DNA from: an uncultured Acidobacteriota bacterium
Lineage (GTDB): Bacteria; Acidobacteriota; Thermoanaerobaculia; UBA5066; DATFVB01
Direction of reading: 5' to 3'
Length of the DNA stretch: 64,000 bases
NCBI GenBank assembly: GCA_963813155.1
Contig: CAWEYG010000001.1
Location: 704,001-768,000 of the forward strand
The translations under genes were made by a program, and so were the position numbers. The notes beneath the pieces are model-generated. The model was not told where the DNA came from. It saw nothing but the letters and a program-made list of their open reading frames with translations, and searched no databases. Shown here piece after piece: positions 1-64,000 of the stretch (its first letter is position 1; every line of letters starts with the position of its first letter).

Positions 1-759
1 CGCGGGCGACGTCTCGGAAATCTCGTCCAGGAAGAGCGTCCCGCCGTCGGCCTCGGAAAACAGCCCCTTCTTGTCGCGGATCGCTCCGGTGAACGCGCCG
101 CGCTCGTGGCCAAACAGCTCCGACTCCAGGAGCATTTCCGGAAGCGCGCCGCAATTGACGGAAATGAATTTCTGGCCCTTGCGGACGGAGGAGAAATGGA
201 TCGCCCGCGCGATCAACTCCTTGCCCGTGCCGCTCTCCCCCGTGATGAGGACCGTCGAGGAGATCTTCTCGATCCGGGCGATCGACTGAAAGATCTCCCG
301 CATCCGCGAGCATTTTCCGATGACGTTCGCGAACGAATAGCGGTCCGCGAGCTCCTGCTTGAGATAGAGGTTCTCCGCCTCGAGGTCGCGGCGGGCGACG
401 GCCTTCTCGAGCTTGAGAGCGAGCTCGCCGAGATCGAACGGCTTTCCGATGTAGTCCGCTGCGCCGCGCCGCATCGCTTCGACGGCGTCTTCGTGCGACG
501 TGTGGGCGGTGATCATCAGCACCGGGGCCTTCGGCTGCGTCTCCCGAAACCTCGGAAGGAGGTCGATCCCCGAGCCGTCCGGCATCTTGATGTCGCACAG
601 GATCGCGTCGAACTCGTCGTGGCCGGCGGCCGCGGAGGCCTCTGCGAAAGACCCGGCGACCGTCGTCCGGTGCCCGAGCTTCTGGAAGAAGATCGTGAGC
701 ATCTCGCGGAGGCTCGCTTCGTCGTCGACGATCAGGATCTTGAGCTTCTGCGCGTTCAT
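1..759 (-). CDS. pilR: Sigma54-dependent response regulator (PilR/NtrC family), runs off the window edge
   Basis: Own translation: [21 protein letters not shown] (receiver domain), [19 protein letters not shown] (Walker A), [13 protein letters not shown] (GAFTGA loop). ATG at 759 overlaps the pilS stop; follows pilBTCS. Confidence 0.85.
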
Positions 760-2382
760 GCGGCCGACGACCCGGCTTCCGCGGCCCCGCGCGGCAGGCG
801 AATTTCGATTTCCGTCCCGTGCCCGACCTCCGTCTCGACGAAGATCTTGCCGCCGTGCTCGTCGACGAGCCGCCTCACGATCGCCATTCCGAGGCCGGTT
901 CCGCCCTCAAACGAGGCGGCGAACGGCTGGAAGAGCACTTCCTTTCTCTCGGGCGTCATCCCCCGCCCGGAGTCGCGAAAACGGATCGTGTACCAGTCCC
1001 CCTCGTCGCGGCCCGTCACGTCGAGGGTTCCGCCCCCGGGCATGGCGCACACCGCGTTCTTCGCGACGTTCCAGAAGATCTGCCGGATGTGGTCGGGGTC
1101 GCCGCACACGCGCGAATTGCCCGGTTCGATCTGGAGGCGAAGGCGGTGCTCGTCGGTGATTTCATGGCTGTTCGAGAAAGAGGTGCATCGCGTCGGTGAG
1201 CGTCGCCGCGAGGTCGAAGGACTCCTCGCGCTTCGGCCGCGGCCGCGCGTAGCGGAGAAAATCCTCCAGAATGGCCGACAGCCGGCGCGATTCGGACACG
1301 ATGATTTCGACGAGACGCCGCTCCGAAGAGCCGCTCCGCATCTCGTTGCCGAGCAGCTGGGCGGAGCCCGAGATCGAAGCGAGGGGATTCCGAATTTCGT
1401 GCGCGATGCCCGCCGCGAGCTGGCCAACGGCGGCGAGCTTTTCGCGCGAGCGCGCTTCGTCCTCGAGCTTTTTCATCTCCGTCAGGTCCTGAAAGAGGAG
1501 GAGCAATCCCGCGGTCCCCCTGAGGCGCCGGATCGAATAGCCGAGCGTGCGTTTCTCGGGCGCGCCGAGAACGACTTCGCCGCGGACGTTCTCGAGCGAC
1601 TCGATGCTCGCGAGCGTTTCGCGCCACGAGGCCGCGTCGAACAGCCCCACGTCCCAGATCGGCACGCCCGCGGATTCGAGCGCGCGGGTTTTCAGGATTT
1701 CCGCGCCGGCCCGGTTGAGGAACGTGAACCGGCCCTCGCGATCGATGGTGGCCACGCCCGAAGACATCGATTCGATCACGTCGCCGTGCAGAGCCCGAAT
1801 CCTCTCGAACTCGATCCGCCGCGCTGTGATTTCCTTCCCGGCGAGATGGAGCTTCTCCGCCATCAGCGACGTCAGGAGCGCGACGCCGTAGAAGGCGGCG
1901 ATGTTGAAGCACATGTTGAACAGGATCGTCGGGCCGCCCCAGTCGGGCCGCGAGGACAGCGGCGGCGGCGGGATGACGTCGTAAGCCGTCAACTCGACCA
2001 TCATGCCGTACAGGATCGACGCGATCGAAGCGATCAGAAGCGAGCCCGAGCGCAGAAGAAGGAAGGACGTCGCGGCGATCACGACGAGATAGAGGAAAGA
2101 GAAGACCGACTCCGCGCCTCCCGAGAAATAGACGAGGAGGGTCACGATCACGAGGTCGCCGCAAAGTTGGAAGTACGCCTCGGTCGCCGGTTGCACCGCC
2201 CGGCGAAGAAGCACGTAGCCGGTCGAAAGGAGCAACGCGAGGCCGGCGACGCCGATCAGGGACGAGAGCGGCAGGACCGCCCCCGCGGTCGCCTGCAGAA
2301 GGATCGAGGACAGGACGATCGCGCCGACGACGATCAGACGGATCGCCGTCAGGACACGGAGGGACCGGCGCAGGGACTCCAC
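756..2382 (-). pseudogene. pilS: PilS-like membrane sensor histidine kinase, split by an apparent 1-bp insertion near 1177-1179
   Basis: ORF 1162..2382 has TM helices, a PAS-like region and the H-box AHEIRNPL. The N/G boxes ([26 protein letters not shown]) are in the frame of ORF 756..1427. Removing one A from AAA at 1177-1179 fuses them (HLFSNSHEITDEH). Confidence 0.8.
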
Positions 2383-2388
2383 GGCCCC

Positions 2389-3591
2389 CTATCCGATCTT
2401 GGAGATCAGCGTGAACATCGGCAGGTACATCGCGATCACGATGCCGCCGATGACAACGCCCAGAATCGCGATCATGACCGGCTCCATGAGCTTGATCAGG
2501 CCCGCGACCGCGGCATCGACCTCGTCTTCGAAAAATTCGGCGATCTTGTTCAGCATCGTGTCGATCGCGCCCGTCTGCTCGCCGACCGAGATCATCTGAA
2601 CGACCATGTTGGGAAAGACCTTCGAGTCGCGCAACGGCTCGGCAATCGTCTTGCCCTGTTCGACGCTCTTTCGGGTCGCCAGGATCGCGTCCTCGATGAT
2701 CGCGTTGCCGGCCGTCTTTGCGGTGATCTCGAGCGAGTCGAGAATGGGAACGCCGGACGCCGTGAGCGTCGCGAGTGTTCGGCAGAATCGCGCGACCGAG
2801 ATCTTCCGGAGGATCTCGCCGAAGATGGGCAGCGAAAGGAGGATCCGGTCGATCGTGTGGCGGCCGTTGTCCGTCCTGTAGTACGCGCGCACGGCGTAGA
2901 TGAGGGCGCCGATGAAGACCAGCACAAAAATGAAGTACCGCGCGAGAAAATTCGACGCCGCGATAACGACGCGCGTCGGCATCGGCAGCTGCGCGCCCAA
3001 CCCGGCAAAGAGGGCGGCAAAGGTCGGAATGACCTTGAGCAGGATGACCGCGACGACGCCCGCGGCGATTGTGATGACCGCGATCGGGTAGATCATCGCC
3101 GATTGCACCTGGCTCTTGAGTTTCACCGCTTTTTCGATGTAGGTCGAGAGCCGCTGGAGGATCGTGTCGAGAATACCGCCCGACTCGCCGGCGGCAACCA
3201 TGTTGACGTAGAGCGAGTCGAAGGCGCGAGGGTGCTTGCGCATCGCATCGGCGAGCGAGGAACCCGCCTCGACGTCCTGCCGCACCTGGTAGAGGATTCG
3301 CTGAAAGGACTTGTGGTCCTGCTGGACGGCGAGGATCTCGAGACACTGAACGAGAGGAAGGCCTGCGTCGATCATCACGGAGAACTGGCGCGTGAAGATC
3401 GCGACCTTCTTCGACGGGACCTTCCGGCCGGCTCGGGGCAGCGCGGCTTCCTTTCCCTTCTCGCGAAGGCCGCTGACGACGATGCCCTGGCGGGAGAGGT
3501 TCGCGAACGCGAGATCCTTCGAGTCCGCCACGAGAACGCCTTCCTGCACCACCCCTCCGCGGTCGCGGCCCTTCCAGACGAAACTCGCCAT
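2389..3591 (-). CDS. pilC: Type IV pilus platform protein (PilC/GspF family)
   Basis: FTRQFSVMIDAGLPL, AGESGGILD, VGEQTG, MYLPMF motifs; lies between pilT and pilS. Confidence 0.93.
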   Translation of the reverse strand: MASFVWKGRDRGGVVQEGVLVADSKDLAFANLSRQGIVVSGLREKGKEAALPRAGRKVPSKKVAIFTRQFSVMIDAGLPLVQCLEILAVQQDHKSFQRILYQVRQDVEAGSSLADAMRKHPRAFDSLYVNMVAAGESGGILDTILQRLSTYIEKAVKLKSQVQSAMIYPIAVITIAAGVVAVILLKVIPTFAALFAGLGAQLPMPTRVVIAASNFLARYFIFVLVFIGALIYAVRAYYRTDNGRHTIDRILLSLPIFGEILRKISVARFCRTLATLTASGVPILDSLEITAKTAGNAIIEDAILATRKSVEQGKTIAEPLRDSKVFPNMVVQMISVGEQTGAIDTMLNKIAEFFEDEVDAAVAGLIKLMEPVMIAILGVVIGGIVIAMYLPMFTLISKIG

Positions 3592-3603
3592 TCCTGCCTC
3601 CCC

Positions 3604-4728
3604 CTATGCCCGGCGCTCGCGCCCGGTCGTGGCGGCCGCCGCCGTGTTCACGCCGGAACCGCGATTGATCAGCTCCTGGAGCTCGTCGGCGTGGGAGGAG
3701 CGGTTCATGGCCGCGTCGAGGGTGATCATCCTCTTGTGGTACAGCGTCGCGAGCGACTGATTGAAGGTCTGCATCCCGTGCTTGATCTGGCCGGTCTGCA
3801 TCATCGAGTAGATCTGGTGGATCTTGTCCTCGCGAATCAGATTGCGGATGGCGGGGTTCGGGATCAGGATTTCCATCGCCATCACCCGGCCTTTGCCGCC
3901 GGCTTTCTCGAGCAGGGCCTGGCAGAGGATTCCCTCCAGAACGAACGACAGCTGAGTCCGGATCTGCGCCTGCTGGTGGGCCGGAAACGCGTCGATGATC
4001 CGGTTGAGCGACTGCGCCGCCGAGTTCGTGTGAAGCGTCGCGAGCGTGAGGTGGCCGGTTTCCGCGATTCGAAGAGCAGCCTCCATCGTGTCGAGATCGC
4101 GCATTTCGCCGATCAGAACGACGTCCGGGTCTTCGCGAAGCACGGCGCGCAGGGCATTGGGAAAAGAATGCGTGTCGGCATGCAGCTCCCGCTGATTGAC
4201 GACGGCCTTCTTGTGGGAATGCAGGAACTCGATCGGGTCTTCGATCGTGACGATATGGAGAGGCTTCTCGCGGTTGATCTTGTCGAGCATGGCGGCCTGT
4301 GTCGTCGTCTTGCCCGACCCGGTCGGCCCCGTGACCAGGATGAGCCCCCGCGGCTTGTCGCACAGCGTCTCGACGATCGGAGGGAGACTCAACTGCTGGA
4401 ACGTGAGGATCTCGTAAGGGATCTGCCGGTAGACACCCGCGACGGCGCCTCTCTGAAAGAAGTTGTTCGCGCGAAACCTCGCGACCCCCTTCACGCCGAA
4501 CGAAAAATCGAGCTCGAGGGTTTCTTCCAGGCGGTGCTTCTGGGCGTCGGTCAGCACCGAATAGGCGATCTGCTTCGTGTCGGGCACCGACAGGGGCGGA
4601 TACGGCAGAGGCGCCAGCTTCCCGTCGAGGCGCACCATGGGAGGGGAATTCGTCGTCACGTGGAGATCGGAGGCTCCCATTTCCACCATCTGTTTGAGCA
4701 GCTGGTGAAGCGAAATCGTTGTCGCCAT
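3604..4728 (-). CDS. pilT: Type IV pilus retraction ATPase
   Basis: GPTGSGKTT Walker A, TIEDPIE, LREDPDVVLIGEMRD, TLHTN and the PilT AIRNLIRE motif. Confidence 0.95.
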   Translation of the reverse strand: MATTISLHQLLKQMVEMGASDLHVTTNSPPMVRLDGKLAPLPYPPLSVPDTKQIAYSVLTDAQKHRLEETLELDFSFGVKGVARFRANNFFQRGAVAGVYRQIPYEILTFQQLSLPPIVETLCDKPRGLILVTGPTGSGKTTTQAAMLDKINREKPLHIVTIEDPIEFLHSHKKAVVNQRELHADTHSFPNALRAVLREDPDVVLIGEMRDLDTMEAALRIAETGHLTLATLHTNSAAQSLNRIIDAFPAHQQAQIRTQLSFVLEGILCQALLEKAGGKGRVMAMEILIPNPAIRNLIREDKIHQIYSMMQTGQIKHGMQTFNQSLATLYHKRMITLDAAMNRSSHADELQELINRGSGVNTAAAATTGRERRA

Positions 4729-4800
4729 TGAAACAAACTCCCTCGAAACAGTCTAGACCCGGAATCGCGAGAAATCAAATCACCGGGTGGCCCGTATCCC

Positions 4801-6678
<1,878 letters not shown>

Positions 6679-6721
6679 CGTTGTCGTCCTCGCTTCATGC
6701 TAAGCGGGGCGCGCCGCGGAG

Positions 6722-7495
6722 TCAACGACCGGGCGCCGCGGAAACGCCCGGGCCGCCTCCCCCGACGAGGCGGGCCGTGAGGGTCCCGAAGTTGAGCTTC
6801 GACCGGATGACGACGGGAGTGTGCCGGGAATCGTCCGCGAGCCAGAGCCAGAGGTCCCCGCCCTTCTTGAGCAGTCCCTCGCCCTTCATCTTGGGATGCA
6901 CCTTCTGGGCGCGAAACGTTCCCGCGGGAGTCTTGACGTATTCCTTCCCGAGCACGTCGACGACGAGGCCGTAGGCGTGCTTTCCCGAGACGACCTGGAT
7001 TTCGATCGGTTCGCCCGAAGTGAGCGTCCGGTTTCTCAGGTAGAACACCGCGGAAAGGGAATCGAAAATCGGCGGCTCGAACCGGATCGCCTTGCCTTCG
7101 CGCCAGGCCGTTTTCTTCGCCCCATCGAAGTCGATCTGCTCGTCCTCGACGCGGCTTCCTTCGACCGTGTGCTTCTCGAACCGGAGGGATTGAAGGCTGT
7201 CCGCGTCGACCCAGGAAGTGATGGAATCGCGCACGACGAAGAATTTCGAGATGAAATCGTTGGACACCGCCGACAGCTCGATCTTGTACGCCGGGCGCTC
7301 CTGAAAGACGATTCGATCGGAAGTCGAGATCGTCATCACCCCGCCGGCGAAAATGCCCCAGCTCATCGCGTACCGGAGCGTCTCGCCGGCGAACGCCGGC
7401 TCCGGGCTCGCCTCCGAGGCGAGCCCCCGGGAAAGGAAGGGGGCAACGAGGAACGCCGCCGCGGCGAACAGGCCCGGGATGGCGCCCGGCTTCAC
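6722..7495 (-). CDS. Exported DUF3108-like protein
   Basis: GTG at 7495 overlaps the waaC stop; hydrophobic signal-like N-terminus; GETLRY, DSLSAVFYLR, VKTPAGTF and WLADD..P patterns typical of DUF3108. Confidence 0.65.
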   Translation of the reverse strand: MKPGAIPGLFAAAAFLVAPFLSRGLASEASPEPAFAGETLRYAMSWGIFAGGVMTISTSDRIVFQERPAYKIELSAVSNDFISKFFVVRDSITSWVDADSLQSLRFEKHTVEGSRVEDEQIDFDGAKKTAWREGKAIRFEPPIFDSLSAVFYLRNRTLTSGEPIEIQVVSGKHAYGLVVDVLGKEYVKTPAGTFRAQKVHPKMKGEGLLKKGGDLWLWLADDSRHTPVVIRSKLNFGTLTARLVGGGGPGVSAAPGR

Positions 7496-8505
7496 GTCGC
7501 GAGCTCCCGTCGGCCGAGCGCGGAGAGAACGGCCGACGGAGAAATCTCGCGCAGGCAGGGTTTCGTCTCGGAATAACGCGCGTTGCAGGGCGAGCAGGAG
7601 AGCCCGGCGTAGAAGACCGGACCGTTCTTTCGAAACGGCCCCGTTCTCGAGGGATCCGTGGGCCCGTAGAGTCCGACCGTTCGAACTCCGAGCGCGTCCG
7701 CCAGGTGAAGCGGCCCGGTATCGCCGGCCGCGAAAAACGACGCACCCGAAACGATCTTCGCCAGGCCGGGAAAATCGACGGCCGGGATTCGGAGCGCGCC
7801 CGCCCTCCGGGCGAGATCTTCCGCGCGACCCTCGTCTCCCGGACCCCACGAAACGACCGGGTGAACGCCGAGCTCGCGCCGGACCGCCGAGGCGAGCTCG
7901 GAAAACCGATCCTCGCCCCACGCCTTGTTTGCCCAGCCAGCCCCCGGGTGAAACAGCGCGAACGGACGAGGCGCCGCCGAAAGGAAGGTTTCCGCCGCCT
8001 CGTCGCGAATGCGAAGAAGATATCGGGCATCGGGCGCCGCGGAGGAGGCCGGGATCCGGATCGCTTCCAGCAGCGAGACGGCCTTTTCGCTCACGTGCCG
8101 CGCGGACGCGGCCGGTTCGACGCGGAGAGCGGAAAATCGGCGCGTCCAGTTGCGCCGGAACCGCGTGTCGTCGAGCACGACGCGGGGAGCGCCGGCGAGT
8201 CGCGAAACCCAGAACGACTTCTCGTTACCCTGCGGATCGAGGATCACGTCCGGCGCGAAGGCCCGCAGGGAAGAGCGAAGCGCCCCGAGCTCCCGCATTC
8301 CGTCGGGCAAGAAAAGACGCCGACGGATTTTTCGCGAATCGGCGACAATCAGCTCCGCGATGTCGGGATTGCCCCGGAGCAGCGACGCGAAGGGCCGCTC
8401 GACGACCCAGGCGACGCGGTGCCCCGCCCGCGCCGCGCCCGCGGCGAGCGGAAGCGCGTGAAGGATGTCTCCCATCGACGACAGGCGGACGATGAGGACG
8501 TTCAA
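7492..8505 (-). CDS. waaC: LPS heptosyltransferase I (GT9)
   Basis: [37 protein letters not shown] motifs; in the heptose cluster. Confidence 0.8.
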
Positions 8506-8996
8506 GGAAGGGCCTTCACGCGGGAAATCAAATCGGTCGTCGCGTGGTCTTTCGGGTCACCGACGATCCGAACTTCGCCCCCGTACGACTCCACGACGCT
8601 CTTCTCCGGCACCGTGTCGCGCGTGTAATCCGTCCCTTTCGCGTGAACCTCGGGCCGGATCTCGAGGATGAGGTCCGCGGGCGAAGCCTCCGGGAACACG
8701 ACGACCGCGTCCACGCAGGCCATCGCGGCGACGATTTCAGCCCTCTCCCCTTCCGGCAGGATCGGGCGGGCGCTTCCCTTCGAGAGCCGGACGGAGGAGT
8801 CGGAATTCACCCCGACGACGAGGAAATCGCCCTCCCGCCGGGCCGCCTGGAGGTACCGCACGTGTCCGACGTGGAGAAGATCGAAGGCGCCGTTCGCGAA
8901 CACGATCCTCCGGCCCGAGCTCCGCACGCCATCGGCCTCCTTCCCGGCCCGCTCGCGGCTCCACAGCTTCGCCCTCGAACCTCCGGAATCGGCCAT
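8502..8996 (-). CDS. rfaE2: D-glycero-beta-D-manno-heptose 1-phosphate adenylyltransferase (HldE domain II)
   Basis: [18 protein letters not shown] (HxGH), [13 protein letters not shown]; ATG at 8996. Confidence 0.85.
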
Positions 8997-9019
8997 TTCC
9001 GAAGGATAACGGATAACCG

Positions 9020-10045
9020 TCAGCGATCGCCGAGAATCGAGCGATCTTGATCGATCGCGGCCTGCAGCTCCCGGGGGGACACCGTCGCCGTTCCCATCTT
9101 CATCACGACGAGCCCTCCGGCGAAGTTCGAGAGCAGCGCCGCCTCGGGATAAGAAGCTCCCGCGGCGCGGGCCAGAGCGAACGTCGCGATGACCGTGTCC
9201 CCCGCCCCGGTGACGTCGGCGACCTGGTCGGTCCCGAACACCGGAAGCGAAAGCGTCGGAGCGTCGGGCTCGAAAAGCGCCATTCCTTTGCTTCCGCGCG
9301 TGACGAGAAGGGCCGGAACGGCGAGCTTGCCGAGCACCGTCCGCGCGGCGCGCTCGAACGTCCCCTCGTCGTCGTCGATCGGCCCCGCCCAGGCCCGCTC
9401 GAGCTCTTCTTCGTTCGGGGTCGCGGCGTCGGCGCCCGCGTATTCGAGAAGCCGATAGCGCGAATCGACGAGAACCGAAAGGCCCTGCCGGGCGCTTCGG
9501 CCGGCCGCAATCCAGTCCGGCCGGCTGTTGCCGTAGCCGTAGTCGCACAGGACGAGGACCGGCGACGCCGCGGCGGCCCGGCCAACCCTTTCGGCGAGCG
9601 CGCGAAAGATCGGCTCGCCCGGAGGCAGCGGTCCTTCGCGGTCGATCCGGACGACTTGCTGCTTGATCGAGTGCGCGCTGCCGCCGAGGATCCGGGTCTT
9701 CGTCGGAGTGGGATAGCCGTCGACTCGAAGCAGCAGCGACGTGTCGACGCCGGCCGTCTCGAAAAGGCGAACGAGGATGTCCCCCTCCGGGTCGTTGCCG
9801 ACGGCGCCGGCCGGCAGCGGAGTTCCGCCGAGGGAAGCGATGTTGGCGACGGTGTTTGCGCCGCCGCCGAGGACGTTTTCCTCCCGCGTGTACCGGAGGA
9901 TGAGCACCGGCGCCTCGCGCGAAATCCGCTTCGGAAGCCCGAGGACGAACCGGTCGAGCACGAAGTCGCCCGCGACCGCGACCCGGGTCCCCGCGAAGCG
10001 ATCCACGAGCTCGCGGAGCCGGGTTCGGATGGGCGGTGAGCTCAC
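9020..10045 (-). CDS. rfaE1: D-glycero-beta-D-manno-heptose-7-phosphate kinase (HldE domain I, PfkB family)
   Basis: [37 protein letters not shown]. Confidence 0.88.
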
Positions 10046-10098
10046 CGGCGGATCTTATCAATTCGAGATCGAACGCCCTGCTGTTAGAATGGGCCGGC
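10046..10098. promoter_or_regulatory. Compact bidirectional promoter region driving apparently leaderless rfaE1 and HNH genes
   Basis: Minus strand TAAGAT (10052-10057) is 6 nt before GTG 10045. Plus strand extended -10 TGtTAGAAT (10082-10090) is 8 nt before ATG 10099. No SD on either side. Confidence 0.6.
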
Positions 10099-10683
10099 AT
10101 GCTCGATTCGGAGGTCCTGGTCCTCAATCGGGTCTTTCAGGCCCTGCGCGTGACGAGCGCGCGACACGCCCTGTCGCTGTTTTACAAGGGGCACGCCAAG
10201 GCCGTCCTGCCCGACTATTCGACGTACGAGTGGGACAACTGGTGCGACATTCCGGCCCAGCCGAAAGACGACGTCGTCCTCACGCCGTCGCGGGCGATTC
10301 TCGTGCCCCGCGTCATCCTCCTGAAGAACTACGACCGGCTGCCGCGGCGAGAAGTGAAATTCTCCCGCCACAACATCTATCTTCGCGACGAAAACCGCTG
10401 CCAGTACTGCGGCGCGAAATTCACCTCCTCCGAGCTGTCGCTCGACCACGTCCTGCCGCTGTCGCGCGGAGGGGTCTCGTCCTGGGAAAACATCGTTTGC
10501 GCCTGCCTTTCCTGCAACGTGAAGAAAGGCAATCGAACCCCGACGGAGGCCGGCCTGAAACTCATCGCGACTCCGCAGCGCCCGCGCTGGAACCCGGTCG
10601 GCCAGTTCACGCGCTCCCGCTGGCACGCATCCTGGAAGAACTTTCTCGACGTGGCGTACTGGAACGTCGAGCTGAGCGACTGA
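10099..10683 (+). CDS. HNH endonuclease (McrA-like)
   Basis: VLVLN start, [41 protein letters not shown]. Confidence 0.88.
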
Positions 10684-10729
10684 GCTTCCCGAGGCCGGCA
10701 AAAACGACCATTTCGTGCACTGAATCCAC

Positions 10730-10742
10730 CAAATTGTTGATT
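10730..10742 (-). promoter_or_regulatory. IHF-like binding site
   Basis: Reverse complement AATCAACAATTTG matches WATCAANNNNTTR; sits in an AT-rich intergenic region. Confidence 0.45.
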
Positions 10743-10921
10743 TCTGCTCTCCTGCCTGTGCTCCGGGGAAGTGGCGAATTCATGTTAAACAGCACAAAAA
10801 ACAAGACTTAGATCCAGAAGACGGGTTTCGGGACTCTTGGCTCGAAGTTTTCAATGCATGAGGGCGAGGTCAATACTGTCTCCCACCTCATTAACCCAAC
10901 GGGAGACCCAGGAGGTTTACC

Positions 10922-11170
10922 TTGAAGAAACTCATTGCTCTCGCCGCCGCCGGAATCCTCAGCCTCTCGATCGCTGCCTTCGCCGATGAAGCTGCGAAGA
11001 CCGACGCGAAGTCCACCGAGACGACGTCGACCGAGATGAAGAAGGACGACGGCTCCATGAAGAAGACCACGAAGAAGCACACCATGAAGAAGAAGTCCTC
11101 CAAGAAGGGCTCTTCCAAGACCGAAGAGACCAAGTCCACCACGTCGGAAACCCCCGCGAAAACCAACTGA
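10922..11170 (+). CDS. Small secreted Lys/Thr/Ser-rich low-complexity protein
   Basis: AGGAGG SD, TTG start, signal peptide ending AFA, repeated (T/S)MKK; followed by a terminator. Confidence 0.8.
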   Translation: MKKLIALAAAGILSLSIAAFADEAAKTDAKSTETTSTEMKKDDGSMKKTTKKHTMKKKSSKKGSSKTEETKSTTSETPAKTN

Positions 11171-11199
11171 TCCGTTCCGGCAAACGGTGAGTGCTTCTG

Positions 11200-11226
11200 G
11201 GGCCCCGATTTCGGGGCCCTTTTTTT
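11200..11226 (+). terminator. Rho-independent terminator
   Basis: GGGCCCCG-ATTT-CGGGGCCC hairpin followed by T7. Confidence 0.85.
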
Positions 11227-11244
11227 GTCTGTTTCGCTCCAAAA

Positions 11245-12229
11245 CTAGAGAAGCTGCCGGACGGCGGCGAGAGCCGCTTCGACCGTGATCTCCTCCATGC
11301 ACTCGTGCCGGTACGGGCAGACCTTGAGGTAGCAGGGAGAACAGAAAACGTAGCGGTCGAGCACTCGAACCCGGGCCCCCTGGGGGGCCGTGCGTCCGGG
11401 GTCGGTCGGACCGAAGAAGACGAGCGCGGGCGTTCCGACCGCGGCCGCCAGGTGCGCGGGCCCGGAGTCGTTTCCGACGAGCAGGCGGCCCGCCGCGAGA
11501 AGGCCGGCGAGCTGCGCGGTGTCGAGATCCGATCCCATCACGGGAATCCGGTGCCGGGCGCGGCGGGCGATGAGCCGGCCCAGCTCGACCTCGTCGGGTC
11601 CCACCGTCAGCGCGACCTTGTTTCCCTCGTCCATCAGCGCGTCGGCCAGCAGCGCGAAACGCTCCGCCGGCCATCGCTTCGTGTCTCCAAAAGCGGCGCC
11701 CGGCGACAGGAAGATCGGGCGGGCGTCCTCCGTCAGCCGGTACGATTCGAGGGAATCCGCCGCCTGTCGGGCGGCTTCGGGAGAGACCTCGAGCCGCGGC
11801 GGATCCGTGTCGGGCACGATCCCCGCCTCGCGCGAGAAGCCGGTCGTAATCGCGGACCTGGTGGCTCGTCGCGGGGGGTTTTTGCGGCGAGCTCGTGAGG
11901 AGAAGACGCCGCCGGTCGGTCGCGTACCCGAATCGCTTCGGGGCGCCCGCGAGAAAAGCGAAAAGCGCGGAACGAAACGAATTCGGAAGGACCCAGATCT
12001 CTTCGCTCCGCAGGCGCCTCGCCCGCCGGACGTCCCGGAGGAACGCGGTTCCTCCGCGGGACGCGACGAGCACGTCGGCAAGCCCCGTCATCTTCCAGAC
12101 GGGAGCCGCCGAGGCGCGGGCGAACACCGCGAGGCTCCCCGCCGGATCGCTGCGCTTCAGCGCCCGAAGGAACGGAATCGCCATGACGCAGTCTCCGACC
12201 CAGTTCGGGGCGACGACGAGCCGCCTCAC
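11245..12229 (-). pseudogene. waaF: LPS heptosyltransferase II (GT9), split by a frameshift near 11829-11834
   Basis: N-half VRRLVVAPNWVGDCVMA...LPNSFRSA in one frame; C-half SPGAAFGDTKRW, GNDSGPAHLAAA, CSPC..C in another. The junction lies in a (CG)3 run. Confidence 0.78.
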
Positions 12230-13122
12230 GCTCCCTCCGCGGGAGGCCGCGTCCTCCAACGGTTGTGCATCCAGAGCCAGAGGTGCGGTTCGGCCCGAAC
12301 GACCTTCTCGGTCACGTTCGTGTACAGGGCGGTGAGCGACTCGACGGTGCGATCTTCCTGTCGCAGATCGGCCAGCACGATCGGTTTCTCGAAACCGAGC
12401 CGGTAGCGGCCGTCGCCGAGCGGCCGGCAGAAAACCGGGACCACGGCAGCGTCCGTCTTGAGTTGAAAGAGCGCGAGAGCGGGCGAGGTGGCGGCCGGGC
12501 GGCCGAAGAACGGGACGAAAACCGCTTCCCGGGCCAGGACGTTCTGGTCGATCAGGATCGCGACCGTCTCGCCGTCGCGGATTTCCCGCAGGATCTCGCG
12601 AGCGGCCCGCTTCTTCGCGATCGTCCGGTTGTCGAACTTTCCGCGCAGCGCCTCGAGCTCGGCTTCCAGATACGGGTTGTCGAGCGGGCGCACGACCGAG
12701 GCGATCGGTCTCGCGAGCAGTCCTGCCGCGAGGGCGCCGATCTCCCAGTTGCCGAAGTGCGCCGACAGGAGGAAGACTCCCTTCCCCCGCCGGACCGACG
12801 ACCGGTAGTGCTCGTCCCCGGACATCTCCACGACCGCGAGCAGCTGTTCCCGGGAAAGACGGGTCGCCGCGAGGAAATCGAACAGGACGGTCCCGAAGCT
12901 CTCGGCGCACTTCACCGCGGTCGTCTCGACGCGTTCCGCGCTCCAGTCGGGAAAAGCGCGAGCGAGGTTGCGGAGCGCGATTTCCCGGCGGCTCTTTCCG
13001 ACGCGGAAATAGGAGCGCGCCGCGAATCGTCCCAGCGCGCCGCGCTCCCGCTCGGAAAGCAGGGAGAGCAGGCCCATCGTCCCGCGGACCGCCCCGCTCT
13101 CGATCCGGTGTCTAAACGACAT
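12226..13122 (-). CDS. lpxL: Lipid A late acyltransferase (LpxL/HtrB family)
   Basis: SAHFGNWE, ILIDQN, VPFFGRPA, WLWMHNRWR; start at MSFRHR (13122). Confidence 0.85.
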   Translation of the reverse strand: MSFRHRIESGAVRGTMGLLSLLSERERGALGRFAARSYFRVGKSRREIALRNLARAFPDWSAERVETTAVKCAESFGTVLFDFLAATRLSREQLLAVVEMSGDEHYRSSVRRGKGVFLLSAHFGNWEIGALAAGLLARPIASVVRPLDNPYLEAELEALRGKFDNRTIAKKRAAREILREIRDGETVAILIDQNVLAREAVFVPFFGRPAATSPALALFQLKTDAAVVPVFCRPLGDGRYRLGFEKPIVLADLRQEDRTVESLTALYTNVTEKVVRAEPHLWLWMHNRWRTRPPAEGA

Positions 13123-14110
13123 GTCCCCGCTCCGAGAGGACCGCCCGAACGCAGCCGAGCAGGCCCGGCTCGCGGAATTCCGGCTCCACTCTCGCGGCAA
13201 CGGCGCGAAGGCGCGACCGGCCGGCGAGCTTGACGAGGTCTTTTTCGGTCGTCAGCAGCAGCGGCGCCCCCGCGTTCCGCGCGGTCCGCTCGATTCGGCG
13301 CAGGTCCGAGCTCGAATAGAAATGGTGATCGCGAAACGGGAGAAAGACCGCCGGGTCGGCCCCGGCATCGCGAATCGTTCGCAGGAAGCGCCCCGGAAAG
13401 GCGATGGACGCGACCGCGATCGATCGCGTCGCGACGACGTCTTCCCCGGCCACCGATTCTCCCTGCTCGTCGAACCAGCCGGTGAAACGGGCCCCGAAAT
13501 GAAAAACCGGAGCGCGCGGATTCACGCGGCCCAGGAGAGCCTCGGCTCCGCCCCCTTCCGGCGACGCGCCGCCGGTGAGCACGAAGAGATCCGCTCTCGA
13601 CAGCGCCGAAACCGGCTCGCGCGACCGTCCGAAGGGGGGAAGGCCGCCGCCGAGAGGGTCGACGCGATCGAGCAGGACGATGTCGAGGTCCCGGCGGATC
13701 GCGAGGTGCTGAAACGCGTCATCGAGGAGGAGCAGGTCCGCTCCGAGAGCCGCGGCCTTCGTCGCGCCCTCGACGCGACGCTCGGAGACGACGACGATCG
13801 CTCCCGGAATCCGCCGGGCCAGAAGAGTCGGTTCGTCCCCCGCCTCCTCGACCCCGAGGCGAAGCGAAACGCCGTCGGACACGACTCGCAGACCGCGTGA
13901 GCGGCGCCCGTAGCCGCGCGAAACGATTCCCACTTTCCTGCCCGATTCCACGAGCTGCTGCGCGAGCCACAGGGTGAACGGCGTTTTTCCCGTCCCGCCC
14001 CACGTCAGGTTGCCGATCGAGATCGCCGGAACGGGGGCGCGCGACGAGCGGAGCCAGCCCGATTCGTAGGAGCGCCGCCGAAGGGAAAGCAGAGCCCCGA
14101 ACGGGCTCAC
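13112..14110 (-). CDS. lpxK: Tetraacyldisaccharide 4'-kinase
   Basis: SIGNLTWGGTGKTP, SRGYG, GDEP, LDDAFQH, FRDHH, TTEKD; GTG at 14110 overlaps the waaA stop. Confidence 0.92.
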   Translation of the reverse strand: MSPFGALLSLRRRSYESGWLRSSRAPVPAISIGNLTWGGTGKTPFTLWLAQQLVESGRKVGIVSRGYGRRSRGLRVVSDGVSLRLGVEEAGDEPTLLARRIPGAIVVVSERRVEGATKAAALGADLLLLDDAFQHLAIRRDLDIVLLDRVDPLGGGLPPFGRSREPVSALSRADLFVLTGGASPEGGGAEALLGRVNPRAPVFHFGARFTGWFDEQGESVAGEDVVATRSIAVASIAFPGRFLRTIRDAGADPAVFLPFRDHHFYSSSDLRRIERTARNAGAPLLLTTEKDLVKLAGRSRLRAVAARVEPEFREPGLLGCVRAVLSERGHVV

Positions 14111-15342
14111 GCGGTTTTCCGAAGGGGGAGAACGGCGTCGGCGGCGGCTCGGGCGGCACCGCGGTTGTTCTCGACGAGGGCCCGGGCATTCGAGGCCCTC
14201 GTCCCGGGCGAAGCCTCGCCGAGGAGCCGGCCCATCGCCGAAGCGAGCTCGCGGGAGTCGCGCACCGTCACCGCGGCGCGGCCGGCGACGCCGACTCGCA
14301 CGATTTCCCGAAAGTTCCGGGTGTAGGGCCCGAGGATCGTCGGAATCCCGTGGGCCCACGCCTCGATCGGATTGTGGCCTCCCACCGGCACGAGGGTTCC
14401 GCCGATGAAGGCGACGTCCGCCGCCGCGTAGGCCGAGGCGAGGTCGCCGACGGTGTCGAGCACGACGACGTCGGGATTCGTCCTTCCCCCGGTGGACCGT
14501 CCGACCGCGAACCCCTGCGCAACGAAAAGATCGAAGACGGCGTCGAATCGCTCGGGGCGCCGCGGAGCGACGACCAGAAGGGGACGCGGCTCGAGCGATT
14601 TCCAGGCTTCGAGAACCGGGAGCTCCTCGCCCTCGTGCGTCGAACCCGCGATGACGACGCGGCGGCCCGCCGCCCACGCGCGCACCCGCTCCGCGACGCG
14701 CGAATCGTCGGCGATCCGGACGTCGAATTTCACGTTTCCGGTCACGAGAACCCTTTCCGGAGGAGCCCCGAGGTCCCGGATCTTCCGCGCGTCGTCTTCC
14801 GACTGCATCGCGAACAGCGTGATGCGCCGGAGACTCCCCCGGAGCAGTCCCCGGACCGCCCGGTAACGCGAGTACGAACGGTCGGAAATGCGGCCGTTGA
14901 CGAGAGCGACCGGAATCCCCCGCCGCGCGCAGCTCTCCAGCAGAAGAGGCCAGATCTCCGTTTCCGTGAGCAGGAGGAGGCACGGATCGAGCGCGGAGAG
15001 CGACCGCTCGACGGGGCCGCGGAGGTCGAACGGAAACGGCACGACATGATCGGCTTCCCGCGAGGCCCGGGCGAGCTCGAGCCCCGCGGCCGTCGAGGCG
15101 GAGAGAACGAGCGGCCTCCGCACGCCCGCCTCCCGGATCGCGTGCAGGATCGAGTTCGCCGCGCCGACCTCCCCGACCGAAACGGCATGGATCCAGATCG
15201 AGCCGCGGGCCCTCGGGAGCGTTCCCCGCCCCAGGCGCCCCCTCCAGTCCCCGACGCGTTTTCCGCCCGCCGCCTGCCGCAGGAGGGCGAACGGAGCGTA
15301 CAGCGCGAGGGCGATCCCGAACAAAAGCCGGTAAAAGATCAC
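14107..15342 (-). CDS. waaA: Kdo transferase
   Basis: IWIHAVSVGE, ETEIWP, NGRISDRS, GNVKFD, AGSTHEGEE, GGHNPIE. TATAAT lies 9 nt upstream of GTG 15342. Confidence 0.92.
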   Translation of the reverse strand: MIFYRLLFGIALALYAPFALLRQAAGGKRVGDWRGRLGRGTLPRARGSIWIHAVSVGEVGAANSILHAIREAGVRRPLVLSASTAAGLELARASREADHVVPFPFDLRGPVERSLSALDPCLLLLTETEIWPLLLESCARRGIPVALVNGRISDRSYSRYRAVRGLLRGSLRRITLFAMQSEDDARKIRDLGAPPERVLVTGNVKFDVRIADDSRVAERVRAWAAGRRVVIAGSTHEGEELPVLEAWKSLEPRPLLVVAPRRPERFDAVFDLFVAQGFAVGRSTGGRTNPDVVVLDTVGDLASAYAAADVAFIGGTLVPVGGHNPIEAWAHGIPTILGPYTRNFREIVRVGVAGRAAVTVRDSRELASAMGRLLGEASPGTRASNARALVENNRGAARAAADAVLPLRKTA

Positions 15343-15441
15343 TTCGCCGCGATTATACGCAGACCGGGCCGGAAAGAGGCTTGAGCCGGCCGCGGCAACG
15401 ATGAGACAATACAAGAGCTTAGGTTCGGGATTCGGGGTCCC

Positions 15442-15465
15442 AACGATTCGCGGCCGGACTCCGTA
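15442..15465 (+). promoter_or_regulatory. Candidate ECF-type (autoregulatory) promoter
   Basis: AAC-N17-CGTA ending 23 nt upstream of the ECF sigma start codon. Confidence 0.4.
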
Positions 15466-15488
15466 AGACGGGAAGTAAGGTAATAAGC

Positions 15489-16115
15489 TTGGAACTCGTA
15501 TACAGCCGTCAGCGTGAAGAAAAGAAAGCCGTCGAGGCCGACGACCGGGAGCTCGCCCTCCGGGCCCGCGCCGGGGATTCGGTCGCTTTCGAAACGCTCG
15601 TCGTGCGCAAGACCCCGGCCGTCGTGTCGGTCGCTCGCCGCATCATCGGGGACGCGGAGGAGGCCCGCGACGTCGCGCAGCTCGTCTTCCTTCGGGTGTG
15701 GGATTCCCTGGGCCGGTACGACGAGAAGTATTCGTTCAACACGTGGCTCTACAAAATCGCGACGAACCTGTCGATCGACTTCCTTCGGGCCAACCGGAGC
15801 CGGGAAAAGGCTCACGGAGCCACGCTGCACCTGGTTCGCCGGCGCGAGGCCTCGATCGAGGACGAGGCGACCCTTTCGCTCGAAGCCTCGCAGGTCGCCC
15901 GGCTGTTCGAGACCGTCTCGAGCGGTCTTACCGAAAAGCAGAAGGCCGCGTTCGTGCTTCGTGAGCTCGAAGATCTCGATTCGAGCGAAGTTGCGGCAGC
16001 GCTCGGCTGCCGGGAATCGACGGTCCGAAATCACCTGTTCAATGCGCGAAAAGCGCTGCAGAAACGCCTCCGCAAGGATTTCCCGTCGCTTCTGACCCGC
16101 TGGAGGCGAAAATGA
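15489..16115 (+). CDS. ECF RNA polymerase sigma-70 factor
   Basis: Region 2 (ARDVAQLVFLRVW, FNTWLYKIATNLSID) and region 4 (FVLRELEDL..EVAAALG..STVRNHLFNAR). Confidence 0.9.
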   Translation: MELVYSRQREEKKAVEADDRELALRARAGDSVAFETLVVRKTPAVVSVARRIIGDAEEARDVAQLVFLRVWDSLGRYDEKYSFNTWLYKIATNLSIDFLRANRSREKAHGATLHLVRRREASIEDEATLSLEASQVARLFETVSSGLTEKQKAAFVLRELEDLDSSEVAAALGCRESTVRNHLFNARKALQKRLRKDFPSLLTRWRRK

Positions 16116-16672
16116 GCTCGCCCTGCCTCGACGAGCTGCGGATGGATTCTTTCCTCTCCGATTCGCTCGGGCGCGCGGACCGCGCGGCCGTGACCGACCA
16201 CCTGCGATTCTGCGCCGACTGTCGCCTCCGCGCCCTCGAGAGCGACCCCTCGGCCGTCTTCCGCCTGGCGGCCCCCCCGGAGCCTTCCGTCTCCGAAGAC
16301 GAGACGCGCCGGATCCTGGAAAACGTGCGCGTCGCAATCGCGATTCGCGAGGCCTCGCGCAAGATCGAGCGCCCTCCGGCGGGCGGGCTGGGAATGCGAC
16401 GGACGGCCGCCGCGCTCGCCGCGGCCGCCCTGCTTTCGCTCACGGCCTCCTCGCCGATGTCCCGAACGTCCCGGCGGAACGCCTCGCCGGCGCGCGAATC
16501 GTCCCCGCGGGAGGCTTCGGCTCCGTCCGCGTTCGCCCGCGCCGCGGCTTCCGAGCGGTCCGACGACGCGCTCGCGCCCGCCACCGCGACGGTGTACGAG
16601 TGGAACCCCGGCGCGAATTCTCCGGACGACCCGAAGATCGTCTGGATCGTCGATCGCTCCCTCGATCTCTGA
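16112..16672 (+). CDS. Zinc-binding (ZAS/zf-HC2) anti-sigma factor
   Basis: HLRFCADC (HxxxCxxC) followed by a hydrophobic segment; overlaps the sigma stop codon (ATGA-type coupling). Confidence 0.75.
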   Translation: MSSPCLDELRMDSFLSDSLGRADRAAVTDHLRFCADCRLRALESDPSAVFRLAAPPEPSVSEDETRRILENVRVAIAIREASRKIERPPAGGLGMRRTAAALAAAALLSLTASSPMSRTSRRNASPARESSPREASAPSAFARAAASERSDDALAPATATVYEWNPGANSPDDPKIVWIVDRSLDL

Positions 16673-16673
16673 G

Positions 16674-17429
16674 ATGAGACTCCGGGCCTTTTTCCGCGCG
16701 GCGGCCGTCGCCGGCCTCCTCATTGTTCTCGGAGATTTTGCCGCTCTCGCCCGCGCCGCCGACCCGGTCGGCGTCAAGGTGTTCGTGCTCAAATACAAGA
16801 GAATCGAAGAGGCGACGCTGATCGTCCGTCCCCTCCTGTCCGATTCGGGCTCGATCGTGCTCACCTCGAAGATCAACGCGCTGACGATCACGGATCGGCC
16901 CTCGGCCCTGAACCTGATCTCGCAGGCGCTCTCCCAGTTCGACGTTCCCCCGCAGGGGTACTCGATCGCCGTGAAGTTGATCCGGGCGCGCGCGGACGCT
17001 CCCGCGGGGGACCTTTCGCGGGAAATCGGCGGAATCGGCAACAAGCTCCGGGAGGTCTTTCGGTTCAACGACTACTCGCTGATCGATTCCACCGTGCTGG
17101 GAGGGTCCGAGGGCGAAAGCGTTTCGTCCCTGCTCGGGAACGAATATCGCCTCGGGTTCCGGATCGAACCCGCGGGTCAGGCGCCGCTCATTCGGCTCGC
17201 CCGCTTCACGCTCTCGAGGGAGAGGGCCTTTCCGGGCGGCCGCAAGTTCGCCATCCCCGTCTACCGGACGACGATCACGGCCGGCCTCAATCAGACGATG
17301 GTCGTCGGCGCCTCGCGGGAGAGGGCGTCCAACAAGGCGCTGATCCTGATCCTGCTCGTCCAGGAGGCGCCGCGCCCGAACGCGGAGAAGGGCCTTTCGG
17401 GAGTCAATTCCGCAGAGGTGGGTCACTGA
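16674..17429 (+). CDS. Exported protein with a secretin N-terminal (NolW-like) repeat but no secretin barrel
   Basis: Signal peptide; VKVFVLKYK..LLSDSGSI..NALTITD...QFDVPP resembles a Secretin_N domain; only 251 aa. Confidence 0.55.
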   Translation: MRLRAFFRAAAVAGLLIVLGDFAALARAADPVGVKVFVLKYKRIEEATLIVRPLLSDSGSIVLTSKINALTITDRPSALNLISQALSQFDVPPQGYSIAVKLIRARADAPAGDLSREIGGIGNKLREVFRFNDYSLIDSTVLGGSEGESVSSLLGNEYRLGFRIEPAGQAPLIRLARFTLSRERAFPGGRKFAIPVYRTTITAGLNQTMVVGASRERASNKALILILLVQEAPRPNAEKGLSGVNSAEVGH

Positions 17430-18631
17430 TGCCCGAGTTCGTCGTGAGACTCGGCTGGCCGGACGGCGCCGTCGCGGAAGAGTCGATCACCTCGCCCACC
17501 GGCGCCGCCGCGAGGCTCGAGTTCGAGCGCCGGGGAGCGCACGTCTTCGAGCTCCGCGAAAAGTCCCCCGCTCTGGCGCTGCGCCGCCGGCGCCGGATCC
17601 GAATGGCGGCGTTCCTCGTCTTCAACCAGGAGCTCGTCGCGCTGCTGAAGGCCGGCCTTCCGATCCTCCGCTCGATCGAGCTCCTTCTCGAACGGCAACA
17701 GAACCCGGTCTGGAAGGAAGTGCTCGGCGACGTGCGGGACCGAATCACCTCGGGCGCGGCGCTCTCGGACGCGTTCGCCGCGCAGGAAAACCTGTTCCCC
17801 CGCCTCTACGCGACATCGCTCAAAGCGGGAGAAAAGGCCGGGGAGATCGAGCCCGTCCTTCGGCGCTACCTGAAGTACCAGAAGACGATCGTCGCGCTCC
17901 AGCGAAAGGTCGTGAGCACGCTCGTGTATCCGGCGGTGCTGGTGGCCGTGTCGATCGGCTTGATCGCGATCCTCATGACCTTCGTGATTCCCCGGTTCAC
18001 CGAATTCTTCGGCGAGCTCGGTGGAAACCTCCCGCTGCTCACCCAGATCGTGATCGGGACCGCCTCGGCAATCCGAAACCACATCATCCCGATCGTCGTC
18101 GTCATCGCGGCCGCCGTTTTCGGGGCGAACCGCTTCGCCGCGACCGACCGGGGCCGCCAGTTTTTCGATGCGCAGCTGCTGCGGCTGCCGTTCGTCGGGG
18201 GAATCTTCCGGCGCTTTTCGATCGCCCAGTTCACGCGCTCCCTCGCGACCCTCCTTTCCGGGGGCACGCCGCTCGTTCCCTCCCTGGAAATCGCCTCGGA
18301 AGCGGTGGGAAACCGCTACGTGTCCCGCAAGATCCAGATGATCGTCCCGCGCGTTCGCGAAGGCGGAGAACTGTGGCGCGCGCTCGAGAACACGGGAATG
18401 ATGACGAACCTGACGATCGAGATGGTCAAGGTCGGCGAGTCCTCGGGCGCGCTCGAGGAGATGCTCAACTCGGCCTCCGAGTTCTACGACGAGGAGATCG
18501 ACGCCCTGCTCGCGCGGGTGGTATCGTTCGTCGAACCCGCGATTTTGATCGTGATGGGCGCGGTCATTGCAACGATCCTGCTTGCCGTGTACCTGCCGCT
18601 CTTCACGATTCTTTCGAATATCAAGGGATAG
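17429..18631 (+). CDS. T2SS/T4P platform protein (GspF/PilC family)
   Basis: FNQELVALLKAGLP, AGEKAG, VGESSG, YLPLF. Confidence 0.9.
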   Translation: MPEFVVRLGWPDGAVAEESITSPTGAAARLEFERRGAHVFELREKSPALALRRRRRIRMAAFLVFNQELVALLKAGLPILRSIELLLERQQNPVWKEVLGDVRDRITSGAALSDAFAAQENLFPRLYATSLKAGEKAGEIEPVLRRYLKYQKTIVALQRKVVSTLVYPAVLVAVSIGLIAILMTFVIPRFTEFFGELGGNLPLLTQIVIGTASAIRNHIIPIVVVIAAAVFGANRFAATDRGRQFFDAQLLRLPFVGGIFRRFSIAQFTRSLATLLSGGTPLVPSLEIASEAVGNRYVSRKIQMIVPRVREGGELWRALENTGMMTNLTIEMVKVGESSGALEEMLNSASEFYDEEIDALLARVVSFVEPAILIVMGAVIATILLAVYLPLFTILSNIKG

Positions 18632-18638
18632 GAGACCA

Positions 18639-20264
18639 ATGTCCGCTCGAAAGGAAACGCCGCCGCAGATCAAGGCCCTTTCTCCCCAGGAAGAGGAAGC
18701 CAAGGCGATCGCCCTCGCGGAAAAGCTCGGCCTCGCGTACGTCGACCTGCTCTCCTTTCGAATCAACGCCGAGCTCTTTCGGTCGGTCCCGGTCGAATGG
18801 ATGCTCCGGTACGAGTTCGTGCCGGAGGCTCGGACCGACCGCTCCATGACGATCATCGCGGCCGACCCGTCGGACGTCGTCCGATTCGACGAGCTCGAGC
18901 TCCTCATCGGGCTACCCCTGAAGCGCAAGGTCGGCAGCCGGGCCGCCATCGCGGAGATCCTTCAGAAGAGCGAATCCTCTCAGCGTGTCCTCGACGAAGC
19001 GACCGAAGACTTCCGCCTTCAACTCGTTTCCGAAAACGAGGAAGGCGAAGAGACCCTCACGATCGACAGCATCACCCAGGACTCTTCCCCGATCATCAAG
19101 CTCGTCGACTCGATTCTCTTCAACGCGATCCAGCGACGCGCTTCCGACATCCACATCGAGACGCAACAGAGCCTCGTCGTCATCAAGTACCGCATCGACG
19201 GCGTTCTCTACCAGGCGATGGACCCGATCGACAAGCGCCATCACGGAACGATCATTTCCCGCATCAAGGTCATGTCGGAGCTCGACATCGCCGAAAAGCG
19301 CATTCCGCAGGACGGCCGATTCAAACTCCGCGTCCGCGGCCGAACGATCGACTTCCGCGTCTCGATCATGCCGACCGTCCACGGCGAAGACGCCGTGATC
19401 CGAATTCTCGACAAAGAGTCCGCCAACGAAGAGTTCAGCCAGCTCTCCCTGGACGTCGTCGGCCTCGACGAGGAAACGAAGCGGAAGCTGCGCAAGTTCA
19501 TCCGCGAGCCCTACGGCATGGTCCTCGTCACGGGCCCGACGGGCTCCGGCAAAACGACGACCCTCTACGCCTGCCTCTCCGAGATCCAGTCCGTCGAGGA
19601 CAAGATCGTCACGATCGAAGATCCCGTCGAATACCAGCTCAAGGGAATCACGCAGATCCCGGTCAACGAGAAAAAGGGGCTCACCTTCGCCCGCGGGCTG
19701 CGATCGATTCTGCGCCACGACCCGGACAAGATCATGGTCGGCGAGATTCGCGACGAAGAGACCGCCCAGATCGCCGTGCAGTCGGCGCTCACGGGACACC
19801 TCGTTTTCACGACCGTGCACGCCAACAACGTCGTCGACGTAATCGGACGCTTTCTCAACATGAAAGTGGACCTCTACAACTTCGTCTCCGCGCTGAATTG
19901 CGTTCTCGCGCAACGGCTCGTCCGCCGGCTGTGCCCGCACTGCAAAGAGTCCGTGACCTATTCGCGCGACACGCTTCTCGAGTCGGGCCTCCTGCCGAAC
20001 CAGACGGAGGGCAAGGTCTTCTTCGAAGGACGGGGATGCCTCGAGTGCAACGGAACCGGTTTCCGAGGACGAATGGCGATCGCGGAGCTTCTCGACCTCT
20101 CGGACCGCATTCGGGGCCTCATCCTCGAAAAGCGGCCGGCCTCCGAGATCAAGAGCGCCGCCAAAGAGCAGGGCATGATCTTTCTGCGCGACTCCGCCCT
20201 TCGGAAGGTGTTTTCGGGCGACACGACCCTCAAGGAGATCAACAAGGTGACGTTTGTCGATTAG
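18639..20264 (+). CDS. T2SS/T4P assembly ATPase (GspE/PilB family)
   Basis: RASDIHIE, RIPQDGR, GPTGSGKTT, LRHDPDKIMVGEIRD, CPHC..CLEC; GGAG SD before ATG 18639. Confidence 0.92.
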   Translation: MSARKETPPQIKALSPQEEEAKAIALAEKLGLAYVDLLSFRINAELFRSVPVEWMLRYEFVPEARTDRSMTIIAADPSDVVRFDELELLIGLPLKRKVGSRAAIAEILQKSESSQRVLDEATEDFRLQLVSENEEGEETLTIDSITQDSSPIIKLVDSILFNAIQRRASDIHIETQQSLVVIKYRIDGVLYQAMDPIDKRHHGTIISRIKVMSELDIAEKRIPQDGRFKLRVRGRTIDFRVSIMPTVHGEDAVIRILDKESANEEFSQLSLDVVGLDEETKRKLRKFIREPYGMVLVTGPTGSGKTTTLYACLSEIQSVEDKIVTIEDPVEYQLKGITQIPVNEKKGLTFARGLRSILRHDPDKIMVGEIRDEETAQIAVQSALTGHLVFTTVHANNVVDVIGRFLNMKVDLYNFVSALNCVLAQRLVRRLCPHCKESVTYSRDTLLESGLLPNQTEGKVFFEGRGCLECNGTGFRGRMAIAELLDLSDRIRGLILEKRPASEIKSAAKEQGMIFLRDSALRKVFSGDTTLKEINKVTFVD

Positions 20265-21177
20265 CCCTTTTGCGCCCGTCGTGCCCGCCGACGCGTTCGC
20301 CCTGTCCGACGGCGGCGCGACGTACGTTCGGGTTTTCCGGCACGAGCGGCCGTCCATCGAGATCCTGCGCCATTTCGACTATCCCGCGGGCTCCTGGACG
20401 CTCGGGATTCTCGGCGCCCCCGTGTTCGGGAACGACGCGTTTCTCCCCGCCGTGGAAGCGGCGAAACGCGCCGTCCGGGGCGGAGTTCGGCGCGCCTGCG
20501 TGACCATTCCCGACGCCTGGGCCCGCACGCTCACGCTCGATTTCGACGTGCTCCCCTCCGGACGCCGCGAACGCTCCGAGATGGTGAACTGGAAGATCAA
20601 GAAACTCCTTCCCGGCCGCGTCGAAGACCTGGAGATCGTGTTTTCGGAGATCCCGAAGAGCGGCGAAGGAATCCGGCTGCTCGTCTCCGCGGCGCCGCGC
20701 GACACGATTCGTTCGATCGAGTCCGCGTTCGCGGCAGCAGGGATTCGCGTGGGAATGCTCAGCACGTCGACGCTCGCCTTCTTCAACGGATTCGACGACC
20801 GACTCTCGCGGTCCGCCGGCGGCGATTACCTCCTGCTGCACCGCTCGGGCCGAACCTCCTCGCTCCTGATCGCTCGCAACGGCCACCCGCTCTTCTATCG
20901 GCAAAAAGCCGCCACCGAGGAGGGGACCGACGACGTGCAGGAGCTCCGGCTTTCGCTGTCCCACTACGCGGAGACCCTCGGCGGAGCGGAGAACCCGGCG
21001 CTCTACCTCTGGGACGAGCCCACGTCCGCGGGACACGAAGGCTCCGAATCGCTCGAGCCGATGCAGATGCGGCCGGTCAACGCCGCCCTGCTGCTCGCGG
21101 ATTCGTCCCTCGACCTCCATTCCGCCGCTCACCCCGAGGTTCTCGCCGCGGCGGCGGCGACCCTGGAGAACGACTGA
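20254..21177 (+). CDS. PilM/GspL-like cytoplasmic alignment protein
   Basis: Position after the ATPase and before PilN/PilO-like genes; soluble, divergent actin-like pattern (VTIPD, ESAFAAAGI). Confidence 0.55.
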   Translation: MSISPFAPVVPADAFALSDGGATYVRVFRHERPSIEILRHFDYPAGSWTLGILGAPVFGNDAFLPAVEAAKRAVRGGVRRACVTIPDAWARTLTLDFDVLPSGRRERSEMVNWKIKKLLPGRVEDLEIVFSEIPKSGEGIRLLVSAAPRDTIRSIESAFAAAGIRVGMLSTSTLAFFNGFDDRLSRSAGGDYLLLHRSGRTSSLLIARNGHPLFYRQKAATEEGTDDVQELRLSLSHYAETLGGAENPALYLWDEPTSAGHEGSESLEPMQMRPVNAALLLADSSLDLHSAAHPEVLAAAAATLEND

Positions 21178-21752
21178 TGGCGGTGAATCTCAATTTCGCC
21201 CACCGGCCGTTCCGCGACTCGCGGCCGATCTCGATCACGCTGATCGCCGCGACCGCGATCGGGATCGTCCTGTTCACGCTCAACGTGCGCGACTATTTTC
21301 ATTTCCGGGACTCCGCGGCGGGAACCCGCGCCGAAATCTCGCGCCTCAACGAAGAGGCCGGCCGGGCGGAGGAGAACGCGGCCCGTATTCGAAGCCTCAT
21401 TTCGACCGCGAGCCTGAAGGAGCTCCAGACCGAAGGGGGAGCGCTCAACGGCCTCATCCGGGAACGCCAGTTCTCGTGGGTTCTCCTTCTCTCGCGGCTC
21501 GAGCAGGTCCTCCCGGGCGACGTCTATGTGACGAGCCTCGCGCCCTCCGTCGGCGCCGACGGCTCCGCGATGCTGAGCCTTTCGCTCGTGGGGAAATCCG
21601 AGGAATCCATCGTGAAGACCCTCGACGCGTTCGCGAAGAACTCGCACTTCCGGCGTCCGGTCCCCTCGTCCGAGACGGATCCGGAGAAGGGACAGCCGGA
21701 AGGGTTTCAGTTCCACCTGACGGTTCGTTACATTCCCCAGGAGCCGGCGTGA
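21177..21752 (+). CDS. PilN-like protein
   Basis: N-terminal VNLNFA motif, single TM, coiled coil, W..LL..LE..LP.DV. Confidence 0.7.
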   Translation: MAVNLNFAHRPFRDSRPISITLIAATAIGIVLFTLNVRDYFHFRDSAAGTRAEISRLNEEAGRAEENAARIRSLISTASLKELQTEGGALNGLIRERQFSWVLLLSRLEQVLPGDVYVTSLAPSVGADGSAMLSLSLVGKSEESIVKTLDAFAKNSHFRRPVPSSETDPEKGQPEGFQFHLTVRYIPQEPA

Positions 21753-22381
21753 AGTTCGAGCCGTCCCTCTGGCGCGAGCGCGCGTGGCTGATCGCTCCCG
21801 CGATCCTGTTCTTCCTCGCGAACCTCGCCTACTTTCTCGGGGGCCGGGCCGTTGACTCTTCGCGCACCGAAGCTCTCGAACGGTCGCGCCGCGACGCCCG
21901 GTCGAGAGTGGAGTCGGCGATCCAGGCCGAAAAGAAGGCGGCCTCCGACGGCGAGCGCGTGGAAGGCGTCCGCCGCGCGGAGGAGGAATTCTTCGGAAAA
22001 AGGATCGGAAACCTGAACGACACGATCGCCGCGACCGTCGCAGACATCCACCGCGTGAGCCGGAACGCGAACGCCTCTCCCCATTCGATCAGCTACTCGG
22101 TCGCCGATCGAAAGGGCGTTCCCCTCACCGAAATGTCGATCTCCTTCGGCGTCTCGGGCGACTACGTCACGCTCCGGCGGCTCCTCCAGGCCTTCGAAAA
22201 CGACTCCCGGTGGATCGTCGTCCGCCAGGTGCAGCTCGCGCGCATCGGCGAGACGGTGGCGTCGGGAAACATCCACCTCAATCTCGCGACGTATTTCTAC
22301 GAAGGGACCCGGCCCGAAAAGAAGGCCGACAAGAGAGACGTTCAAAACGCGAGACTCCCCGACGACCGGAGGGGCCAGTGA
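21749..22381 (+). CDS. PilO/GspM-like protein
   Basis: GTG overlaps the upstream stop; single TM, coiled coil, VSGDYVTLRRLLQAFE. Confidence 0.65.
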   Translation: MKFEPSLWRERAWLIAPAILFFLANLAYFLGGRAVDSSRTEALERSRRDARSRVESAIQAEKKAASDGERVEGVRRAEEEFFGKRIGNLNDTIAATVADIHRVSRNANASPHSISYSVADRKGVPLTEMSISFGVSGDYVTLRRLLQAFENDSRWIVVRQVQLARIGETVASGNIHLNLATYFYEGTRPEKKADKRDVQNARLPDDRRGQ

Positions 22382-22971
22382 CCCCGCGCCAGAAACGACT
22401 GGGGCTTCTCGGCGTGCTGGGAGCACTGCTCCTTCTGCTCGTGATCCGCGCCCGGCCGGCGGGGTCGCCGCCGCCGGCTCCGATCGCGCGCGGTTTCGAC
22501 GCGGACGCGGGCCCGAGACCGGGCTTCGGGCGAAAAGAGGACACCCGCGTGACGCCCGACCAGCTTCCCGACATCGACCCGACCGCGCTGCAGAACCGGC
22601 CAGCGGGTACTGCCGAGGCGAAGCGCGACCTCTTCAAGTTCCGCGAGCCTCCGCCTCCTCCTCCGAAGCCCCGGCCTCCCGCGTACACGCCGGCCGGGAG
22701 CTGGAATTTCGTCGGCCCGCTGCCGCCGCCTCCTCCGCCGCCGCCCCCGACGCCGCCGGCGATCCCGTTCCAGTTCACGGGAACGATCGGGCCGGCGAGG
22801 GAGCCGATTGCCGTCCTCGTCGAAGGGGACCGCCTCGTCCTGGCCCGGCAGGGGGAAACGGTGGACGGAAAATTCATCATTCGCAAGATCGGATACGAAT
22901 CGATCGACGTGGGATTCGCCGGATTCCCCGAGCAGAACCGGCAAAGGATCCCCGTCACTCCCGGGAAATGA
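22378..22971 (+). CDS. Pro-rich PilP/GspC-like protein
   Basis: N-terminal TM, RDLFKF, poly-Pro tract, C-terminal beta domain (FTGTIG..AVL..GETVDGKF); directly precedes the secretin. Confidence 0.55.
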   Translation: MTPRQKRLGLLGVLGALLLLLVIRARPAGSPPPAPIARGFDADAGPRPGFGRKEDTRVTPDQLPDIDPTALQNRPAGTAEAKRDLFKFREPPPPPPKPRPPAYTPAGSWNFVGPLPPPPPPPPPTPPAIPFQFTGTIGPAREPIAVLVEGDRLVLARQGETVDGKFIIRKIGYESIDVGFAGFPEQNRQRIPVTPGK

Positions 22972-25013
22972 AAAGGAGCCACCGCATGCAGGGATCGAAA
23001 TGGAAGTCTTTCGGCGCTCTCGCAACCGCCCTGGCAGCTCTCGCGGCCAGCGGCTGTGCGGGCGACCGGTTCTTTCGCCAGGGAAAAAATGACGAGGAGC
23101 TCGGCCGATGGGACCGGGCGGTCCTCGAGTACGGACAGGCGAAGGACCAGGACCCGAAGGATCTGCGGTACAAGATGGCGTTCGACCGCGCCCGCCGCAA
23201 AGCCGCGGAGGACCATTTCGCGAAGGGAAAGATGTACCTCTCGTCCGGGCGGCCGGACCTTGCCGTCATCGAGCTCGAGCAGACGACGCTCCTCGATCCG
23301 GAGAACGACTACGCGATCACGGAGCTCCGGCACGCGCGGGAGCAGCTCGCCAGGCTTGAACTGGAGAAGAGGGAACCAAGCAAGATGCAGAAGCTCGAGG
23401 AGGCGACGAAGAACGCCCGGGCCGTGATCCCGATTCTCCAGCCGGCCTCGAAACGCCCGATCTCGCTCAACTTCCCGCAGCCGCGGCCGATCAAGCAGAT
23501 CTACCTCGCGCTCGGGCAGGCCGCCGGGATCAACGTGATCTTCGACCCGGCGTTGAAGGACGATCCCGCCGCGATCGTTCTCACGAGCGTGACGTTTCAG
23601 AACGCGCTCGAAACGCTGATCCGCCAGGAAAACCATTTCTACAAGGTCGTGGACAGCCACACGATTCTCGTCGCGGCGGACAATCCCGCGAACCGCAAGA
23701 CGTACGAAGACCTCGTGATCAAGACGTTCTACCTTTCCAACGGCGACGTGACGGAGACGGCGAACGCGATCCGGGCGCTGCTCGGCACGGTCCATGTCTC
23801 GATCAACAAGCAGGAAAACGCGATCACGATGCGCGACACGGCCGACAAGGTCACGATCGCGCAGAGCATCATCGACCAGAACGACAAGGAGAAGGCCGAG
23901 ATCGTCATCGACGTCGAGCTGATGCAGATGGACCTGAACAAGAACACCGACCTCGGGTTCACATTCCCGCAATCGATCAGCGCGACGCTCCTGAACCCGG
24001 CGACAGCGCCGGGGACCCCGGACACCTCGGGCACAACCTCGACGGTCAACGTCATCACCCTCGACCAGCTGAAGAAGCTCGCGCTGAGCCAGTACGGTTT
24101 CACGGTGCCGAATTTTCAGGTGAACCTGATCAAGAGCGCCGGCAACGCGCAGGTTCTCGCGAAACCGGAGATGCGAATCTCCGAAGGGGAAAAGGCACAG
24201 CTCACGATCGGCGATCGCATCCCGATTCCGACGACGACGTTCAATACTCAGAACGCGATCGGCGGCACAGGCGCGATCGTTCCGATCACGTCGTTCCAGT
24301 ACCAGGACGTCGGCATCAAGATCGAGATGGAGCCGCGCGTGCACCACAACAAGGAAGTCACGCTGAAGTTGACGGTCGAAGTGTCGAACCTCGGAACTCC
24401 CGTGACATTCGGCGGCCAGACTCAACCGACGATCAGCACGCGGACGATCTCCTCGACGATCCGATTGAAGGACGGAGAGACGAACTTCCTCGCCGGCCTG
24501 ATCCGGAACGACAAGTCGCACAACTCCCAGGACGTTCCGTTTCTGGCGGATATCCCGATCCTGGGACGGCTCTTCTCGGACAAGCACAACACCGAGACGA
24601 GCACGGACCTCGTGATGACGATCACGCCGCACATCATCCGCGTGCCCGACATCAACGAGGAGGACCTGCTGCCGGTGTACGTCGGCACCGAGAACAACAT
24701 TTCCTACCAGGGCGCGCCGCGGGTGGAATCGTTCAACGGCGCCCGCGGGCCGTTCGACGATTCGGGCCAGCCGGCCCGCCAGCGGGCGCAGCCGGGCCAG
24801 CGCGTGAGGCCGCAAAATCCAGGGCAGACGAACCCCGGCCTCAATCTCGCCCCGTCCAGCGGGCCGAACAACCCGTTCACGCCGCCGAAAGCGTTCTCGA
24901 TCCCGCCTCCGCCGCCGCCTCCTCCTCCGCCGGGGTCGGCCAGCGCGACCCCGCCGCCGGGGTCGGCCCCTCAGCCGACCGCCGCTCCCTCGACGGAGGA
25001 TGACCATCAATGA
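22968..25013 (+). CDS. gspD: Lipoprotein secretin (GspD/PilQ family) with TPR-like N-terminus
   Basis: Lipobox LAASGC, TFYLSN N-domain, YQDVGIKIEMEP, LKDGET, VPFLADIPILGRLF, ITPHII. Confidence 0.88.
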   Translation: MKRSHRMQGSKWKSFGALATALAALAASGCAGDRFFRQGKNDEELGRWDRAVLEYGQAKDQDPKDLRYKMAFDRARRKAAEDHFAKGKMYLSSGRPDLAVIELEQTTLLDPENDYAITELRHAREQLARLELEKREPSKMQKLEEATKNARAVIPILQPASKRPISLNFPQPRPIKQIYLALGQAAGINVIFDPALKDDPAAIVLTSVTFQNALETLIRQENHFYKVVDSHTILVAADNPANRKTYEDLVIKTFYLSNGDVTETANAIRALLGTVHVSINKQENAITMRDTADKVTIAQSIIDQNDKEKAEIVIDVELMQMDLNKNTDLGFTFPQSISATLLNPATAPGTPDTSGTTSTVNVITLDQLKKLALSQYGFTVPNFQVNLIKSAGNAQVLAKPEMRISEGEKAQLTIGDRIPIPTTTFNTQNAIGGTGAIVPITSFQYQDVGIKIEMEPRVHHNKEVTLKLTVEVSNLGTPVTFGGQTQPTISTRTISSTIRLKDGETNFLAGLIRNDKSHNSQDVPFLADIPILGRLFSDKHNTETSTDLVMTITPHIIRVPDINEEDLLPVYVGTENNISYQGAPRVESFNGARGPFDDSGQPARQRAQPGQRVRPQNPGQTNPGLNLAPSSGPNNPFTPPKAFSIPPPPPPPPPPGSASATPPPGSAPQPTAAPSTEDDHQ

Positions 25014-25516
25014 AACGTCGGCCGCAAAGCCGCGCCGAAGTCCCGCCGCGATCCTCGCGGCGGACGAAGGCGGGCGGATTTACAATGGTCGAGCTCGCGA
25101 TCGTCTGCGCGATGATCCTGATCCTGACCGCGATGGTGATTCCCGTTTCCCGCTACACGCAGCAGCGCCAGAAAGAGCTGGAGCTGCGCTACGACCTCCG
25201 GCTGATGCGCAACGCGATCGACAAGTACAAGCAATACTCCGACGCCGGCCTGATCCCGATCGACCTGGACACCGAGGGCTACCCGAAGGAGCTCGCCAAG
25301 CTCGTCGACGGAATCGACCAGGTCGGACAGCTCAAGAAGCGACTCAAGTTCCTGCGCAAGGTTCCGGTCGATCCCATGACGGGCAACGCGGAATGGGGCC
25401 TTCGATCGCTGCAGGACGACGCGACCTCGACGTCGTGGGGCGGTCAGAACGTGTACGACGTGTATTCGCTCTCGCCCGACCGGGCGATCGACAAGTCGCA
25501 CTACAAGGACTGGTGA
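25010..25516 (+). CDS. Pseudopilin (GspG-like)
   Basis: Prepilin site G|FTMVEL; AIDKYK, GYP, LRKVPVDPMTG. Confidence 0.85.
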   Translation: MKRRPQSRAEVPPRSSRRTKAGGFTMVELAIVCAMILILTAMVIPVSRYTQQRQKELELRYDLRLMRNAIDKYKQYSDAGLIPIDLDTEGYPKELAKLVDGIDQVGQLKKRLKFLRKVPVDPMTGNAEWGLRSLQDDATSTSWGGQNVYDVYSLSPDRAIDKSHYKDW

Positions 25517-25520
25517 AAAC

Positions 25521-25943
25521 ATGAGAAGACGACGATCGGCGTCCGGTTTCACACTCCTCGAACTCCTCGTCGTGATGACCATCATCGGCATCCTCGCCGC
25601 CATCGCCGTGCCGGCTTTGAAGAACTCCCCACAGAAGGGGCGCGAAGCTGCGCTCAAGGAAGACCTCTTCACGTTCCGCTCGTGCCTCGACCAGTACCAC
25701 GGCGACAAGGGACACTATCCCCCCGACCTCGAGACCCTCGTCACGGACGGCTACATCCGCAAGATCCCGGTCGACCCGATCACGAAAGTGGATTCCACCT
25801 GGGTCATCGTCAAGGAGGAGATTCCCGAAGGGGAAGAAGGAGGCGCCGGCGCGGACGCGCCGCCGGACACGCCGGGCATCATCGACGTGCATTCGGGCTC
25901 GAAGGCCAAGGCCCTCGACGGGACTCTTTACAGTGACTGGTAA
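25521..25943 (+). CDS. gspG: Pseudopilin (GspG-like)
   Basis: G|FTLLELLVV; LDQYHGDKGHYP, YIRKIPVDP. Confidence 0.85.
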   Translation: MRRRRSASGFTLLELLVVMTIIGILAAIAVPALKNSPQKGREAALKEDLFTFRSCLDQYHGDKGHYPPDLETLVTDGYIRKIPVDPITKVDSTWVIVKEEIPEGEEGGAGADAPPDTPGIIDVHSGSKAKALDGTLYSDW

Positions 25944-26697
25944 TCGCTCCTCCTCCGGATACACGATGGTCGCAATCGCGATCTTCCTGCTCCTGCTGTC
26001 GATCGCGATGATGGAGGTCGCGCCGCTCGTCACGAAGGTCATGCAGCGTGAGCGCGAAGAGGAGCTCATCTTCCGGGGGAAGCAATACGCGCTCGCCTTC
26101 CTGAACTTCCAGAAGCGCCAGGGGCGATTCCCGCTGGCGCTGAAGGAGCTCATGCAGACGCAGCCGCGGTCGGCGCGCAAGCTGTTCAAAGACCCGATGT
26201 GCGACTGCGACGACTGGGGCCTCATCCACGTCGGCCAGCCATGGCCTCCGCCCGTCGTCAATCCCGCCGACTCGGCGACGGGCCTCGCGGGCCTGCCCGC
26301 CGGCGCGACGGGCCCCGACGACCGCCAGAGGCCGGGCCAGCCCACTTCGCCCCTCCCCTCGTCCTACACGCAGCCGCCTCCGTCCGGCGACCAGGGGCAG
26401 GGCCAGGGACAGCGAAATCGCGGCAACGGGGCGGGTTTTTCCAATGACTCGGTGTTCCAGGACACCGGCCAGGAAGTCAACAACTCTCCGATCATCGGCG
26501 TGTACTCCAAGGTCCACAAGAAGGGGCTGCGGACCTTCAAGGGCCAGGACTATTACGACCTGTGGGGCTTCATCGCGGGGCAGAACAACGACGACCTGCC
26601 GGACGTGATGCCCCTTCCCTGGAATCAGCCGAAGCCGAACCCCGACCCGGGCACGCTGGGAGGTCCGAAGACGACCGGTACGCCACCGCCAAATTGA
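25933..26697 (+). CDS. Atypical minor pseudopilin lacking Glu5
   Basis: G|YTMVAIAI, REREEELIFRG, RKLFKDPM; low-complexity Pro/Gly/Gln insert. Confidence 0.7.
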   Translation: MTGNRSSSGYTMVAIAIFLLLLSIAMMEVAPLVTKVMQREREEELIFRGKQYALAFLNFQKRQGRFPLALKELMQTQPRSARKLFKDPMCDCDDWGLIHVGQPWPPPVVNPADSATGLAGLPAGATGPDDRQRPGQPTSPLPSSYTQPPPSGDQGQGQGQRNRGNGAGFSNDSVFQDTGQEVNNSPIIGVYSKVHKKGLRTFKGQDYYDLWGFIAGQNNDDLPDVMPLPWNQPKPNPDPGTLGGPKTTGTPPPN

Positions 26698-26742
26698 CCT
26701 CGGAATACCGTAAACGCTTTATTTGAAGGGTCTTGGCTTCCA

Positions 26743-26758
26743 CGGCACACCTCGTGCA
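26743..26758 (+). promoter_or_regulatory. Candidate sigma54 -24/-12 promoter
   Basis: CGGCACACCTCGTGCA (GG-N10-GC), with an AT-rich IHF-like tract at about 26711-26726. Confidence 0.4.
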
Positions 26759-26787
26759 CCGCAACTAAAATAGGACTCGGAAATGAA

Positions 26788-28059
26788 ATGATCCAGAAAT
26801 TCGTACTGCCCAACCAGGCAACGGTCCTGATCGACGAGATGCGGGACGTCCGTTCGCTCGCGCTCGGCTTTTTCTGCAAGACCGGTTCGGCCGACGAGCC
26901 GGAATCCCGGCGCGGCCTCTCGCATTTCCTCGAGCACCTGCTGTTCAAGCGAACGAAGCATCGCTCGCCGCTCGCGATCGCCCGCGCGATCGATGGCCTC
27001 GGCGGCGACGCAGACGCCTTCACGACGAAGGAGTACACAGCTTTCTACGCCCACACGCTCGACTCGAAGTTCGCCGAAGCGCTCGATCTGCTCGGGGACG
27101 TCGTTCTTTCCCCCGCGTTCGGATCGGAGGACATCGAGCGCGAACGCGGAGTCATCCTCGAGGAGATCGGCGAATGCAACGACACGCCGGACGACCTCGT
27201 CCACGAGCTCTTCGTGAGATCGTTCTGGAGGAACCACCCGCTCGGCGAGCCGATCCTCGGCACGGTCGAATCGGTTCGAAGGATCACCAAGTCGGATATT
27301 TCCTCGTTTTATCGGGAACGGTACGGCGCCCACAATCTGATCGTCTCGGTCGCGGGCCACGTCCGGGCCGCGCAGGTTCTTCCGGCGATCGAACGGTTGT
27401 TTTCCCGCCGCCCTTCGGGCGAGATCTTTCCGATCCCGGTCCGGCGGCCGAAGCCTTTTCAGCACTGCTCCGTCGAGCGCCGGGCCGGCCTCGAGCAGGC
27501 CCACGTCTGCCTCGGCATGAGCGGCCCGTCGCAAAATTCCTCCCGGCGATACGCGGCGAATCTCCTCGACATCCTCCTCGGAGGAGGCATGTCGTCGCGC
27601 CTGTTCCAGGAGGTTCGCGAGAAACGCGGCCTCGTGTACTCGATCGGTTCCTCGCTCAATTCGTACCGTCTCGGCGGTTACGAAACGATCCAGGCCTCGT
27701 GCGCCCCGAAGAATCTTCCCCGCGTGATCGACACGACGCTGTCGGTCCTGCGAAAGATCCGGCGGGACGGCGCCCGGCCCCGCGAGATCCTGCGCGCGAA
27801 GGAGTTTCTGAAGGGAAATCTGATGCTGTCGCTCGAGTCGACGGTGTCGCGAATGTCGGCGCAGGCCCGGCGCGAGTTCTATTTCGGCCGCGTCGAGGCT
27901 CCGGAAGGGTGGCTCGCGAAGGTCGAAGCGGTCTCTCAGGACGAGATCGAGGCGGTGACCGAGGACATGTGCTCGGGCAACTCCCTCTCCCTTTCGATTG
28001 TCGGCGACGTGCGCAACCTGCACTATTCGGGCGCGGACCTCGCGGCGGCGGTAGCGTAG
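26788..28059 (+). CDS. M16 family zinc peptidase
   Basis: HFLEH inverted zinc motif, AFTTKEYT, LGGGMSSRLFQEVREKRGLVY. Confidence 0.92.
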   Translation: MIQKFVLPNQATVLIDEMRDVRSLALGFFCKTGSADEPESRRGLSHFLEHLLFKRTKHRSPLAIARAIDGLGGDADAFTTKEYTAFYAHTLDSKFAEALDLLGDVVLSPAFGSEDIERERGVILEEIGECNDTPDDLVHELFVRSFWRNHPLGEPILGTVESVRRITKSDISSFYRERYGAHNLIVSVAGHVRAAQVLPAIERLFSRRPSGEIFPIPVRRPKPFQHCSVERRAGLEQAHVCLGMSGPSQNSSRRYAANLLDILLGGGMSSRLFQEVREKRGLVYSIGSSLNSYRLGGYETIQASCAPKNLPRVIDTTLSVLRKIRRDGARPREILRAKEFLKGNLMLSLESTVSRMSAQARREFYFGRVEAPEGWLAKVEAVSQDEIEAVTEDMCSGNSLSLSIVGDVRNLHYSGADLAAAVA

Positions 28060-28076
28060 CGGGAGGCGCGTGCAAT

Positions 28077-28100
28077 GTCATTCCCGCGAAAGCGGGAATC
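28077..28100. repeat. REP/dRS3-like palindrome
   Basis: GTCATTCCCGCGAAAGCGGGAATC contains ATTCCC-N8-GGGAAT. Confidence 0.7.
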
Positions 28101-28117
28101 GCTCGGGCAAACCCCGA

Positions 28118-28200
28118 CCTCACCCACCGCTCACGCGGTTCCCACTCCCGCGTTTACTTCTCGATCTAAAGGCTGCCAGATGGAGAGGGAAGGTAGCGGA
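28118..28200 (+). repeat. Dispersed structured intergenic repeat, copy 1
   Basis: CCTCACCC-hairpin-CTCCCGCGTTTACT-N6-TCT(A/G)AAGGCTGCC-GGAGAGGGAA; matches the reverse complement of 35824-35901. Confidence 0.75.
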
Positions 28201-28244
28201 TAAGACACTCCGCGCTCAGATCTTGCCTCAGGCATAATCCCCCC

Positions 28245-28700
28245 GTGCCGATCGCTCAGATCACGGTTCCGGTTCGCGTGCTGCCCCACGGGGAGGGGTT
28301 GCCGCTGCCGCGGTACGCCAGCGACGGAGCCGCGGGCTGCGATCTCCACGCCGCGATCGACGAACCGATTCTCCTGGCGCCCGGCGACCGAGCCGCCGTT
28401 CCGACCGGCATCGCCCTCGCGATCCCGGAAGGGTTCGAGGGACAGGTCCGGGCGCGCTCGGGCCTCGCCCTGCGCCACGGGATCGCCTGCGTGAACGCGC
28501 CGGGCACGATCGATTCCGACTACCGGGGTGAAGTGAAAGTCATCCTCGGCAATCTCGGCCGCGAGCCGTTCGAGATCCGGCGAGGGGACCGAATCGCGCA
28601 GGTCGTGTTCGCGCCGGTCGTTCGCGCGGAGATTCAGAAGGTCGACGAGCTGTCCGACTCGGCGCGGGGCCCGGGCGGATTCGGATCGACCGGCCGCTGA
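28245..28700 (+). CDS. dut: dUTP diphosphatase
   Basis: [34 protein letters not shown]. Confidence 0.96.
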
Positions 28701-29524
28701 ATCGCGCGGCGGCGCAGAAGCGCCCGGCCCCATCGCGGCCCCCGGCGCATGCCGACGACCCGGATATCTTCGATCCAGCCGAAAATTCGCCGGGCGGCGG
28801 GCCAGCGAAGATCCCGGAGCGCAAGGCCCGCCCGAAGCTCTTCCTCCCAACGGGACCGGAGCCCGAGGAGCGTCTCTTCCGGCTCCGTCCGGAACGCATA
28901 AGAAGGGAAACGAACGACGGTCTGCTGTCGCAGGAAGGAGATCCTCGCTCCGGCTCGGCGGCACCGCAGCCAGAGGTCGATGTCTCCGTGGATACGAAGC
29001 CCGTCGCGCCAGCCCCCCACGCGAATGTAGGCGCTCCGCGTGTGGAGCACTTGAGTCGGAGAAACGCAGGCGAGAACCCATCGCGGCGGAGCCTCTCCGC
29101 CGCGCGCCACGTCGAACGGCAGATAGTGCGGCCGCGGACGGCCGTCGGCCCAGACGAGAACCGGGCGGGAAAAGACGAGATCGGCCCCGCGGCGGTCGAG
29201 CTCTCCGACGAGGCTGTCGAGATGGTCGGGCGCCCAGAGGTCGTCGGGGGACAGGTAGGCGATGAGCTTTCCCCTCGAGCCGGCGACCGCGCGCGCGCGA
29301 TTGGAGTACCCGTATCCCGGCGCTTTCGGAAACCCTTCCCATCGGACCCGGGGATCGCCCGTCGAAAGAGCGGCTTGCTCGACCGGTTCGGCCGCGCCGT
29401 CTCCCACGACGACGACTTCGAAATTCTCGAAGGTCTGGCGAAGGATCGAGCGGAGCGCCGCGGGCAGGAGCTCCGCGCCGGAATGCACGGGAACGATGAC
29501 CGAAACTCTCGCCGGCAGAGGCAT
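28634..29524 (-). CDS. Glycosyltransferase family 2
   Basis: [44 protein letters not shown] -10 lies 7 nt before ATG 29524. Confidence 0.85.
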
Positions 29525-29586
29525 CGGCGGGAGCATACGACGCCGGTCTGGTAAAATCCCCGGGTGCGGCTTCCCGAAAAGCGACG

Positions 29587-30357
29587 ATGAGGATCTCGGT
29601 GCTCGGCTCCGGATCGGGTGGCAACGCGACGGTCCTGTCCTCCGGAAAAACGGCCGTGCTCGTCGACGCCGGGTTCGGCCCGAAATCGCTCGCGAAAAAG
29701 TGCCTGCTCGCGGGCGTCGAGCCCTCCTCTCTGTCGGCGCTCTTCATCACGCACGAGCACAGCGACCACCGAATCGGCGCCCTGGATTTCGCCGAAGCGT
29801 ACGGCATCCCGATCTTCTGCTCCCGCGGGACCGCGGAAGCGCTCGGCCTCGACGGATCGCTCTTCGCCCACTACGTGAGCGTGTCGGGAGGGCGCGAAGG
29901 GCGGGTCGGGGACCTCTCCTTCCGGGCGTTCGCGACCCCCCACGACGCGAACGAGTCGCTCGCGTTCCGGTTCGAAGACGGGTCGTCCTCGTGCGCCGTG
30001 GCGACGGACCTCGGGCACTGCGACGACGAATTCGTGGAGTTCCTGCGCGGGGCGCAGGCGCTTCTGTTCGAATTCAATCACGACGAAGACCTGCTTCGGG
30101 ACGGGCCGTACCACTGGAATCTCAAGAAGCGGATCACCGGGGGCCTCGGCCATCTCTCCAACCGGCAGTCCGCCGAGGCGCTCGCCCGCGCGTCGGGACC
30201 GGCGCTCCGGCAGGTCGTCGCGCTCCACCTTTCCCGGCAGAACAACGACCCGGCGCTCGTTCTCGCGCTGCTCTCGGAAACGCTCGAAAAGTCGGAAAGC
30301 GGCGCGAACTTCGGCTGCGCCGACCAGACCCGCGGTTATGAAACAATCGACATCTGA
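29587..30357 (+). CDS. MBL-fold metallo-hydrolase (YycJ/WalJ-like)
   Basis: LGSGSGGN, VDAG, THEHSDH, PHDA, TDLG, EFNHD, GHLSN, HLSRQNN. Confidence 0.88.
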   Translation: MRISVLGSGSGGNATVLSSGKTAVLVDAGFGPKSLAKKCLLAGVEPSSLSALFITHEHSDHRIGALDFAEAYGIPIFCSRGTAEALGLDGSLFAHYVSVSGGREGRVGDLSFRAFATPHDANESLAFRFEDGSSSCAVATDLGHCDDEFVEFLRGAQALLFEFNHDEDLLRDGPYHWNLKKRITGGLGHLSNRQSAEALARASGPALRQVVALHLSRQNNDPALVLALLSETLEKSESGANFGCADQTRGYETIDI

Positions 30358-30363
30358 GGTCCG

Positions 30364-30603
30364 ATGAAAGTCGAAGTCCGAGTTTATCCGAAAGAATCCG
30401 TTCTCGACCCCCAGGGCAAAGCGATCGCGAGCGCGCTCCAGCGGCTCGGCCATTCCGTGTCGGACGTTCGGGCCGGAAAGATCTTCTTCGTCGATTTCGA
30501 CACTCCGGACCGGCAGACGGCGGAAGCGGAAGCGCGCAAAATGGCCGAAGAGCTCCTCGCCAACACGGTCATCGAGGGTTACGACGTCGTGGTGCGGGGA
30601 TGA
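30364..30603 (+). CDS. purS: Phosphoribosylformylglycinamidine synthase subunit PurS
   Basis: VLDPQG, VRAGK, LLANTVIE. Confidence 0.95.
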   Translation: MKVEVRVYPKESVLDPQGKAIASALQRLGHSVSDVRAGKIFFVDFDTPDRQTAEAEARKMAEELLANTVIEGYDVVVRG

Positions 30604-30625
30604 CGACCCGAATGGGGAGCAGCGC

Positions 30626-31345
30626 ATGAAGTTCTCGATCGTCGTCTTCCCCGGAAGCAACTGCGAGCACGATTGCTACCACATCGCGCGAAACCTCCTC
30701 GGCCTCGAGGCGGAATACGTCTGGCACCAGGAGACGACGCTCGGCGACACCGACGCCGTGATTCTTCCGGGAGGATTCGCCTACGGCGACTACCTGCGCT
30801 CCGGCGCGATGGCCCGCTTCTCGCCGGTCATGAACGCGGTCGCGGAGTTCGCCGCAAAGGGCGGCCCGGTCGTCGGGATCTGCAACGGTTTTCAGGTCCT
30901 CTGCGAGGCGCGCCTTCTTCCCGGCGCTCTGCGCGTCAACAAGACGCTGCGCTACCTGTGCCAGGACGTGTTTCTCCGCTGCGAGAACAACGAGAACCCC
31001 TGGACGAACCTCTACGAGAAGGGGCAGATCACGCGGATGCCGATCGGGCACGGCGAGGGCAACTACACCGCGTCGCCCGACGAGCTCCGGAGGCTGGAAA
31101 GGGACGGCCGGGTCGTCTTTCGCTACTGCGAGCCGGGCGGCGAGCTGAGCGAGGATTCCAATCCCAACGGCTCCGACGCCTCGATTGCCGGCATCTGCAA
31201 CGAGGCGGGAAACGTCGTCGGCCTCATGCCCCACCCCGACCGGTGCTCCGAGAAGATCCTGACCAACGACGCAGGAATCCTGCTTTTCGAATCGTGCGCC
31301 GAGTGGGTGCGGTCCGGAAAGACCACTCTGGCGGCGGCCCGCTGA
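30626..31345 (+). CDS. purQ: FGAM synthase glutaminase subunit
   Basis: [30 protein letters not shown]. Confidence 0.96.
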
Positions 31346-31349
31346 CCTG

Positions 31350-33626
31350 ATGACCGCGATCACTCCCGCTCTCGTCACCGAGCACCAGCTCTCGGAGGAC
31401 GAGTACAGGAACATCCTCGACATCCTCGGCCGGGAGCCCTCGATCACCGAGCTCGGGATCTTCTCGGCGATGTGGTCGGAGCACTGCTCGTACAAGTCGT
31501 CGAAACGGTACCTGCGGACGTTCCCCACGACGGGGCCGCTCGTCGTCCAGGGGCCGGGCGAGAACGCGGGCGTCGTCGACCTCGGCGACGGCCTTTGCGC
31601 CGCGTTCAAGATGGAATCGCACAACCACCCTTCGTTCATCGAACCGTACCAGGGCGCGGCGACGGGAGTCGGCGGAATCCTGAGGGACGTTTTCACGATG
31701 GGAGCGCGCCCGGTCGCCTCGCTCAACTCCCTGAGATTCGGCGACCTGGACGCGCCGCGCATGCGGCACCTCGTGGACGGCGTCGTCCGCGGCATCGCCG
31801 GCTACGGAAACTGCATCGGCATTCCCACGCTCGGCGGCGAGACGACGTTTCACAAGGCGTACAACGGAAACATCCTCGTCAACGTCTTCAACGTGGGCCT
31901 CGTGAAAAAGGACAAGATCTTCAAGGGCACGGCCGCGGGCCCGGGCAACGCGGTGGTCTACGTCGGCTCCAGGACGGGCCGCGACGGCATCCACGGGGCC
32001 ACGATGGCTTCGGCGGAATTCGGCGAAGGGGGCGCGTCCTCCAAGCGGCCGAACGTGCAGGTTGGAGATCCGTTCACCGAAAAACTGCTCCTGGAAGCCT
32101 GCCTCGAGATCTTTCGAGGCGACGCAGTCGTCGGCATCCAGGACATGGGCGCGGCGGGGCTGACGTCCTCCTCGTTCGAAATGGCGGGGCGCGGCGGGGC
32201 GGGAATGGAGATCGAGCTCTCGCGCGTTCCGACGCGCGAGCCGGGAATGACTCCGTACGAGATCATGCTCTCCGAATCGCAGGAGCGAATGCTCCTGGTC
32301 ACGCGCCCGGAGCGACTTGGGGAAGTCCTCGCGGTCTTCCAGAAATGGGAGCTCGACGCCGTCGAGATCGGCACCGTCACTTCGACCGGCCGCATGGTCC
32401 TGAAGTTCCACGGCGAAACCGTCGCCGACATGCCGGTCGGGCCGCTTTCGGAGCGAGCGCCCGTTTACGACCGGCCCCGAAAGTCTGCCGCGAAGCCCGC
32501 GGGCTCCGCGCGCTGGATGTCAGAGCCCGAGCCGGACTATCTCGATGCGCTCGCGCGCCTGCTCGCCTCGCCGAACATCGCGGAAAAGAGGTGGATCTGG
32601 AACCAGTACGACCACATGGTGCGCAGCAACACCGCCGAACGGCCGGGCGGAGACGCCGCGGTGATCCGCCTCAAGGCGACCTCCTGGATCGACGACTCCG
32701 GCGCCGGGCAGCCGGGGCGCTCGTCGGAGATTCAGAAGGGACTCGCCCTGAAGACGGACGTCAATCCTTTCTTCTGCGCGCTCGACGCGAAGCGCGGCGC
32801 GGCGATCGCCGTCGCGGAGTGCGCCCGCTCGATCGCCGCGACGGGCGCGCGGCCGCTCGCCGTCACCGACTGCCTCAATTTCGGCAGCCCCGAAAAGCCG
32901 GAGGTCATGGAGCAGTTCGCGCTCGCCGTGGAAGGAATCACCGAGGCGTGCCGGGCCCTCGCGACTCCCGTGGTTTCGGGGAACGTCTCCTTCTACAACG
33001 AGACCGAAGGACAATCGATTCTGCCGACGCCGACGATCGGCATGATCGGACTCCTCGACGACGTCGATCGCCACGTCTCGATCGCGTTTCGCCGGGAAGG
33101 GGACGTCATCGCCCTTCTCGGGACAACGCGCGACGAGCTCGGCGGATCGGAGTTCCTCCGCACGATCCGGGACCGGGACGAAGGGCCGTGCCCGGCCCTG
33201 GACCTCGCGGCGGAAAAAGCGCTCGTCGAGCTCCTCGTCGAAGGCGCCTCGGCCTCGCTCTTCTCTTCCGCGCACGACGTCTCCGACGGCGGGCTCGCGG
33301 TCGCGCTCTGCGAGAGCGCGTTTCGGGGCGAGCTCGGAGCGCGCCTCGCGTTCGAGAGCCACGGAATCCGCGCGTCGTCGGTTCTCTTCGGGGAGTCGAC
33401 GGGACGCGCGCTCGTGTCCTTCTCGCGCGAGGACGCGGCCACCGTCGAAAAGCTCGCGAAGGCAAAGGGCGTCCCTTGCGCGCCGATCGGGAACGTCTCG
33501 GGAGGCTCGATCCGCATCGACCTGGACGGAAAGACCCTCATCGACGCACCGCTCGACACCCTGAAGGCCCGCTGGGCGACGGCGTTCCGGATCGCCGTCG
33601 AGAGAGATCCCGCCGTCGAACGCTAG
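31350..33626 (+). CDS. purL: FGAM synthase subunit PurL
   Basis: [45 protein letters not shown]. Confidence 0.97.
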
Positions 33627-33652
33627 GGGTGAGGAAATTTCCTGCGATCGGT

Positions 33653-33678
33653 GGAACATTTTGCCCGGCCGGGCCGTT
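33653..33678 (+). promoter_or_regulatory. ECF-type promoter GGAAC-N17-CGTT
   Basis: Matches the widespread ECF consensus; followed by GGAGG (33693-33697) and ATG 33706. Confidence 0.55.
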
Positions 33679-33705
33679 ATCCCGGTATCGACGGAGGCCA
33701 AAACG

Positions 33706-33879
33706 ATGCCTGCAAGCGAGCACATGGTGGTGGTCGACAACCCCCGGGCCGAGCGATCTGCGGGCCCGCCGCCTGGAGATCGTGATCGGAAGACCGGCGC
33801 GCGATACCGGCCAGAGGACAGTCGGCCGGGCAAATCCAGGTCGCGGCGCGAAAAGGTCTCCGTCTCGAAAGACTCCTGA
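33706..33879 (+). CDS. Small hydrophilic protein (57 aa), unknown function
   Basis: GGAGG SD 8 nt before ATG and an ECF-like promoter; MPASEHMVVVDNPRAE...KDS. Confidence 0.5.
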   Translation: MPASEHMVVVDNPRAERSAGPPPGDRDRKTGARYRPEDSRPGKSRSRREKVSVSKDS

Positions 33880-33939
33880 TCGCCGGGCCCTCGCCGTACG
33901 CGATGGCCAATGCCCTGACGTTCTGACAGAATCCGAGCC

Positions 33940-34122
33940 ATGAGTTGGCTTCTGATGCTCGGCCTCGCGGCGGCCCTGATCGCGGTTGCCGCGGTCCTCG
34001 GCGCCCAGCCCAAGGGGGCGCGCCCGGTTTCGAACACGAAGCTCATGGGAGTCGCCCGTTTCGTGCTGCTCGTCTTCGGGCTCCTGCTCGCGTTCTTCGC
34101 ATTCCGCTCCCGCGGCCACTGA
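33940..34122 (+). CDS. Small two-TM membrane protein
   Basis: Two hydrophobic helices around a GAQPKGARPV loop; extended -10-like TGaCAGAAT 7 nt before ATG. Confidence 0.7.
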   Translation: MSWLLMLGLAAALIAVAAVLGAQPKGARPVSNTKLMGVARFVLLVFGLLLAFFAFRSRGH

Positions 34123-34127
34123 TTCCC

Positions 34128-34598
34128 GTGAACATCGACTGGGAGGGAATCGTCGTCGCGTTCGAGAGCCGTTCGCAGCAGATCACTCACTTCTTCGACC
34201 GCGAAACGGGGGAAGTCGTCCAGGTCGTCCGGGACCGCGACCCCGGAAAGCACGACGAGCTGACCGCGTCCGCCCGGTTCCTCGCGCTGCCGAAGGACCA
34301 CGGCGAACGGGGGTTCGGGGAAATGGAGCTCTTCCTGGACGAAGTCGAAAAGGACGGCGTCCGGGCAAAGCTCCGCGCCGCCCTGTCGGCGCCGGAACCC
34401 GCGCTCGCCTACCGCGAGGCTCTCCTTTCCGAACCGCGCGAAGAATCGCGTTTCTTCCAGTTCAAGCAGCGCCGCGCCCGGGAACGGGCGGAGCAGTGGC
34501 TCGCGTCGATGGCCATCCCGTTCGAAAGACGGCCCGCGCCCTCGAAGGCCGAACGCGATTTTCCCGCCGGGGCGCCGGGCGGCCCACGGAAACCGTAG
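34128..34598 (+). CDS. UPF0158-like protein
   Basis: IDWEGIVVAFE, FFDRETGEV, MELFLDEV..L..AL, AEQWL pattern. Confidence 0.6.
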   Translation: MNIDWEGIVVAFESRSQQITHFFDRETGEVVQVVRDRDPGKHDELTASARFLALPKDHGERGFGEMELFLDEVEKDGVRAKLRAALSAPEPALAYREALLSEPREESRFFQFKQRRARERAEQWLASMAIPFERRPAPSKAERDFPAGAPGGPRKP

Positions 34599-34618
34599 AT
34601 CCGACCCGTTTCTTTTTG

Positions 34619-34644
34619 CGGAACCTCCCCGGTCTCCTTGCGTA
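34619..34644 (+). promoter_or_regulatory. ECF (SigW-like) promoter upstream of the ABC exporter
   Basis: CGGAAC-N16-CGTA, compared with the B. subtilis SigW consensus TGAAAC-N16-CGTA. Confidence 0.5.
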
Positions 34645-34703
34645 CTGACCTGTAAGGAAGTCTCCTGCGCGGGACCCGGAGCGGGGAGACGGGGAGGAAC
34701 CGG

Positions 34704-35813
34704 ATGAAGAAGCTTTTCAAAATGCTGTTTCTGCTGGCGATCCTCGTCGCCGTCGTCGCGGGGCTCTACGCGTGGGCGAGCAACGGCAAGAAGGACGACA
34801 AGAACAAGCTCGTGGAGGTCCTCAAGGGCTCGATCACGGAGAAGGCGCTCGCCGTCGGCCAGATCGAGCCGCGTCAGAAGTTTTCAGTGAAGTCGACGAT
34901 CTCGGGAACCGTGAAGACCTGCCTCGTTCAGGTCGGGGACCGGGTGAAAGCGGGAGACCCGCTGTTCGAAATCAATCCCGAGCCGACGCCGACGGACATT
35001 ACTTCGGTGACGAACTCGGTCTCCTCGAGCGACGCGTCGCTGGAAAAAGCCCGGCTCGACTTCAAACGAACGAACGAGCTCTACCGGCAGGGCCTCGCGT
35101 CGAAGTCCGACTACGACGCCTCGAAAACCCTCCTCGACCTGGCGAAGATCGCGGCGACCAACGCGATGCAGAACCGTGAGCTGACGCTGAGGGGAAAGGT
35201 CAAGGGAGAGGGGCTCCTGATCGAGTCGATCATCCGCGCGCCCGCGGCCGGCACGATCCTGACGCGATCCGTCAATCCCGGCGACCCCGTCGTGCCGCTC
35301 ACGCCCTACCAGCCGGGAACCGAGCTGGCGACGATCGCCGACATGACCGACCTGCTGTTCCGCGGCACGGTCGACGAAATCGACGTCGGCAAGATCGCCG
35401 TCGGCATGGCCGCGCGAATGAAGGTCGGGGCGCTTCCGTCCGATGTCGTCACGGGAAAGGTGACGCGAATCGCCCCGCAGGCGCAGCAGAAGGAAGGCGC
35501 GACGCTGTTCGACGTCTGGATCGAGCTCAAGCGGTCGGGGCCGATCGTCCTGCGGGCCGGCTACTCCGCGAACGCGGAGATCGTCATCAAGGAGAAGAAG
35601 GACGTCCTGACGATCCCCGAGCGCCTCGTCGTCTTCGAGGACAACGGAAACCGCGCGACCGTGGAAGTCTCCGCCGGCAACCCGAAGACTCCTCCGAAGA
35701 AGGTCGACGTCAAGCTCGGGATTTCCGACGGCCTGAACGTGGAAGTGGTCTCGGGGCTCTCGGTCGGCCAAAAGCTCGTCGAGCGGCCGCCGAAGGAGAT
35801 CACGGCCAGTTAA
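34704..35813 (+). CDS. Periplasmic adaptor subunit (MacA/YknX-like)
   Basis: N-terminal TM, VKSTISGTV, VGDRVKAGD, IRAPAAGTI, VDEIDVG, GISDG. Confidence 0.9.
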   Translation: MKKLFKMLFLLAILVAVVAGLYAWASNGKKDDKNKLVEVLKGSITEKALAVGQIEPRQKFSVKSTISGTVKTCLVQVGDRVKAGDPLFEINPEPTPTDITSVTNSVSSSDASLEKARLDFKRTNELYRQGLASKSDYDASKTLLDLAKIAATNAMQNRELTLRGKVKGEGLLIESIIRAPAAGTILTRSVNPGDPVVPLTPYQPGTELATIADMTDLLFRGTVDEIDVGKIAVGMAARMKVGALPSDVVTGKVTRIAPQAQQKEGATLFDVWIELKRSGPIVLRAGYSANAEIVIKEKKDVLTIPERLVVFEDNGNRATVEVSAGNPKTPPKKVDVKLGISDGLNVEVVSGLSVGQKLVERPPKEITAS

Positions 35814-35823
35814 GAGACCTTCG

Positions 35824-35901
35824 TCCGCATTTCCCTCTCCCTGGAGGGCAGCCTTCAGACCGCCGAGTAAACGCGGGAGGGTGGCCGCAGGCCGGGTGAG
35901 G
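35824..35901 (-). repeat. Dispersed structured intergenic repeat, copy 2 (inverted)
   Basis: Reverse complement CCTCACCC-GGCCTGCGGCC-ACCCTCCCGCGTTTACT..TCTGAAGGCTGCC..GGAGAGGGAA matches 28118-28200. Confidence 0.75.
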
Positions 35902-35946
35902 GGGCACGGAGGATCGAAGCGAGATGCGTGAAAGGAACTGGTTCCG

Positions 35947-37170
35947 GTGAAAGAAGCCTTCCGCCAGCTGTGGCGCGACATGAGGAGCCAGAAGCTCCGA
36001 ACGTTCCTGACGGTTTTCGGAATCGTCTGGGGCACGGCGGCCGTGTCGCTGCTGCTCGCGTTCGGCATCGGGCTGAAGCACCAGCAGATCCGCCGCGTGA
36101 AGGGCCTCGGCGACCGGATCGTGATCACCTGGCCGGGCCTCACGTCGATCCCGTTCAACGGACTGGGCAAAGGGCGGAAGATCCGCGTCTCGGAAGACGA
36201 CATCGCCGCCGTCCAAAGCCAGGCCACGCAGATCACCGGGGTGTCGTCCGAATATCGAAAGGAAATGAAGGTCCGGTACGGACCGAAGACCTACAACGTC
36301 CAGATTTCCGGCGTGAATCCGTATTTCGGAGACGTCCGGAACCTGATCCCGCAGGCGGGGGGCCGCTTCCTCGACGCGCTCGACATCCGGTACCAGCGGC
36401 GCGTCGCGTTCATCGGCGAGAAGCTCGCGACGGACGTCTTCGGGACGGAACCGGCCGTCGGGAAGAGCGTGCTCATCCAGGGAACTCCGTTCCTCGTCGT
36501 CGGAGAGATGCAGAAGAAGATCCAGAATTCCTCCTACGGCGGGCGGGATACGAACAAGATCTACGTTCCGTCCAGCACGATGCAGGTCCTCACGGGCCAG
36601 AAGTACTGCAACAATTTCCTGTTCCAGCCGGCGCCCGACCGTCCCTCCAAGGCCTCGATCGCGGAAGTGCGAGGGATTCTCGCCCGCCGCCTGCAATTCG
36701 ACCCGAACGACAAGGAAGCGCTGTCGACCTGGGACACGACGGAGAACTTCCACTTCTTCGATGTGTTCTTCCTCGCGTTCAACCTGTTTCTCGGGCTCCT
36801 CGGCGTTCTCACGCTCGTGGTCGGCGGAATCGGCGTTTCCAACATCATGAACGTCGTCGTCGACGAGCGGACTCGCGAGATCGGCATCAAGATGGCGCTC
36901 GGCGCGAAGGAGAAATTCATCCTGCGTCAGTTCCTCCTCGAAACGATGCTGTTGACCGGCGTGGGAGGGGCGACCGGCCTCCTCATCGCGTTCTCGATCT
37001 GCGCCGCCGTGCCCGCGAAGGGCCTCGGCGAAGTCGTCGGCCGGCCCGAACTTTCGCCCGCCGTCGCGCTCGTGACGGCGGCCATTCTCGGAGGAATCGG
37101 TTTCGTCGCCGGGTATTTCCCCGCGCGCGAAGCGTCGCGCCTCGACCCCGTGGTCGCGATGAAGCTCTGA
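35947..37170 (+). CDS. ABC transporter permease (MacB/FtsX family)
   Basis: LRTFLTVFGIVWG, GGIGVSNIM, ERTREIGIKMALGA, PAREASRLDP. Confidence 0.92.
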   Translation: MKEAFRQLWRDMRSQKLRTFLTVFGIVWGTAAVSLLLAFGIGLKHQQIRRVKGLGDRIVITWPGLTSIPFNGLGKGRKIRVSEDDIAAVQSQATQITGVSSEYRKEMKVRYGPKTYNVQISGVNPYFGDVRNLIPQAGGRFLDALDIRYQRRVAFIGEKLATDVFGTEPAVGKSVLIQGTPFLVVGEMQKKIQNSSYGGRDTNKIYVPSSTMQVLTGQKYCNNFLFQPAPDRPSKASIAEVRGILARRLQFDPNDKEALSTWDTTENFHFFDVFFLAFNLFLGLLGVLTLVVGGIGVSNIMNVVVDERTREIGIKMALGAKEKFILRQFLLETMLLTGVGGATGLLIAFSICAAVPAKGLGEVVGRPELSPAVALVTAAILGGIGFVAGYFPAREASRLDPVVAMKL

Positions 37171-37180
37171 TGAGAAAGCC

Positions 37181-38440
37181 GTGAAGACTTCGTCGCTTTC
37201 CGTCGTTTTTCACCTTTTCCTCCAGACCGCCCGGCTGAAGAAGAAGAGGGCGGTCCTCACCATCGCGTCGATCGCGTGGGGAACCGTGACCGTCCTTCTC
37301 CTTCTGGCCTTCGGACAGGGCTTCCGGGAACAGATCCTGGAAAACTCGCAGGGCATGGGCCGGAACATCTCGATCGTCTGGGCGGGCCAGACCTCGAAGG
37401 CCTATCGGGGCCTGCCTTCCGGCAGAAAGATTTCGTTCTCCGACGACGATGCCTCGTACGCGCAGGAAAGAATGGGCAGTCTCGCGACGGTCATCGGAGA
37501 GATCGAGAAAAACCGCGTTCCGCTCGTCTACGGCAAGACGACCGTCAACGGCAGTGTCGTCGGCGTGGAATGGCCCTACCGCCAATGGCGCAATCAGGTC
37601 CCACAGACGGGGGGACGCTTCGTCGACGCGACCGATCAGAAAGAGCGGCGGCGAACCATCTTTTTCGGCGACAAGATCGTCCGCGACGTCTTTGGCAAGG
37701 AAGACCCCGTCGGGAGGACGCTGCTCGTCAACAACATGCCGTTTCTGGTCGTCGGCGTTCTCAAGCACCGCATCCAGGACAACAGCTACATGAACAACGA
37801 CGAAAACCAGACGTTCATCCCGCGCACGACCTTCGAGGGGATGTTCGGGCACCAGAACCTCGACAACATCGTCGTCGGGGTGACGGATGCCGGCCAGATG
37901 AAGCTCGCCGTCGACCGGCTCCGGCACATCCTGGGCGCGCGGCACGGTTTCGACCCCGAAGACAGCCGCGCGATCAACGTCTGGAACACCATCGACGACA
38001 ACAAGGAAACCGCCGCGATCCTGCTCGGCATGCAGGCCTTCCTTGGAATCGTGGGCGCGCTCACGCTGATCGTCGGCGGGATCGGCGTCGCAAACATCAT
38101 GTTCGCGGTCGTCAAGGAGCGAACCCGGGAAATCGGCGTGAAGATGGCGCTCGGCGCACGCCGCGGGTGGATCACCGGCCCGTTCGTCCTCGAGGCCACG
38201 CTCTACACGTTTCTCGGCGGAGCCACGGGAATCCTGATTTCGCTCATCCTCGTCACTCTTCTCGGGCTCATTCCGCTCGATTCGAGCGAAGTGATGGGAT
38301 ACCTCGGGCATCCCCGGATCTCGATACCCATCGGCTTGATCACGATGACGATTCTGGGAGCGATCGGGCTCGCCGCCGGCTATTTTCCGGCCCGGAGGGC
38401 GGCCGCGATCGATCCCGCGGAGACGCTGCGCTATGAATGA
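37181..38440 (+). CDS. ABC transporter permease (MacB/FtsX family)
   Basis: GGIGVANIM, ERTREIGVKMALGA, PARRAAAIDP. Confidence 0.92.
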   Translation: MKTSSLSVVFHLFLQTARLKKKRAVLTIASIAWGTVTVLLLLAFGQGFREQILENSQGMGRNISIVWAGQTSKAYRGLPSGRKISFSDDDASYAQERMGSLATVIGEIEKNRVPLVYGKTTVNGSVVGVEWPYRQWRNQVPQTGGRFVDATDQKERRRTIFFGDKIVRDVFGKEDPVGRTLLVNNMPFLVVGVLKHRIQDNSYMNNDENQTFIPRTTFEGMFGHQNLDNIVVGVTDAGQMKLAVDRLRHILGARHGFDPEDSRAINVWNTIDDNKETAAILLGMQAFLGIVGALTLIVGGIGVANIMFAVVKERTREIGVKMALGARRGWITGPFVLEATLYTFLGGATGILISLILVTLLGLIPLDSSEVMGYLGHPRISIPIGLITMTILGAIGLAAGYFPARRAAAIDPAETLRYE

Positions 38441-39149
38441 CGCCCCGACAGCCATCAACGGCAACGCGATCATCCGGATGGAGAAGATCCGAAAGCTCTA
38501 CGACACCGGCAAGGTGAAGGTCGAGGCGCTCAAGGGCGTGGACTTCGAAGTTCGGAAGGGAGAATTCGTCGCGGTCGTCGGGCCGTCCGGCTCCGGCAAG
38601 TCCACGCTCATGAACCTGATCGGCTGCCTCGACACCGCGACGGAGGGCGACTATTACCTCAGCGGCGAGCCGGTCTCGGGGATGTCCCGCGACGGCCTCG
38701 CGGACATCCGGAATCGGCGCGTCGGGTTCGTCTTTCAGAGCTTCAATCTGCTGCCGCAGATCACCGCCGCCGAAAACGTCGAGCTCCCGCTCGTCTTCGG
38801 CGGAAGGGCGCCCCGGGAGCGCAAGGAGCGCGTCGAGGAATTGCTCGCCCGCGTCGGCCTCGCGGACCGCATGGAACACCGGCCGACGGAGCTCTCCGGC
38901 GGGCAGATGCAGCGTGTCGCGATCGCCCGCGCGCTCGCGATGGACCCCGACATCCTTCTGGCGGACGAGCCGACCGGGAACCTCGACAGCGGCTCCGGCA
39001 GCGACATCATGAGCCTCTTCGCAGAGCTGTCCCGGCAGGGCCGCACGCTCGTCGTCATCACTCACGACATGGGCCTGGCCCGCCGCTCCGGCCGCATCGT
39101 CGAGATGCGCGACGGCGCGATCATCGCCGACGGGTCCGCGGCGGCCTGA
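38433..39149 (+). CDS. ABC transporter ATP-binding protein (LolD/MacB type)
   Basis: [27 protein letters not shown]-loop ITHD. Confidence 0.95.
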
Positions 39150-39180
39150 AGATAACCCTTTCCCGACCGGCGAACCCCGG

Positions 39181-39209
39181 TTGACGCTCCGGGCCGCCTC
39201 CCCTACGCT
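39181..39209 (+). promoter_or_regulatory. Sigma70 promoter of the PP-loop array
   Basis: TTGACG-N17-TACGCT, 14 nt upstream of ATG 39224. Confidence 0.65.
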
Positions 39210-39223
39210 CTTTCAGGCCAGGA

Positions 39224-40477
39224 ATGCGGATTTCGGATCTTCGCCAGGACTCGGTGGGAAAAGCCATTCGGCTTTCTGCCGCCGTCGTGTGGGAAGACGC
39301 CGATCTTCCCGCCGAGAGGGTCTTCGTCGACGTGGAGGGTGTGGCGCCCGCGGAAGTCTCTCCGAGCGCCGAGTCCTTCGCGATTCGGGCCGCGCTCGCC
39401 GCGCTGCGGCAGCGAGAGAGGCGCCTTCTCGTGGAGGGGTCGCTTTGTCCCCGGCTGCGCGACGGCCTGCGGCAGGCCATGCGGACCCTGAATACCTGGT
39501 ATGACGGAGAGCGGGCCGAACCCGTCCTCGAAGCTTCGCTCGGATTCCGGGCGCTCGCTCCCCGGCCCCGACCGCGCGCCGGGTTGTTCCTCTCGGGCGG
39601 AGCCGACTCGCTGTTCATCCTGCGCTCGAACCGAACGAACTACCCCGCGGATCATCCTTCCTCGTTCCAGACGGCAGTCTTCGTCCCGAATTTCGGCGTG
39701 CCGCTCGAGGCGGTCGGCTCTCCCCGAGCCGCCGATGTTCTCCGCCGCCAGCGGAGCGCGGTCGCGAAGATTGCGGCGGCCGTGGGGCTTCGCCTGGTTT
39801 CGTCCTCGGCGCTCTCGAGCGAGCTCGGCGAGGATTCTCCCTACAGTGCGTCGAGCTCCCACGGGGCGCGGCTGGCGGCTCACGGCCTCCTCTTTGCCGA
39901 TCTCGATTCGATCTCGATCGCGCCGTCCTATGACGCCACCTATCAGCGGCCCTGGGGCAGCCACCCGCTCCTGGATCCCCTCTACAGCAGCAGCTCGCTC
40001 GAAGTGCGTCATGAAGGTTTCGGGTACACGCGGGTCGAGCGTGTCGCCGCCGTCGCGCGATGGAGCGAGGGCCTTCCTCACCTGATCGTCTGCGCTCAGG
40101 GACCGCTCGAGGATGGAAAAGCGAACTGCGGTCGATGCGAGAAATGTATCCGGACGATGATCGAGCTGCTCCTGGCAGATTCTCTCTCGGAAGACGGGCC
40201 GTTCGGGGTCGGCGATCTGGATGCTTCGCTCATCGACCCGTTCTTTCTCGATCCCCTCTCGACTGGCCATTGGAGATCTTTTCCCTCATCGCTTCGGGCG
40301 AAGGGGCGGACGGACCTTGCCGCCGCGGCCGAGCTCACGCTGCGAAACGCGTGTCGCAAGCTCGACTGGCTCGACGACCGCGGTTGGAAGGGCGAGCTCC
40401 GACGATTCGACCGGAAATACCTCGGCGGCCGGCTGCTCGATGCCAGCCGGCGAATTCGCGGCGCCGGGCGAAGCTGA
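39224..40477 (+). CDS. PP-loop/Zn (QueC-like) protein, paralogue 1
   Basis: SGGADS, PWGSHPLLDP, VC..NCGRCEKCIRT, GWKGELRRFDR tail. Confidence 0.85.
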   Translation: MRISDLRQDSVGKAIRLSAAVVWEDADLPAERVFVDVEGVAPAEVSPSAESFAIRAALAALRQRERRLLVEGSLCPRLRDGLRQAMRTLNTWYDGERAEPVLEASLGFRALAPRPRPRAGLFLSGGADSLFILRSNRTNYPADHPSSFQTAVFVPNFGVPLEAVGSPRAADVLRRQRSAVAKIAAAVGLRLVSSSALSSELGEDSPYSASSSHGARLAAHGLLFADLDSISIAPSYDATYQRPWGSHPLLDPLYSSSSLEVRHEGFGYTRVERVAAVARWSEGLPHLIVCAQGPLEDGKANCGRCEKCIRTMIELLLADSLSEDGPFGVGDLDASLIDPFFLDPLSTGHWRSFPSSLRAKGRTDLAAAAELTLRNACRKLDWLDDRGWKGELRRFDRKYLGGRLLDASRRIRGAGRS

Positions 40478-40479
40478 AA

Positions 40480-41724
40480 GTGCGAATTTCCGAGCCCCGC
40501 CTCGAGAAAACGGAATCGCGAATTCGGGCCGTCGCCCGCGTGGAATGGGAAGACTGCGATCGGCCGTCCGGGGACGTGGTCTTCGAGATGGAGGCGGAGC
40601 TGGCCAGCGAGTTCACCGCCTCGCCCGAGGCCTTCGCCATCGTCTGCGCGCTCCAGGCCCGCCGGGACGGTGAACGCCGCCTCAGAATCGAGGCGCCTCT
40701 CTGCCCCCAGCTCCGCGAGGGCCTATCTCGAATCTTCCTGACCCTGGACTCCTGGTTCCCCCCGCGAGCACGCGCGCCCGGGATCGAGGCCTCCGGGGGC
40801 TTTCGCGTCCTCGCGCCGCCCCCGCCACGGGCCGCGGCGCTCGTCTCCGCGGGAATCGACTCGCTCCGCCTGATCCTCGGAAACCGGAGGACCTTCCCGC
40901 GGGACCACCCGTATTCTTTCCTCGACGGGCTCTTCCTGTACGGCACCGTCAACCGGCAGGGTGTTTCTCCCTCGGCGATCGAAAACCTGGTCGAGCGCCA
41001 GCGGCGCTGCGTGGAGGCGGCTTGTCGCCTCGCCGGGATTCGGCTTCTTCCCGTTTTCATCGACCTCAACGTCCTCGGGGACGAGCGGGAGTTCGTGCTG
41101 TCGCAGGGGCACGGCGCGAGGCTCGCGGCGGCCGGGCATCTCTTCCACACCCTTTCGAGGGTTTCGATCGCGTCGTCCTATTTCGCCGGCGACCTGTTCC
41201 CCTGGGGCAGCCATCCGCTGATCGATCCCTTCTTCGGGAGCAGCTCGCTCGACATCCGGCACGAGGGCATCCACCGGCGGCGTCAGGAAGCCGTCCGCGA
41301 TCTTCTCGACTGGCCCGAACTTCTCCCGCTCGCAATGGTCTGCGGCGAGGCGCCGATCGATCCTCGCCGGATCAACTGCGGTCGATGCGAAAAATGCGTT
41401 CGCACCATGCTGGAGCTGGATCTCGCCGGCGCCCTCGAAGCCGCGACGTCCTTCCCGCGGCGCGCCCTCACGGCCGACGATCTCGATGCAATCTCTCCCA
41501 ACTACTCGGTTTTCACGTTCTGGCGGGACCTCGCCGAAGCTCTGGGAGCGAGCGCGCGAAACGACCTCGCCGCGGCGGCGCACCGTGTCGCCGACCGAGC
41601 GGCGCGCCACCGCGATTGGCTCGAAGAAAGCGGCTGGAAGGGAAGGATCCGCCGTTTCGATCGCGTTTCCCTCGGAGGCCGCCTTGCCGGTGCGAGAAAC
41701 GCGTTTCGCCGGGTTCGAGGATGA
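40480..41724 (+). CDS. PP-loop/Zn (QueC-like) protein, paralogue 2
   Basis: GTG start VRISEPR chosen by homology; SAGIDS, PWGSHPLIDP, NCGRCEKCVRT. Confidence 0.85.
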   Translation: MRISEPRLEKTESRIRAVARVEWEDCDRPSGDVVFEMEAELASEFTASPEAFAIVCALQARRDGERRLRIEAPLCPQLREGLSRIFLTLDSWFPPRARAPGIEASGGFRVLAPPPPRAAALVSAGIDSLRLILGNRRTFPRDHPYSFLDGLFLYGTVNRQGVSPSAIENLVERQRRCVEAACRLAGIRLLPVFIDLNVLGDEREFVLSQGHGARLAAAGHLFHTLSRVSIASSYFAGDLFPWGSHPLIDPFFGSSSLDIRHEGIHRRRQEAVRDLLDWPELLPLAMVCGEAPIDPRRINCGRCEKCVRTMLELDLAGALEAATSFPRRALTADDLDAISPNYSVFTFWRDLAEALGASARNDLAAAAHRVADRAARHRDWLEESGWKGRIRRFDRVSLGGRLAGARNAFRRVRG

Positions 41725-41727
41725 CGC

Positions 41728-42951
41728 GTGCGAATCGTTGACCTTCGGCTCGTGCCGACTTCGACGGGGCGGCGGGCGTCCGCCAGACTCTTGTGGGAGG
41801 ACTCCGGCCTTCAACCCTTCGATGCGTATTTCGAGTCCGACGGAGACGGTAGGTCCGGTCTGCGAGCGGGCGCGAATGCGTTTCTCGCGGCCGCTTTCGT
41901 TCCCGCCATTCGCGCCGGCGAAAAGCGCATTCGGATCGAGGAGCAGGCTGTTTGCCCGATTCTTCGCGACGGATTGCGCGCCGCCGCGGCTTTCCTGCGG
42001 GCCTGGTACGGCCCCGCGATCGAACCCGCGATCGAGGCGCCCGGCGGATTTCGCGCCGACCGGCCGGAAGGACCGGCTGCCCTGTTTTTCTCCGGGGGAG
42101 CGGATTCGCTCCACCTGCTCCGCCTCAACCGTTCGATCTATCCGACTTCTCACCCGAACTCATTCCGCGAGGCGCTCCACTTCCTGGGAATGGCGATGTT
42201 CGAGGACGACCCCGGACAGGGCGCGCGCAACCTCGCGGCGCGCGGTCTTCGAAGCTCGGAACGCATCGCCCGAACGAGCGGATTGACCCTTCGAAGCGTT
42301 CGCTCGAACGTCGCTCGATTGAGCGGAGACAATCATTTCTGGGCCACGCACACTCAGGGCGCGATGCTGGCTTCCGTCGCCCTTGGCCAGACGATTCGCT
42401 CGGCCTCGCTCGCGGCGTCCTGGGACACCCGTGCTCTCCCTCCCTGGGGATCTCATCCCCTGCTCGATCCCGGGTACAGCTCGAGCGCGGTCGAGATCCG
42501 CCATCTCGGCGTCGATTTCACGCGGCTCGAGAAGTTGAGGGCCCTTGCGGACTGGCCCGAAGCGCTCGAGAACCTGATGGTCTGTCATGAAACGCCTCTT
42601 CCCGGTGACGAGATCAATTGCGGCCGATGCGAGAAGTGCGTGCGAACGATGGTCGAGCTTCTCGTCGCGAACGCGCTCGATCGCGCGACGGCCTTTCCCG
42701 TGCGCCGCGTGACCGCGGAGATGATCGACGCGGTCGAGCCCGCCCAGATTCGGACCGAAAGGTTCTGGAGCGACCTGACCGGGCCGCTCGAAGCGGTCGG
42801 ACGAGCCGATCTGGCCCGCGCGACGAACGCGTTCGTTTCCCGCGCCCGCCGCCAGCGACAATGGGAAGACGACAGCGGTTGGAGGGGGCGTCTCCGGCGG
42901 CTCGACCGCCGATACCTCGCAGGCGCGCTTCAGCGACTGAGACGACCGTGA
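41728..42951 (+). CDS. PP-loop/Zn (QueC-like) protein, paralogue 3
   Basis: SGGADS, PWGSHPLLDP, NCGRCEKCVRT. Confidence 0.85.
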   Translation: MRIVDLRLVPTSTGRRASARLLWEDSGLQPFDAYFESDGDGRSGLRAGANAFLAAAFVPAIRAGEKRIRIEEQAVCPILRDGLRAAAAFLRAWYGPAIEPAIEAPGGFRADRPEGPAALFFSGGADSLHLLRLNRSIYPTSHPNSFREALHFLGMAMFEDDPGQGARNLAARGLRSSERIARTSGLTLRSVRSNVARLSGDNHFWATHTQGAMLASVALGQTIRSASLAASWDTRALPPWGSHPLLDPGYSSSAVEIRHLGVDFTRLEKLRALADWPEALENLMVCHETPLPGDEINCGRCEKCVRTMVELLVANALDRATAFPVRRVTAEMIDAVEPAQIRTERFWSDLTGPLEAVGRADLARATNAFVSRARRQRQWEDDSGWRGRLRRLDRRYLAGALQRLRRP

Positions 42952-44213
42952 GAATCGAGGCGATTCGAAAGGAGACGCGGGAGGACCGCTCGGCCGTCCA
43001 CGCGCGAGTCGTCTGGGAGGAGTCGAGCCGGCCGCCCCTCGACCTTCGATTCGAAACGACGGCGCCGCCGGACGGTCTTGGGGAGATCGGAGGCAATCCG
43101 TTCCTCGTCGCATGCGCGCATTCCGCTCGATCCGAGGGCGAGCGCCGGATCCGCTTAGAAGACTCCGTTTGCCCTTTGCTCCACGACGGCGTACGGACCG
43201 CGATGAGGATCCTGGCCGGCTGGTACGGAGGCCGCTCGGAAGTCGTCCTCGAGGCCGCGAAGGGCCTCCGCGCCTTTCCGACGCGCTCCCCGCGCGCGGG
43301 ACTCTTCCTCTCCTGCGGCGTCGATTCCCTCCATGCGCTGCTGACGAACCGCCGGATCTTTTCCGCCGATCATCCCTCCGCGTTTCTCGACGCCGTCCAC
43401 GTGCCCTTCTTTTCCTTCCCCGACCCGTCCCCCGACGAGCGCGCCCGGGACATCGCCTCCCGGCAGAGGATTGCGCTCGAAACGCTTCGGAAACGGACCA
43501 ACCTGGAGCTCTGCGTCGTCGAAACGAACGCGGGCGCGGTCGAACCCGATTTCGACCTTCACGTCCTCCAGTCGCATGGCGCGTCGCTGATCGCCGCCGC
43601 ACACGTCCTCCCGGCTCGCGTCGGGACGGTTTCGATCGCTTCGAGTTTCGACGCGCCTCGAGCCCTGCGGCCCTACGGCTCGCACCCCGTGCTCGATTCG
43701 GCGTATGGCAGCAGCGGGCTCGCGGTGTCGCACGAAGGTATCGGCTACACCCGGCTCGAGAAGGTCCGCGAACTGGCCGGCTGGGAGCCCGCTCGGGACT
43801 CGCTGATGGTGTGCTTCGAGGGACCGCTTCCGGACGGGCGCCTCAACTGCGGACGGTGTGAAAAATGCCTTCGCACGATGACGGCGCTCTCGATCGCGGG
43901 CGGCCTCGAGCGCTTCACGGTTTTTGGAACAGCCCGACCGGACGTCGAGTTGATCGAAAAAATGCCGATCGGATACCATCCGCACGCCTTCGCGCACTAC
44001 TGGGAGCCCATGGAGCGGATTCTCCTCGATCAGGGCCGCCGCGATCTCTCGCGGGCTGTCGCCCGCCGGGTCGCCGAAGCGCGCCGCCTGAACGACTGGC
44101 TTTCGGAACGGGATTGGAAGGGCCGGCTCCGGCGGTTCGACCGCCGTTTCCTGGGCGAACGCCTCTCGTCCCTCGCGCGTGGCTGGCGCTCCCGGCACTC
44201 GAGAGAGCCGTGA
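42948..44213 (+). CDS. PP-loop/Zn (QueC-like) protein, paralogue 4
   Basis: GTGA overlap start; SCGVDS, PYGSHPVLDS, VCFEGP..NCGRCEKCLRT. Confidence 0.85.
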   Translation: MRIEAIRKETREDRSAVHARVVWEESSRPPLDLRFETTAPPDGLGEIGGNPFLVACAHSARSEGERRIRLEDSVCPLLHDGVRTAMRILAGWYGGRSEVVLEAAKGLRAFPTRSPRAGLFLSCGVDSLHALLTNRRIFSADHPSAFLDAVHVPFFSFPDPSPDERARDIASRQRIALETLRKRTNLELCVVETNAGAVEPDFDLHVLQSHGASLIAAAHVLPARVGTVSIASSFDAPRALRPYGSHPVLDSAYGSSGLAVSHEGIGYTRLEKVRELAGWEPARDSLMVCFEGPLPDGRLNCGRCEKCLRTMTALSIAGGLERFTVFGTARPDVELIEKMPIGYHPHAFAHYWEPMERILLDQGRRDLSRAVARRVAEARRLNDWLSERDWKGRLRRFDRRFLGERLSSLARGWRSRHSREP

Positions 44214-44238
44214 GCGGGCGCCGGCTGGAGGTTTCGGC

Positions 44239-45483
44239 GTGAGAATTCGGGATCTGCGCCTGGAATCGGCGGGCAATGCCCTTCGCGCTTCCGCCGCGAT
44301 CGAGTGGGAAGACACACCCCGACCTTCCCGCCGCCTCGCCTTTTCGGCGAAAGGCGCGCTCGCCTCCGCATTCGAGCCCGCGCCCGAGGCATTCGTTCTT
44401 TCCACCGCGTTGGCGGCCAACCGCGCCGGGGAAAGGAGGCTTCGCGTCGAAGCTCGCCTCTGTTCGGTGTTCGCGGACGGCCTCCGCGGCGCCTTCGCGC
44501 TCCTCGATTCCTGGTACGGAGGATCCCGCGTCGCGATGACGATCGAGGCGGCGGGGGGTTTTCGCGCCCGCGCGCGGGGCGCGCCGGTCGCCGCGATGTT
44601 CCTCTCGGGCGGCGTCGATTCGCTCCACATGCTTCGGCTCAACCGCCGCGCGATTCCGCGGCGGCACCCCGAGTCTTTTCGCGTGGCCATTCATGCCCCT
44701 TCTTTTGGATACACGGGCGACGCCGGGGACAGAGAGGCGCGGAACCTCCGGGAGCGAGCGTCGCACAGCGTGGAACAGATCGCCGCCGAGGAGAACCTCG
44801 ACCTGGCGGTCGTCAGCCTCCCTTCGCATCTTCTCGACCCCGAACGCCGGTTCTTCACCGGCGAGAGCCACGCGAGCCTCCTCGCCGCGACGGCTCACCT
44901 TTTCCCCGGCGCCCTGCGGTCGGCGTCGATCGCCGCCTCGGCGAATCTTCGGGGGCACCCGGGACCCTGGGGCTCGCACCCCCTTCTGGACCCCCTCTAC
45001 GGATCGGGGGCGGTGGCGATCCGGCACACGGGCCACGAATTCTCCCGGCTCGAAAAGGTCAGAGATCTTTCGAATTGGGACCTCGCAATGGCAACGCTGA
45101 TCGTTTGCAACGAGTCTCCTCTTCCGCCCGGCGTGACGAACTGCGGCCGGTGCGAAAAATGCGTGAGAACCCTCTGCGAGCTTCTCGCCGCCGGCTCCCT
45201 GGAGCGAGTCTCTACTTTCCCGGTTCGAGACATTTCCGCCGAATCCGTCCGGCGTCTCCAGCCGGTTCAAGATTTCGAAGGGCACAGCTGGAGGGATCTC
45301 CCTCGCGAGCTCGCGGGCCGGCCGGACCTCGCCGCGGCGATCGAGGACTGGATGACGCGGCTGCGGGCCTCGGCGGACTGGTGGGCGGATTGCGGCTGGA
45401 AGGGCCGTCTGCGAAAACTCGACCGCTCGCTGTTCCAGGGACGTCTCCTCGCGCTAAGGCGCCGATGGAGCGAGCAGCCGTGA
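44239..45483 (+). CDS. PP-loop/Zn (QueC-like) protein, paralogue 5
   Basis: GGAGG SD plus GTG; SGGVDS, PWGSHPLLDP, NCGRCEKCVRT. Confidence 0.85.
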   Translation: MRIRDLRLESAGNALRASAAIEWEDTPRPSRRLAFSAKGALASAFEPAPEAFVLSTALAANRAGERRLRVEARLCSVFADGLRGAFALLDSWYGGSRVAMTIEAAGGFRARARGAPVAAMFLSGGVDSLHMLRLNRRAIPRRHPESFRVAIHAPSFGYTGDAGDREARNLRERASHSVEQIAAEENLDLAVVSLPSHLLDPERRFFTGESHASLLAATAHLFPGALRSASIAASANLRGHPGPWGSHPLLDPLYGSGAVAIRHTGHEFSRLEKVRDLSNWDLAMATLIVCNESPLPPGVTNCGRCEKCVRTLCELLAAGSLERVSTFPVRDISAESVRRLQPVQDFEGHSWRDLPRELAGRPDLAAAIEDWMTRLRASADWWADCGWKGRLRKLDRSLFQGRLLALRRRWSEQP

Positions 45484-46724
45484 GGGTTCAGGATTTCCGG
45501 CTGGAAGCAGACGGCTCCATCCTCCGGGCCTCCGCCGCCGTCGAATGGGAAGATTCCCCGCGGCCTCCCCGGCGGCTCACGTTTTCGACCGAGGGCGCGC
45601 TCGCGAACGCGTTCGAGCCGGCTCCCGAGGCTTTTGCCCTCTCCGTGGCGTCGGCGGCCGCTCGAGCCGGTGAACGCCGCCTCCGTCTGGAGGCTCCCCT
45701 CTGCGCCGTGCTCGCGGACGGTCTTCGCTCGGCGCTCGCGCTCCTCGATTCTTGGAACGGAGGGTCTCGCGCCGCGATGACACTCGAGGCCGCGGGGGGA
45801 TTTCATGCCCGCGCTCGGGGCGCGCCGGTCGCCGCGATGTTTCTTTCGGGGGGCGTCGATTCGCTTCACATGCTGCAGCGGAACCGACTCGTCGTTCCGC
45901 CGTCCTGCCCGGAGTTCTTTCGCGTCGCCATCCACGCCCGCTCTTTCGGGTATGCGGGCGACGCCGCCGACGCCGAGGCCCGCAACCTGTGGGAACGCGC
46001 TTCGATCGCTGCCCGAAGAATCGCCGAAGCCGAGGGACTCGAGTTCGCGGCCGTGCATTCCGACGCGCGCCTTCTCGATCCGGACCGGAAGTTTTTCATC
46101 GCCGAGAGCCACGCCGCCCACCTCGCGGCCGCGGCGCACCTTTTTCCGGGCGCCCTGCGCTCGGCTTCGATCGCCTCCTCGGCCGACCTTCGGCGGCACT
46201 ACCGGCCCTGGGGCTCCCACCCCCTTCTCGATCCGCTCTACGGCTCGGGTGCGATCGCGATCCGGCACTCGGGCCACGAGTTCGCCCGGCTCGAAAAGGT
46301 GAGCGACATCTCGCGCTGGGACCTCGCGATGAGCGAACTGATCGTTTGCAACGAAACGCCCCTTCCGGCCGGCGTCAGGAATTGCGGCCGATGCGAGAAA
46401 TGCATGCGGACCCTGTTCGAGTTCCTGGCGGTGGGCTCTCTCTCCAAGGCGTCGACTTTCGCCGTCCGGGACGTCACGCCGGCCTCGATTCGGCGTCTCC
46501 GCACCGTCGAAGCCTCCGCCGTTCGCCGGTGGATCGACCTGCGGCAGGAACTTCGGGGTCGCTCCGATCTCTCCGCGGCGATCGACGACTGGATCGGGCG
46601 GCTCCTGGCGACGGCGGAGTGGCACGCCGAGGAGAACTGGAAGGGGCGGCTCCGGCGGATCGACCGCGCCTGGTTCGGCGGCCGCTTGCTCGCGCTGAAG
46701 CGCCGAAGGAAGATGGCCTCGTGA
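45480..46724 (+). CDS. PP-loop/Zn (QueC-like) protein, paralogue 6 (close duplicate of 5)
   Basis: GTGA overlap; SGGVDS, PWGSHPLLDP, NCGRCEKCMRT. Confidence 0.85.
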   Translation: MRVQDFRLEADGSILRASAAVEWEDSPRPPRRLTFSTEGALANAFEPAPEAFALSVASAAARAGERRLRLEAPLCAVLADGLRSALALLDSWNGGSRAAMTLEAAGGFHARARGAPVAAMFLSGGVDSLHMLQRNRLVVPPSCPEFFRVAIHARSFGYAGDAADAEARNLWERASIAARRIAEAEGLEFAAVHSDARLLDPDRKFFIAESHAAHLAAAAHLFPGALRSASIASSADLRRHYRPWGSHPLLDPLYGSGAIAIRHSGHEFARLEKVSDISRWDLAMSELIVCNETPLPAGVRNCGRCEKCMRTLFEFLAVGSLSKASTFAVRDVTPASIRRLRTVEASAVRRWIDLRQELRGRSDLSAAIDDWIGRLLATAEWHAEENWKGRLRRIDRAWFGGRLLALKRRRKMAS

Positions 46725-47953
46725 AAATTCGCGACATTCGTCTCGAGTCCGCCGGCGGGCGTGTCTCCGCCCGCGGCCGTTTCGAATGGGAAGACTCCGA
46801 GCGGCCGCCCGTGGAGGTTTATTTTCGGGGGGACGAATCCCTCTCGTTCGGCCTTTCTGCAGCTCCGGAAGCGTTTCTCGTGGCGGGCTTCTTCCCGGCG
46901 ATGCATCACGGCGAACGCCGGATCGCCCTGGACGGCCCCGTTTGCCCGCGCCTGCGCGACGGCCTGCTCGGCGCGGGCCGGTTGTTTCAGCTCTGGTACG
47001 GCCACACGCCGCCTCGAATCGAAGCACAGCATGGCTCGCTCGCTTCCCCGGAACCGCCGCCCGATTCCACCGCCGCTTTCCTGACGGGGGGGATCGATTC
47101 GCTCCACGCGATCTGGAAAAACCACCGTCTCTACCCGGCGGACCACGAAGGCCGCGTTCGCGAAGCCCTGTTCGTCTTCGGGCTAGAAATGCCGGGCCTC
47201 GAGGACACTCCCCGGGCCGCCCGGCGCCTCGCGGCGATCGCGCCCTACCTCAAGCGAGTCGCCGGCGACGCCGGGCTGAAGTTGACCCGGATCGAGACGA
47301 ACGTCCGAACGCTCGAACCCGACACGAGCTTCTGGGCATGGGAGTACATCGCGCCGCCGCTTGCGGCCGTGGCGCACGCGCTGTCGGGGCGGTTCTCGGC
47401 GGTTCTTCTCGGCTCGTCCTACGACTACCGGAACCTCGTCCCCTGGGGGACTCATCCGCTCCTCGATCCGCTGCTCGGATCCGCGTCGATGTCGATCGAG
47501 CATGTCGGCGCCGCGACGCATCGGCTCGAGAAGATTCGGGACCTTCTCGAGTGGCCGCTCGCGATTCGCGGCCTTCTCGTCTGCGGAAATTCGCCGGTGG
47601 ATCGCGTCAATTGCGGGGTCTGCGGAAAATGCCTTCGCGCGATGGCCGAATTGATCTCCGTCGGCGCTCCCCAGCCCGAAACCCTCCCTGCCCTGGAAGC
47701 CCTGCGACCCGATGCGATCGACCGCCTCGAAGTGGGGACAATCGACGTCGGAAACTTCTGGGAAGCCCTGATTCCCGGGCTCACCGCCCATGGACGGAGC
47801 GATCTCGCCGGGGCGGTGGCGCGTTATGCCCGCCGGCTGCAGCTCGCCAAGCACCCGGAGGGCCTTCGAAAGTTGAAACAAGACCTCATCCAGATCGACT
47901 CCCGCCTCTTCGGCGGCGGTCTTCGGTCGCTCCGACGCCGACTCGGCCGCTGA
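46721..47953 (+). CDS. PP-loop/Zn (QueC-like) protein, paralogue 7
   Basis: GTGA overlap; TGGIDS, PWGTHPLLDP, NCGVCGKCLRA. Confidence 0.85.
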   Translation: MKIRDIRLESAGGRVSARGRFEWEDSERPPVEVYFRGDESLSFGLSAAPEAFLVAGFFPAMHHGERRIALDGPVCPRLRDGLLGAGRLFQLWYGHTPPRIEAQHGSLASPEPPPDSTAAFLTGGIDSLHAIWKNHRLYPADHEGRVREALFVFGLEMPGLEDTPRAARRLAAIAPYLKRVAGDAGLKLTRIETNVRTLEPDTSFWAWEYIAPPLAAVAHALSGRFSAVLLGSSYDYRNLVPWGTHPLLDPLLGSASMSIEHVGAATHRLEKIRDLLEWPLAIRGLLVCGNSPVDRVNCGVCGKCLRAMAELISVGAPQPETLPALEALRPDAIDRLEVGTIDVGNFWEALIPGLTAHGRSDLAGAVARYARRLQLAKHPEGLRKLKQDLIQIDSRLFGGGLRSLRRRLGR

Positions 47954-47978
47954 GTCGGCGCGAACTGGCCCTCCGGCG

Positions 47979-49829
47979 TCACGAATCCGTTTGGAGGCAG
48001 CGGCGAACCCACGCGTCGAGAACCCGCGTGCGAAAACCGAGATCGTGGCCGAGCACCGCGTCCTCCTCGCAGAGCCCGGGGGACGTCCACCCGCCGGCCG
48101 CCAATCGCCGCCACGCGTCGCGGACGAGCTGGGGCGCCTCTCGGGCCTTTCCCTCGAGCGGGCCCGGGAGACCCAGTTTTCGGGGACGGGTCAGAATCGA
48201 AGCCGGGATGAGTCCCCGAAGCGCCGCCCGCAGGACCGCCTTCGTCCACCCGTTTCGAAGAAGGAATCCGTCCTGCAGGGTGCGCGCAAACTCCACGACC
48301 CGGTAGTCGAGAAAAGGCAATCGCGCTTCGATCCCGAAGGCCATGGAATTGCGGTCTTCGAAAGCGAGGAGCGCAGGAAGGTAATCGGCGAGGAGCAGGT
48401 GTCTCTGGTGCGTCTGCAGGGTCCCGTCGATCTCGCAACCGCAGGGCAGAGGCCGGCGCGACGTCCTCACGACCCCAAGCGTGTGCCGGGCTCCCCGAAC
48501 GGAGCCCCAGCGACGACGGCCGGAAAGAAACCCCTCCTTTACGGCCCGAGCGCGCTCGTTTCGGTTCCAGAGCTGCGCCACGTGGACGTCCCACGGCTCG
48601 TATCCGGCGAAGAGCTCGTCGGAGCCCTGCCCGCTCAACATGACCGTCAATCCGAGGCGGCGGGCCTCCCGATAAAGCAGGCGCTCCGCATAGAAGATCG
48701 AGCTGGGAATGAGCTCCTCCAGGGAGTCCACGAGCTCGTCGAGGTCTTCGTCGAATCCGTCCGTCGAAGGCTCGATGAATTCTCCGGAGAAGCCCGTCTC
48801 GCGAAGCGATTCCTCGATATAGAAACTCTCGTCGATTTCAGGCCGCCCCGGGTAGCGGGTCGAAATCGTGCGCCCCGAGAAACTTTCGCGATTTCGGTTG
48901 CTGCGGCCCAGGATGCCCGCAATCGCCGAAGAATCGACTCCGCCGGAGAGAAGCAGCCCGACCGGGACGTCGGCGCGCAGACGAATCGACACTGCGTCCT
49001 CGAGTAGTTCTCTCAACCGTTCCGCCGCGTCCTCGAGGCTGGCCGGAGCGTCGAGCGCGGCGGCGTTCCCGTCCAGGTCGTACCAGCGTTCGACACGGAA
49101 CCCGCGGGAATCGACCCGAAGGGTCGATCCGGCGGGCAACGATTTGTACGACGCGAAACAGGTCGACTCCTGATTGTCCAGCGTCGCGCCGACCTCGAGA
49201 AAGACACGAACGCGCTCGCGGTTGGCTTCCGGGGCTCGCACCGGGCGAAGGGCCTTCGGCTCCGACCCAAACGCGAACCGCGACTCCGTTGACGTGTAAT
49301 AGAAGGGCTTGATCGCGAACCGGTCCCGCGCGCAGAACAGCTCGCGGCGTTCCGCGTCCCAGATCGCGAACGCCCACATTCCGTTGAATCGCTCGAGAGC
49401 CTTCGCCCCCCATCGCACATAGGCCGCGAGCAAAACCTCCGTGTCAGTCGAAGTGGTGAATTCCTCTCCTTCCGACCGAAGCTCGTCCCGCAGCTCCGGC
49501 GCGTTGTAAATCGCGCCATTGAAGACGATCCACCACCGCCCGTTCCCCCGGCTCATCGGCTGCCGCCCCGAATCGGAGAGATCAGTGATCGCGAGCCGCT
49601 GATGCCCGAGCCCGATCCGGGGGCCGGCCGGGAACGGGCCAGCGGGCAGCGGCATCGCGGCGCGTTCCGAGAGACTCTCGCGCGGACCTTCGCGGAGGCA
49701 CGCCCCGTCGTCCTCCAGCCAGCCGCCCCCGTCGGGTCCGCGGTGCTCGATTCGGCGAAGCATCTCCAGGAGCATCCGGCGGTCCACCGGAGCACTCGAG
49801 AGTTCCATCACTCCGGCAATTCCGCACAT
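47979..49829 (-). CDS. asnB: AsnB-like glutamine-dependent amidotransferase, copy 1
   Basis: MCGIAG (Ntn Cys), HRGPD, NGAIYN, RDRFAIKP, LSGGVDSS, SGQGSDE, EDRNSMAFGIEARLPFLD. Confidence 0.92.
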   Translation of the reverse strand: MCGIAGVMELSSAPVDRRMLLEMLRRIEHRGPDGGGWLEDDGACLREGPRESLSERAAMPLPAGPFPAGPRIGLGHQRLAITDLSDSGRQPMSRGNGRWWIVFNGAIYNAPELRDELRSEGEEFTTSTDTEVLLAAYVRWGAKALERFNGMWAFAIWDAERRELFCARDRFAIKPFYYTSTESRFAFGSEPKALRPVRAPEANRERVRVFLEVGATLDNQESTCFASYKSLPAGSTLRVDSRGFRVERWYDLDGNAAALDAPASLEDAAERLRELLEDAVSIRLRADVPVGLLLSGGVDSSAIAGILGRSNRNRESFSGRTISTRYPGRPEIDESFYIEESLRETGFSGEFIEPSTDGFDEDLDELVDSLEELIPSSIFYAERLLYREARRLGLTVMLSGQGSDELFAGYEPWDVHVAQLWNRNERARAVKEGFLSGRRRWGSVRGARHTLGVVRTSRRPLPCGCEIDGTLQTHQRHLLLADYLPALLAFEDRNSMAFGIEARLPFLDYRVVEFARTLQDGFLLRNGWTKAVLRAALRGLIPASILTRPRKLGLPGPLEGKAREAPQLVRDAWRRLAAGGWTSPGLCEEDAVLGHDLGFRTRVLDAWVRRCLQTDS

Positions 49830-49880
49830 GGGAATCGAGATCTTAGCCCCGATCCAACTGCCGCGCTTATACTCTCGCGC
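49830..49880. promoter_or_regulatory. Bidirectional promoter, copy 1
   Basis: TAAGAT on minus (49840-49845) and TATACT on plus (49868-49873); homologous to 55553-55601. Confidence 0.65.
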
Positions 49881-49926
49881 GTGCGCGCGGAACGCTCCCG
49901 GTTGATTCCAAGGCGGTCCTTGTAGG

Positions 49927-51192
49927 ATGCGGATCTCGAATTTTCGCCACGAAGTCCGAAAAGACACGGTGCGAGTTTCCGCCGCCGTTCAGTGGGAGGA
50001 TAGCGATCTTCCCGCTGAAGATCTCTGCTTCGAAGCGGAAGGCGTAGCGCCCGGGGAATTCGTTCCGAGTCCGGAGGCCTTTGCGATCCGCGGCGCTCTC
50101 GCGGCGCTCCACCAGAACGAAAAGCGAGTCCTCGTGGAAGGCGCGCTGTGTCCGCGATTGCGGGACGGGCTCCGGGCTGCTCTCCGGACGCTCAGGGCCT
50201 GGTACTCACCGAACCTCGGGGTACCGCTCATCGAAGCGACCGGCGGACTCCGGGCGCTCTACCCGCCCCGGCCGCAGGCGGCCGTGTTTCTCTCCTGCGG
50301 ATTCGACTCGCTCTTCCTGCTGCAATCCAACCGCTCGAGCTTTCCGCTCGACCACCCCGCATCCTACCGAGTCGCGCTTTTTGTCCCCAATTTCGGAGCG
50401 CTTCCGGAGGCCTTCTCTTCGCCCCGGGCCGTCGACTTCCTCGCGAGACAGCGGCGCTCGCTCGAGCGCATCGCGCCTCTGGCAGGCGTCCGCCTGATGT
50501 CCGTATCGGACCATTCGGGAAGGCTTGGCGAAGACGACCACTATTTCACCGTCAGCTCCCATGGTGCCCATCTGGCCGCACTCGCTCACCTTTTCCCCGC
50601 GTTGAGCTCGGCTTCCATCGCGGTCTCGCACGACTGCACCCAGCTGGCCCCCCTGGGGAGCCATCTGCTGCTCGACCCGAACTACAGCAGCAGCTCCCTC
50701 GAAATCCGCCACGAGGGAATCGCGTTCACCCGGCTGGAGCGCGTCGCGTCTGTGGCCCGCTGGAAGGAGATGCTTCCGCACGCCGTGGTCTGTTCGAAGG
50801 GGCCGTTTGCCTCCGGCCGAACCAACTGCGGCCGCTGCGAAAAGTGTCTGCGCACGATGATCGAGCTCTTGCTCTCCGATTCGCTCTCCGCCGAAGGTCC
50901 GTTTTCCGCCACGGACGTCGACCCGTCGTTCGTGGACCGGGCGACCATGCGCGCGGGCTCGATTTTCCACTGGGAGCCTCTCCCTCGGCTTCTCCGGGAG
51001 CGGGGACGGAAGGACCTCGCAGCACCGGCCGAGCGCCTGATTGCCAGGACTCGCGAGCGCGGAGCCTGGTTCAGAGACCGCGGCTGGAAGGGCGCACTGC
51101 GCCGGCTGGATGGCAGATTTCTCGGGGGACGCCTTCTCGAAGCGAGTCGCCGCCTTCGCGGCCAACACCGTGGGCGGGATACCGCACCGTGA
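49927..51192 (+). CDS. PP-loop/Zn (QueC-like) protein, paralogue 8 (closest to 1)
   Basis: SCGFDS, FVPNFG, PLGSHLLLDP, NCGRCEKCLRT. Confidence 0.85.
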   Translation: MRISNFRHEVRKDTVRVSAAVQWEDSDLPAEDLCFEAEGVAPGEFVPSPEAFAIRGALAALHQNEKRVLVEGALCPRLRDGLRAALRTLRAWYSPNLGVPLIEATGGLRALYPPRPQAAVFLSCGFDSLFLLQSNRSSFPLDHPASYRVALFVPNFGALPEAFSSPRAVDFLARQRRSLERIAPLAGVRLMSVSDHSGRLGEDDHYFTVSSHGAHLAALAHLFPALSSASIAVSHDCTQLAPLGSHLLLDPNYSSSSLEIRHEGIAFTRLERVASVARWKEMLPHAVVCSKGPFASGRTNCGRCEKCLRTMIELLLSDSLSAEGPFSATDVDPSFVDRATMRAGSIFHWEPLPRLLRERGRKDLAAPAERLIARTRERGAWFRDRGWKGALRRLDGRFLGGRLLEASRRLRGQHRGRDTAP

Positions 51193-52436
51193 AAATTACA
51201 GATCTCCAGAAGCGATCGATCGAAGAGCGCGTGCGCGTCTCGGCCCGCGTGGAATGGGAAGACTCCCCCCGAGCGCCCCTGGAGATTTACTACGAAACCG
51301 GCGCCTCGTTCGAGAACGACGTCGCCGCCGATTCCAATGCGTTCCTGACAGCCTGCGTTCTTCCGGCGATGCATCAGGGCGAAAAGAGGATCGCTCTCGA
51401 AGGCCCCGTTTGTCCGCGCCTGTGCGAAGGGCTCTCGACGGCGGGCGCGCTGCTGCGCTCGTGGTGGGGCCCTCCGCGAGGCGAAATCCGGATCGAATCG
51501 GCACGCGGATATCGGGCGCCGGTTCCCCGTCGACCCTCGCGCTCGGCGCTCTTCTTCACCGGAGGGGTCGATTCGCTTCATCTCCTCCGGCGGAACCAGA
51601 TCGACTATCCGCGAGCCCATTCCGAATCGTTCCAGGATGCCATCGCCGTGTTCGGGCTCCTCCGCCCCGATCGGGACGCTCGGGCTGCGCCGGACAAACG
51701 CGACGTCGCCACGCTGGGCGCCCTTTCGAGCATCACAGCCGAGGCGGGACTCCGACTGGTCCCGATCACCACGAACCTCACGCTGCTCGAGCCCGATCTG
51801 GACTTCTTCGCCAAAGAGTTCATCGGCGCGGCCCTGAGCTCCGTGGCTCACCTTCTGTCTTCCACCGTGAGCTCGATCTCGCTGGCATCCGGCCGCAACG
51901 TCCCACTCCTGGTTCCCCTGGGGACGCATCCCCTTCTGGATCCCTGCTTCAGCAGCGGCGCTCTGGATGTTCGCCACGTCGGGCTTCGTTTCTCGCGGAT
52001 TCAACGCATTCGCGAAGTCTGCGAATGGGATGCCGCGATCCGGGGCCTCGTCGTCTGCCTGAATTCTCCGCCGCCGCCGCACCTCAACTGCGGACGCTGC
52101 GAAAAGTGTCTGCGAACGATGACGGCCCTTGCGGCGTTCGGAAAGCTCGCGAGCGCCCGACTGTTTCCCGTCCCCGAGATTTCCGCCGCGATGATCGATT
52201 CGGCCGCTGTGACGCCCCACGTCGCCGGCTACTGGAGAGAGCTCCTGGGCCCTCTTCGAGACGCGCGTCGACCCGATCTCACTGCCGCGGTCGAGCGAAG
52301 ACTCGACGCCGCGAATCAAGCGAGGCGGTGGTTTGAGGAAGAGGGCTGGAAAGGGACGATGCGAAAGATCGATCGGCGATTTCTGGGAGGGGCAGCGCTG
52401 CGAGTCCGGCGAGTCCTGTGGAACGCCGCGAAATGA
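51189..52436 (+). CDS. PP-loop/Zn (QueC-like) protein, paralogue 9
   Basis: GTGA overlap; TGGVDS, PLGTHPLLDP, NCGRCEKCLRT. Confidence 0.85.
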   Translation: MKITDLQKRSIEERVRVSARVEWEDSPRAPLEIYYETGASFENDVAADSNAFLTACVLPAMHQGEKRIALEGPVCPRLCEGLSTAGALLRSWWGPPRGEIRIESARGYRAPVPRRPSRSALFFTGGVDSLHLLRRNQIDYPRAHSESFQDAIAVFGLLRPDRDARAAPDKRDVATLGALSSITAEAGLRLVPITTNLTLLEPDLDFFAKEFIGAALSSVAHLLSSTVSSISLASGRNVPLLVPLGTHPLLDPCFSSGALDVRHVGLRFSRIQRIREVCEWDAAIRGLVVCLNSPPPPHLNCGRCEKCLRTMTALAAFGKLASARLFPVPEISAAMIDSAAVTPHVAGYWRELLGPLRDARRPDLTAAVERRLDAANQARRWFEEEGWKGTMRKIDRRFLGGAALRVRRVLWNAAK

Positions 52437-53692
52437 AAGTCACGAACTTTCACCGGGAGGCTGGAACCGAAGACCGCTCCTGCTCGGCCGCGACGATTCA
52501 CTGGGAGGACAACGACCGGCCTCCGTTCGAAATGCGGTTCGAATGGAATGGAGACCCCCGGGAAACTTCACACCGCGAAATCCATCCGTTTCTGCTCGCA
52601 TCGATTCTCCCCGCCTGGCGGCGAGGAGAACGCCGGATCACTCTGGAGGGCGAGATCTGCCCGAGGCTCCGGGATGGTCTGGATACCGCACAGCAGATCC
52701 TTTCGAACTGGTACGGCCCGGAGCGCAAGCCCGTCGCGCTCGAGCCCGCACTCGGCTTTCGCTCCTACGACCGAAGACTCGAGAGCGCGGGCCTTTTCCT
52801 GACCGGCGGAGTCGACTCGCTTCACATGCTCCAGGCCAATCGCAGCGCGTTTCCCCCGGAACACCCCGCCTTTTTTCGCGAGGCGATCTATGTTTCCCGC
52901 CTTTCGTTCGTCGAAGAAATCCCGAGCGCACGGTCGCTGGACCTGGCGCGCCGACAGGCGGTGGCGGTCGAATCGATTTGCGCGCGGAACAATCTCCGGT
53001 TCCGGCGTCTGGAGAGCAATTTTCGCCTTCTCGACCACGAAAACTGGATGGTCGCCCCCCAGGATCAGGGCGCTCTTCTCGCGGCCTGCGGTCACGTCCT
53101 GTCTTCGGAGCTCGGCACGGTCTCGCTGGCCGCGTCTCTCGACATCACGTTTCTTCCGCACTGGGGAACGCACCCCCTTCTCGACACGAACTACAGCAGC
53201 TCGGGCCTCGAGTTCCGCCACGAAGGGATCGGCCGCGGACGCTTCGACAAGCTGGGGGAGATCGCCGACTGGGACACCGCCCATCGAGACCTGCTCGTTT
53301 GCTTCGAAGGCCCCATGCCAGCCGGCCAGCTCAACTGCGGCAGGTGCGAAAAGTGTGTTCGCACGATGACGGGTCTCCTGGTCCTGGGGGCTCTCGGTCG
53401 CTTCGACGTTTTCGGGTCCACCCAGGTGACGGTGTCGATGATCGAGAACATGGGCTACGGATACCATTCGGAGTTCTTCGAATGGCTCTGGCGCCCGATG
53501 GTCGAACCGCTCCGGCGGATCGCCCGCTCCGACCTCGCCCGAGCCGCGGAGGCTCAGCTCGCCTCCGCCCGAAAACACCGAGCCTGGATCGAAGAGCGGG
53601 ATTGGCGAGGGCGAATTCGGCGATTCGACCGGAAGCACCTCCGGGGCGCACTCTTGAAGGCGACTCGCGGAATCCGAAACAAAACGCGCTGA
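52433..53692 (+). CDS. PP-loop/Zn (QueC-like) protein, paralogue 10
   Basis: ATGA overlap; TGGVDS, HWGTHPLLDT, VCFEGP..NCGRCEKCVRT. Confidence 0.85.
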   Translation: MKVTNFHREAGTEDRSCSAATIHWEDNDRPPFEMRFEWNGDPRETSHREIHPFLLASILPAWRRGERRITLEGEICPRLRDGLDTAQQILSNWYGPERKPVALEPALGFRSYDRRLESAGLFLTGGVDSLHMLQANRSAFPPEHPAFFREAIYVSRLSFVEEIPSARSLDLARRQAVAVESICARNNLRFRRLESNFRLLDHENWMVAPQDQGALLAACGHVLSSELGTVSLAASLDITFLPHWGTHPLLDTNYSSSGLEFRHEGIGRGRFDKLGEIADWDTAHRDLLVCFEGPMPAGQLNCGRCEKCVRTMTGLLVLGALGRFDVFGSTQVTVSMIENMGYGYHSEFFEWLWRPMVEPLRRIARSDLARAAEAQLASARKHRAWIEERDWRGRIRRFDRKHLRGALLKATRGIRNKTR

Positions 53693-53713
53693 CCGTCCCG
53701 CGCGCCCGGAATG

Positions 53714-55552
53714 TCAGGGGTCTCCGCCGAGGCAACGTCGCGTCCACGCGTCGAAGATTCGAATGCGAAGCCGGAATTGGGGATCGAGCGATTCCCCGTC
53801 CGCCGGCGTCGAATCCATCCATCCGCCTTCGACGAGCCTCTGCCTCGCCTCGCGCACGGCGAGCGGCAGGCTTTGAACCCGGCTCTCAAAGGGACCGGGC
53901 AAGCCGAGCTTTCGGGGGCGTCGCAAGACCGAGTCGGGAACGACACCCGCGAGCGCGGCCCGAAGCACGGCTTTCGTCCAGCCGTCTCGGAGGAGAAACT
54001 CCGCGGGCAGGCTCCTCGCAAACTCCACGATCCTGTAATCGAGGAAGGGAAGTCGCGTTTCGATCCCCCACGCCATCGAGTCGCGATCCTCGAAAGCGAG
54101 AAGGCCCGGCAGATAGTCGAAGCAAAGCAGGTGCCTCTGGTGCTGCCGCAAGGAACCGTCGACCGGGCAGCCGCAGGGAAGCGGGCGCCGGGCGGTCCGG
54201 AGGATTCCCACCGTGTGACGGGCCCCCCGGACAAGTCCCCAACGGCGGCGGCCCGAGAGAAACCCTTCGCGAATCGCGGCCAGCGGCCGCCCCCCGTTCC
54301 AGAGCTGCTTCGTGTAAACGTCCCACGGCTCGTACCCGCCAAACAGCTCGTCGGAGCCCTGCCCGGAGAGCATCACCGGGAAACCGAGCTGCTTCGCCCG
54401 CCGGTGAAGCAGCCACTGTGCGAAAAAGAGACTCGACGGAACGAGGGCATCGACCGTCTCGATGAAGCAATCGAGACTCTCGGCGAATTCCTCTGCAGAG
54501 GGCTCGATGAAGTCCCCCGAGAACCGGGTCGCGTCCAGAACGTCTCGAATGTAGGCGCTTTCGTCGATGTCCGGGAGCTTCGGATACCGCGTCGAGATGG
54601 TGCGGCCGGAAAATTCTCCCTGCGAGGCGCGGTGACACAGAATGCCCGCGATTCCCGAAGAGTCGACGCCGCCCGAAAGCAACAACCCGATCGGCACGTC
54701 CGCGCGCAGTCGCAACGCGACGGAGTCCTCGAGCAATCCGCGGAGCCTCGCCGCCGCCTCCGGAAGGGTCGCGGGCGGAGCGATCGCCGCCACCCGTTCG
54801 TCATACCACTTCTCGATCCGAATTCCCGCGCGCCCGACCCGCAGGACATTGCCCGGCGGCAGGCAGCGGTAAGAGTCGTAGCAGGTGACGTCGACGCCGT
54901 CGGTCGTCGAACCCGTTGCGAGGTAGGTTCGCGCGAAGTCGACGTTCGGCGCGGCCGGCCGCACCGGTCGAAGCGCCTTGGGTTCGGAGGCGAACGCGAA
55001 CAGGGAACCCGCGGTCGTGTAGTAGAACGGCTTGATCGCAAATCGATCGCGAGCGCAGAAGAGCTCCCGGCGCTCCGCATCCCAGATCGCGAAGGCCCAC
55101 ATTCCGTTGAATCGGTCGAGAGCCTTCGCCCCCCATCGAACATATGCGGCAAGCAGCACTTCCGTGTCGGTCGAGGTGGTGAATTCCTCCCCTTCCGCCC
55201 GAAGTTCGTCACGCAGCTCGGGCGCGTTGTAGATCGCGCCGTTGAACACGATCCACCAGCGGCCGTTCGCCCGGCTCATCGGCTGGCGACCGAATTCGGA
55301 GAGATCGGTGATTGCCAGCCGCTGATGCCCAAGCGCGACCTCGAGCCCCGGGGCCCCGGCGGCGCCAGGACTCGGCCGCGTCGACGAAGGAAGCGGCGAA
55401 TGTCGGGCGCCCTGGAGAAGCGAAACGCCGTCGTCTTCGAGCCAGGCGCCGCCGTTCGGCCCGCGGTGCTCGATCCGATGGAGCATCCGCAGGAGAACGT
55501 CGCGATCCGCCGCGCCGCCGGAGAGGTCGAGGAGCCCCGCGATTCCGCACAT
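53714..55552 (-). CDS. asnB: AsnB-like glutamine-dependent amidotransferase, copy 2
   Basis: MCGIAG, HRGPN, NGAIYN, LSGGVDSS, SGQGSDE, EDRDSMAWGIETRLPFLD. Confidence 0.92.
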   Translation of the reverse strand: MCGIAGLLDLSGGAADRDVLLRMLHRIEHRGPNGGAWLEDDGVSLLQGARHSPLPSSTRPSPGAAGAPGLEVALGHQRLAITDLSEFGRQPMSRANGRWWIVFNGAIYNAPELRDELRAEGEEFTTSTDTEVLLAAYVRWGAKALDRFNGMWAFAIWDAERRELFCARDRFAIKPFYYTTAGSLFAFASEPKALRPVRPAAPNVDFARTYLATGSTTDGVDVTCYDSYRCLPPGNVLRVGRAGIRIEKWYDERVAAIAPPATLPEAAARLRGLLEDSVALRLRADVPIGLLLSGGVDSSGIAGILCHRASQGEFSGRTISTRYPKLPDIDESAYIRDVLDATRFSGDFIEPSAEEFAESLDCFIETVDALVPSSLFFAQWLLHRRAKQLGFPVMLSGQGSDELFGGYEPWDVYTKQLWNGGRPLAAIREGFLSGRRRWGLVRGARHTVGILRTARRPLPCGCPVDGSLRQHQRHLLCFDYLPGLLAFEDRDSMAWGIETRLPFLDYRIVEFARSLPAEFLLRDGWTKAVLRAALAGVVPDSVLRRPRKLGLPGPFESRVQSLPLAVREARQRLVEGGWMDSTPADGESLDPQFRLRIRIFDAWTRRCLGGDP

Positions 55553-55601
55553 GGACAGGCGATCTTAGCCTGATCGAAATGCCGCGCTTATACTCGCGCC
55601 C
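55553..55601. promoter_or_regulatory. Bidirectional promoter, copy 2
   Basis: TAAGAT on minus (55562-55567), 9 nt from ATG 55552; TATACT on plus (55589-55594), 7 nt from GTG 55602. Confidence 0.65.
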
Positions 55602-56858
55602 GTGCGCGTCGAGAATTTCGCTCTGACCCGGACGGGCGAGGCAGTCCGCCTCACCGCCGATATCATCTGGGAGGAGGCGCCGCGAAAGCCTTTTCAGCTC
55701 TATTACGAGATCGATGCGCGCTTCGCGGCGGATCTTCCTGATGACGGCGACGCGTTTCTCTGTTCGATCGCGATATCGGCATCGCGCGACGGAGAACGGC
55801 GCGTCCTCGTGGATCGGCCGGTGTCCCGCCGGCTTGCGGAAGGGGTGACAAGGGCGGTCGCGATTCTCAAGACCTGGTACCCCGGCCCCCGCACGCTCCC
55901 CCGGCTGGAATCTCCCGCCGGGTTCCTCACCCGGAGCAGCGGCGCCGGTTGCGCCTCCCTGTGCCTGACCGGCGGAGTGGATTCGATGCACGCGCTCCGG
56001 CAGAACCGCCGGAATCATTCCGCCTCCGATCCCCGGTCGTTCCGGCGGGCTCTTTACGTGCTTCACCTTTCGTTTCCTGCGGGCGACGCGCTCGCGCGCG
56101 CCCGCGACCTGGCGAAGAGGCAGCTGGCAACGCTCTCCGCAATCTGTGAGGAGACGGACCTTGACCTCTGCGCGGTTCGCACGAACGTTCGCCTGATCGA
56201 GCCCTCTCTGTCTTATTCGCAGGCGGAAGGGCTGGGCTCCCTTCTGAGCGCGTCCGCCCATATCCAGGCGCGCGGGCTCTCGTCCCTCTCGATCGCGTCG
56301 TCGTCCTACGAAGCGGAAGACCTCCGGCCCTGGGGCACCCACCCGTTGCTCGATCCGAACTTTTCGTCCAACTCTCTGGCAGTGATTCACGAAGACGCAG
56401 GCGTGCCGCGAACCGACAAAGTCCGGAACATCGCCCGGTGGAAACCGGCGTCACGGCACCTTCTCGTCTGCTTCGAGGGGCCGCTCGCGGATGGCCGGGC
56501 CAACTGCGGACAGTGCGAGAAGTGCTTGCGAACGATGACGGCTTTGCTCGCCGTTGAAGGCGCCGAAGAGAACGAGGCCTTTGCGGGCGCCAGGGTCACC
56601 GCCGAGGCGATTCGGCAAATGCCTCTCAGTTACGACCCGAACGAATTTCCGTACCTCTGGGAACCGCTCGCGAGATCGATGGACGGGACCGGCCGGGGCG
56701 ATCTCGCTTCCGCAATCCGCCGTCGCGTCGCGGAAGCCCGGAGATATCTGAAATGGCGCGCCGAAAAGGACTGGAAGGGGGTTCTCCGGAGGCTCGATCG
56801 GCGGTTGCTGGGTGGGCGCCTCACCGCGGCGACCCGAAAGCTGCGCGGAATCCGTTGA
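55602..56858 (+). CDS. PP-loop/Zn (QueC-like) protein, paralogue 11
   Basis: TGGVDS, PWGTHPLLDP, VCFEGP..NCGQCEKCLRT, DWKGVLRRLDR. Confidence 0.85.
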   Translation: MRVENFALTRTGEAVRLTADIIWEEAPRKPFQLYYEIDARFAADLPDDGDAFLCSIAISASRDGERRVLVDRPVSRRLAEGVTRAVAILKTWYPGPRTLPRLESPAGFLTRSSGAGCASLCLTGGVDSMHALRQNRRNHSASDPRSFRRALYVLHLSFPAGDALARARDLAKRQLATLSAICEETDLDLCAVRTNVRLIEPSLSYSQAEGLGSLLSASAHIQARGLSSLSIASSSYEAEDLRPWGTHPLLDPNFSSNSLAVIHEDAGVPRTDKVRNIARWKPASRHLLVCFEGPLADGRANCGQCEKCLRTMTALLAVEGAEENEAFAGARVTAEAIRQMPLSYDPNEFPYLWEPLARSMDGTGRGDLASAIRRRVAEARRYLKWRAEKDWKGVLRRLDRRLLGGRLTAATRKLRGIR

Positions 56859-56949
56859 TCGTCTTCCTGCATGCGCGGGCCCTCGACAGGCCAACTTTCA
56901 TCCCCACTCCAATCGCGATAGTCTCCTCGGCGGAGAGAAGGGAGAGTCC

Positions 56950-57549
56950 ATGCCCGAAGGTCCCGAGCTCGAACGCGAATTCGATCGCCTACAAGAGTCG
57001 GTTCACGAAGCCGCGGAAGAAGAGAGCGAAGGACGTCGCTTCCTTCGGTTCGTCGCCCTTTCGACCGCGCTCATCGCGGTCGTCGCGGCAATCGCCGCCC
57101 TCGAAGCCGGAAGCACGGTCAACGAGGCGCTCTTGAAGAAAAACGCCTCGATCGCGTCGAGCACGACGGCATTCGACGGCTGGTCTCAATATCAGGCCAA
57201 GGGAATCAAGGCGGCCGTCCTCTCCAGCCAGAAGCAGATCCTCATCTCGATGGATCGAGTGCCCCAGCCGTCGATCGACGCCGACCTCGCCCGCTATCAG
57301 AAAGAACAGGCGGAGATCTCCGAGGCGAATCGGAAGCTCGAGAAGACGTCGCGCGACGAAGAGGAAGAGGCCGATCACCTCATCCACCGCCATCACCGTT
57401 TTGCCGCTTCCGTCGCGCTCCTTCAGATCGCCGTCGCTCTCTCCGCGATCGCCGCCCTCTCCCGCAACCGGGGAATGTGGATGCTTTCGCTCGCGATCGC
57501 AGCCGCCGGAGCGGTGGTCTTCGCCGACGGATTCCTTCTGTTCTTCTGA
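56950..57549 (+). CDS. DUF4337-like membrane protein
   Basis: VALSTALIAVVAAI, WSQYQAKGIK, LLQIAVALSAIA; purine-rich SD before ATG 56950. Confidence 0.7.
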   Translation: MPEGPELEREFDRLQESVHEAAEEESEGRRFLRFVALSTALIAVVAAIAALEAGSTVNEALLKKNASIASSTTAFDGWSQYQAKGIKAAVLSSQKQILISMDRVPQPSIDADLARYQKEQAEISEANRKLEKTSRDEEEEADHLIHRHHRFAASVALLQIAVALSAIAALSRNRGMWMLSLAIAAAGAVVFADGFLLFF

Positions 57550-57561
57550 GCGGCGGCGGGC

Positions 57562-58431
57562 GTGAGGCGGCCGCGAGAGATTCTCACCGACTGGATCATT
57601 TCCGTCGTCACGAAGCCCCGCCGGGTTTATCGGCGCTACGGCTCGAACGACGTCGCAAACCTGAAAAAGCACGTGCGCAAGTGCGACGTCATCCTCGTCG
57701 ACGGCGATCAGCGCGTTTCGCAGGCGATCAAGACGCTTACGATGTCTTCCTGGTCCCACAATTGCGTCTATATCGGCGACGAGCTCGTCCGCCGAAACCA
57801 TCCGATGCGGGACGAAGTCGAGCGTCGTTTCGGAAAAGAAGCTCGGCATCTCGTGATCGAGGCCCTCGTCAGCACGGGTGTCGTCGTCTCTCCCCTGATC
57901 AAGTACCTCGACTTCAACCTTCGAGTCTGCAGGGCTTTCGGTCTTCGGGGCGACGATGCCCAGACGATCCTCGACGACCTGATCTCCCAGATCGGGAATC
58001 GCTACGACGTCAAGAATTTCACGGATCTGATGCGATACCTGCTTCCGTTCCACTGGATTCCGGCCCGCTTTCGCGAGGACGCGCTGCACCTCGGAAGCGG
58101 CGTGGCAACCGAAACGATCTGCTCCTCGATGACGGCGGCCGCGTTCCAGAAGGTCGGGTTTCCGATCCTCGCCGACTTCCGTCCCGAGAAGCCCCAGACG
58201 GCCTCGGAAAGGCTCAAAGCGGCGCTCTTCGGGCGCCGGGCGAGACGCGCGTACACGGGCCTTTTCCATTCGCGCCACCCGACGCTCATCGTCCCGAGGG
58301 ACTTCGACCTTTCCCCCTATTTCGAGATCGTGAAATTCAACGCGATCGCGGACGGATCCCTCGACTATCGAAAGATCCGGTGGGCGAGAATGAACGTTTT
58401 TCCCGAGGCGAAGGGCAGGCCCCGCCGATAG
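57562..58431 (+). CDS. Permuted papain-like (YiiX/YaeF, NlpC/P60-related) enzyme
   Basis: DVILV..SQAIK..SSWSH (His), downstream ICSS (Cys), PRDFDLSPYF. Confidence 0.75.
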   Translation: MRRPREILTDWIISVVTKPRRVYRRYGSNDVANLKKHVRKCDVILVDGDQRVSQAIKTLTMSSWSHNCVYIGDELVRRNHPMRDEVERRFGKEARHLVIEALVSTGVVVSPLIKYLDFNLRVCRAFGLRGDDAQTILDDLISQIGNRYDVKNFTDLMRYLLPFHWIPARFREDALHLGSGVATETICSSMTAAAFQKVGFPILADFRPEKPQTASERLKAALFGRRARRAYTGLFHSRHPTLIVPRDFDLSPYFEIVKFNAIADGSLDYRKIRWARMNVFPEAKGRPRR

Positions 58432-58440
58432 CCGCCGGTC

Positions 58441-58809
58441 TCACCGGGCCGGCGGAGCCGCTCCCGCGGCGCTTAGGCCTTCCTCAGTTTTCCGGCCAAG
58501 TTCGAAAGCCGCCTTGTAGCCCTTCGACTGTTTGATCTTTTTCACCTGGGCCTTTTGCGCCTTATTGAGACTGCGAACGAGGCCCATGTACTTGCCCTGC
58601 AGCTTGCGCATGTTCTTGACCTGGACCGACGACTCTTTGCGCGCCCGGGACACAGCTTTCTTGACGACCGAGCGCGTTCGGCGCGTGCCTCGATCGATCT
58701 CCCGCGACGCCGTCCGCCCGAATGCCTTTTGAAGGCCCGAAAGCTGTTTCTGAAGGTCTTCGATTCCCTGCCTGAGATTGTCCACAGTCTTGAAGATGTC
58801 GTTTGCCAT
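58441..58809 (-). CDS. Small, highly basic protein of unknown function
   Basis: AGGAGGA SD and TAGACT -10; N-terminal coiled coil, Lys/Arg-rich remainder. Confidence 0.75.
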   Translation of the reverse strand: MANDIFKTVDNLRQGIEDLQKQLSGLQKAFGRTASREIDRGTRRTRSVVKKAVSRARKESSVQVKNMRKLQGKYMGLVRSLNKAQKAQVKKIKQSKGYKAAFELGRKTEEGLSAAGAAPPAR

Positions 58810-58888
58810 TATTCCTCCTGGAGCGGGAGTCTATAGCGAATCTCGCCGAAACGTTGCACATTGTTGCATAGTGGGGCGCGCTCGCGGG

Positions 58889-58927
58889 ATGACAATAATG
58901 ACAGCTCCTGTCATTGTCACAATGACT
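58889..58927. repeat. Cluster of TGAC(A)/TGTCA direct and inverted repeats
   Basis: ATGACAataATGACAgctccTGTCATTGTCACaATGAC contains two overlapping palindromes. Confidence 0.6.
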
Positions 58928-58934
58928 ATAGGGC

Positions 58935-60209
58935 TTAGAGATCTCCGGCGGCGACTTCGACGAGCTCTCCGGGGCGAACGTGCTTGCGAACTCCTGCGTC
59001 GATCTCGTCTTTCGTGAGGGCGTCGACCAGGGCGGGAAATCCGTCGAGGTAGTCGATGCCGAGGCCGTAGCATTCCGCCATGTCGAGGGAGCCCGCGATT
59101 CCGGAATTCGACGCGAGATCGACCTTGAACTTCCCGACCCGCGAGCGCTTCTCGTCCTCGACCTCCCGGGGAGTGATGCCCCCGGAGACGAACTCTTCCA
59201 GCACCGCCCGGGCGGACGCGACCGCCCGGCCGAGGTTTGCGGGGGCGACGGTGAGCGAGACGGAGAAAGGCCCCGAATACCGCCCCGCCGAAACGCGGGC
59301 GTTGATGCCGTAGGTCAGGCCCTCCGTGTCCCGAACGCGCAGGCCGAGCCGGGAGGACAGGGTCGACTGTCCGAGCGCCGCGACGCCGAGCGTTGTCGCG
59401 AGATAGTCGGGATCGGTCCGCAGGAGGCGCGAGTCGTGCGCGAGGAGCACGTCCGCATTCACTTTGTCCTTCATCGAAACGATTTCCGAGGCCGATCGCG
59501 CCGGCCCGACCGGGGGCACGTCGAGCCGCGGCTCCGAACCGGCCGGCGCTCCCGACAGGAGCTCGGCGAACTGCTCGACGGTTGCCTGCGCTTCCAGGTC
59601 TCCGACGGCCACGAGAATCATCGTTGCCGTGCCATAGCGCGATTCGTGAAACGCGAACAGGTCCCTGGCAGTCGACCGCTCGATCGCCCCGATGATCTCT
59701 TCCGGCGTGTCCGCGCAATAGGGATGGCCCGGCGGGTAGAGCAGCCGCGAAGCCGCCGTGGAAGATCGCCAGCCGGTTTGATCCGAAAGCTGCCGGATCC
59801 CTCCGATGAGCCTTTCTTTTTCGCGCGACAGCTCGTCCTCGGGGAACGCCGGTTCGGTCAACATTTCCACGAGCGCTTCGAAAGCGAGGATTCGGTCGCG
59901 CGAGAGGCAGGACAGCGAGATGTCGGCGGTGTCCGGATCGCCCCCCGAGGCCGAAAACGAGATGGAGATTCCCCGGCTCTCGAGCTCCGCCGCCATCTGC
60001 ATCTTCGTCCGGCGCCGGGTTCCTTTTTCGAGCATCTGCGCCGTCAGCGACGCGAGCACCGGATTCGAATCGGGCGAATAGGCCGATCCCGCGCGCAGCG
60101 TTCCCGACAGGGCGATCGTGGGGTTGAAGTGGTTTTCGAGCGAAAGGAAGCGCGCCCCCGAGGCATCGAGCAGGCGGGCAGTCCTTTCGCGAAACGACAG
60201 CTTCGTCAT
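58935..60209 (-). CDS. M16 peptidase, non-catalytic partner subunit
   Basis: No HxxEH; LSSRLGLRVRDTEGLTYG; ATG 60209 overlaps the upstream stop. Confidence 0.85.
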   Translation of the reverse strand: MTKLSFRERTARLLDASGARFLSLENHFNPTIALSGTLRAGSAYSPDSNPVLASLTAQMLEKGTRRRTKMQMAAELESRGISISFSASGGDPDTADISLSCLSRDRILAFEALVEMLTEPAFPEDELSREKERLIGGIRQLSDQTGWRSSTAASRLLYPPGHPYCADTPEEIIGAIERSTARDLFAFHESRYGTATMILVAVGDLEAQATVEQFAELLSGAPAGSEPRLDVPPVGPARSASEIVSMKDKVNADVLLAHDSRLLRTDPDYLATTLGVAALGQSTLSSRLGLRVRDTEGLTYGINARVSAGRYSGPFSVSLTVAPANLGRAVASARAVLEEFVSGGITPREVEDEKRSRVGKFKVDLASNSGIAGSLDMAECYGLGIDYLDGFPALVDALTKDEIDAGVRKHVRPGELVEVAAGDL

Positions 60210-61510
60210 GCCGGCTCCTTCGGGACGAACCACCCGACGGTCGCGAAATCGTCCTGGAAGCACGCGCCGGCCGCGCGCGCGATGTCTTCTCGCGTCACTG
60301 CCTGGATTTTCGGGAGGTAATCGACGTACCAGTCCCAGTCGGCCACGGCGATGGCCTCCGTCAGGCTGCCCGCGACCTGGTCCGTCGTATCGCGCTCGAA
60401 GATCACGTCCGCTTCGATCTGGGTTTTCGCCTTTCGGAGCTCGTTCTCGGTCACGCCCTCGCTCACGACTCGCCGGATCTCGGCGCGAAGGATGTCCTCC
60501 GCGCGCTGGTGCTCGGTTCCCGGAGCGAGGGTCGTGAAAAAAGAGAAGAGCGACGGATCGTGCAGCTGCCAGGCGATGGCCGACACCGAGATCGAAAGCG
60601 AGGGCTCGACGAGGGCCTGGTACAACCGCGAGGTGACGCCAACGCCAAGGATGTTGGCAAGCACGGCGAGAGGGAACGTGTCGGGGTCCGACGCGGCGAC
60701 GGAGCGAAAGGAGACGGCGACCCAGCCAAGCTGGCCCGCGCGTCGAACCGTGAACCGCCGTTCGCCTTCCTGGCGCGGCTCCTCCGTGTAGATCCGCGGA
60801 ATCGGCGTCTCCGATCGGGGAATCGAGCCGAAATGCCGGGCCAGGAGCGCGAGCGCCTCCGGTTCCTCGAAGTCCCCGAGCGCGATCGCGGTGGCGTTCT
60901 CGGGATGGTAGAACGTGTCGTAGAACTCCTTGAGGCGCGACGTCGGCATTCCTTCGATATCGCTCTTCCACCCGATCGTCGGATGATGGTACGGATGCTC
61001 CCGAAACGCGATCGCGAACGTGTCCTTGTACAGGACCTGGAACGGGCTGTTCTCTCCCCGCTCGAACTCGTTGCGGACGACCGTCATCTCCGGCACGCGG
61101 TCGCCGTCGCGAATGAAAGATCCGCGCATGCGGGACGCCTCGATTCGCATCGCCAGCTCGAGCTGATCGGAGGGAACGGTCTCGAAGTAGTTCGTCCGGT
61201 CGAACCAGGTCGTCGCGTTGAACCGCGCGCCGACGGCTTCGAGCGTCGCGGCGATCTGCGTTCCCGCCTCGCGGTTGAACTCGGGCGTGCCCTTGAACAT
61301 CAGGTGCTCGAGGAGATGCGTCGCTCCCGTGTGGCCGACCGCCTCGTGCCGGGAACCCACCCGGTAGACCACGCAGAACGTCGCGACGGGAGCGACGGAA
61401 TTTCGCAGCAGGAGAACCTGCATCCCGTTGGAGCGCAGGCGCCATTCGCGAATTCCCTCTCGCTCCTTGACGAAGTCAAAAACCGGGACAGGCGAGCTCG
61501 AGGCCGCCAT
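60206..61510 (-). CDS. M16 peptidase, catalytic subunit
   Basis: GATHLLEHLMFKGT, NATTWFDRTNY, HPYHHPTIGW. Confidence 0.92.
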   Translation of the reverse strand: MAASSSPVPVFDFVKEREGIREWRLRSNGMQVLLLRNSVAPVATFCVVYRVGSRHEAVGHTGATHLLEHLMFKGTPEFNREAGTQIAATLEAVGARFNATTWFDRTNYFETVPSDQLELAMRIEASRMRGSFIRDGDRVPEMTVVRNEFERGENSPFQVLYKDTFAIAFREHPYHHPTIGWKSDIEGMPTSRLKEFYDTFYHPENATAIALGDFEEPEALALLARHFGSIPRSETPIPRIYTEEPRQEGERRFTVRRAGQLGWVAVSFRSVAASDPDTFPLAVLANILGVGVTSRLYQALVEPSLSISVSAIAWQLHDPSLFSFFTTLAPGTEHQRAEDILRAEIRRVVSEGVTENELRKAKTQIEADVIFERDTTDQVAGSLTEAIAVADWDWYVDYLPKIQAVTREDIARAAGACFQDDFATVGWFVPKEPA

Positions 61511-61534
61511 CGAGTCCTCCGTTCGAGATTTGAT

Positions 61535-62347
61535 TCAGCCGCCGCCGGCGATGTCTTCGGCTCCGTCCACGCCGATCACGTTTCCCGAAATCCAGCGTGT
61601 TCGTCCCGAAGCGAGGGCGACGAGGGCGCCCGCCACGTCCCCGGGCGTCGTGAGCCGGCGCGCCGGATGAAGGGCGAGAACCCGTTCGATCATGGCTTCG
61701 TTCCCCGGAATCTTTCGCAGAGCCGGCGTGTCGGTCACTCCGGCTCGAATCGCGTTCGCCGTGATGTTGCGCGGAGCCAGCTCCACGGCGATCTGGCGGA
61801 TGTGGGACTCGAGCGCGCTCTTTGCCGACGACACGGCGCCGTACGCCGGCCACACGATGTGGTCGCCGGCAGAAGTCATCGCGAAGATCTTCGCCTCGTC
61901 GGCGAAGAGATCGGAAAAATAGAGGTCCTGGGTCCAGTAGACGAGCGAGTGCGCCATGACGTCGAGCGTCATCTCGATCTGCGTCTTCGCGAGGGAACCC
62001 TCTCGGGTCTCGCCGAACATGGGCTTGAGGGTCCCGAACGCGAGGGTGTGGAGCATCACCGAGACCCGCTCCGATTTCGGAGCGTCCGCGAGGGCCTCCC
62101 GCATCCGGCCGACGACTTCCTGGCGCTTGGCCTCGTCGGCCGCGTTGACGTTGAAGAACTCCGCTCGCCGGTTCGCCGCCCGAATACGGCCGACGATTTC
62201 CTCGACCTTCGGCAGCGTCGATTTGCGGTCGAGGTGGACGCCGAAGATGTCCCATCCGGCGTCGGCCAGGGCCAGCGAACACGCTTCCCCGAACCCCGAA
62301 GAGGCGCCCAGAACGAGCGCCCACCCCCGCCTGTTGTCTCCGCCCAT
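61535..62347 (-). CDS. SDR oxidoreductase, enoyl-ACP reductase (FabL/FabI-like)
   Basis: LGASSGFG, YGAVSSAK (Yx6K), GVTDTPAL; extended -10 TGcTAAACT 8 nt before ATG 62347. Confidence 0.8.
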   Translation of the reverse strand: MGGDNRRGWALVLGASSGFGEACSLALADAGWDIFGVHLDRKSTLPKVEEIVGRIRAANRRAEFFNVNAADEAKRQEVVGRMREALADAPKSERVSVMLHTLAFGTLKPMFGETREGSLAKTQIEMTLDVMAHSLVYWTQDLYFSDLFADEAKIFAMTSAGDHIVWPAYGAVSSAKSALESHIRQIAVELAPRNITANAIRAGVTDTPALRKIPGNEAMIERVLALHPARRLTTPGDVAGALVALASGRTRWISGNVIGVDGAEDIAGGG

Positions 62348-62378
62348 CGCGGCGGAGTTTAGCATAGGGTTTCCGGCG

Positions 62379-64000
62379 CTACGGGACGTAGCCCCGCATC
62401 GTCCGCAGGCGCACGTCGGGCTTTTTGCACACGACCGCGACGGACCGAAATTCTTCGTCCCCCTTCGTCGAGTCGGTGCGGTAGGAGAGGATGTACTGCG
62501 ATCTCAGCTCGGTCTCGATCTGGTGAACGATGTCGGGGATTTTCCGGGCGTCCGACGTGAAGAAGATCTCGCCGCCGGTGTCGGCGGCGATTTCCTTCAG
62601 TTTCGAGCGGATCGCGAATTCCGCCACCGAGAGGTCGACCCCGATCACGTAGACCGGGACGCCGATCGACCGCAGGTAGCGCAGCATCGTCGGATAGTCG
62701 ACCCAGGAGTGGTTGTCGCCTCCGTCGGAGATCACGACGAGCGCCTTTCGCCCCGTCGTCGCCCGAAACTGGTACAGGCCGAGCACGATCGAATCGAAGA
62801 GCGCCGTCTGGCCCGATGCCGTCGTGTTGAGAACGGCTTTCACGAGCTCGGGGACGTCGGAAGAAGGAGAGGCGACGAGGGTCGGCACCTCGTTGAACTC
62901 GATCACGAAGCCGCGGTCCTTCTCGTGGATCATGTCCTTGAACAGGGAGCTGCCCGCCTCGTGGACGAACTCCATCGCCTTGCGCATCGATCCGGATCCG
63001 TCGATCACGAGCCCGATGTTGAGCGGTAAATTCTGCGCAATCTCGAACGAGAGGAGCTTCTGCGGCCGGCCATCCTCCGAGACGGCGAAATCCGGCTCGG
63101 CCAGGCCCTTGACGAAATGGCCCTCCCGATCCAGCGCGGAAACGTGGAGCTGAACGACGTCCACCTTGACGTTCTCGACCGCCGTTCCCTGCCCGCGCAG
63201 AAATCGGATGTCGTTGGCCTCCTGCCCCTCCGGGGTGAGCGCCGTCGCCCGCAGGTAGCTCGCTTTCGAGTACTGCGCAGCCGGAATGATCGCCACGTAA
63301 GGAGGACCCGCGAAGGTCTGGAACTTCTTGTCGTCGACGAAGAGGTCCACGGTCTTCGCCGTTCCGCCGTTGATCGATTGAACCGCGAGCCGCACCGTCA
63401 CGCCGGACGAGGCGGCGCGGGCGGGAATCGGAAGGATCCGGACGGCCACTTTCGCGTCGCCCTCGTTGATCGCCCAGGCGTCCTCGTCGACGAGGTTTCC
63501 GAGAGCGTCGAAGCCCACCGCGCGGACCGTCTGGCGCCTCGGAATCTTCCCCAGGTCGATCTCGACCGTGTACGGAGGACGCGTGCGCGCGAGGATGAGC
63601 TTCTCGTCGAGGTAGAACTCGACCTTCGTCACGGGAGGCTCGACGGTGGCAGAGAGCCGCATGAGGCCGACGGGAGCCTCCCGGTCCGGGGGCAGGATCT
63701 TGACCCGCGGGGCGGCGGCCGCGAGAGCCCCCGCGTCGAGCCGGGACGGGATTCCCTCCGGCGCGGTCAGGACGACCCCTTCGGCTGACGGAAGCGTCGA
63801 CCCGTCGTTCGGCGCCATTTCGGGGCGGAACGGCTGACCGACTTCCGGAACGTCGATGGGAAACTTGAGGGACGCGTAAGTCTTGAGGGAATCGCCCAGG
63901 TCGATCTCGACCTCGTAGGCGCCCGGGGCGAGCGACCGAAGGAAGGAAAACGAGAGCGGCTCTCCGTCGCTGAGTTTCCCGGAGAAGGGGTAGCTCAGCG
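62379..64000 (-). CDS. VWA-domain protein with Ig-like domains, N-terminus beyond the window
   Basis: MIDAS DGSGS, TALFDS, ISDGGD, ELRSQYILSY. The frame stays open from 63818 to the window end. Confidence 0.85.
   Translation of the reverse strand, partial: LSYPFSGKLSDGEPLSFSFLRSLAPGAYEVEIDLGDSLKTYASLKFPIDVPEVGQPFRPEMAPNDGSTLPSAEGVVLTAPEGIPSRLDAGALAAAAPRVKILPPDREAPVGLMRLSATVEPPVTKVEFYLDEKLILARTRPPYTVEIDLGKIPRRQTVRAVGFDALGNLVDEDAWAINEGDAKVAVRILPIPARAASSGVTVRLAVQSINGGTAKTVDLFVDDKKFQTFAGPPYVAIIPAAQYSKASYLRATALTPEGQEANDIRFLRGQGTAVENVKVDVVQLHVSALDREGHFVKGLAEPDFAVSEDGRPQKLLSFEIAQNLPLNIGLVIDGSGSMRKAMEFVHEAGSSLFKDMIHEKDRGFVIEFNEVPTLVASPSSDVPELVKAVLNTTASGQTALFDSIVLGLYQFRATTGRKALVVISDGGDNHSWVDYPTMLRYLRSIGVPVYVIGVDLSVAEFAIRSKLKEIAADTGGEIFFTSDARKIPDIVHQIETELRSQYILSYRTDSTKGDEEFRSVAVVCKKPDVRLRTMRGYVP

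Follow-up and report, generated by a model that had tools for sequence, protein, structure and literature searches.

A tandem array of eleven QueC-like PP-loop paralogues beside an ABC exporter in a soil acidobacterium, possibly diversifying an exported polymer

In a 64,000-nucleotide window of the genome of a soil acidobacterium, we identified eleven intact family genes on the + strand (407-421 aa), arranged, as the initial annotation had described, in blocks of 7, 3 and 1 split by two AsnB genes on the - strand. Judged by sequence, the eleven proteins appear to be soluble paralogues in a very large, unnamed PP-loop ATP pyrophosphatase family, and the array genes appear to represent a new family inside a known superfamily. 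We give about an even chance to the reading that they adenylate carboxylates and form amides, thereby diversifying a glycan or polymer that is exported. The locus comprises the following features, in window coordinates.

34704-35813, + strand: MacA/HlyD-type periplasmic adaptor (HlyD_3, HlyD_D23; TIGR01730 at 139 bits, cut-off 94.9; MacA at 3e-31)
35947-37170, + strand: MacB-type permease 1 (MacB_PCD and FtsX; 93.6% identical in genome G403, 79.6% in genome G401)
37181-38440, + strand: MacB-type permease 2 (MacB_PCD and FtsX; synteny)
38433-39149, + strand: ABC ATPase of the MacB/LolD/DevA/DarD type, ending 74 bases before copy 1 (synteny)
39224-40477, + strand: copy 1, 417 aa (motif scan, alignment, genome profile search; G403 ortholog 90.8% identical)
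40480-41724, + strand: copy 2, 414 aa (motif scan, alignment, genome profile search)
41728-42951, + strand: copy 3, 407 aa (motif scan, alignment, genome profile search)
42948-44213, + strand: copy 4, 421 aa, GTGA overlap with copy 3 (alignment, genome profile search)
44239-45483, + strand: copy 5, 414 aa, 69% identical to copy 6 (alignment)
45480-46724, + strand: copy 6, 414 aa from GTG 45480, or 419 aa from ATG 45465 (alignment)
46721-47953, + strand: copy 7, 410 aa, the most diverged, 30-40% identical to other copies (alignment)
47979-49829, - strand: AsnB1, 616 aa, starting MCGIAG, glutamine-hydrolysing asparagine-synthase type (84.9% identical in G403)
49830-49926: AsnB1/copy 8 divergent intergenic region, of which about 55 bases with a TATACT box are repeated upstream of AsnB2
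49927-51192, + strand: copy 8, 421 aa, 58% identical to copy 1 (alignment)
51189-52436, + strand: copy 9, 415 aa (alignment)
52433-53692, + strand: copy 10, 419 aa (alignment)
53714-55552, - strand: AsnB2, 612 aa, starting MCGIAG, 65% identical to AsnB1
55553-55601: AsnB2/copy 11 divergent intergenic region, homologous to part of 49830-49926
55602-56858, + strand: copy 11, 418 aa (alignment)

A six-frame motif scan detected NCGxCxKC at 11 sites between 40124 and 56502, on the + strand only, each with a [ST]xGxDS PP-loop approximately 170 residues before it; besides the array copies, the PP-loop pattern matched the two AsnB genes (- strand) and three chance sites elsewhere. The whole-genome profile search recovered the 11 copies with E values of 3e-158 to 6e-181 and zero internal stops, and showed that the genome carries 13 copies rather than 11; the two copies outside the array (C5:8366-9613 and C3:66896-68065) lie beside genes unrelated to glycans (for a methyltransferase and for a protein with a homocysteine-S-methyltransferase domain), which counts against a glycan role. 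Neighbouring genes overlap by 4 bases (GTGA/ATGA) at five junctions: 42948, 45480 (provided that copy 6 starts at the GTG), 46721, 51189 and 52433. For copy 6, the ATG at 45465 would add five N-terminal residues without counterpart in the other aligned copies. The AsnB1 start, earlier placed at 49967, was corrected to the MCGIAG at 49829, so that this gene does not overlap copy 8. An assembly artefact was rejected: contigs at least 99% alike from read run X1, probably the source sample, bridged 11 of the 14 gene junctions from the ABC ATPase gene to DUF4337, with an even depth of 6-13 over the array; run X2, from a separate study, bridged the junctions copy 1/2, copy 2/3 and copy 7/AsnB1; and the same arrangement was found in two other assembled genomes. 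Collapsed repeats are excluded because the copies are too diverged.

The 11-copy alignment, with pairwise identities of 30-69%, contains 37 invariant columns, including W23, E24, G126, D128, S129, G245, H247, D251, C290, N301, C302, C305, K307 and C308. A family-specific N-terminal domain of approximately 110 residues (WE[DE], GExR, CP) precedes a QueC-like core at residues ~115-326, in which SGGxDS is followed by GSHPLLDP and then by C-x(9-11)-CxxCxxC, a site that presumably binds zinc. The C-terminal part, of approximately 90 residues, is helical and ends in a basic tail, with 11-17 basic vs 3-7 acidic residues among the final 45 of the array copies. The PP-loop and four-Cys site are kept in all eleven copies (G126, D128, S129, H247, D251 and the four Cys), and a transmembrane-like stretch was detected in none (top 19-residue hydropathy, 1.55). 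Two motifs given earlier required adjustment: the Cys spacer x(8-9) becomes C-x(8-10)-NCG, and G[ST]Hx(2)[LI]D becomes G[ST]Hx2[LIV]D, one copy reading GSHPVLD. The paralogues vary most at residues 31-45, 151-210 and 316-360. Residues 151-210 align with the QueC region bearing the YxQxHxxE and VPxRN motifs (excerpt of PMC13329287), and the copies diverged most where the alignment meets the substrate pocket of QueC.

The assignment of the core as a QueC-type PP-loop plus Cys4 domain was supported by hhalign, in which family alignment A3 matched 26 QueC sequences with 94.4% probability (E 8.4e-8, 177 columns), compared with 0.1-0.7% for ten column-shuffled controls and 0.2% for a reversed one. 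This alignment spans the whole QueC domain and brings the PP-loops and the Cys clusters of the two families into register, and Pfam QueC gave sub-threshold matches in 15 of 65 family members. QueC is 7-cyano-7-deazaguanine synthase (PF06508; B. subtilis structure 3BL5; excerpt of PMC13329287). Like QueC, the family has an SGGxDS PP-loop and then C...CxxCxxC about 170 residues on, in identical order, and the first step, carboxylate adenylation by ATP, is probably common to both. Unlike QueC, the family proteins are twice as long, in agreement with the initial annotation, with extra N- and C-terminal domains, a Cys spacer of 9-11 rather than 8 residues, motifs of their own (TN, GSHPLLDP and NCGxCEKCxRTM) and no queuosine-pathway context. 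The Pfam, NCBIfam, PADLOC and PDB sequence models gave no match for the array copies, and a search for a full-length match to a characterised family found none. Identity as QueC, QatC, Cap9 or NASAT was rejected on the basis of the Pfam, NCBIfam and PADLOC searches, hhalign and motif alignment.

The order adaptor, permease, permease, ATPase, array and opposite-strand AsnB is shared by three genomes (this one, G403 and G401), with 11 copies here, 8 in G403 (one broken) and 7 in G401. The G401 copies are at most 41% identical to the array copies here, whereas the flanking genes are 75-80% identical. Against G403 orthologs, dN/dS was 0.13-0.23 for six copies, indicating that the family genes are under purifying selection, while five flanking genes gave 0.07-0.10 and the HlyD-type adaptor gene 0.20; the third-position GC of the copies is below that of their neighbours. 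Adjacency to the exporter may reflect descent only, because all three genomes belong to one lineage.

The family comprises 8,225 clusters at 50% identity. Its neighbourhoods were surveyed in the best-scoring 79 of at least 583 loci, a taxonomically skewed sample with a called family gene in 72: one copy was present in 63 of the 79, and among the 72 the directly adjacent genes included a RimK-type ligase (34 loci), a Wzt-like ABC ATPase (7; within three genes, 13), a GMC oxidoreductase (7; within three genes, 10), PGA_cap (3; within three genes, 4), AsnB (2) and pyruvyl transferase (2). The earlier remark that the array fits no pathway is therefore to be qualified, as the family is not rare and usually stands as a single gene in these loci. 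The common theme of the neighbours is the making or carrying of carboxyl groups (pyruvate ketal, Glu ligase, oxidoreductase, AsnB). In the same best 79 of at least 583 loci, the commonest neighbourhood was GNAT-RimK in Desulfobacterota, which speaks against a glycan and points to a peptide-like small molecule.

In the Wzm/Wzt exporter loci of relatives, the family gene lies behind the exporter, inside a polysaccharide cluster that also carries nucleotidyl transferase, RmlC, GT2 and GT4 glycosyltransferases and Wzy_C, and further sulfo-, carbamoyl- and acetyltransferases and deacetylases. Natural fusions join the family to PS_pyruv_trans, Sulfotransfer_1 and Acetyltransf_6. In the cultured Azospirillum brasilense, a member on plasmid p4 (208 bits; SGGLDS and NCGVCEKC) is encoded directly 3' of a polysaccharide pyruvyl transferase gene. 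Because relatives sit in surface-polysaccharide gene clusters, the target is probably an exported polymer that is decorated. The glycan target proposed earlier thus finds its support in these clusters and fusions, but not in the array itself: within the array and 20 kb around it, Pfam detected no glycosyltransferase cluster and no nucleotide-sugar gene, which counts against it, the sole GT2 gene (28634-29536) lying 10 kb from the array.

As initially proposed, both AsnB proteins are of the glutamine type, with Cys after the initiator Met and TIGR01536 (asparagine synthase) scores of 391 and 383 bits (cut-off 267); the proposed partnership is weakened by the two adjacent cases in the survey above. 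AsnB1 and AsnB2 may be housekeeping asparagine synthases, because this genome, 90.8% complete, has no other full-length AsnB gene.

An unlikely alternative is that the paralogues work in sequence as stand-alone, Mur-ligase-like ligases, each forming one amide bond of a peptide-like or polyamide metabolite (an osmolyte, siderophore-like compound or signal), which AsnB would amidate and the MacAB-type pump would export. At the 34 RimK loci noted above, the family gene lies directly 3' of RimK-family alpha-L-glutamate ligases (TIGR00768 above cut-off), which in many cases have a GNAT domain before them or fused to them, a layout resembling the GNAT/ATP-grasp synthetase and AsnB-type amidotransferase pair (models TIGR03103 and TIGR03104). 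This pair makes N-acetylglutaminylglutamine amide. The pump of the array resembles MacB/DarD-type peptide exporters, and the five overlaps indicate tight coupling. However, the TIGR03103 matches reached 25-44 bits, far under the cut-off of 569, and ATP-grasp and GNAT genes are absent from the array. Conservation would be expected of a fixed pathway with several steps, whereas copy number varies at one locus in close relatives, the G401 copies diverge far more than their flanks, and surveyed relatives mostly have one copy.

RiPP-like maturation, in which the AsnB proteins would be lasso-type macrolactam cyclases, the QueC-like paralogues would act on peptide carboxylates and the product would leave through the MacB-type pump, is improbable. 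Both AsnB proteins match the lasso cyclase model NF033535, but at 292 and 271 bits, far under its cut-off of 525, whereas the cut-off of TIGR01536 is exceeded. The exporter is similar to DarC and DarD, subunits of the darobactin exporter, and PGA_cap neighbours of relatives weakly match the lasso epimerase MslH (76 bits). Against this, neither a leader peptidase nor a B-protein domain was detected by Pfam in any called gene of the region, the array has no room for a precursor gene because its largest gap is 97 bases, and the genes of relatives lie in glycan clusters.

We consider it very improbable that the paralogues serve in conflict or defence as a battery with diversified recognition, coupling a small molecule to protein or nucleic-acid targets in the manner of QatC/Cap9. 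Phage defence has adopted the QueC scaffold (excerpts of PMC13329287 and PMC13376578); QatC (QatABCD) and Cap9 (type IV CBASS), like the family, use it in a non-queuosine role and are longer than QueC. Copy number differences among related genomes, evolution faster than that of the flanks and lower third-position GC would also agree with defence. Unlike QatC and Cap9, which occur in defence islands, the family occurs with glycan or exporter genes, and none of the 11 copies matched PADLOC models at E <= 1, whereas the genome's own QueC matched the PADLOC QueC model at 1.9e-21. The QatC chain 9vlk_A gave only E 0.89 in sequence comparison, and QatA/B/D, CD-NTase and TGT-like partners were not found by Pfam among the called genes of the region. 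The 50,697 phage records contained zero family matches, the 10 plasmid matches were all on non-mobilizable megaplasmids, and the purifying selection noted above argues likewise. Finally, despite the QueC order of the SGGxDS loop and Cys4 site, it is scarcely credible that the copies are true QueC/ToyM-type nitrile synthases acting on a nucleoside or tRNA/DNA, since none of the 11 reached the PF06508 threshold, YxQxHxxE, VPxRN and YPDC (motifs as in the excerpt of PMC13329287) are not kept, a canonical QueC is already encoded at C2:530936-531574 (240 bits), and queD/E/F and tgt domains were not found by Pfam among the called genes of the region.

For the preferred reading, decoration of an exported polymer, a single glycan bearing eleven different amide decorations would be, to our knowledge, without precedent, which counts against it. 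The nearest functional analogy appears to be NASAT (WbpG, WbuX, LpNASAT; PDB 8WEX; TIGR03573), a PP-loop and zinc tetracysteine enzyme of ~380 aa with its PP-loop near residue 122, encoded in O-antigen clusters and thought to use ATP in ligating ammonia to a substituent of a sugar (excerpt of PMC10607449). The array copies gave no TIGR03573 match, hhalign of the family vs NASAT reached only 39.8%, and the Cys motif stands before the PP-loop in NASAT (excerpt of PMC13329287) but after it in the family. The AsnB-type Bordetella wbmC/I/Z, in a wzm/wzt O-antigen locus, are candidates for O-antigen uronamide formation (excerpt of PMC2615507); the two - strand genes of the array are of the same type, and the uronic-acid amidation proposal fits the theme, although the Bordetella genes are candidates only, and none is known to have a QueC-like partner.

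We infer the chemistry, the substrate and the link to the exporter or AsnB; the activation of carboxylates, the diversification of specificity and any epimerase function are likewise putative. On the model of QueC and other PP-loop enzymes, each copy would most likely bind ATP and adenylate a substrate carboxyl (or amide carbonyl), and ammonia or an amine would then displace AMP to give an amide, possibly an amidine or nitrile. The substrate would most likely be an acidic group on a cell-surface glycan, glycolipid or other exported polymer, modified in the cytoplasm before export by an ABC exporter. Tandem duplication would have amplified the gene in the acidobacterial lineage, behind a MacAB-type exporter and around AsnB-type genes. 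Because divergence peaks in the stretch aligned with the QueC substrate pocket, each copy probably serves a different acceptor site or amine; the set varies between strains.

Eleven occurrences of NCGxCxKC were found in the window by a six-frame motif scan, on the + strand only and between 40124 and 56502, each with a PP-loop, [ST]xGxDS, about 170 residues ahead of it. Reading of the frames confirmed the initial annotation of eleven intact + strand paralogues (407–421 aa), arranged in blocks of seven, three and one and split by two − strand genes. This array and its motifs stood, with small corrections to the motifs and to two start codons. The features of the region are as follows.

Features of the array and its surroundings (window positions)
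22968–26697, upstream: secretin with TPR, prepilin-type N-methylation protein and small genes; a type II secretion or type IV pilus-like cluster, unrelated to the array
Before the array, same strand, 74-base gap: four exporter genes, namely, a MacA/HlyD-type adaptor, two MacB-type permeases and an ABC ATPase
39224–40477, + strand: copy 1, the first of the block of copies 1–7
47979–49829, − strand: AsnB1, followed by copies 8–10
53714–55552, − strand: AsnB2
55602–56858, + strand: copy 11
56950–57549, after the array: DUF4337 membrane protein (start probably ATG 56950; weak SLATT_1 match; 95% identical in the related genome G403)
57562–58431, after the array: cytoplasmic protein (sub-threshold match to C92 permuted papain-like amidase; 94% identical in G403)

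Five junctions of the array are 4-base GTGA/ATGA overlaps. The alignment of the eleven copies has 37 invariant columns, and pairwise identity ranges from 30 to 69%. Only the pairs 5/6 (69%) and 1/8 (58%) are close, indicating that the copies are paralogues of old date, not repeats prone to being mixed up in assembly. The possibility of an assembly artefact, raised earlier, was also checked with sequencing runs. The contigs of X1, a run probably from the source sample, spanned the entire array at an even depth of 6–13, and the X1 Logan contigs bridged 11 of the 14 gene junctions from the ABC ATPase gene to DUF4337. Contigs of X2, a run from another study, lay over 40375–48639 at about 96–99% likeness and bridged the junctions copy 1/2, copy 2/3 and copy 7/AsnB1; X2 is nearly without cover at 49912–56885, and two further runs (X3 and X4) cover very little, such missing cover carrying no evidential weight. 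Joints seen among the aligned contigs, with short sides of 20–59 bases at 90% likeness, were taken for cross-matches between paralogues or other organisms and rejected as rearrangements.

The genome (3.81 Mb, 23 contigs, 90.8% complete) carries 13 copies of the family, two of them outside the array on other contigs. Third-position GC was 0.76–0.77 in the family genes of the array (measured on copies 1, 8, 10 and 11 and two longer ORFs containing copies 4 and 5, as picked by the GC3 caller), 0.78–0.79 in both AsnB genes, and 0.84–0.92 in the flanking exporter genes and purL. The counterpart ORFs of G403 are likewise lower in third-position GC (0.78–0.81 vs 0.85–0.88).

In addition to the PP-loop, in which G126, D128 and S129 are invariant and which conforms to [ST]xGxDS in 11/11 copies, all eleven proteins carry C-x(9-11)-CxxCxxC, counted as the QueC motif C(x)8CxxCxxC and presumed to form a zinc site; this Cys site is C-terminal to the PP-loop. 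Family-specific invariants are TN (196–197), GSHPLLDP (245–252), R270, K273 and NCGxCEKCxRTM. The proteins are without a transmembrane-like segment and end in a basic tail, with 11–17 Lys/Arg vs 3–7 Asp/Glu in the last 45 residues. None of the eleven copies reached any Pfam-A or NCBIfam model, and none exceeded the gathering threshold of PF06508 (QueC); sub-threshold PF06508 matches were present in 15 of 65 family members (best E 0.0022). Profiles built from the three family alignments (A1, A2 and A3) matched no PDB chain significantly (best E-values 0.23, 1 and 0.43, respectively), and MnmA (0.54) and QatC (0.89) matched in the PP-loop only. DUF6395 was set aside: its Pfam matches are weak and sub-threshold (15/65 members), a true member is absent from this genome and the literature search found no mention of it.

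The QueC-type PP-loop and four-Cys core, proposed from the motifs, was supported as a prediction by hhalign. Alignment A3 (65 sequences) matched an alignment of 26 acidobacterial QueC proteins at 94.4% probability (E 8.4e-8) over 177 columns, from the PP-loop through the Cys cluster, as against 0.2% for the reversed QueC alignment and 0.1–0.7% for ten column-shuffled alignments. The same comparison gave 39.8% with 12 N-acetyl sugar amidotransferases (NASAT) and 18% with AsnB, on a scale where QueC and NASAT match at 94.9%. These values place the family on a predicted branch of its own within the PP-loop superfamily, at roughly the distance from QueC that NASAT has. It has both an SGGxDS-type loop and homology to a member of solved fold (QueC), as expected of PP-loop ATP pyrophosphatases (adenine nucleotide alpha-hydrolase-like), and would share their alpha/beta/alpha Rossmann-like fold. 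Identity with NASAT was rejected on the hhalign value and on the lack of any NCBIfam (TIGR03573) match at E≤1; in NASAT, CxxC...CxxC precedes the PP-loop, whereas the Cys site of the family follows it. We rate the novelty as family-level within a known superfamily. Full-text literature searches found no published description of the family, and the accessible part of a PF06508 survey (PMC13329287) is without it because its members score below PF06508.

Variability among the eleven copies peaks at residues 31–45, 151–210 and 316–360. Residues 151–210 align with the substrate-pocket motifs of QueC, which fits diversified specificity among the copies.

Both AsnB genes score as glutamine-hydrolysing asparagine synthases, at 391.5 and 383.2 bits vs a TIGR01536 cut-off of 267.1, and both proteins start with MCGIAG, so the nucleophile Cys is present. 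They share 65% identity and are the sole full-length AsnB genes of the genome; they may have a housekeeping role. Lasso peptide cyclase (NF033535) was rejected for them at 291.9 and 271.3 bits vs a cut-off of 525, and both fall far below the PEP-CTERM and NAGGN amidotransferase cut-offs. The AsnB 5′ ends are duplicated together with about 55 upstream bases including a TATACT box: the divergent AsnB/family-gene intergenic regions 49830–49926 and 55553–55601 share these bases, among them GATCTTAGC and the box. In 55553–55601, about 10 bases separate the end of the box from the GTG start codon of copy 11, which hints at a copy 11 transcript with a very short leader or none.

The same layout, with the exporter genes ahead of the array, was found in two further acidobacterial genomes, G403 and G401.

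Layout of the locus in the two related genomes
G403, order: adaptor, permease, permease, ATPase, then orthologs of copies 1, 2, 3, 4, 6 and 7 (82.5–90.8% identical); flanking proteins 92–95% identical, adaptor 85%
G403, additions: AsnB1 (85%), one further copy behind copy 1 and a broken gene resembling copy 5
G403, absent from the assembled genome: copies 8–11 and AsnB2 (judged from the G403 assembly, not from X2 read cover)
G401: the same four exporter genes, seven copies at most 41% identical to those of the window, and one opposite-strand AsnB (60%); flanking proteins 75–80% identical

Between our genome and G403, dN/dS was 0.13–0.23 for the six family orthologs and 0.18 for AsnB1. The adaptor gene gave 0.20 and five flanking genes 0.07–0.10. 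This pattern indicates that the copies are kept by selection and evolve about twice as fast as their neighbours. Two family copies of G403 are broken (C11:173105–174335, in locus L122, and C10:4122–5355), one being frameshifted or split and the other bearing an in-frame TGA, which points to birth-and-death turnover of the array. Genome-wide profile matches numbered 14 in G403 (some being pieces of broken copies), seven in G401 and seven in the Planctomycetaceae genome G402. In a tree of 74 sequences (quick search, LG+G4, rooted on four Desulfobacterota sequences), the acidobacterial copies all grouped in a single clade (SH-aLRT 96), as did the seven planctomycete copies in another (100), meaning that arrays arose independently at least two times. 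Expansion to 7–14 copies per genome is seen in a few lineages, and the array of 11 copies, with 13 per genome, is an unusual lineage-specific expansion.

The eleven-copy profile matched 8,225 clusters (50% identity) at E≤1e-3, and 2,648 at E≤1e-30, among 1.84 billion representatives. The best 120 proteins listed from the 90% collection have no Pfam domain and 'hypothetical protein' as their sole name. Members occur in Acidobacteriota, Planctomycetota, Verrucomicrobiota, Chloroflexota, Cyanobacteriota, Desulfobacterota, Nitrospirota and Pseudomonadota; phage records gave no family match. A strong member (466 bits) on a plasmid of Nostoc sp. UHCC 0302 (L148:10001–11176) is without the canonical [ST]xGxD[SA] PP-loop; transposase genes stand on both sides of it, and a polysaccharide tyrosine autokinase is close by. 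This copy may be degenerate and non-catalytic.

Across 185,579 species genomes, a pattern scan picked up at least 583 stretches that encode the family, and the best 79 loci were fetched. Among these 79, 63 hold one copy within the fetched stretch, and 72 with a called family gene were used for adjacency counts. In one neighbourhood, found in many phyla, a form of about 410 aa comes after genes for an ABC-2 permease and a Wzt-like ATPase, the latter being adjacent in seven and within three genes in 13 of the 72 loci. Downstream in such loci lie a GMC oxidoreductase (adjacent in seven, within three genes in 10), a 4Fe-4S protein, an NrfD-like membrane protein and a hexapeptide acetyltransferase, and the surrounding genes encode nucleotidyl transferase, RmlC, GT2/GT4 glycosyltransferases, Wzy_C, PGA_cap, sulfo-, carbamoyl- and pyruvyl-transferases, and deacetylases. 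In eight polysaccharide loci from several phyla (L045, L052, L053, L066, L070, L076, L085 and L089; about 11300–16500 in each), the family gene is followed by a conserved module of GMC oxidoreductase, 4Fe-4S dicluster protein, NrfD-like membrane protein, hexapeptide acetyltransferase and DUF5672, which looks like a quinone-linked sugar oxidation step and was matched to no described pathway. In three natural fusions, the partner of the family domain is PS_pyruv_trans, Sulfotransfer_1 or Acetyltransf_6. On plasmid p4 of Azospirillum brasilense, a member (208 bits against the family profile, with SGGLDS and NCGVCEKC) lies directly 3′ of a polysaccharide pyruvyl transferase gene. AsnB is adjacent in two of the 72 loci, that of G401 and a verrucomicrobial one. 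A neighbour linked to S-methyl transfer recurs: one solo copy of our genome (L121:9511–12066, G000:C3) lies immediately behind a gene of 435 aa that encodes a homocysteine S-methyltransferase domain, and in a Phycisphaeraceae locus (L048) the family gene stands beside metH and the undecaprenyl-diphosphatase gene bacA.

We give an even chance to a reading in which the family members are putative cytoplasmic enzymes acting on an exported glycan or polymer, whose carboxyl or carbonyl group they would adenylate to form an amide-type product. This reading draws on the QueC-like core with the ATP loop and Cys4 site intact in all copies, the location of family genes immediately downstream of ABC exporters, neighbours that produce or carry carboxyls (pyruvate ketals, Glu ligases, oxidoreductase and AsnB), and the fusions to glycan-decorating domains. 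Analogies exist in the PP-loop/zinc N-acetyl sugar amidotransferases (PMC10607449) and in the glutamine amidotransferase genes of a wzm/wzt locus, proposed to make O-antigen uronamides (PMC2615507). Since a papain-like deamidase trims O-antigen uronamides in Bordetella (PMC2615507), the candidate amidase beside the putative amide-forming enzymes may not be there by chance. Against the glycan or polymer reading, the array itself is without glycan genes, the commonest context is peptide-ligase-like and the AsnB genes are perhaps housekeeping.

That commonest context bears on the first rival, a ligase assembly line. In Desulfobacterota, the family gene has a shorter form (about 375 aa, without the tail), preceded by genes for a GNAT-containing protein and a RimK-family alpha-L-glutamate ligase; 34 of the 72 loci (among the best 79 of at least 583) have a RimK-type ligase as direct neighbour. 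In L064–L119, this trio is often flanked by an adenylate cyclase, a TLC-transporter-like protein of about 1,070 aa with cNMP-binding and HEAT domains, and an FGE-sulfatase-like gene, which suggests a cyclic-nucleotide-controlled system. RiPP maturation is a second rival; the array was said to contain no precursor peptide, glycosyltransferase or nucleotide-sugar gene. It proved to be without glycan genes, and a precursor peptide within it was rejected, as no internal gap is above 97 bases. A role in defence would make the proteins counterparts of QatC or Cap9, QueC-family defence proteins. This identity was rejected, as 0/11 copies matched any PADLOC model at E≤1, QueC-family models included (the genome's own QueC, as positive control, gave 1.9e-21), and the partner domains were not found by Pfam in the called genes of the region. 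Deazaguanine chemistry would follow from the QueC-like core, but the positions aligned with the QueC catalytic/substrate motifs YxQxHxxE, VPxRN and YPDC (PMC13329287) are unconserved or gapped in the family, and a canonical QueC gene is present separately, elsewhere in the genome.

Within the glycan or polymer reading, an unlikely but far-reaching version is that the family members are 'carboxyl editors' of an unrecognised class, each paralogue putting a different amide-linked substituent on carboxyls of an exported surface polymer, or converting an AsnB-made amide into an amidine or nitrile as QueC does. If so, the tandem array would provide a strain-specific, fast-changing combinatorial surface chemistry akin to O-antigen variation. 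The family recurs at the export step of polysaccharide pathways, and its reaction could prove to be a new, ATP-dependent way of decorating bacterial surface polymers; solving it would give a function to thousands of 'hypothetical proteins'. A. brasilense, a cultured and tractable carrier with a single copy beside a pyruvyl transferase gene, makes the question directly testable.
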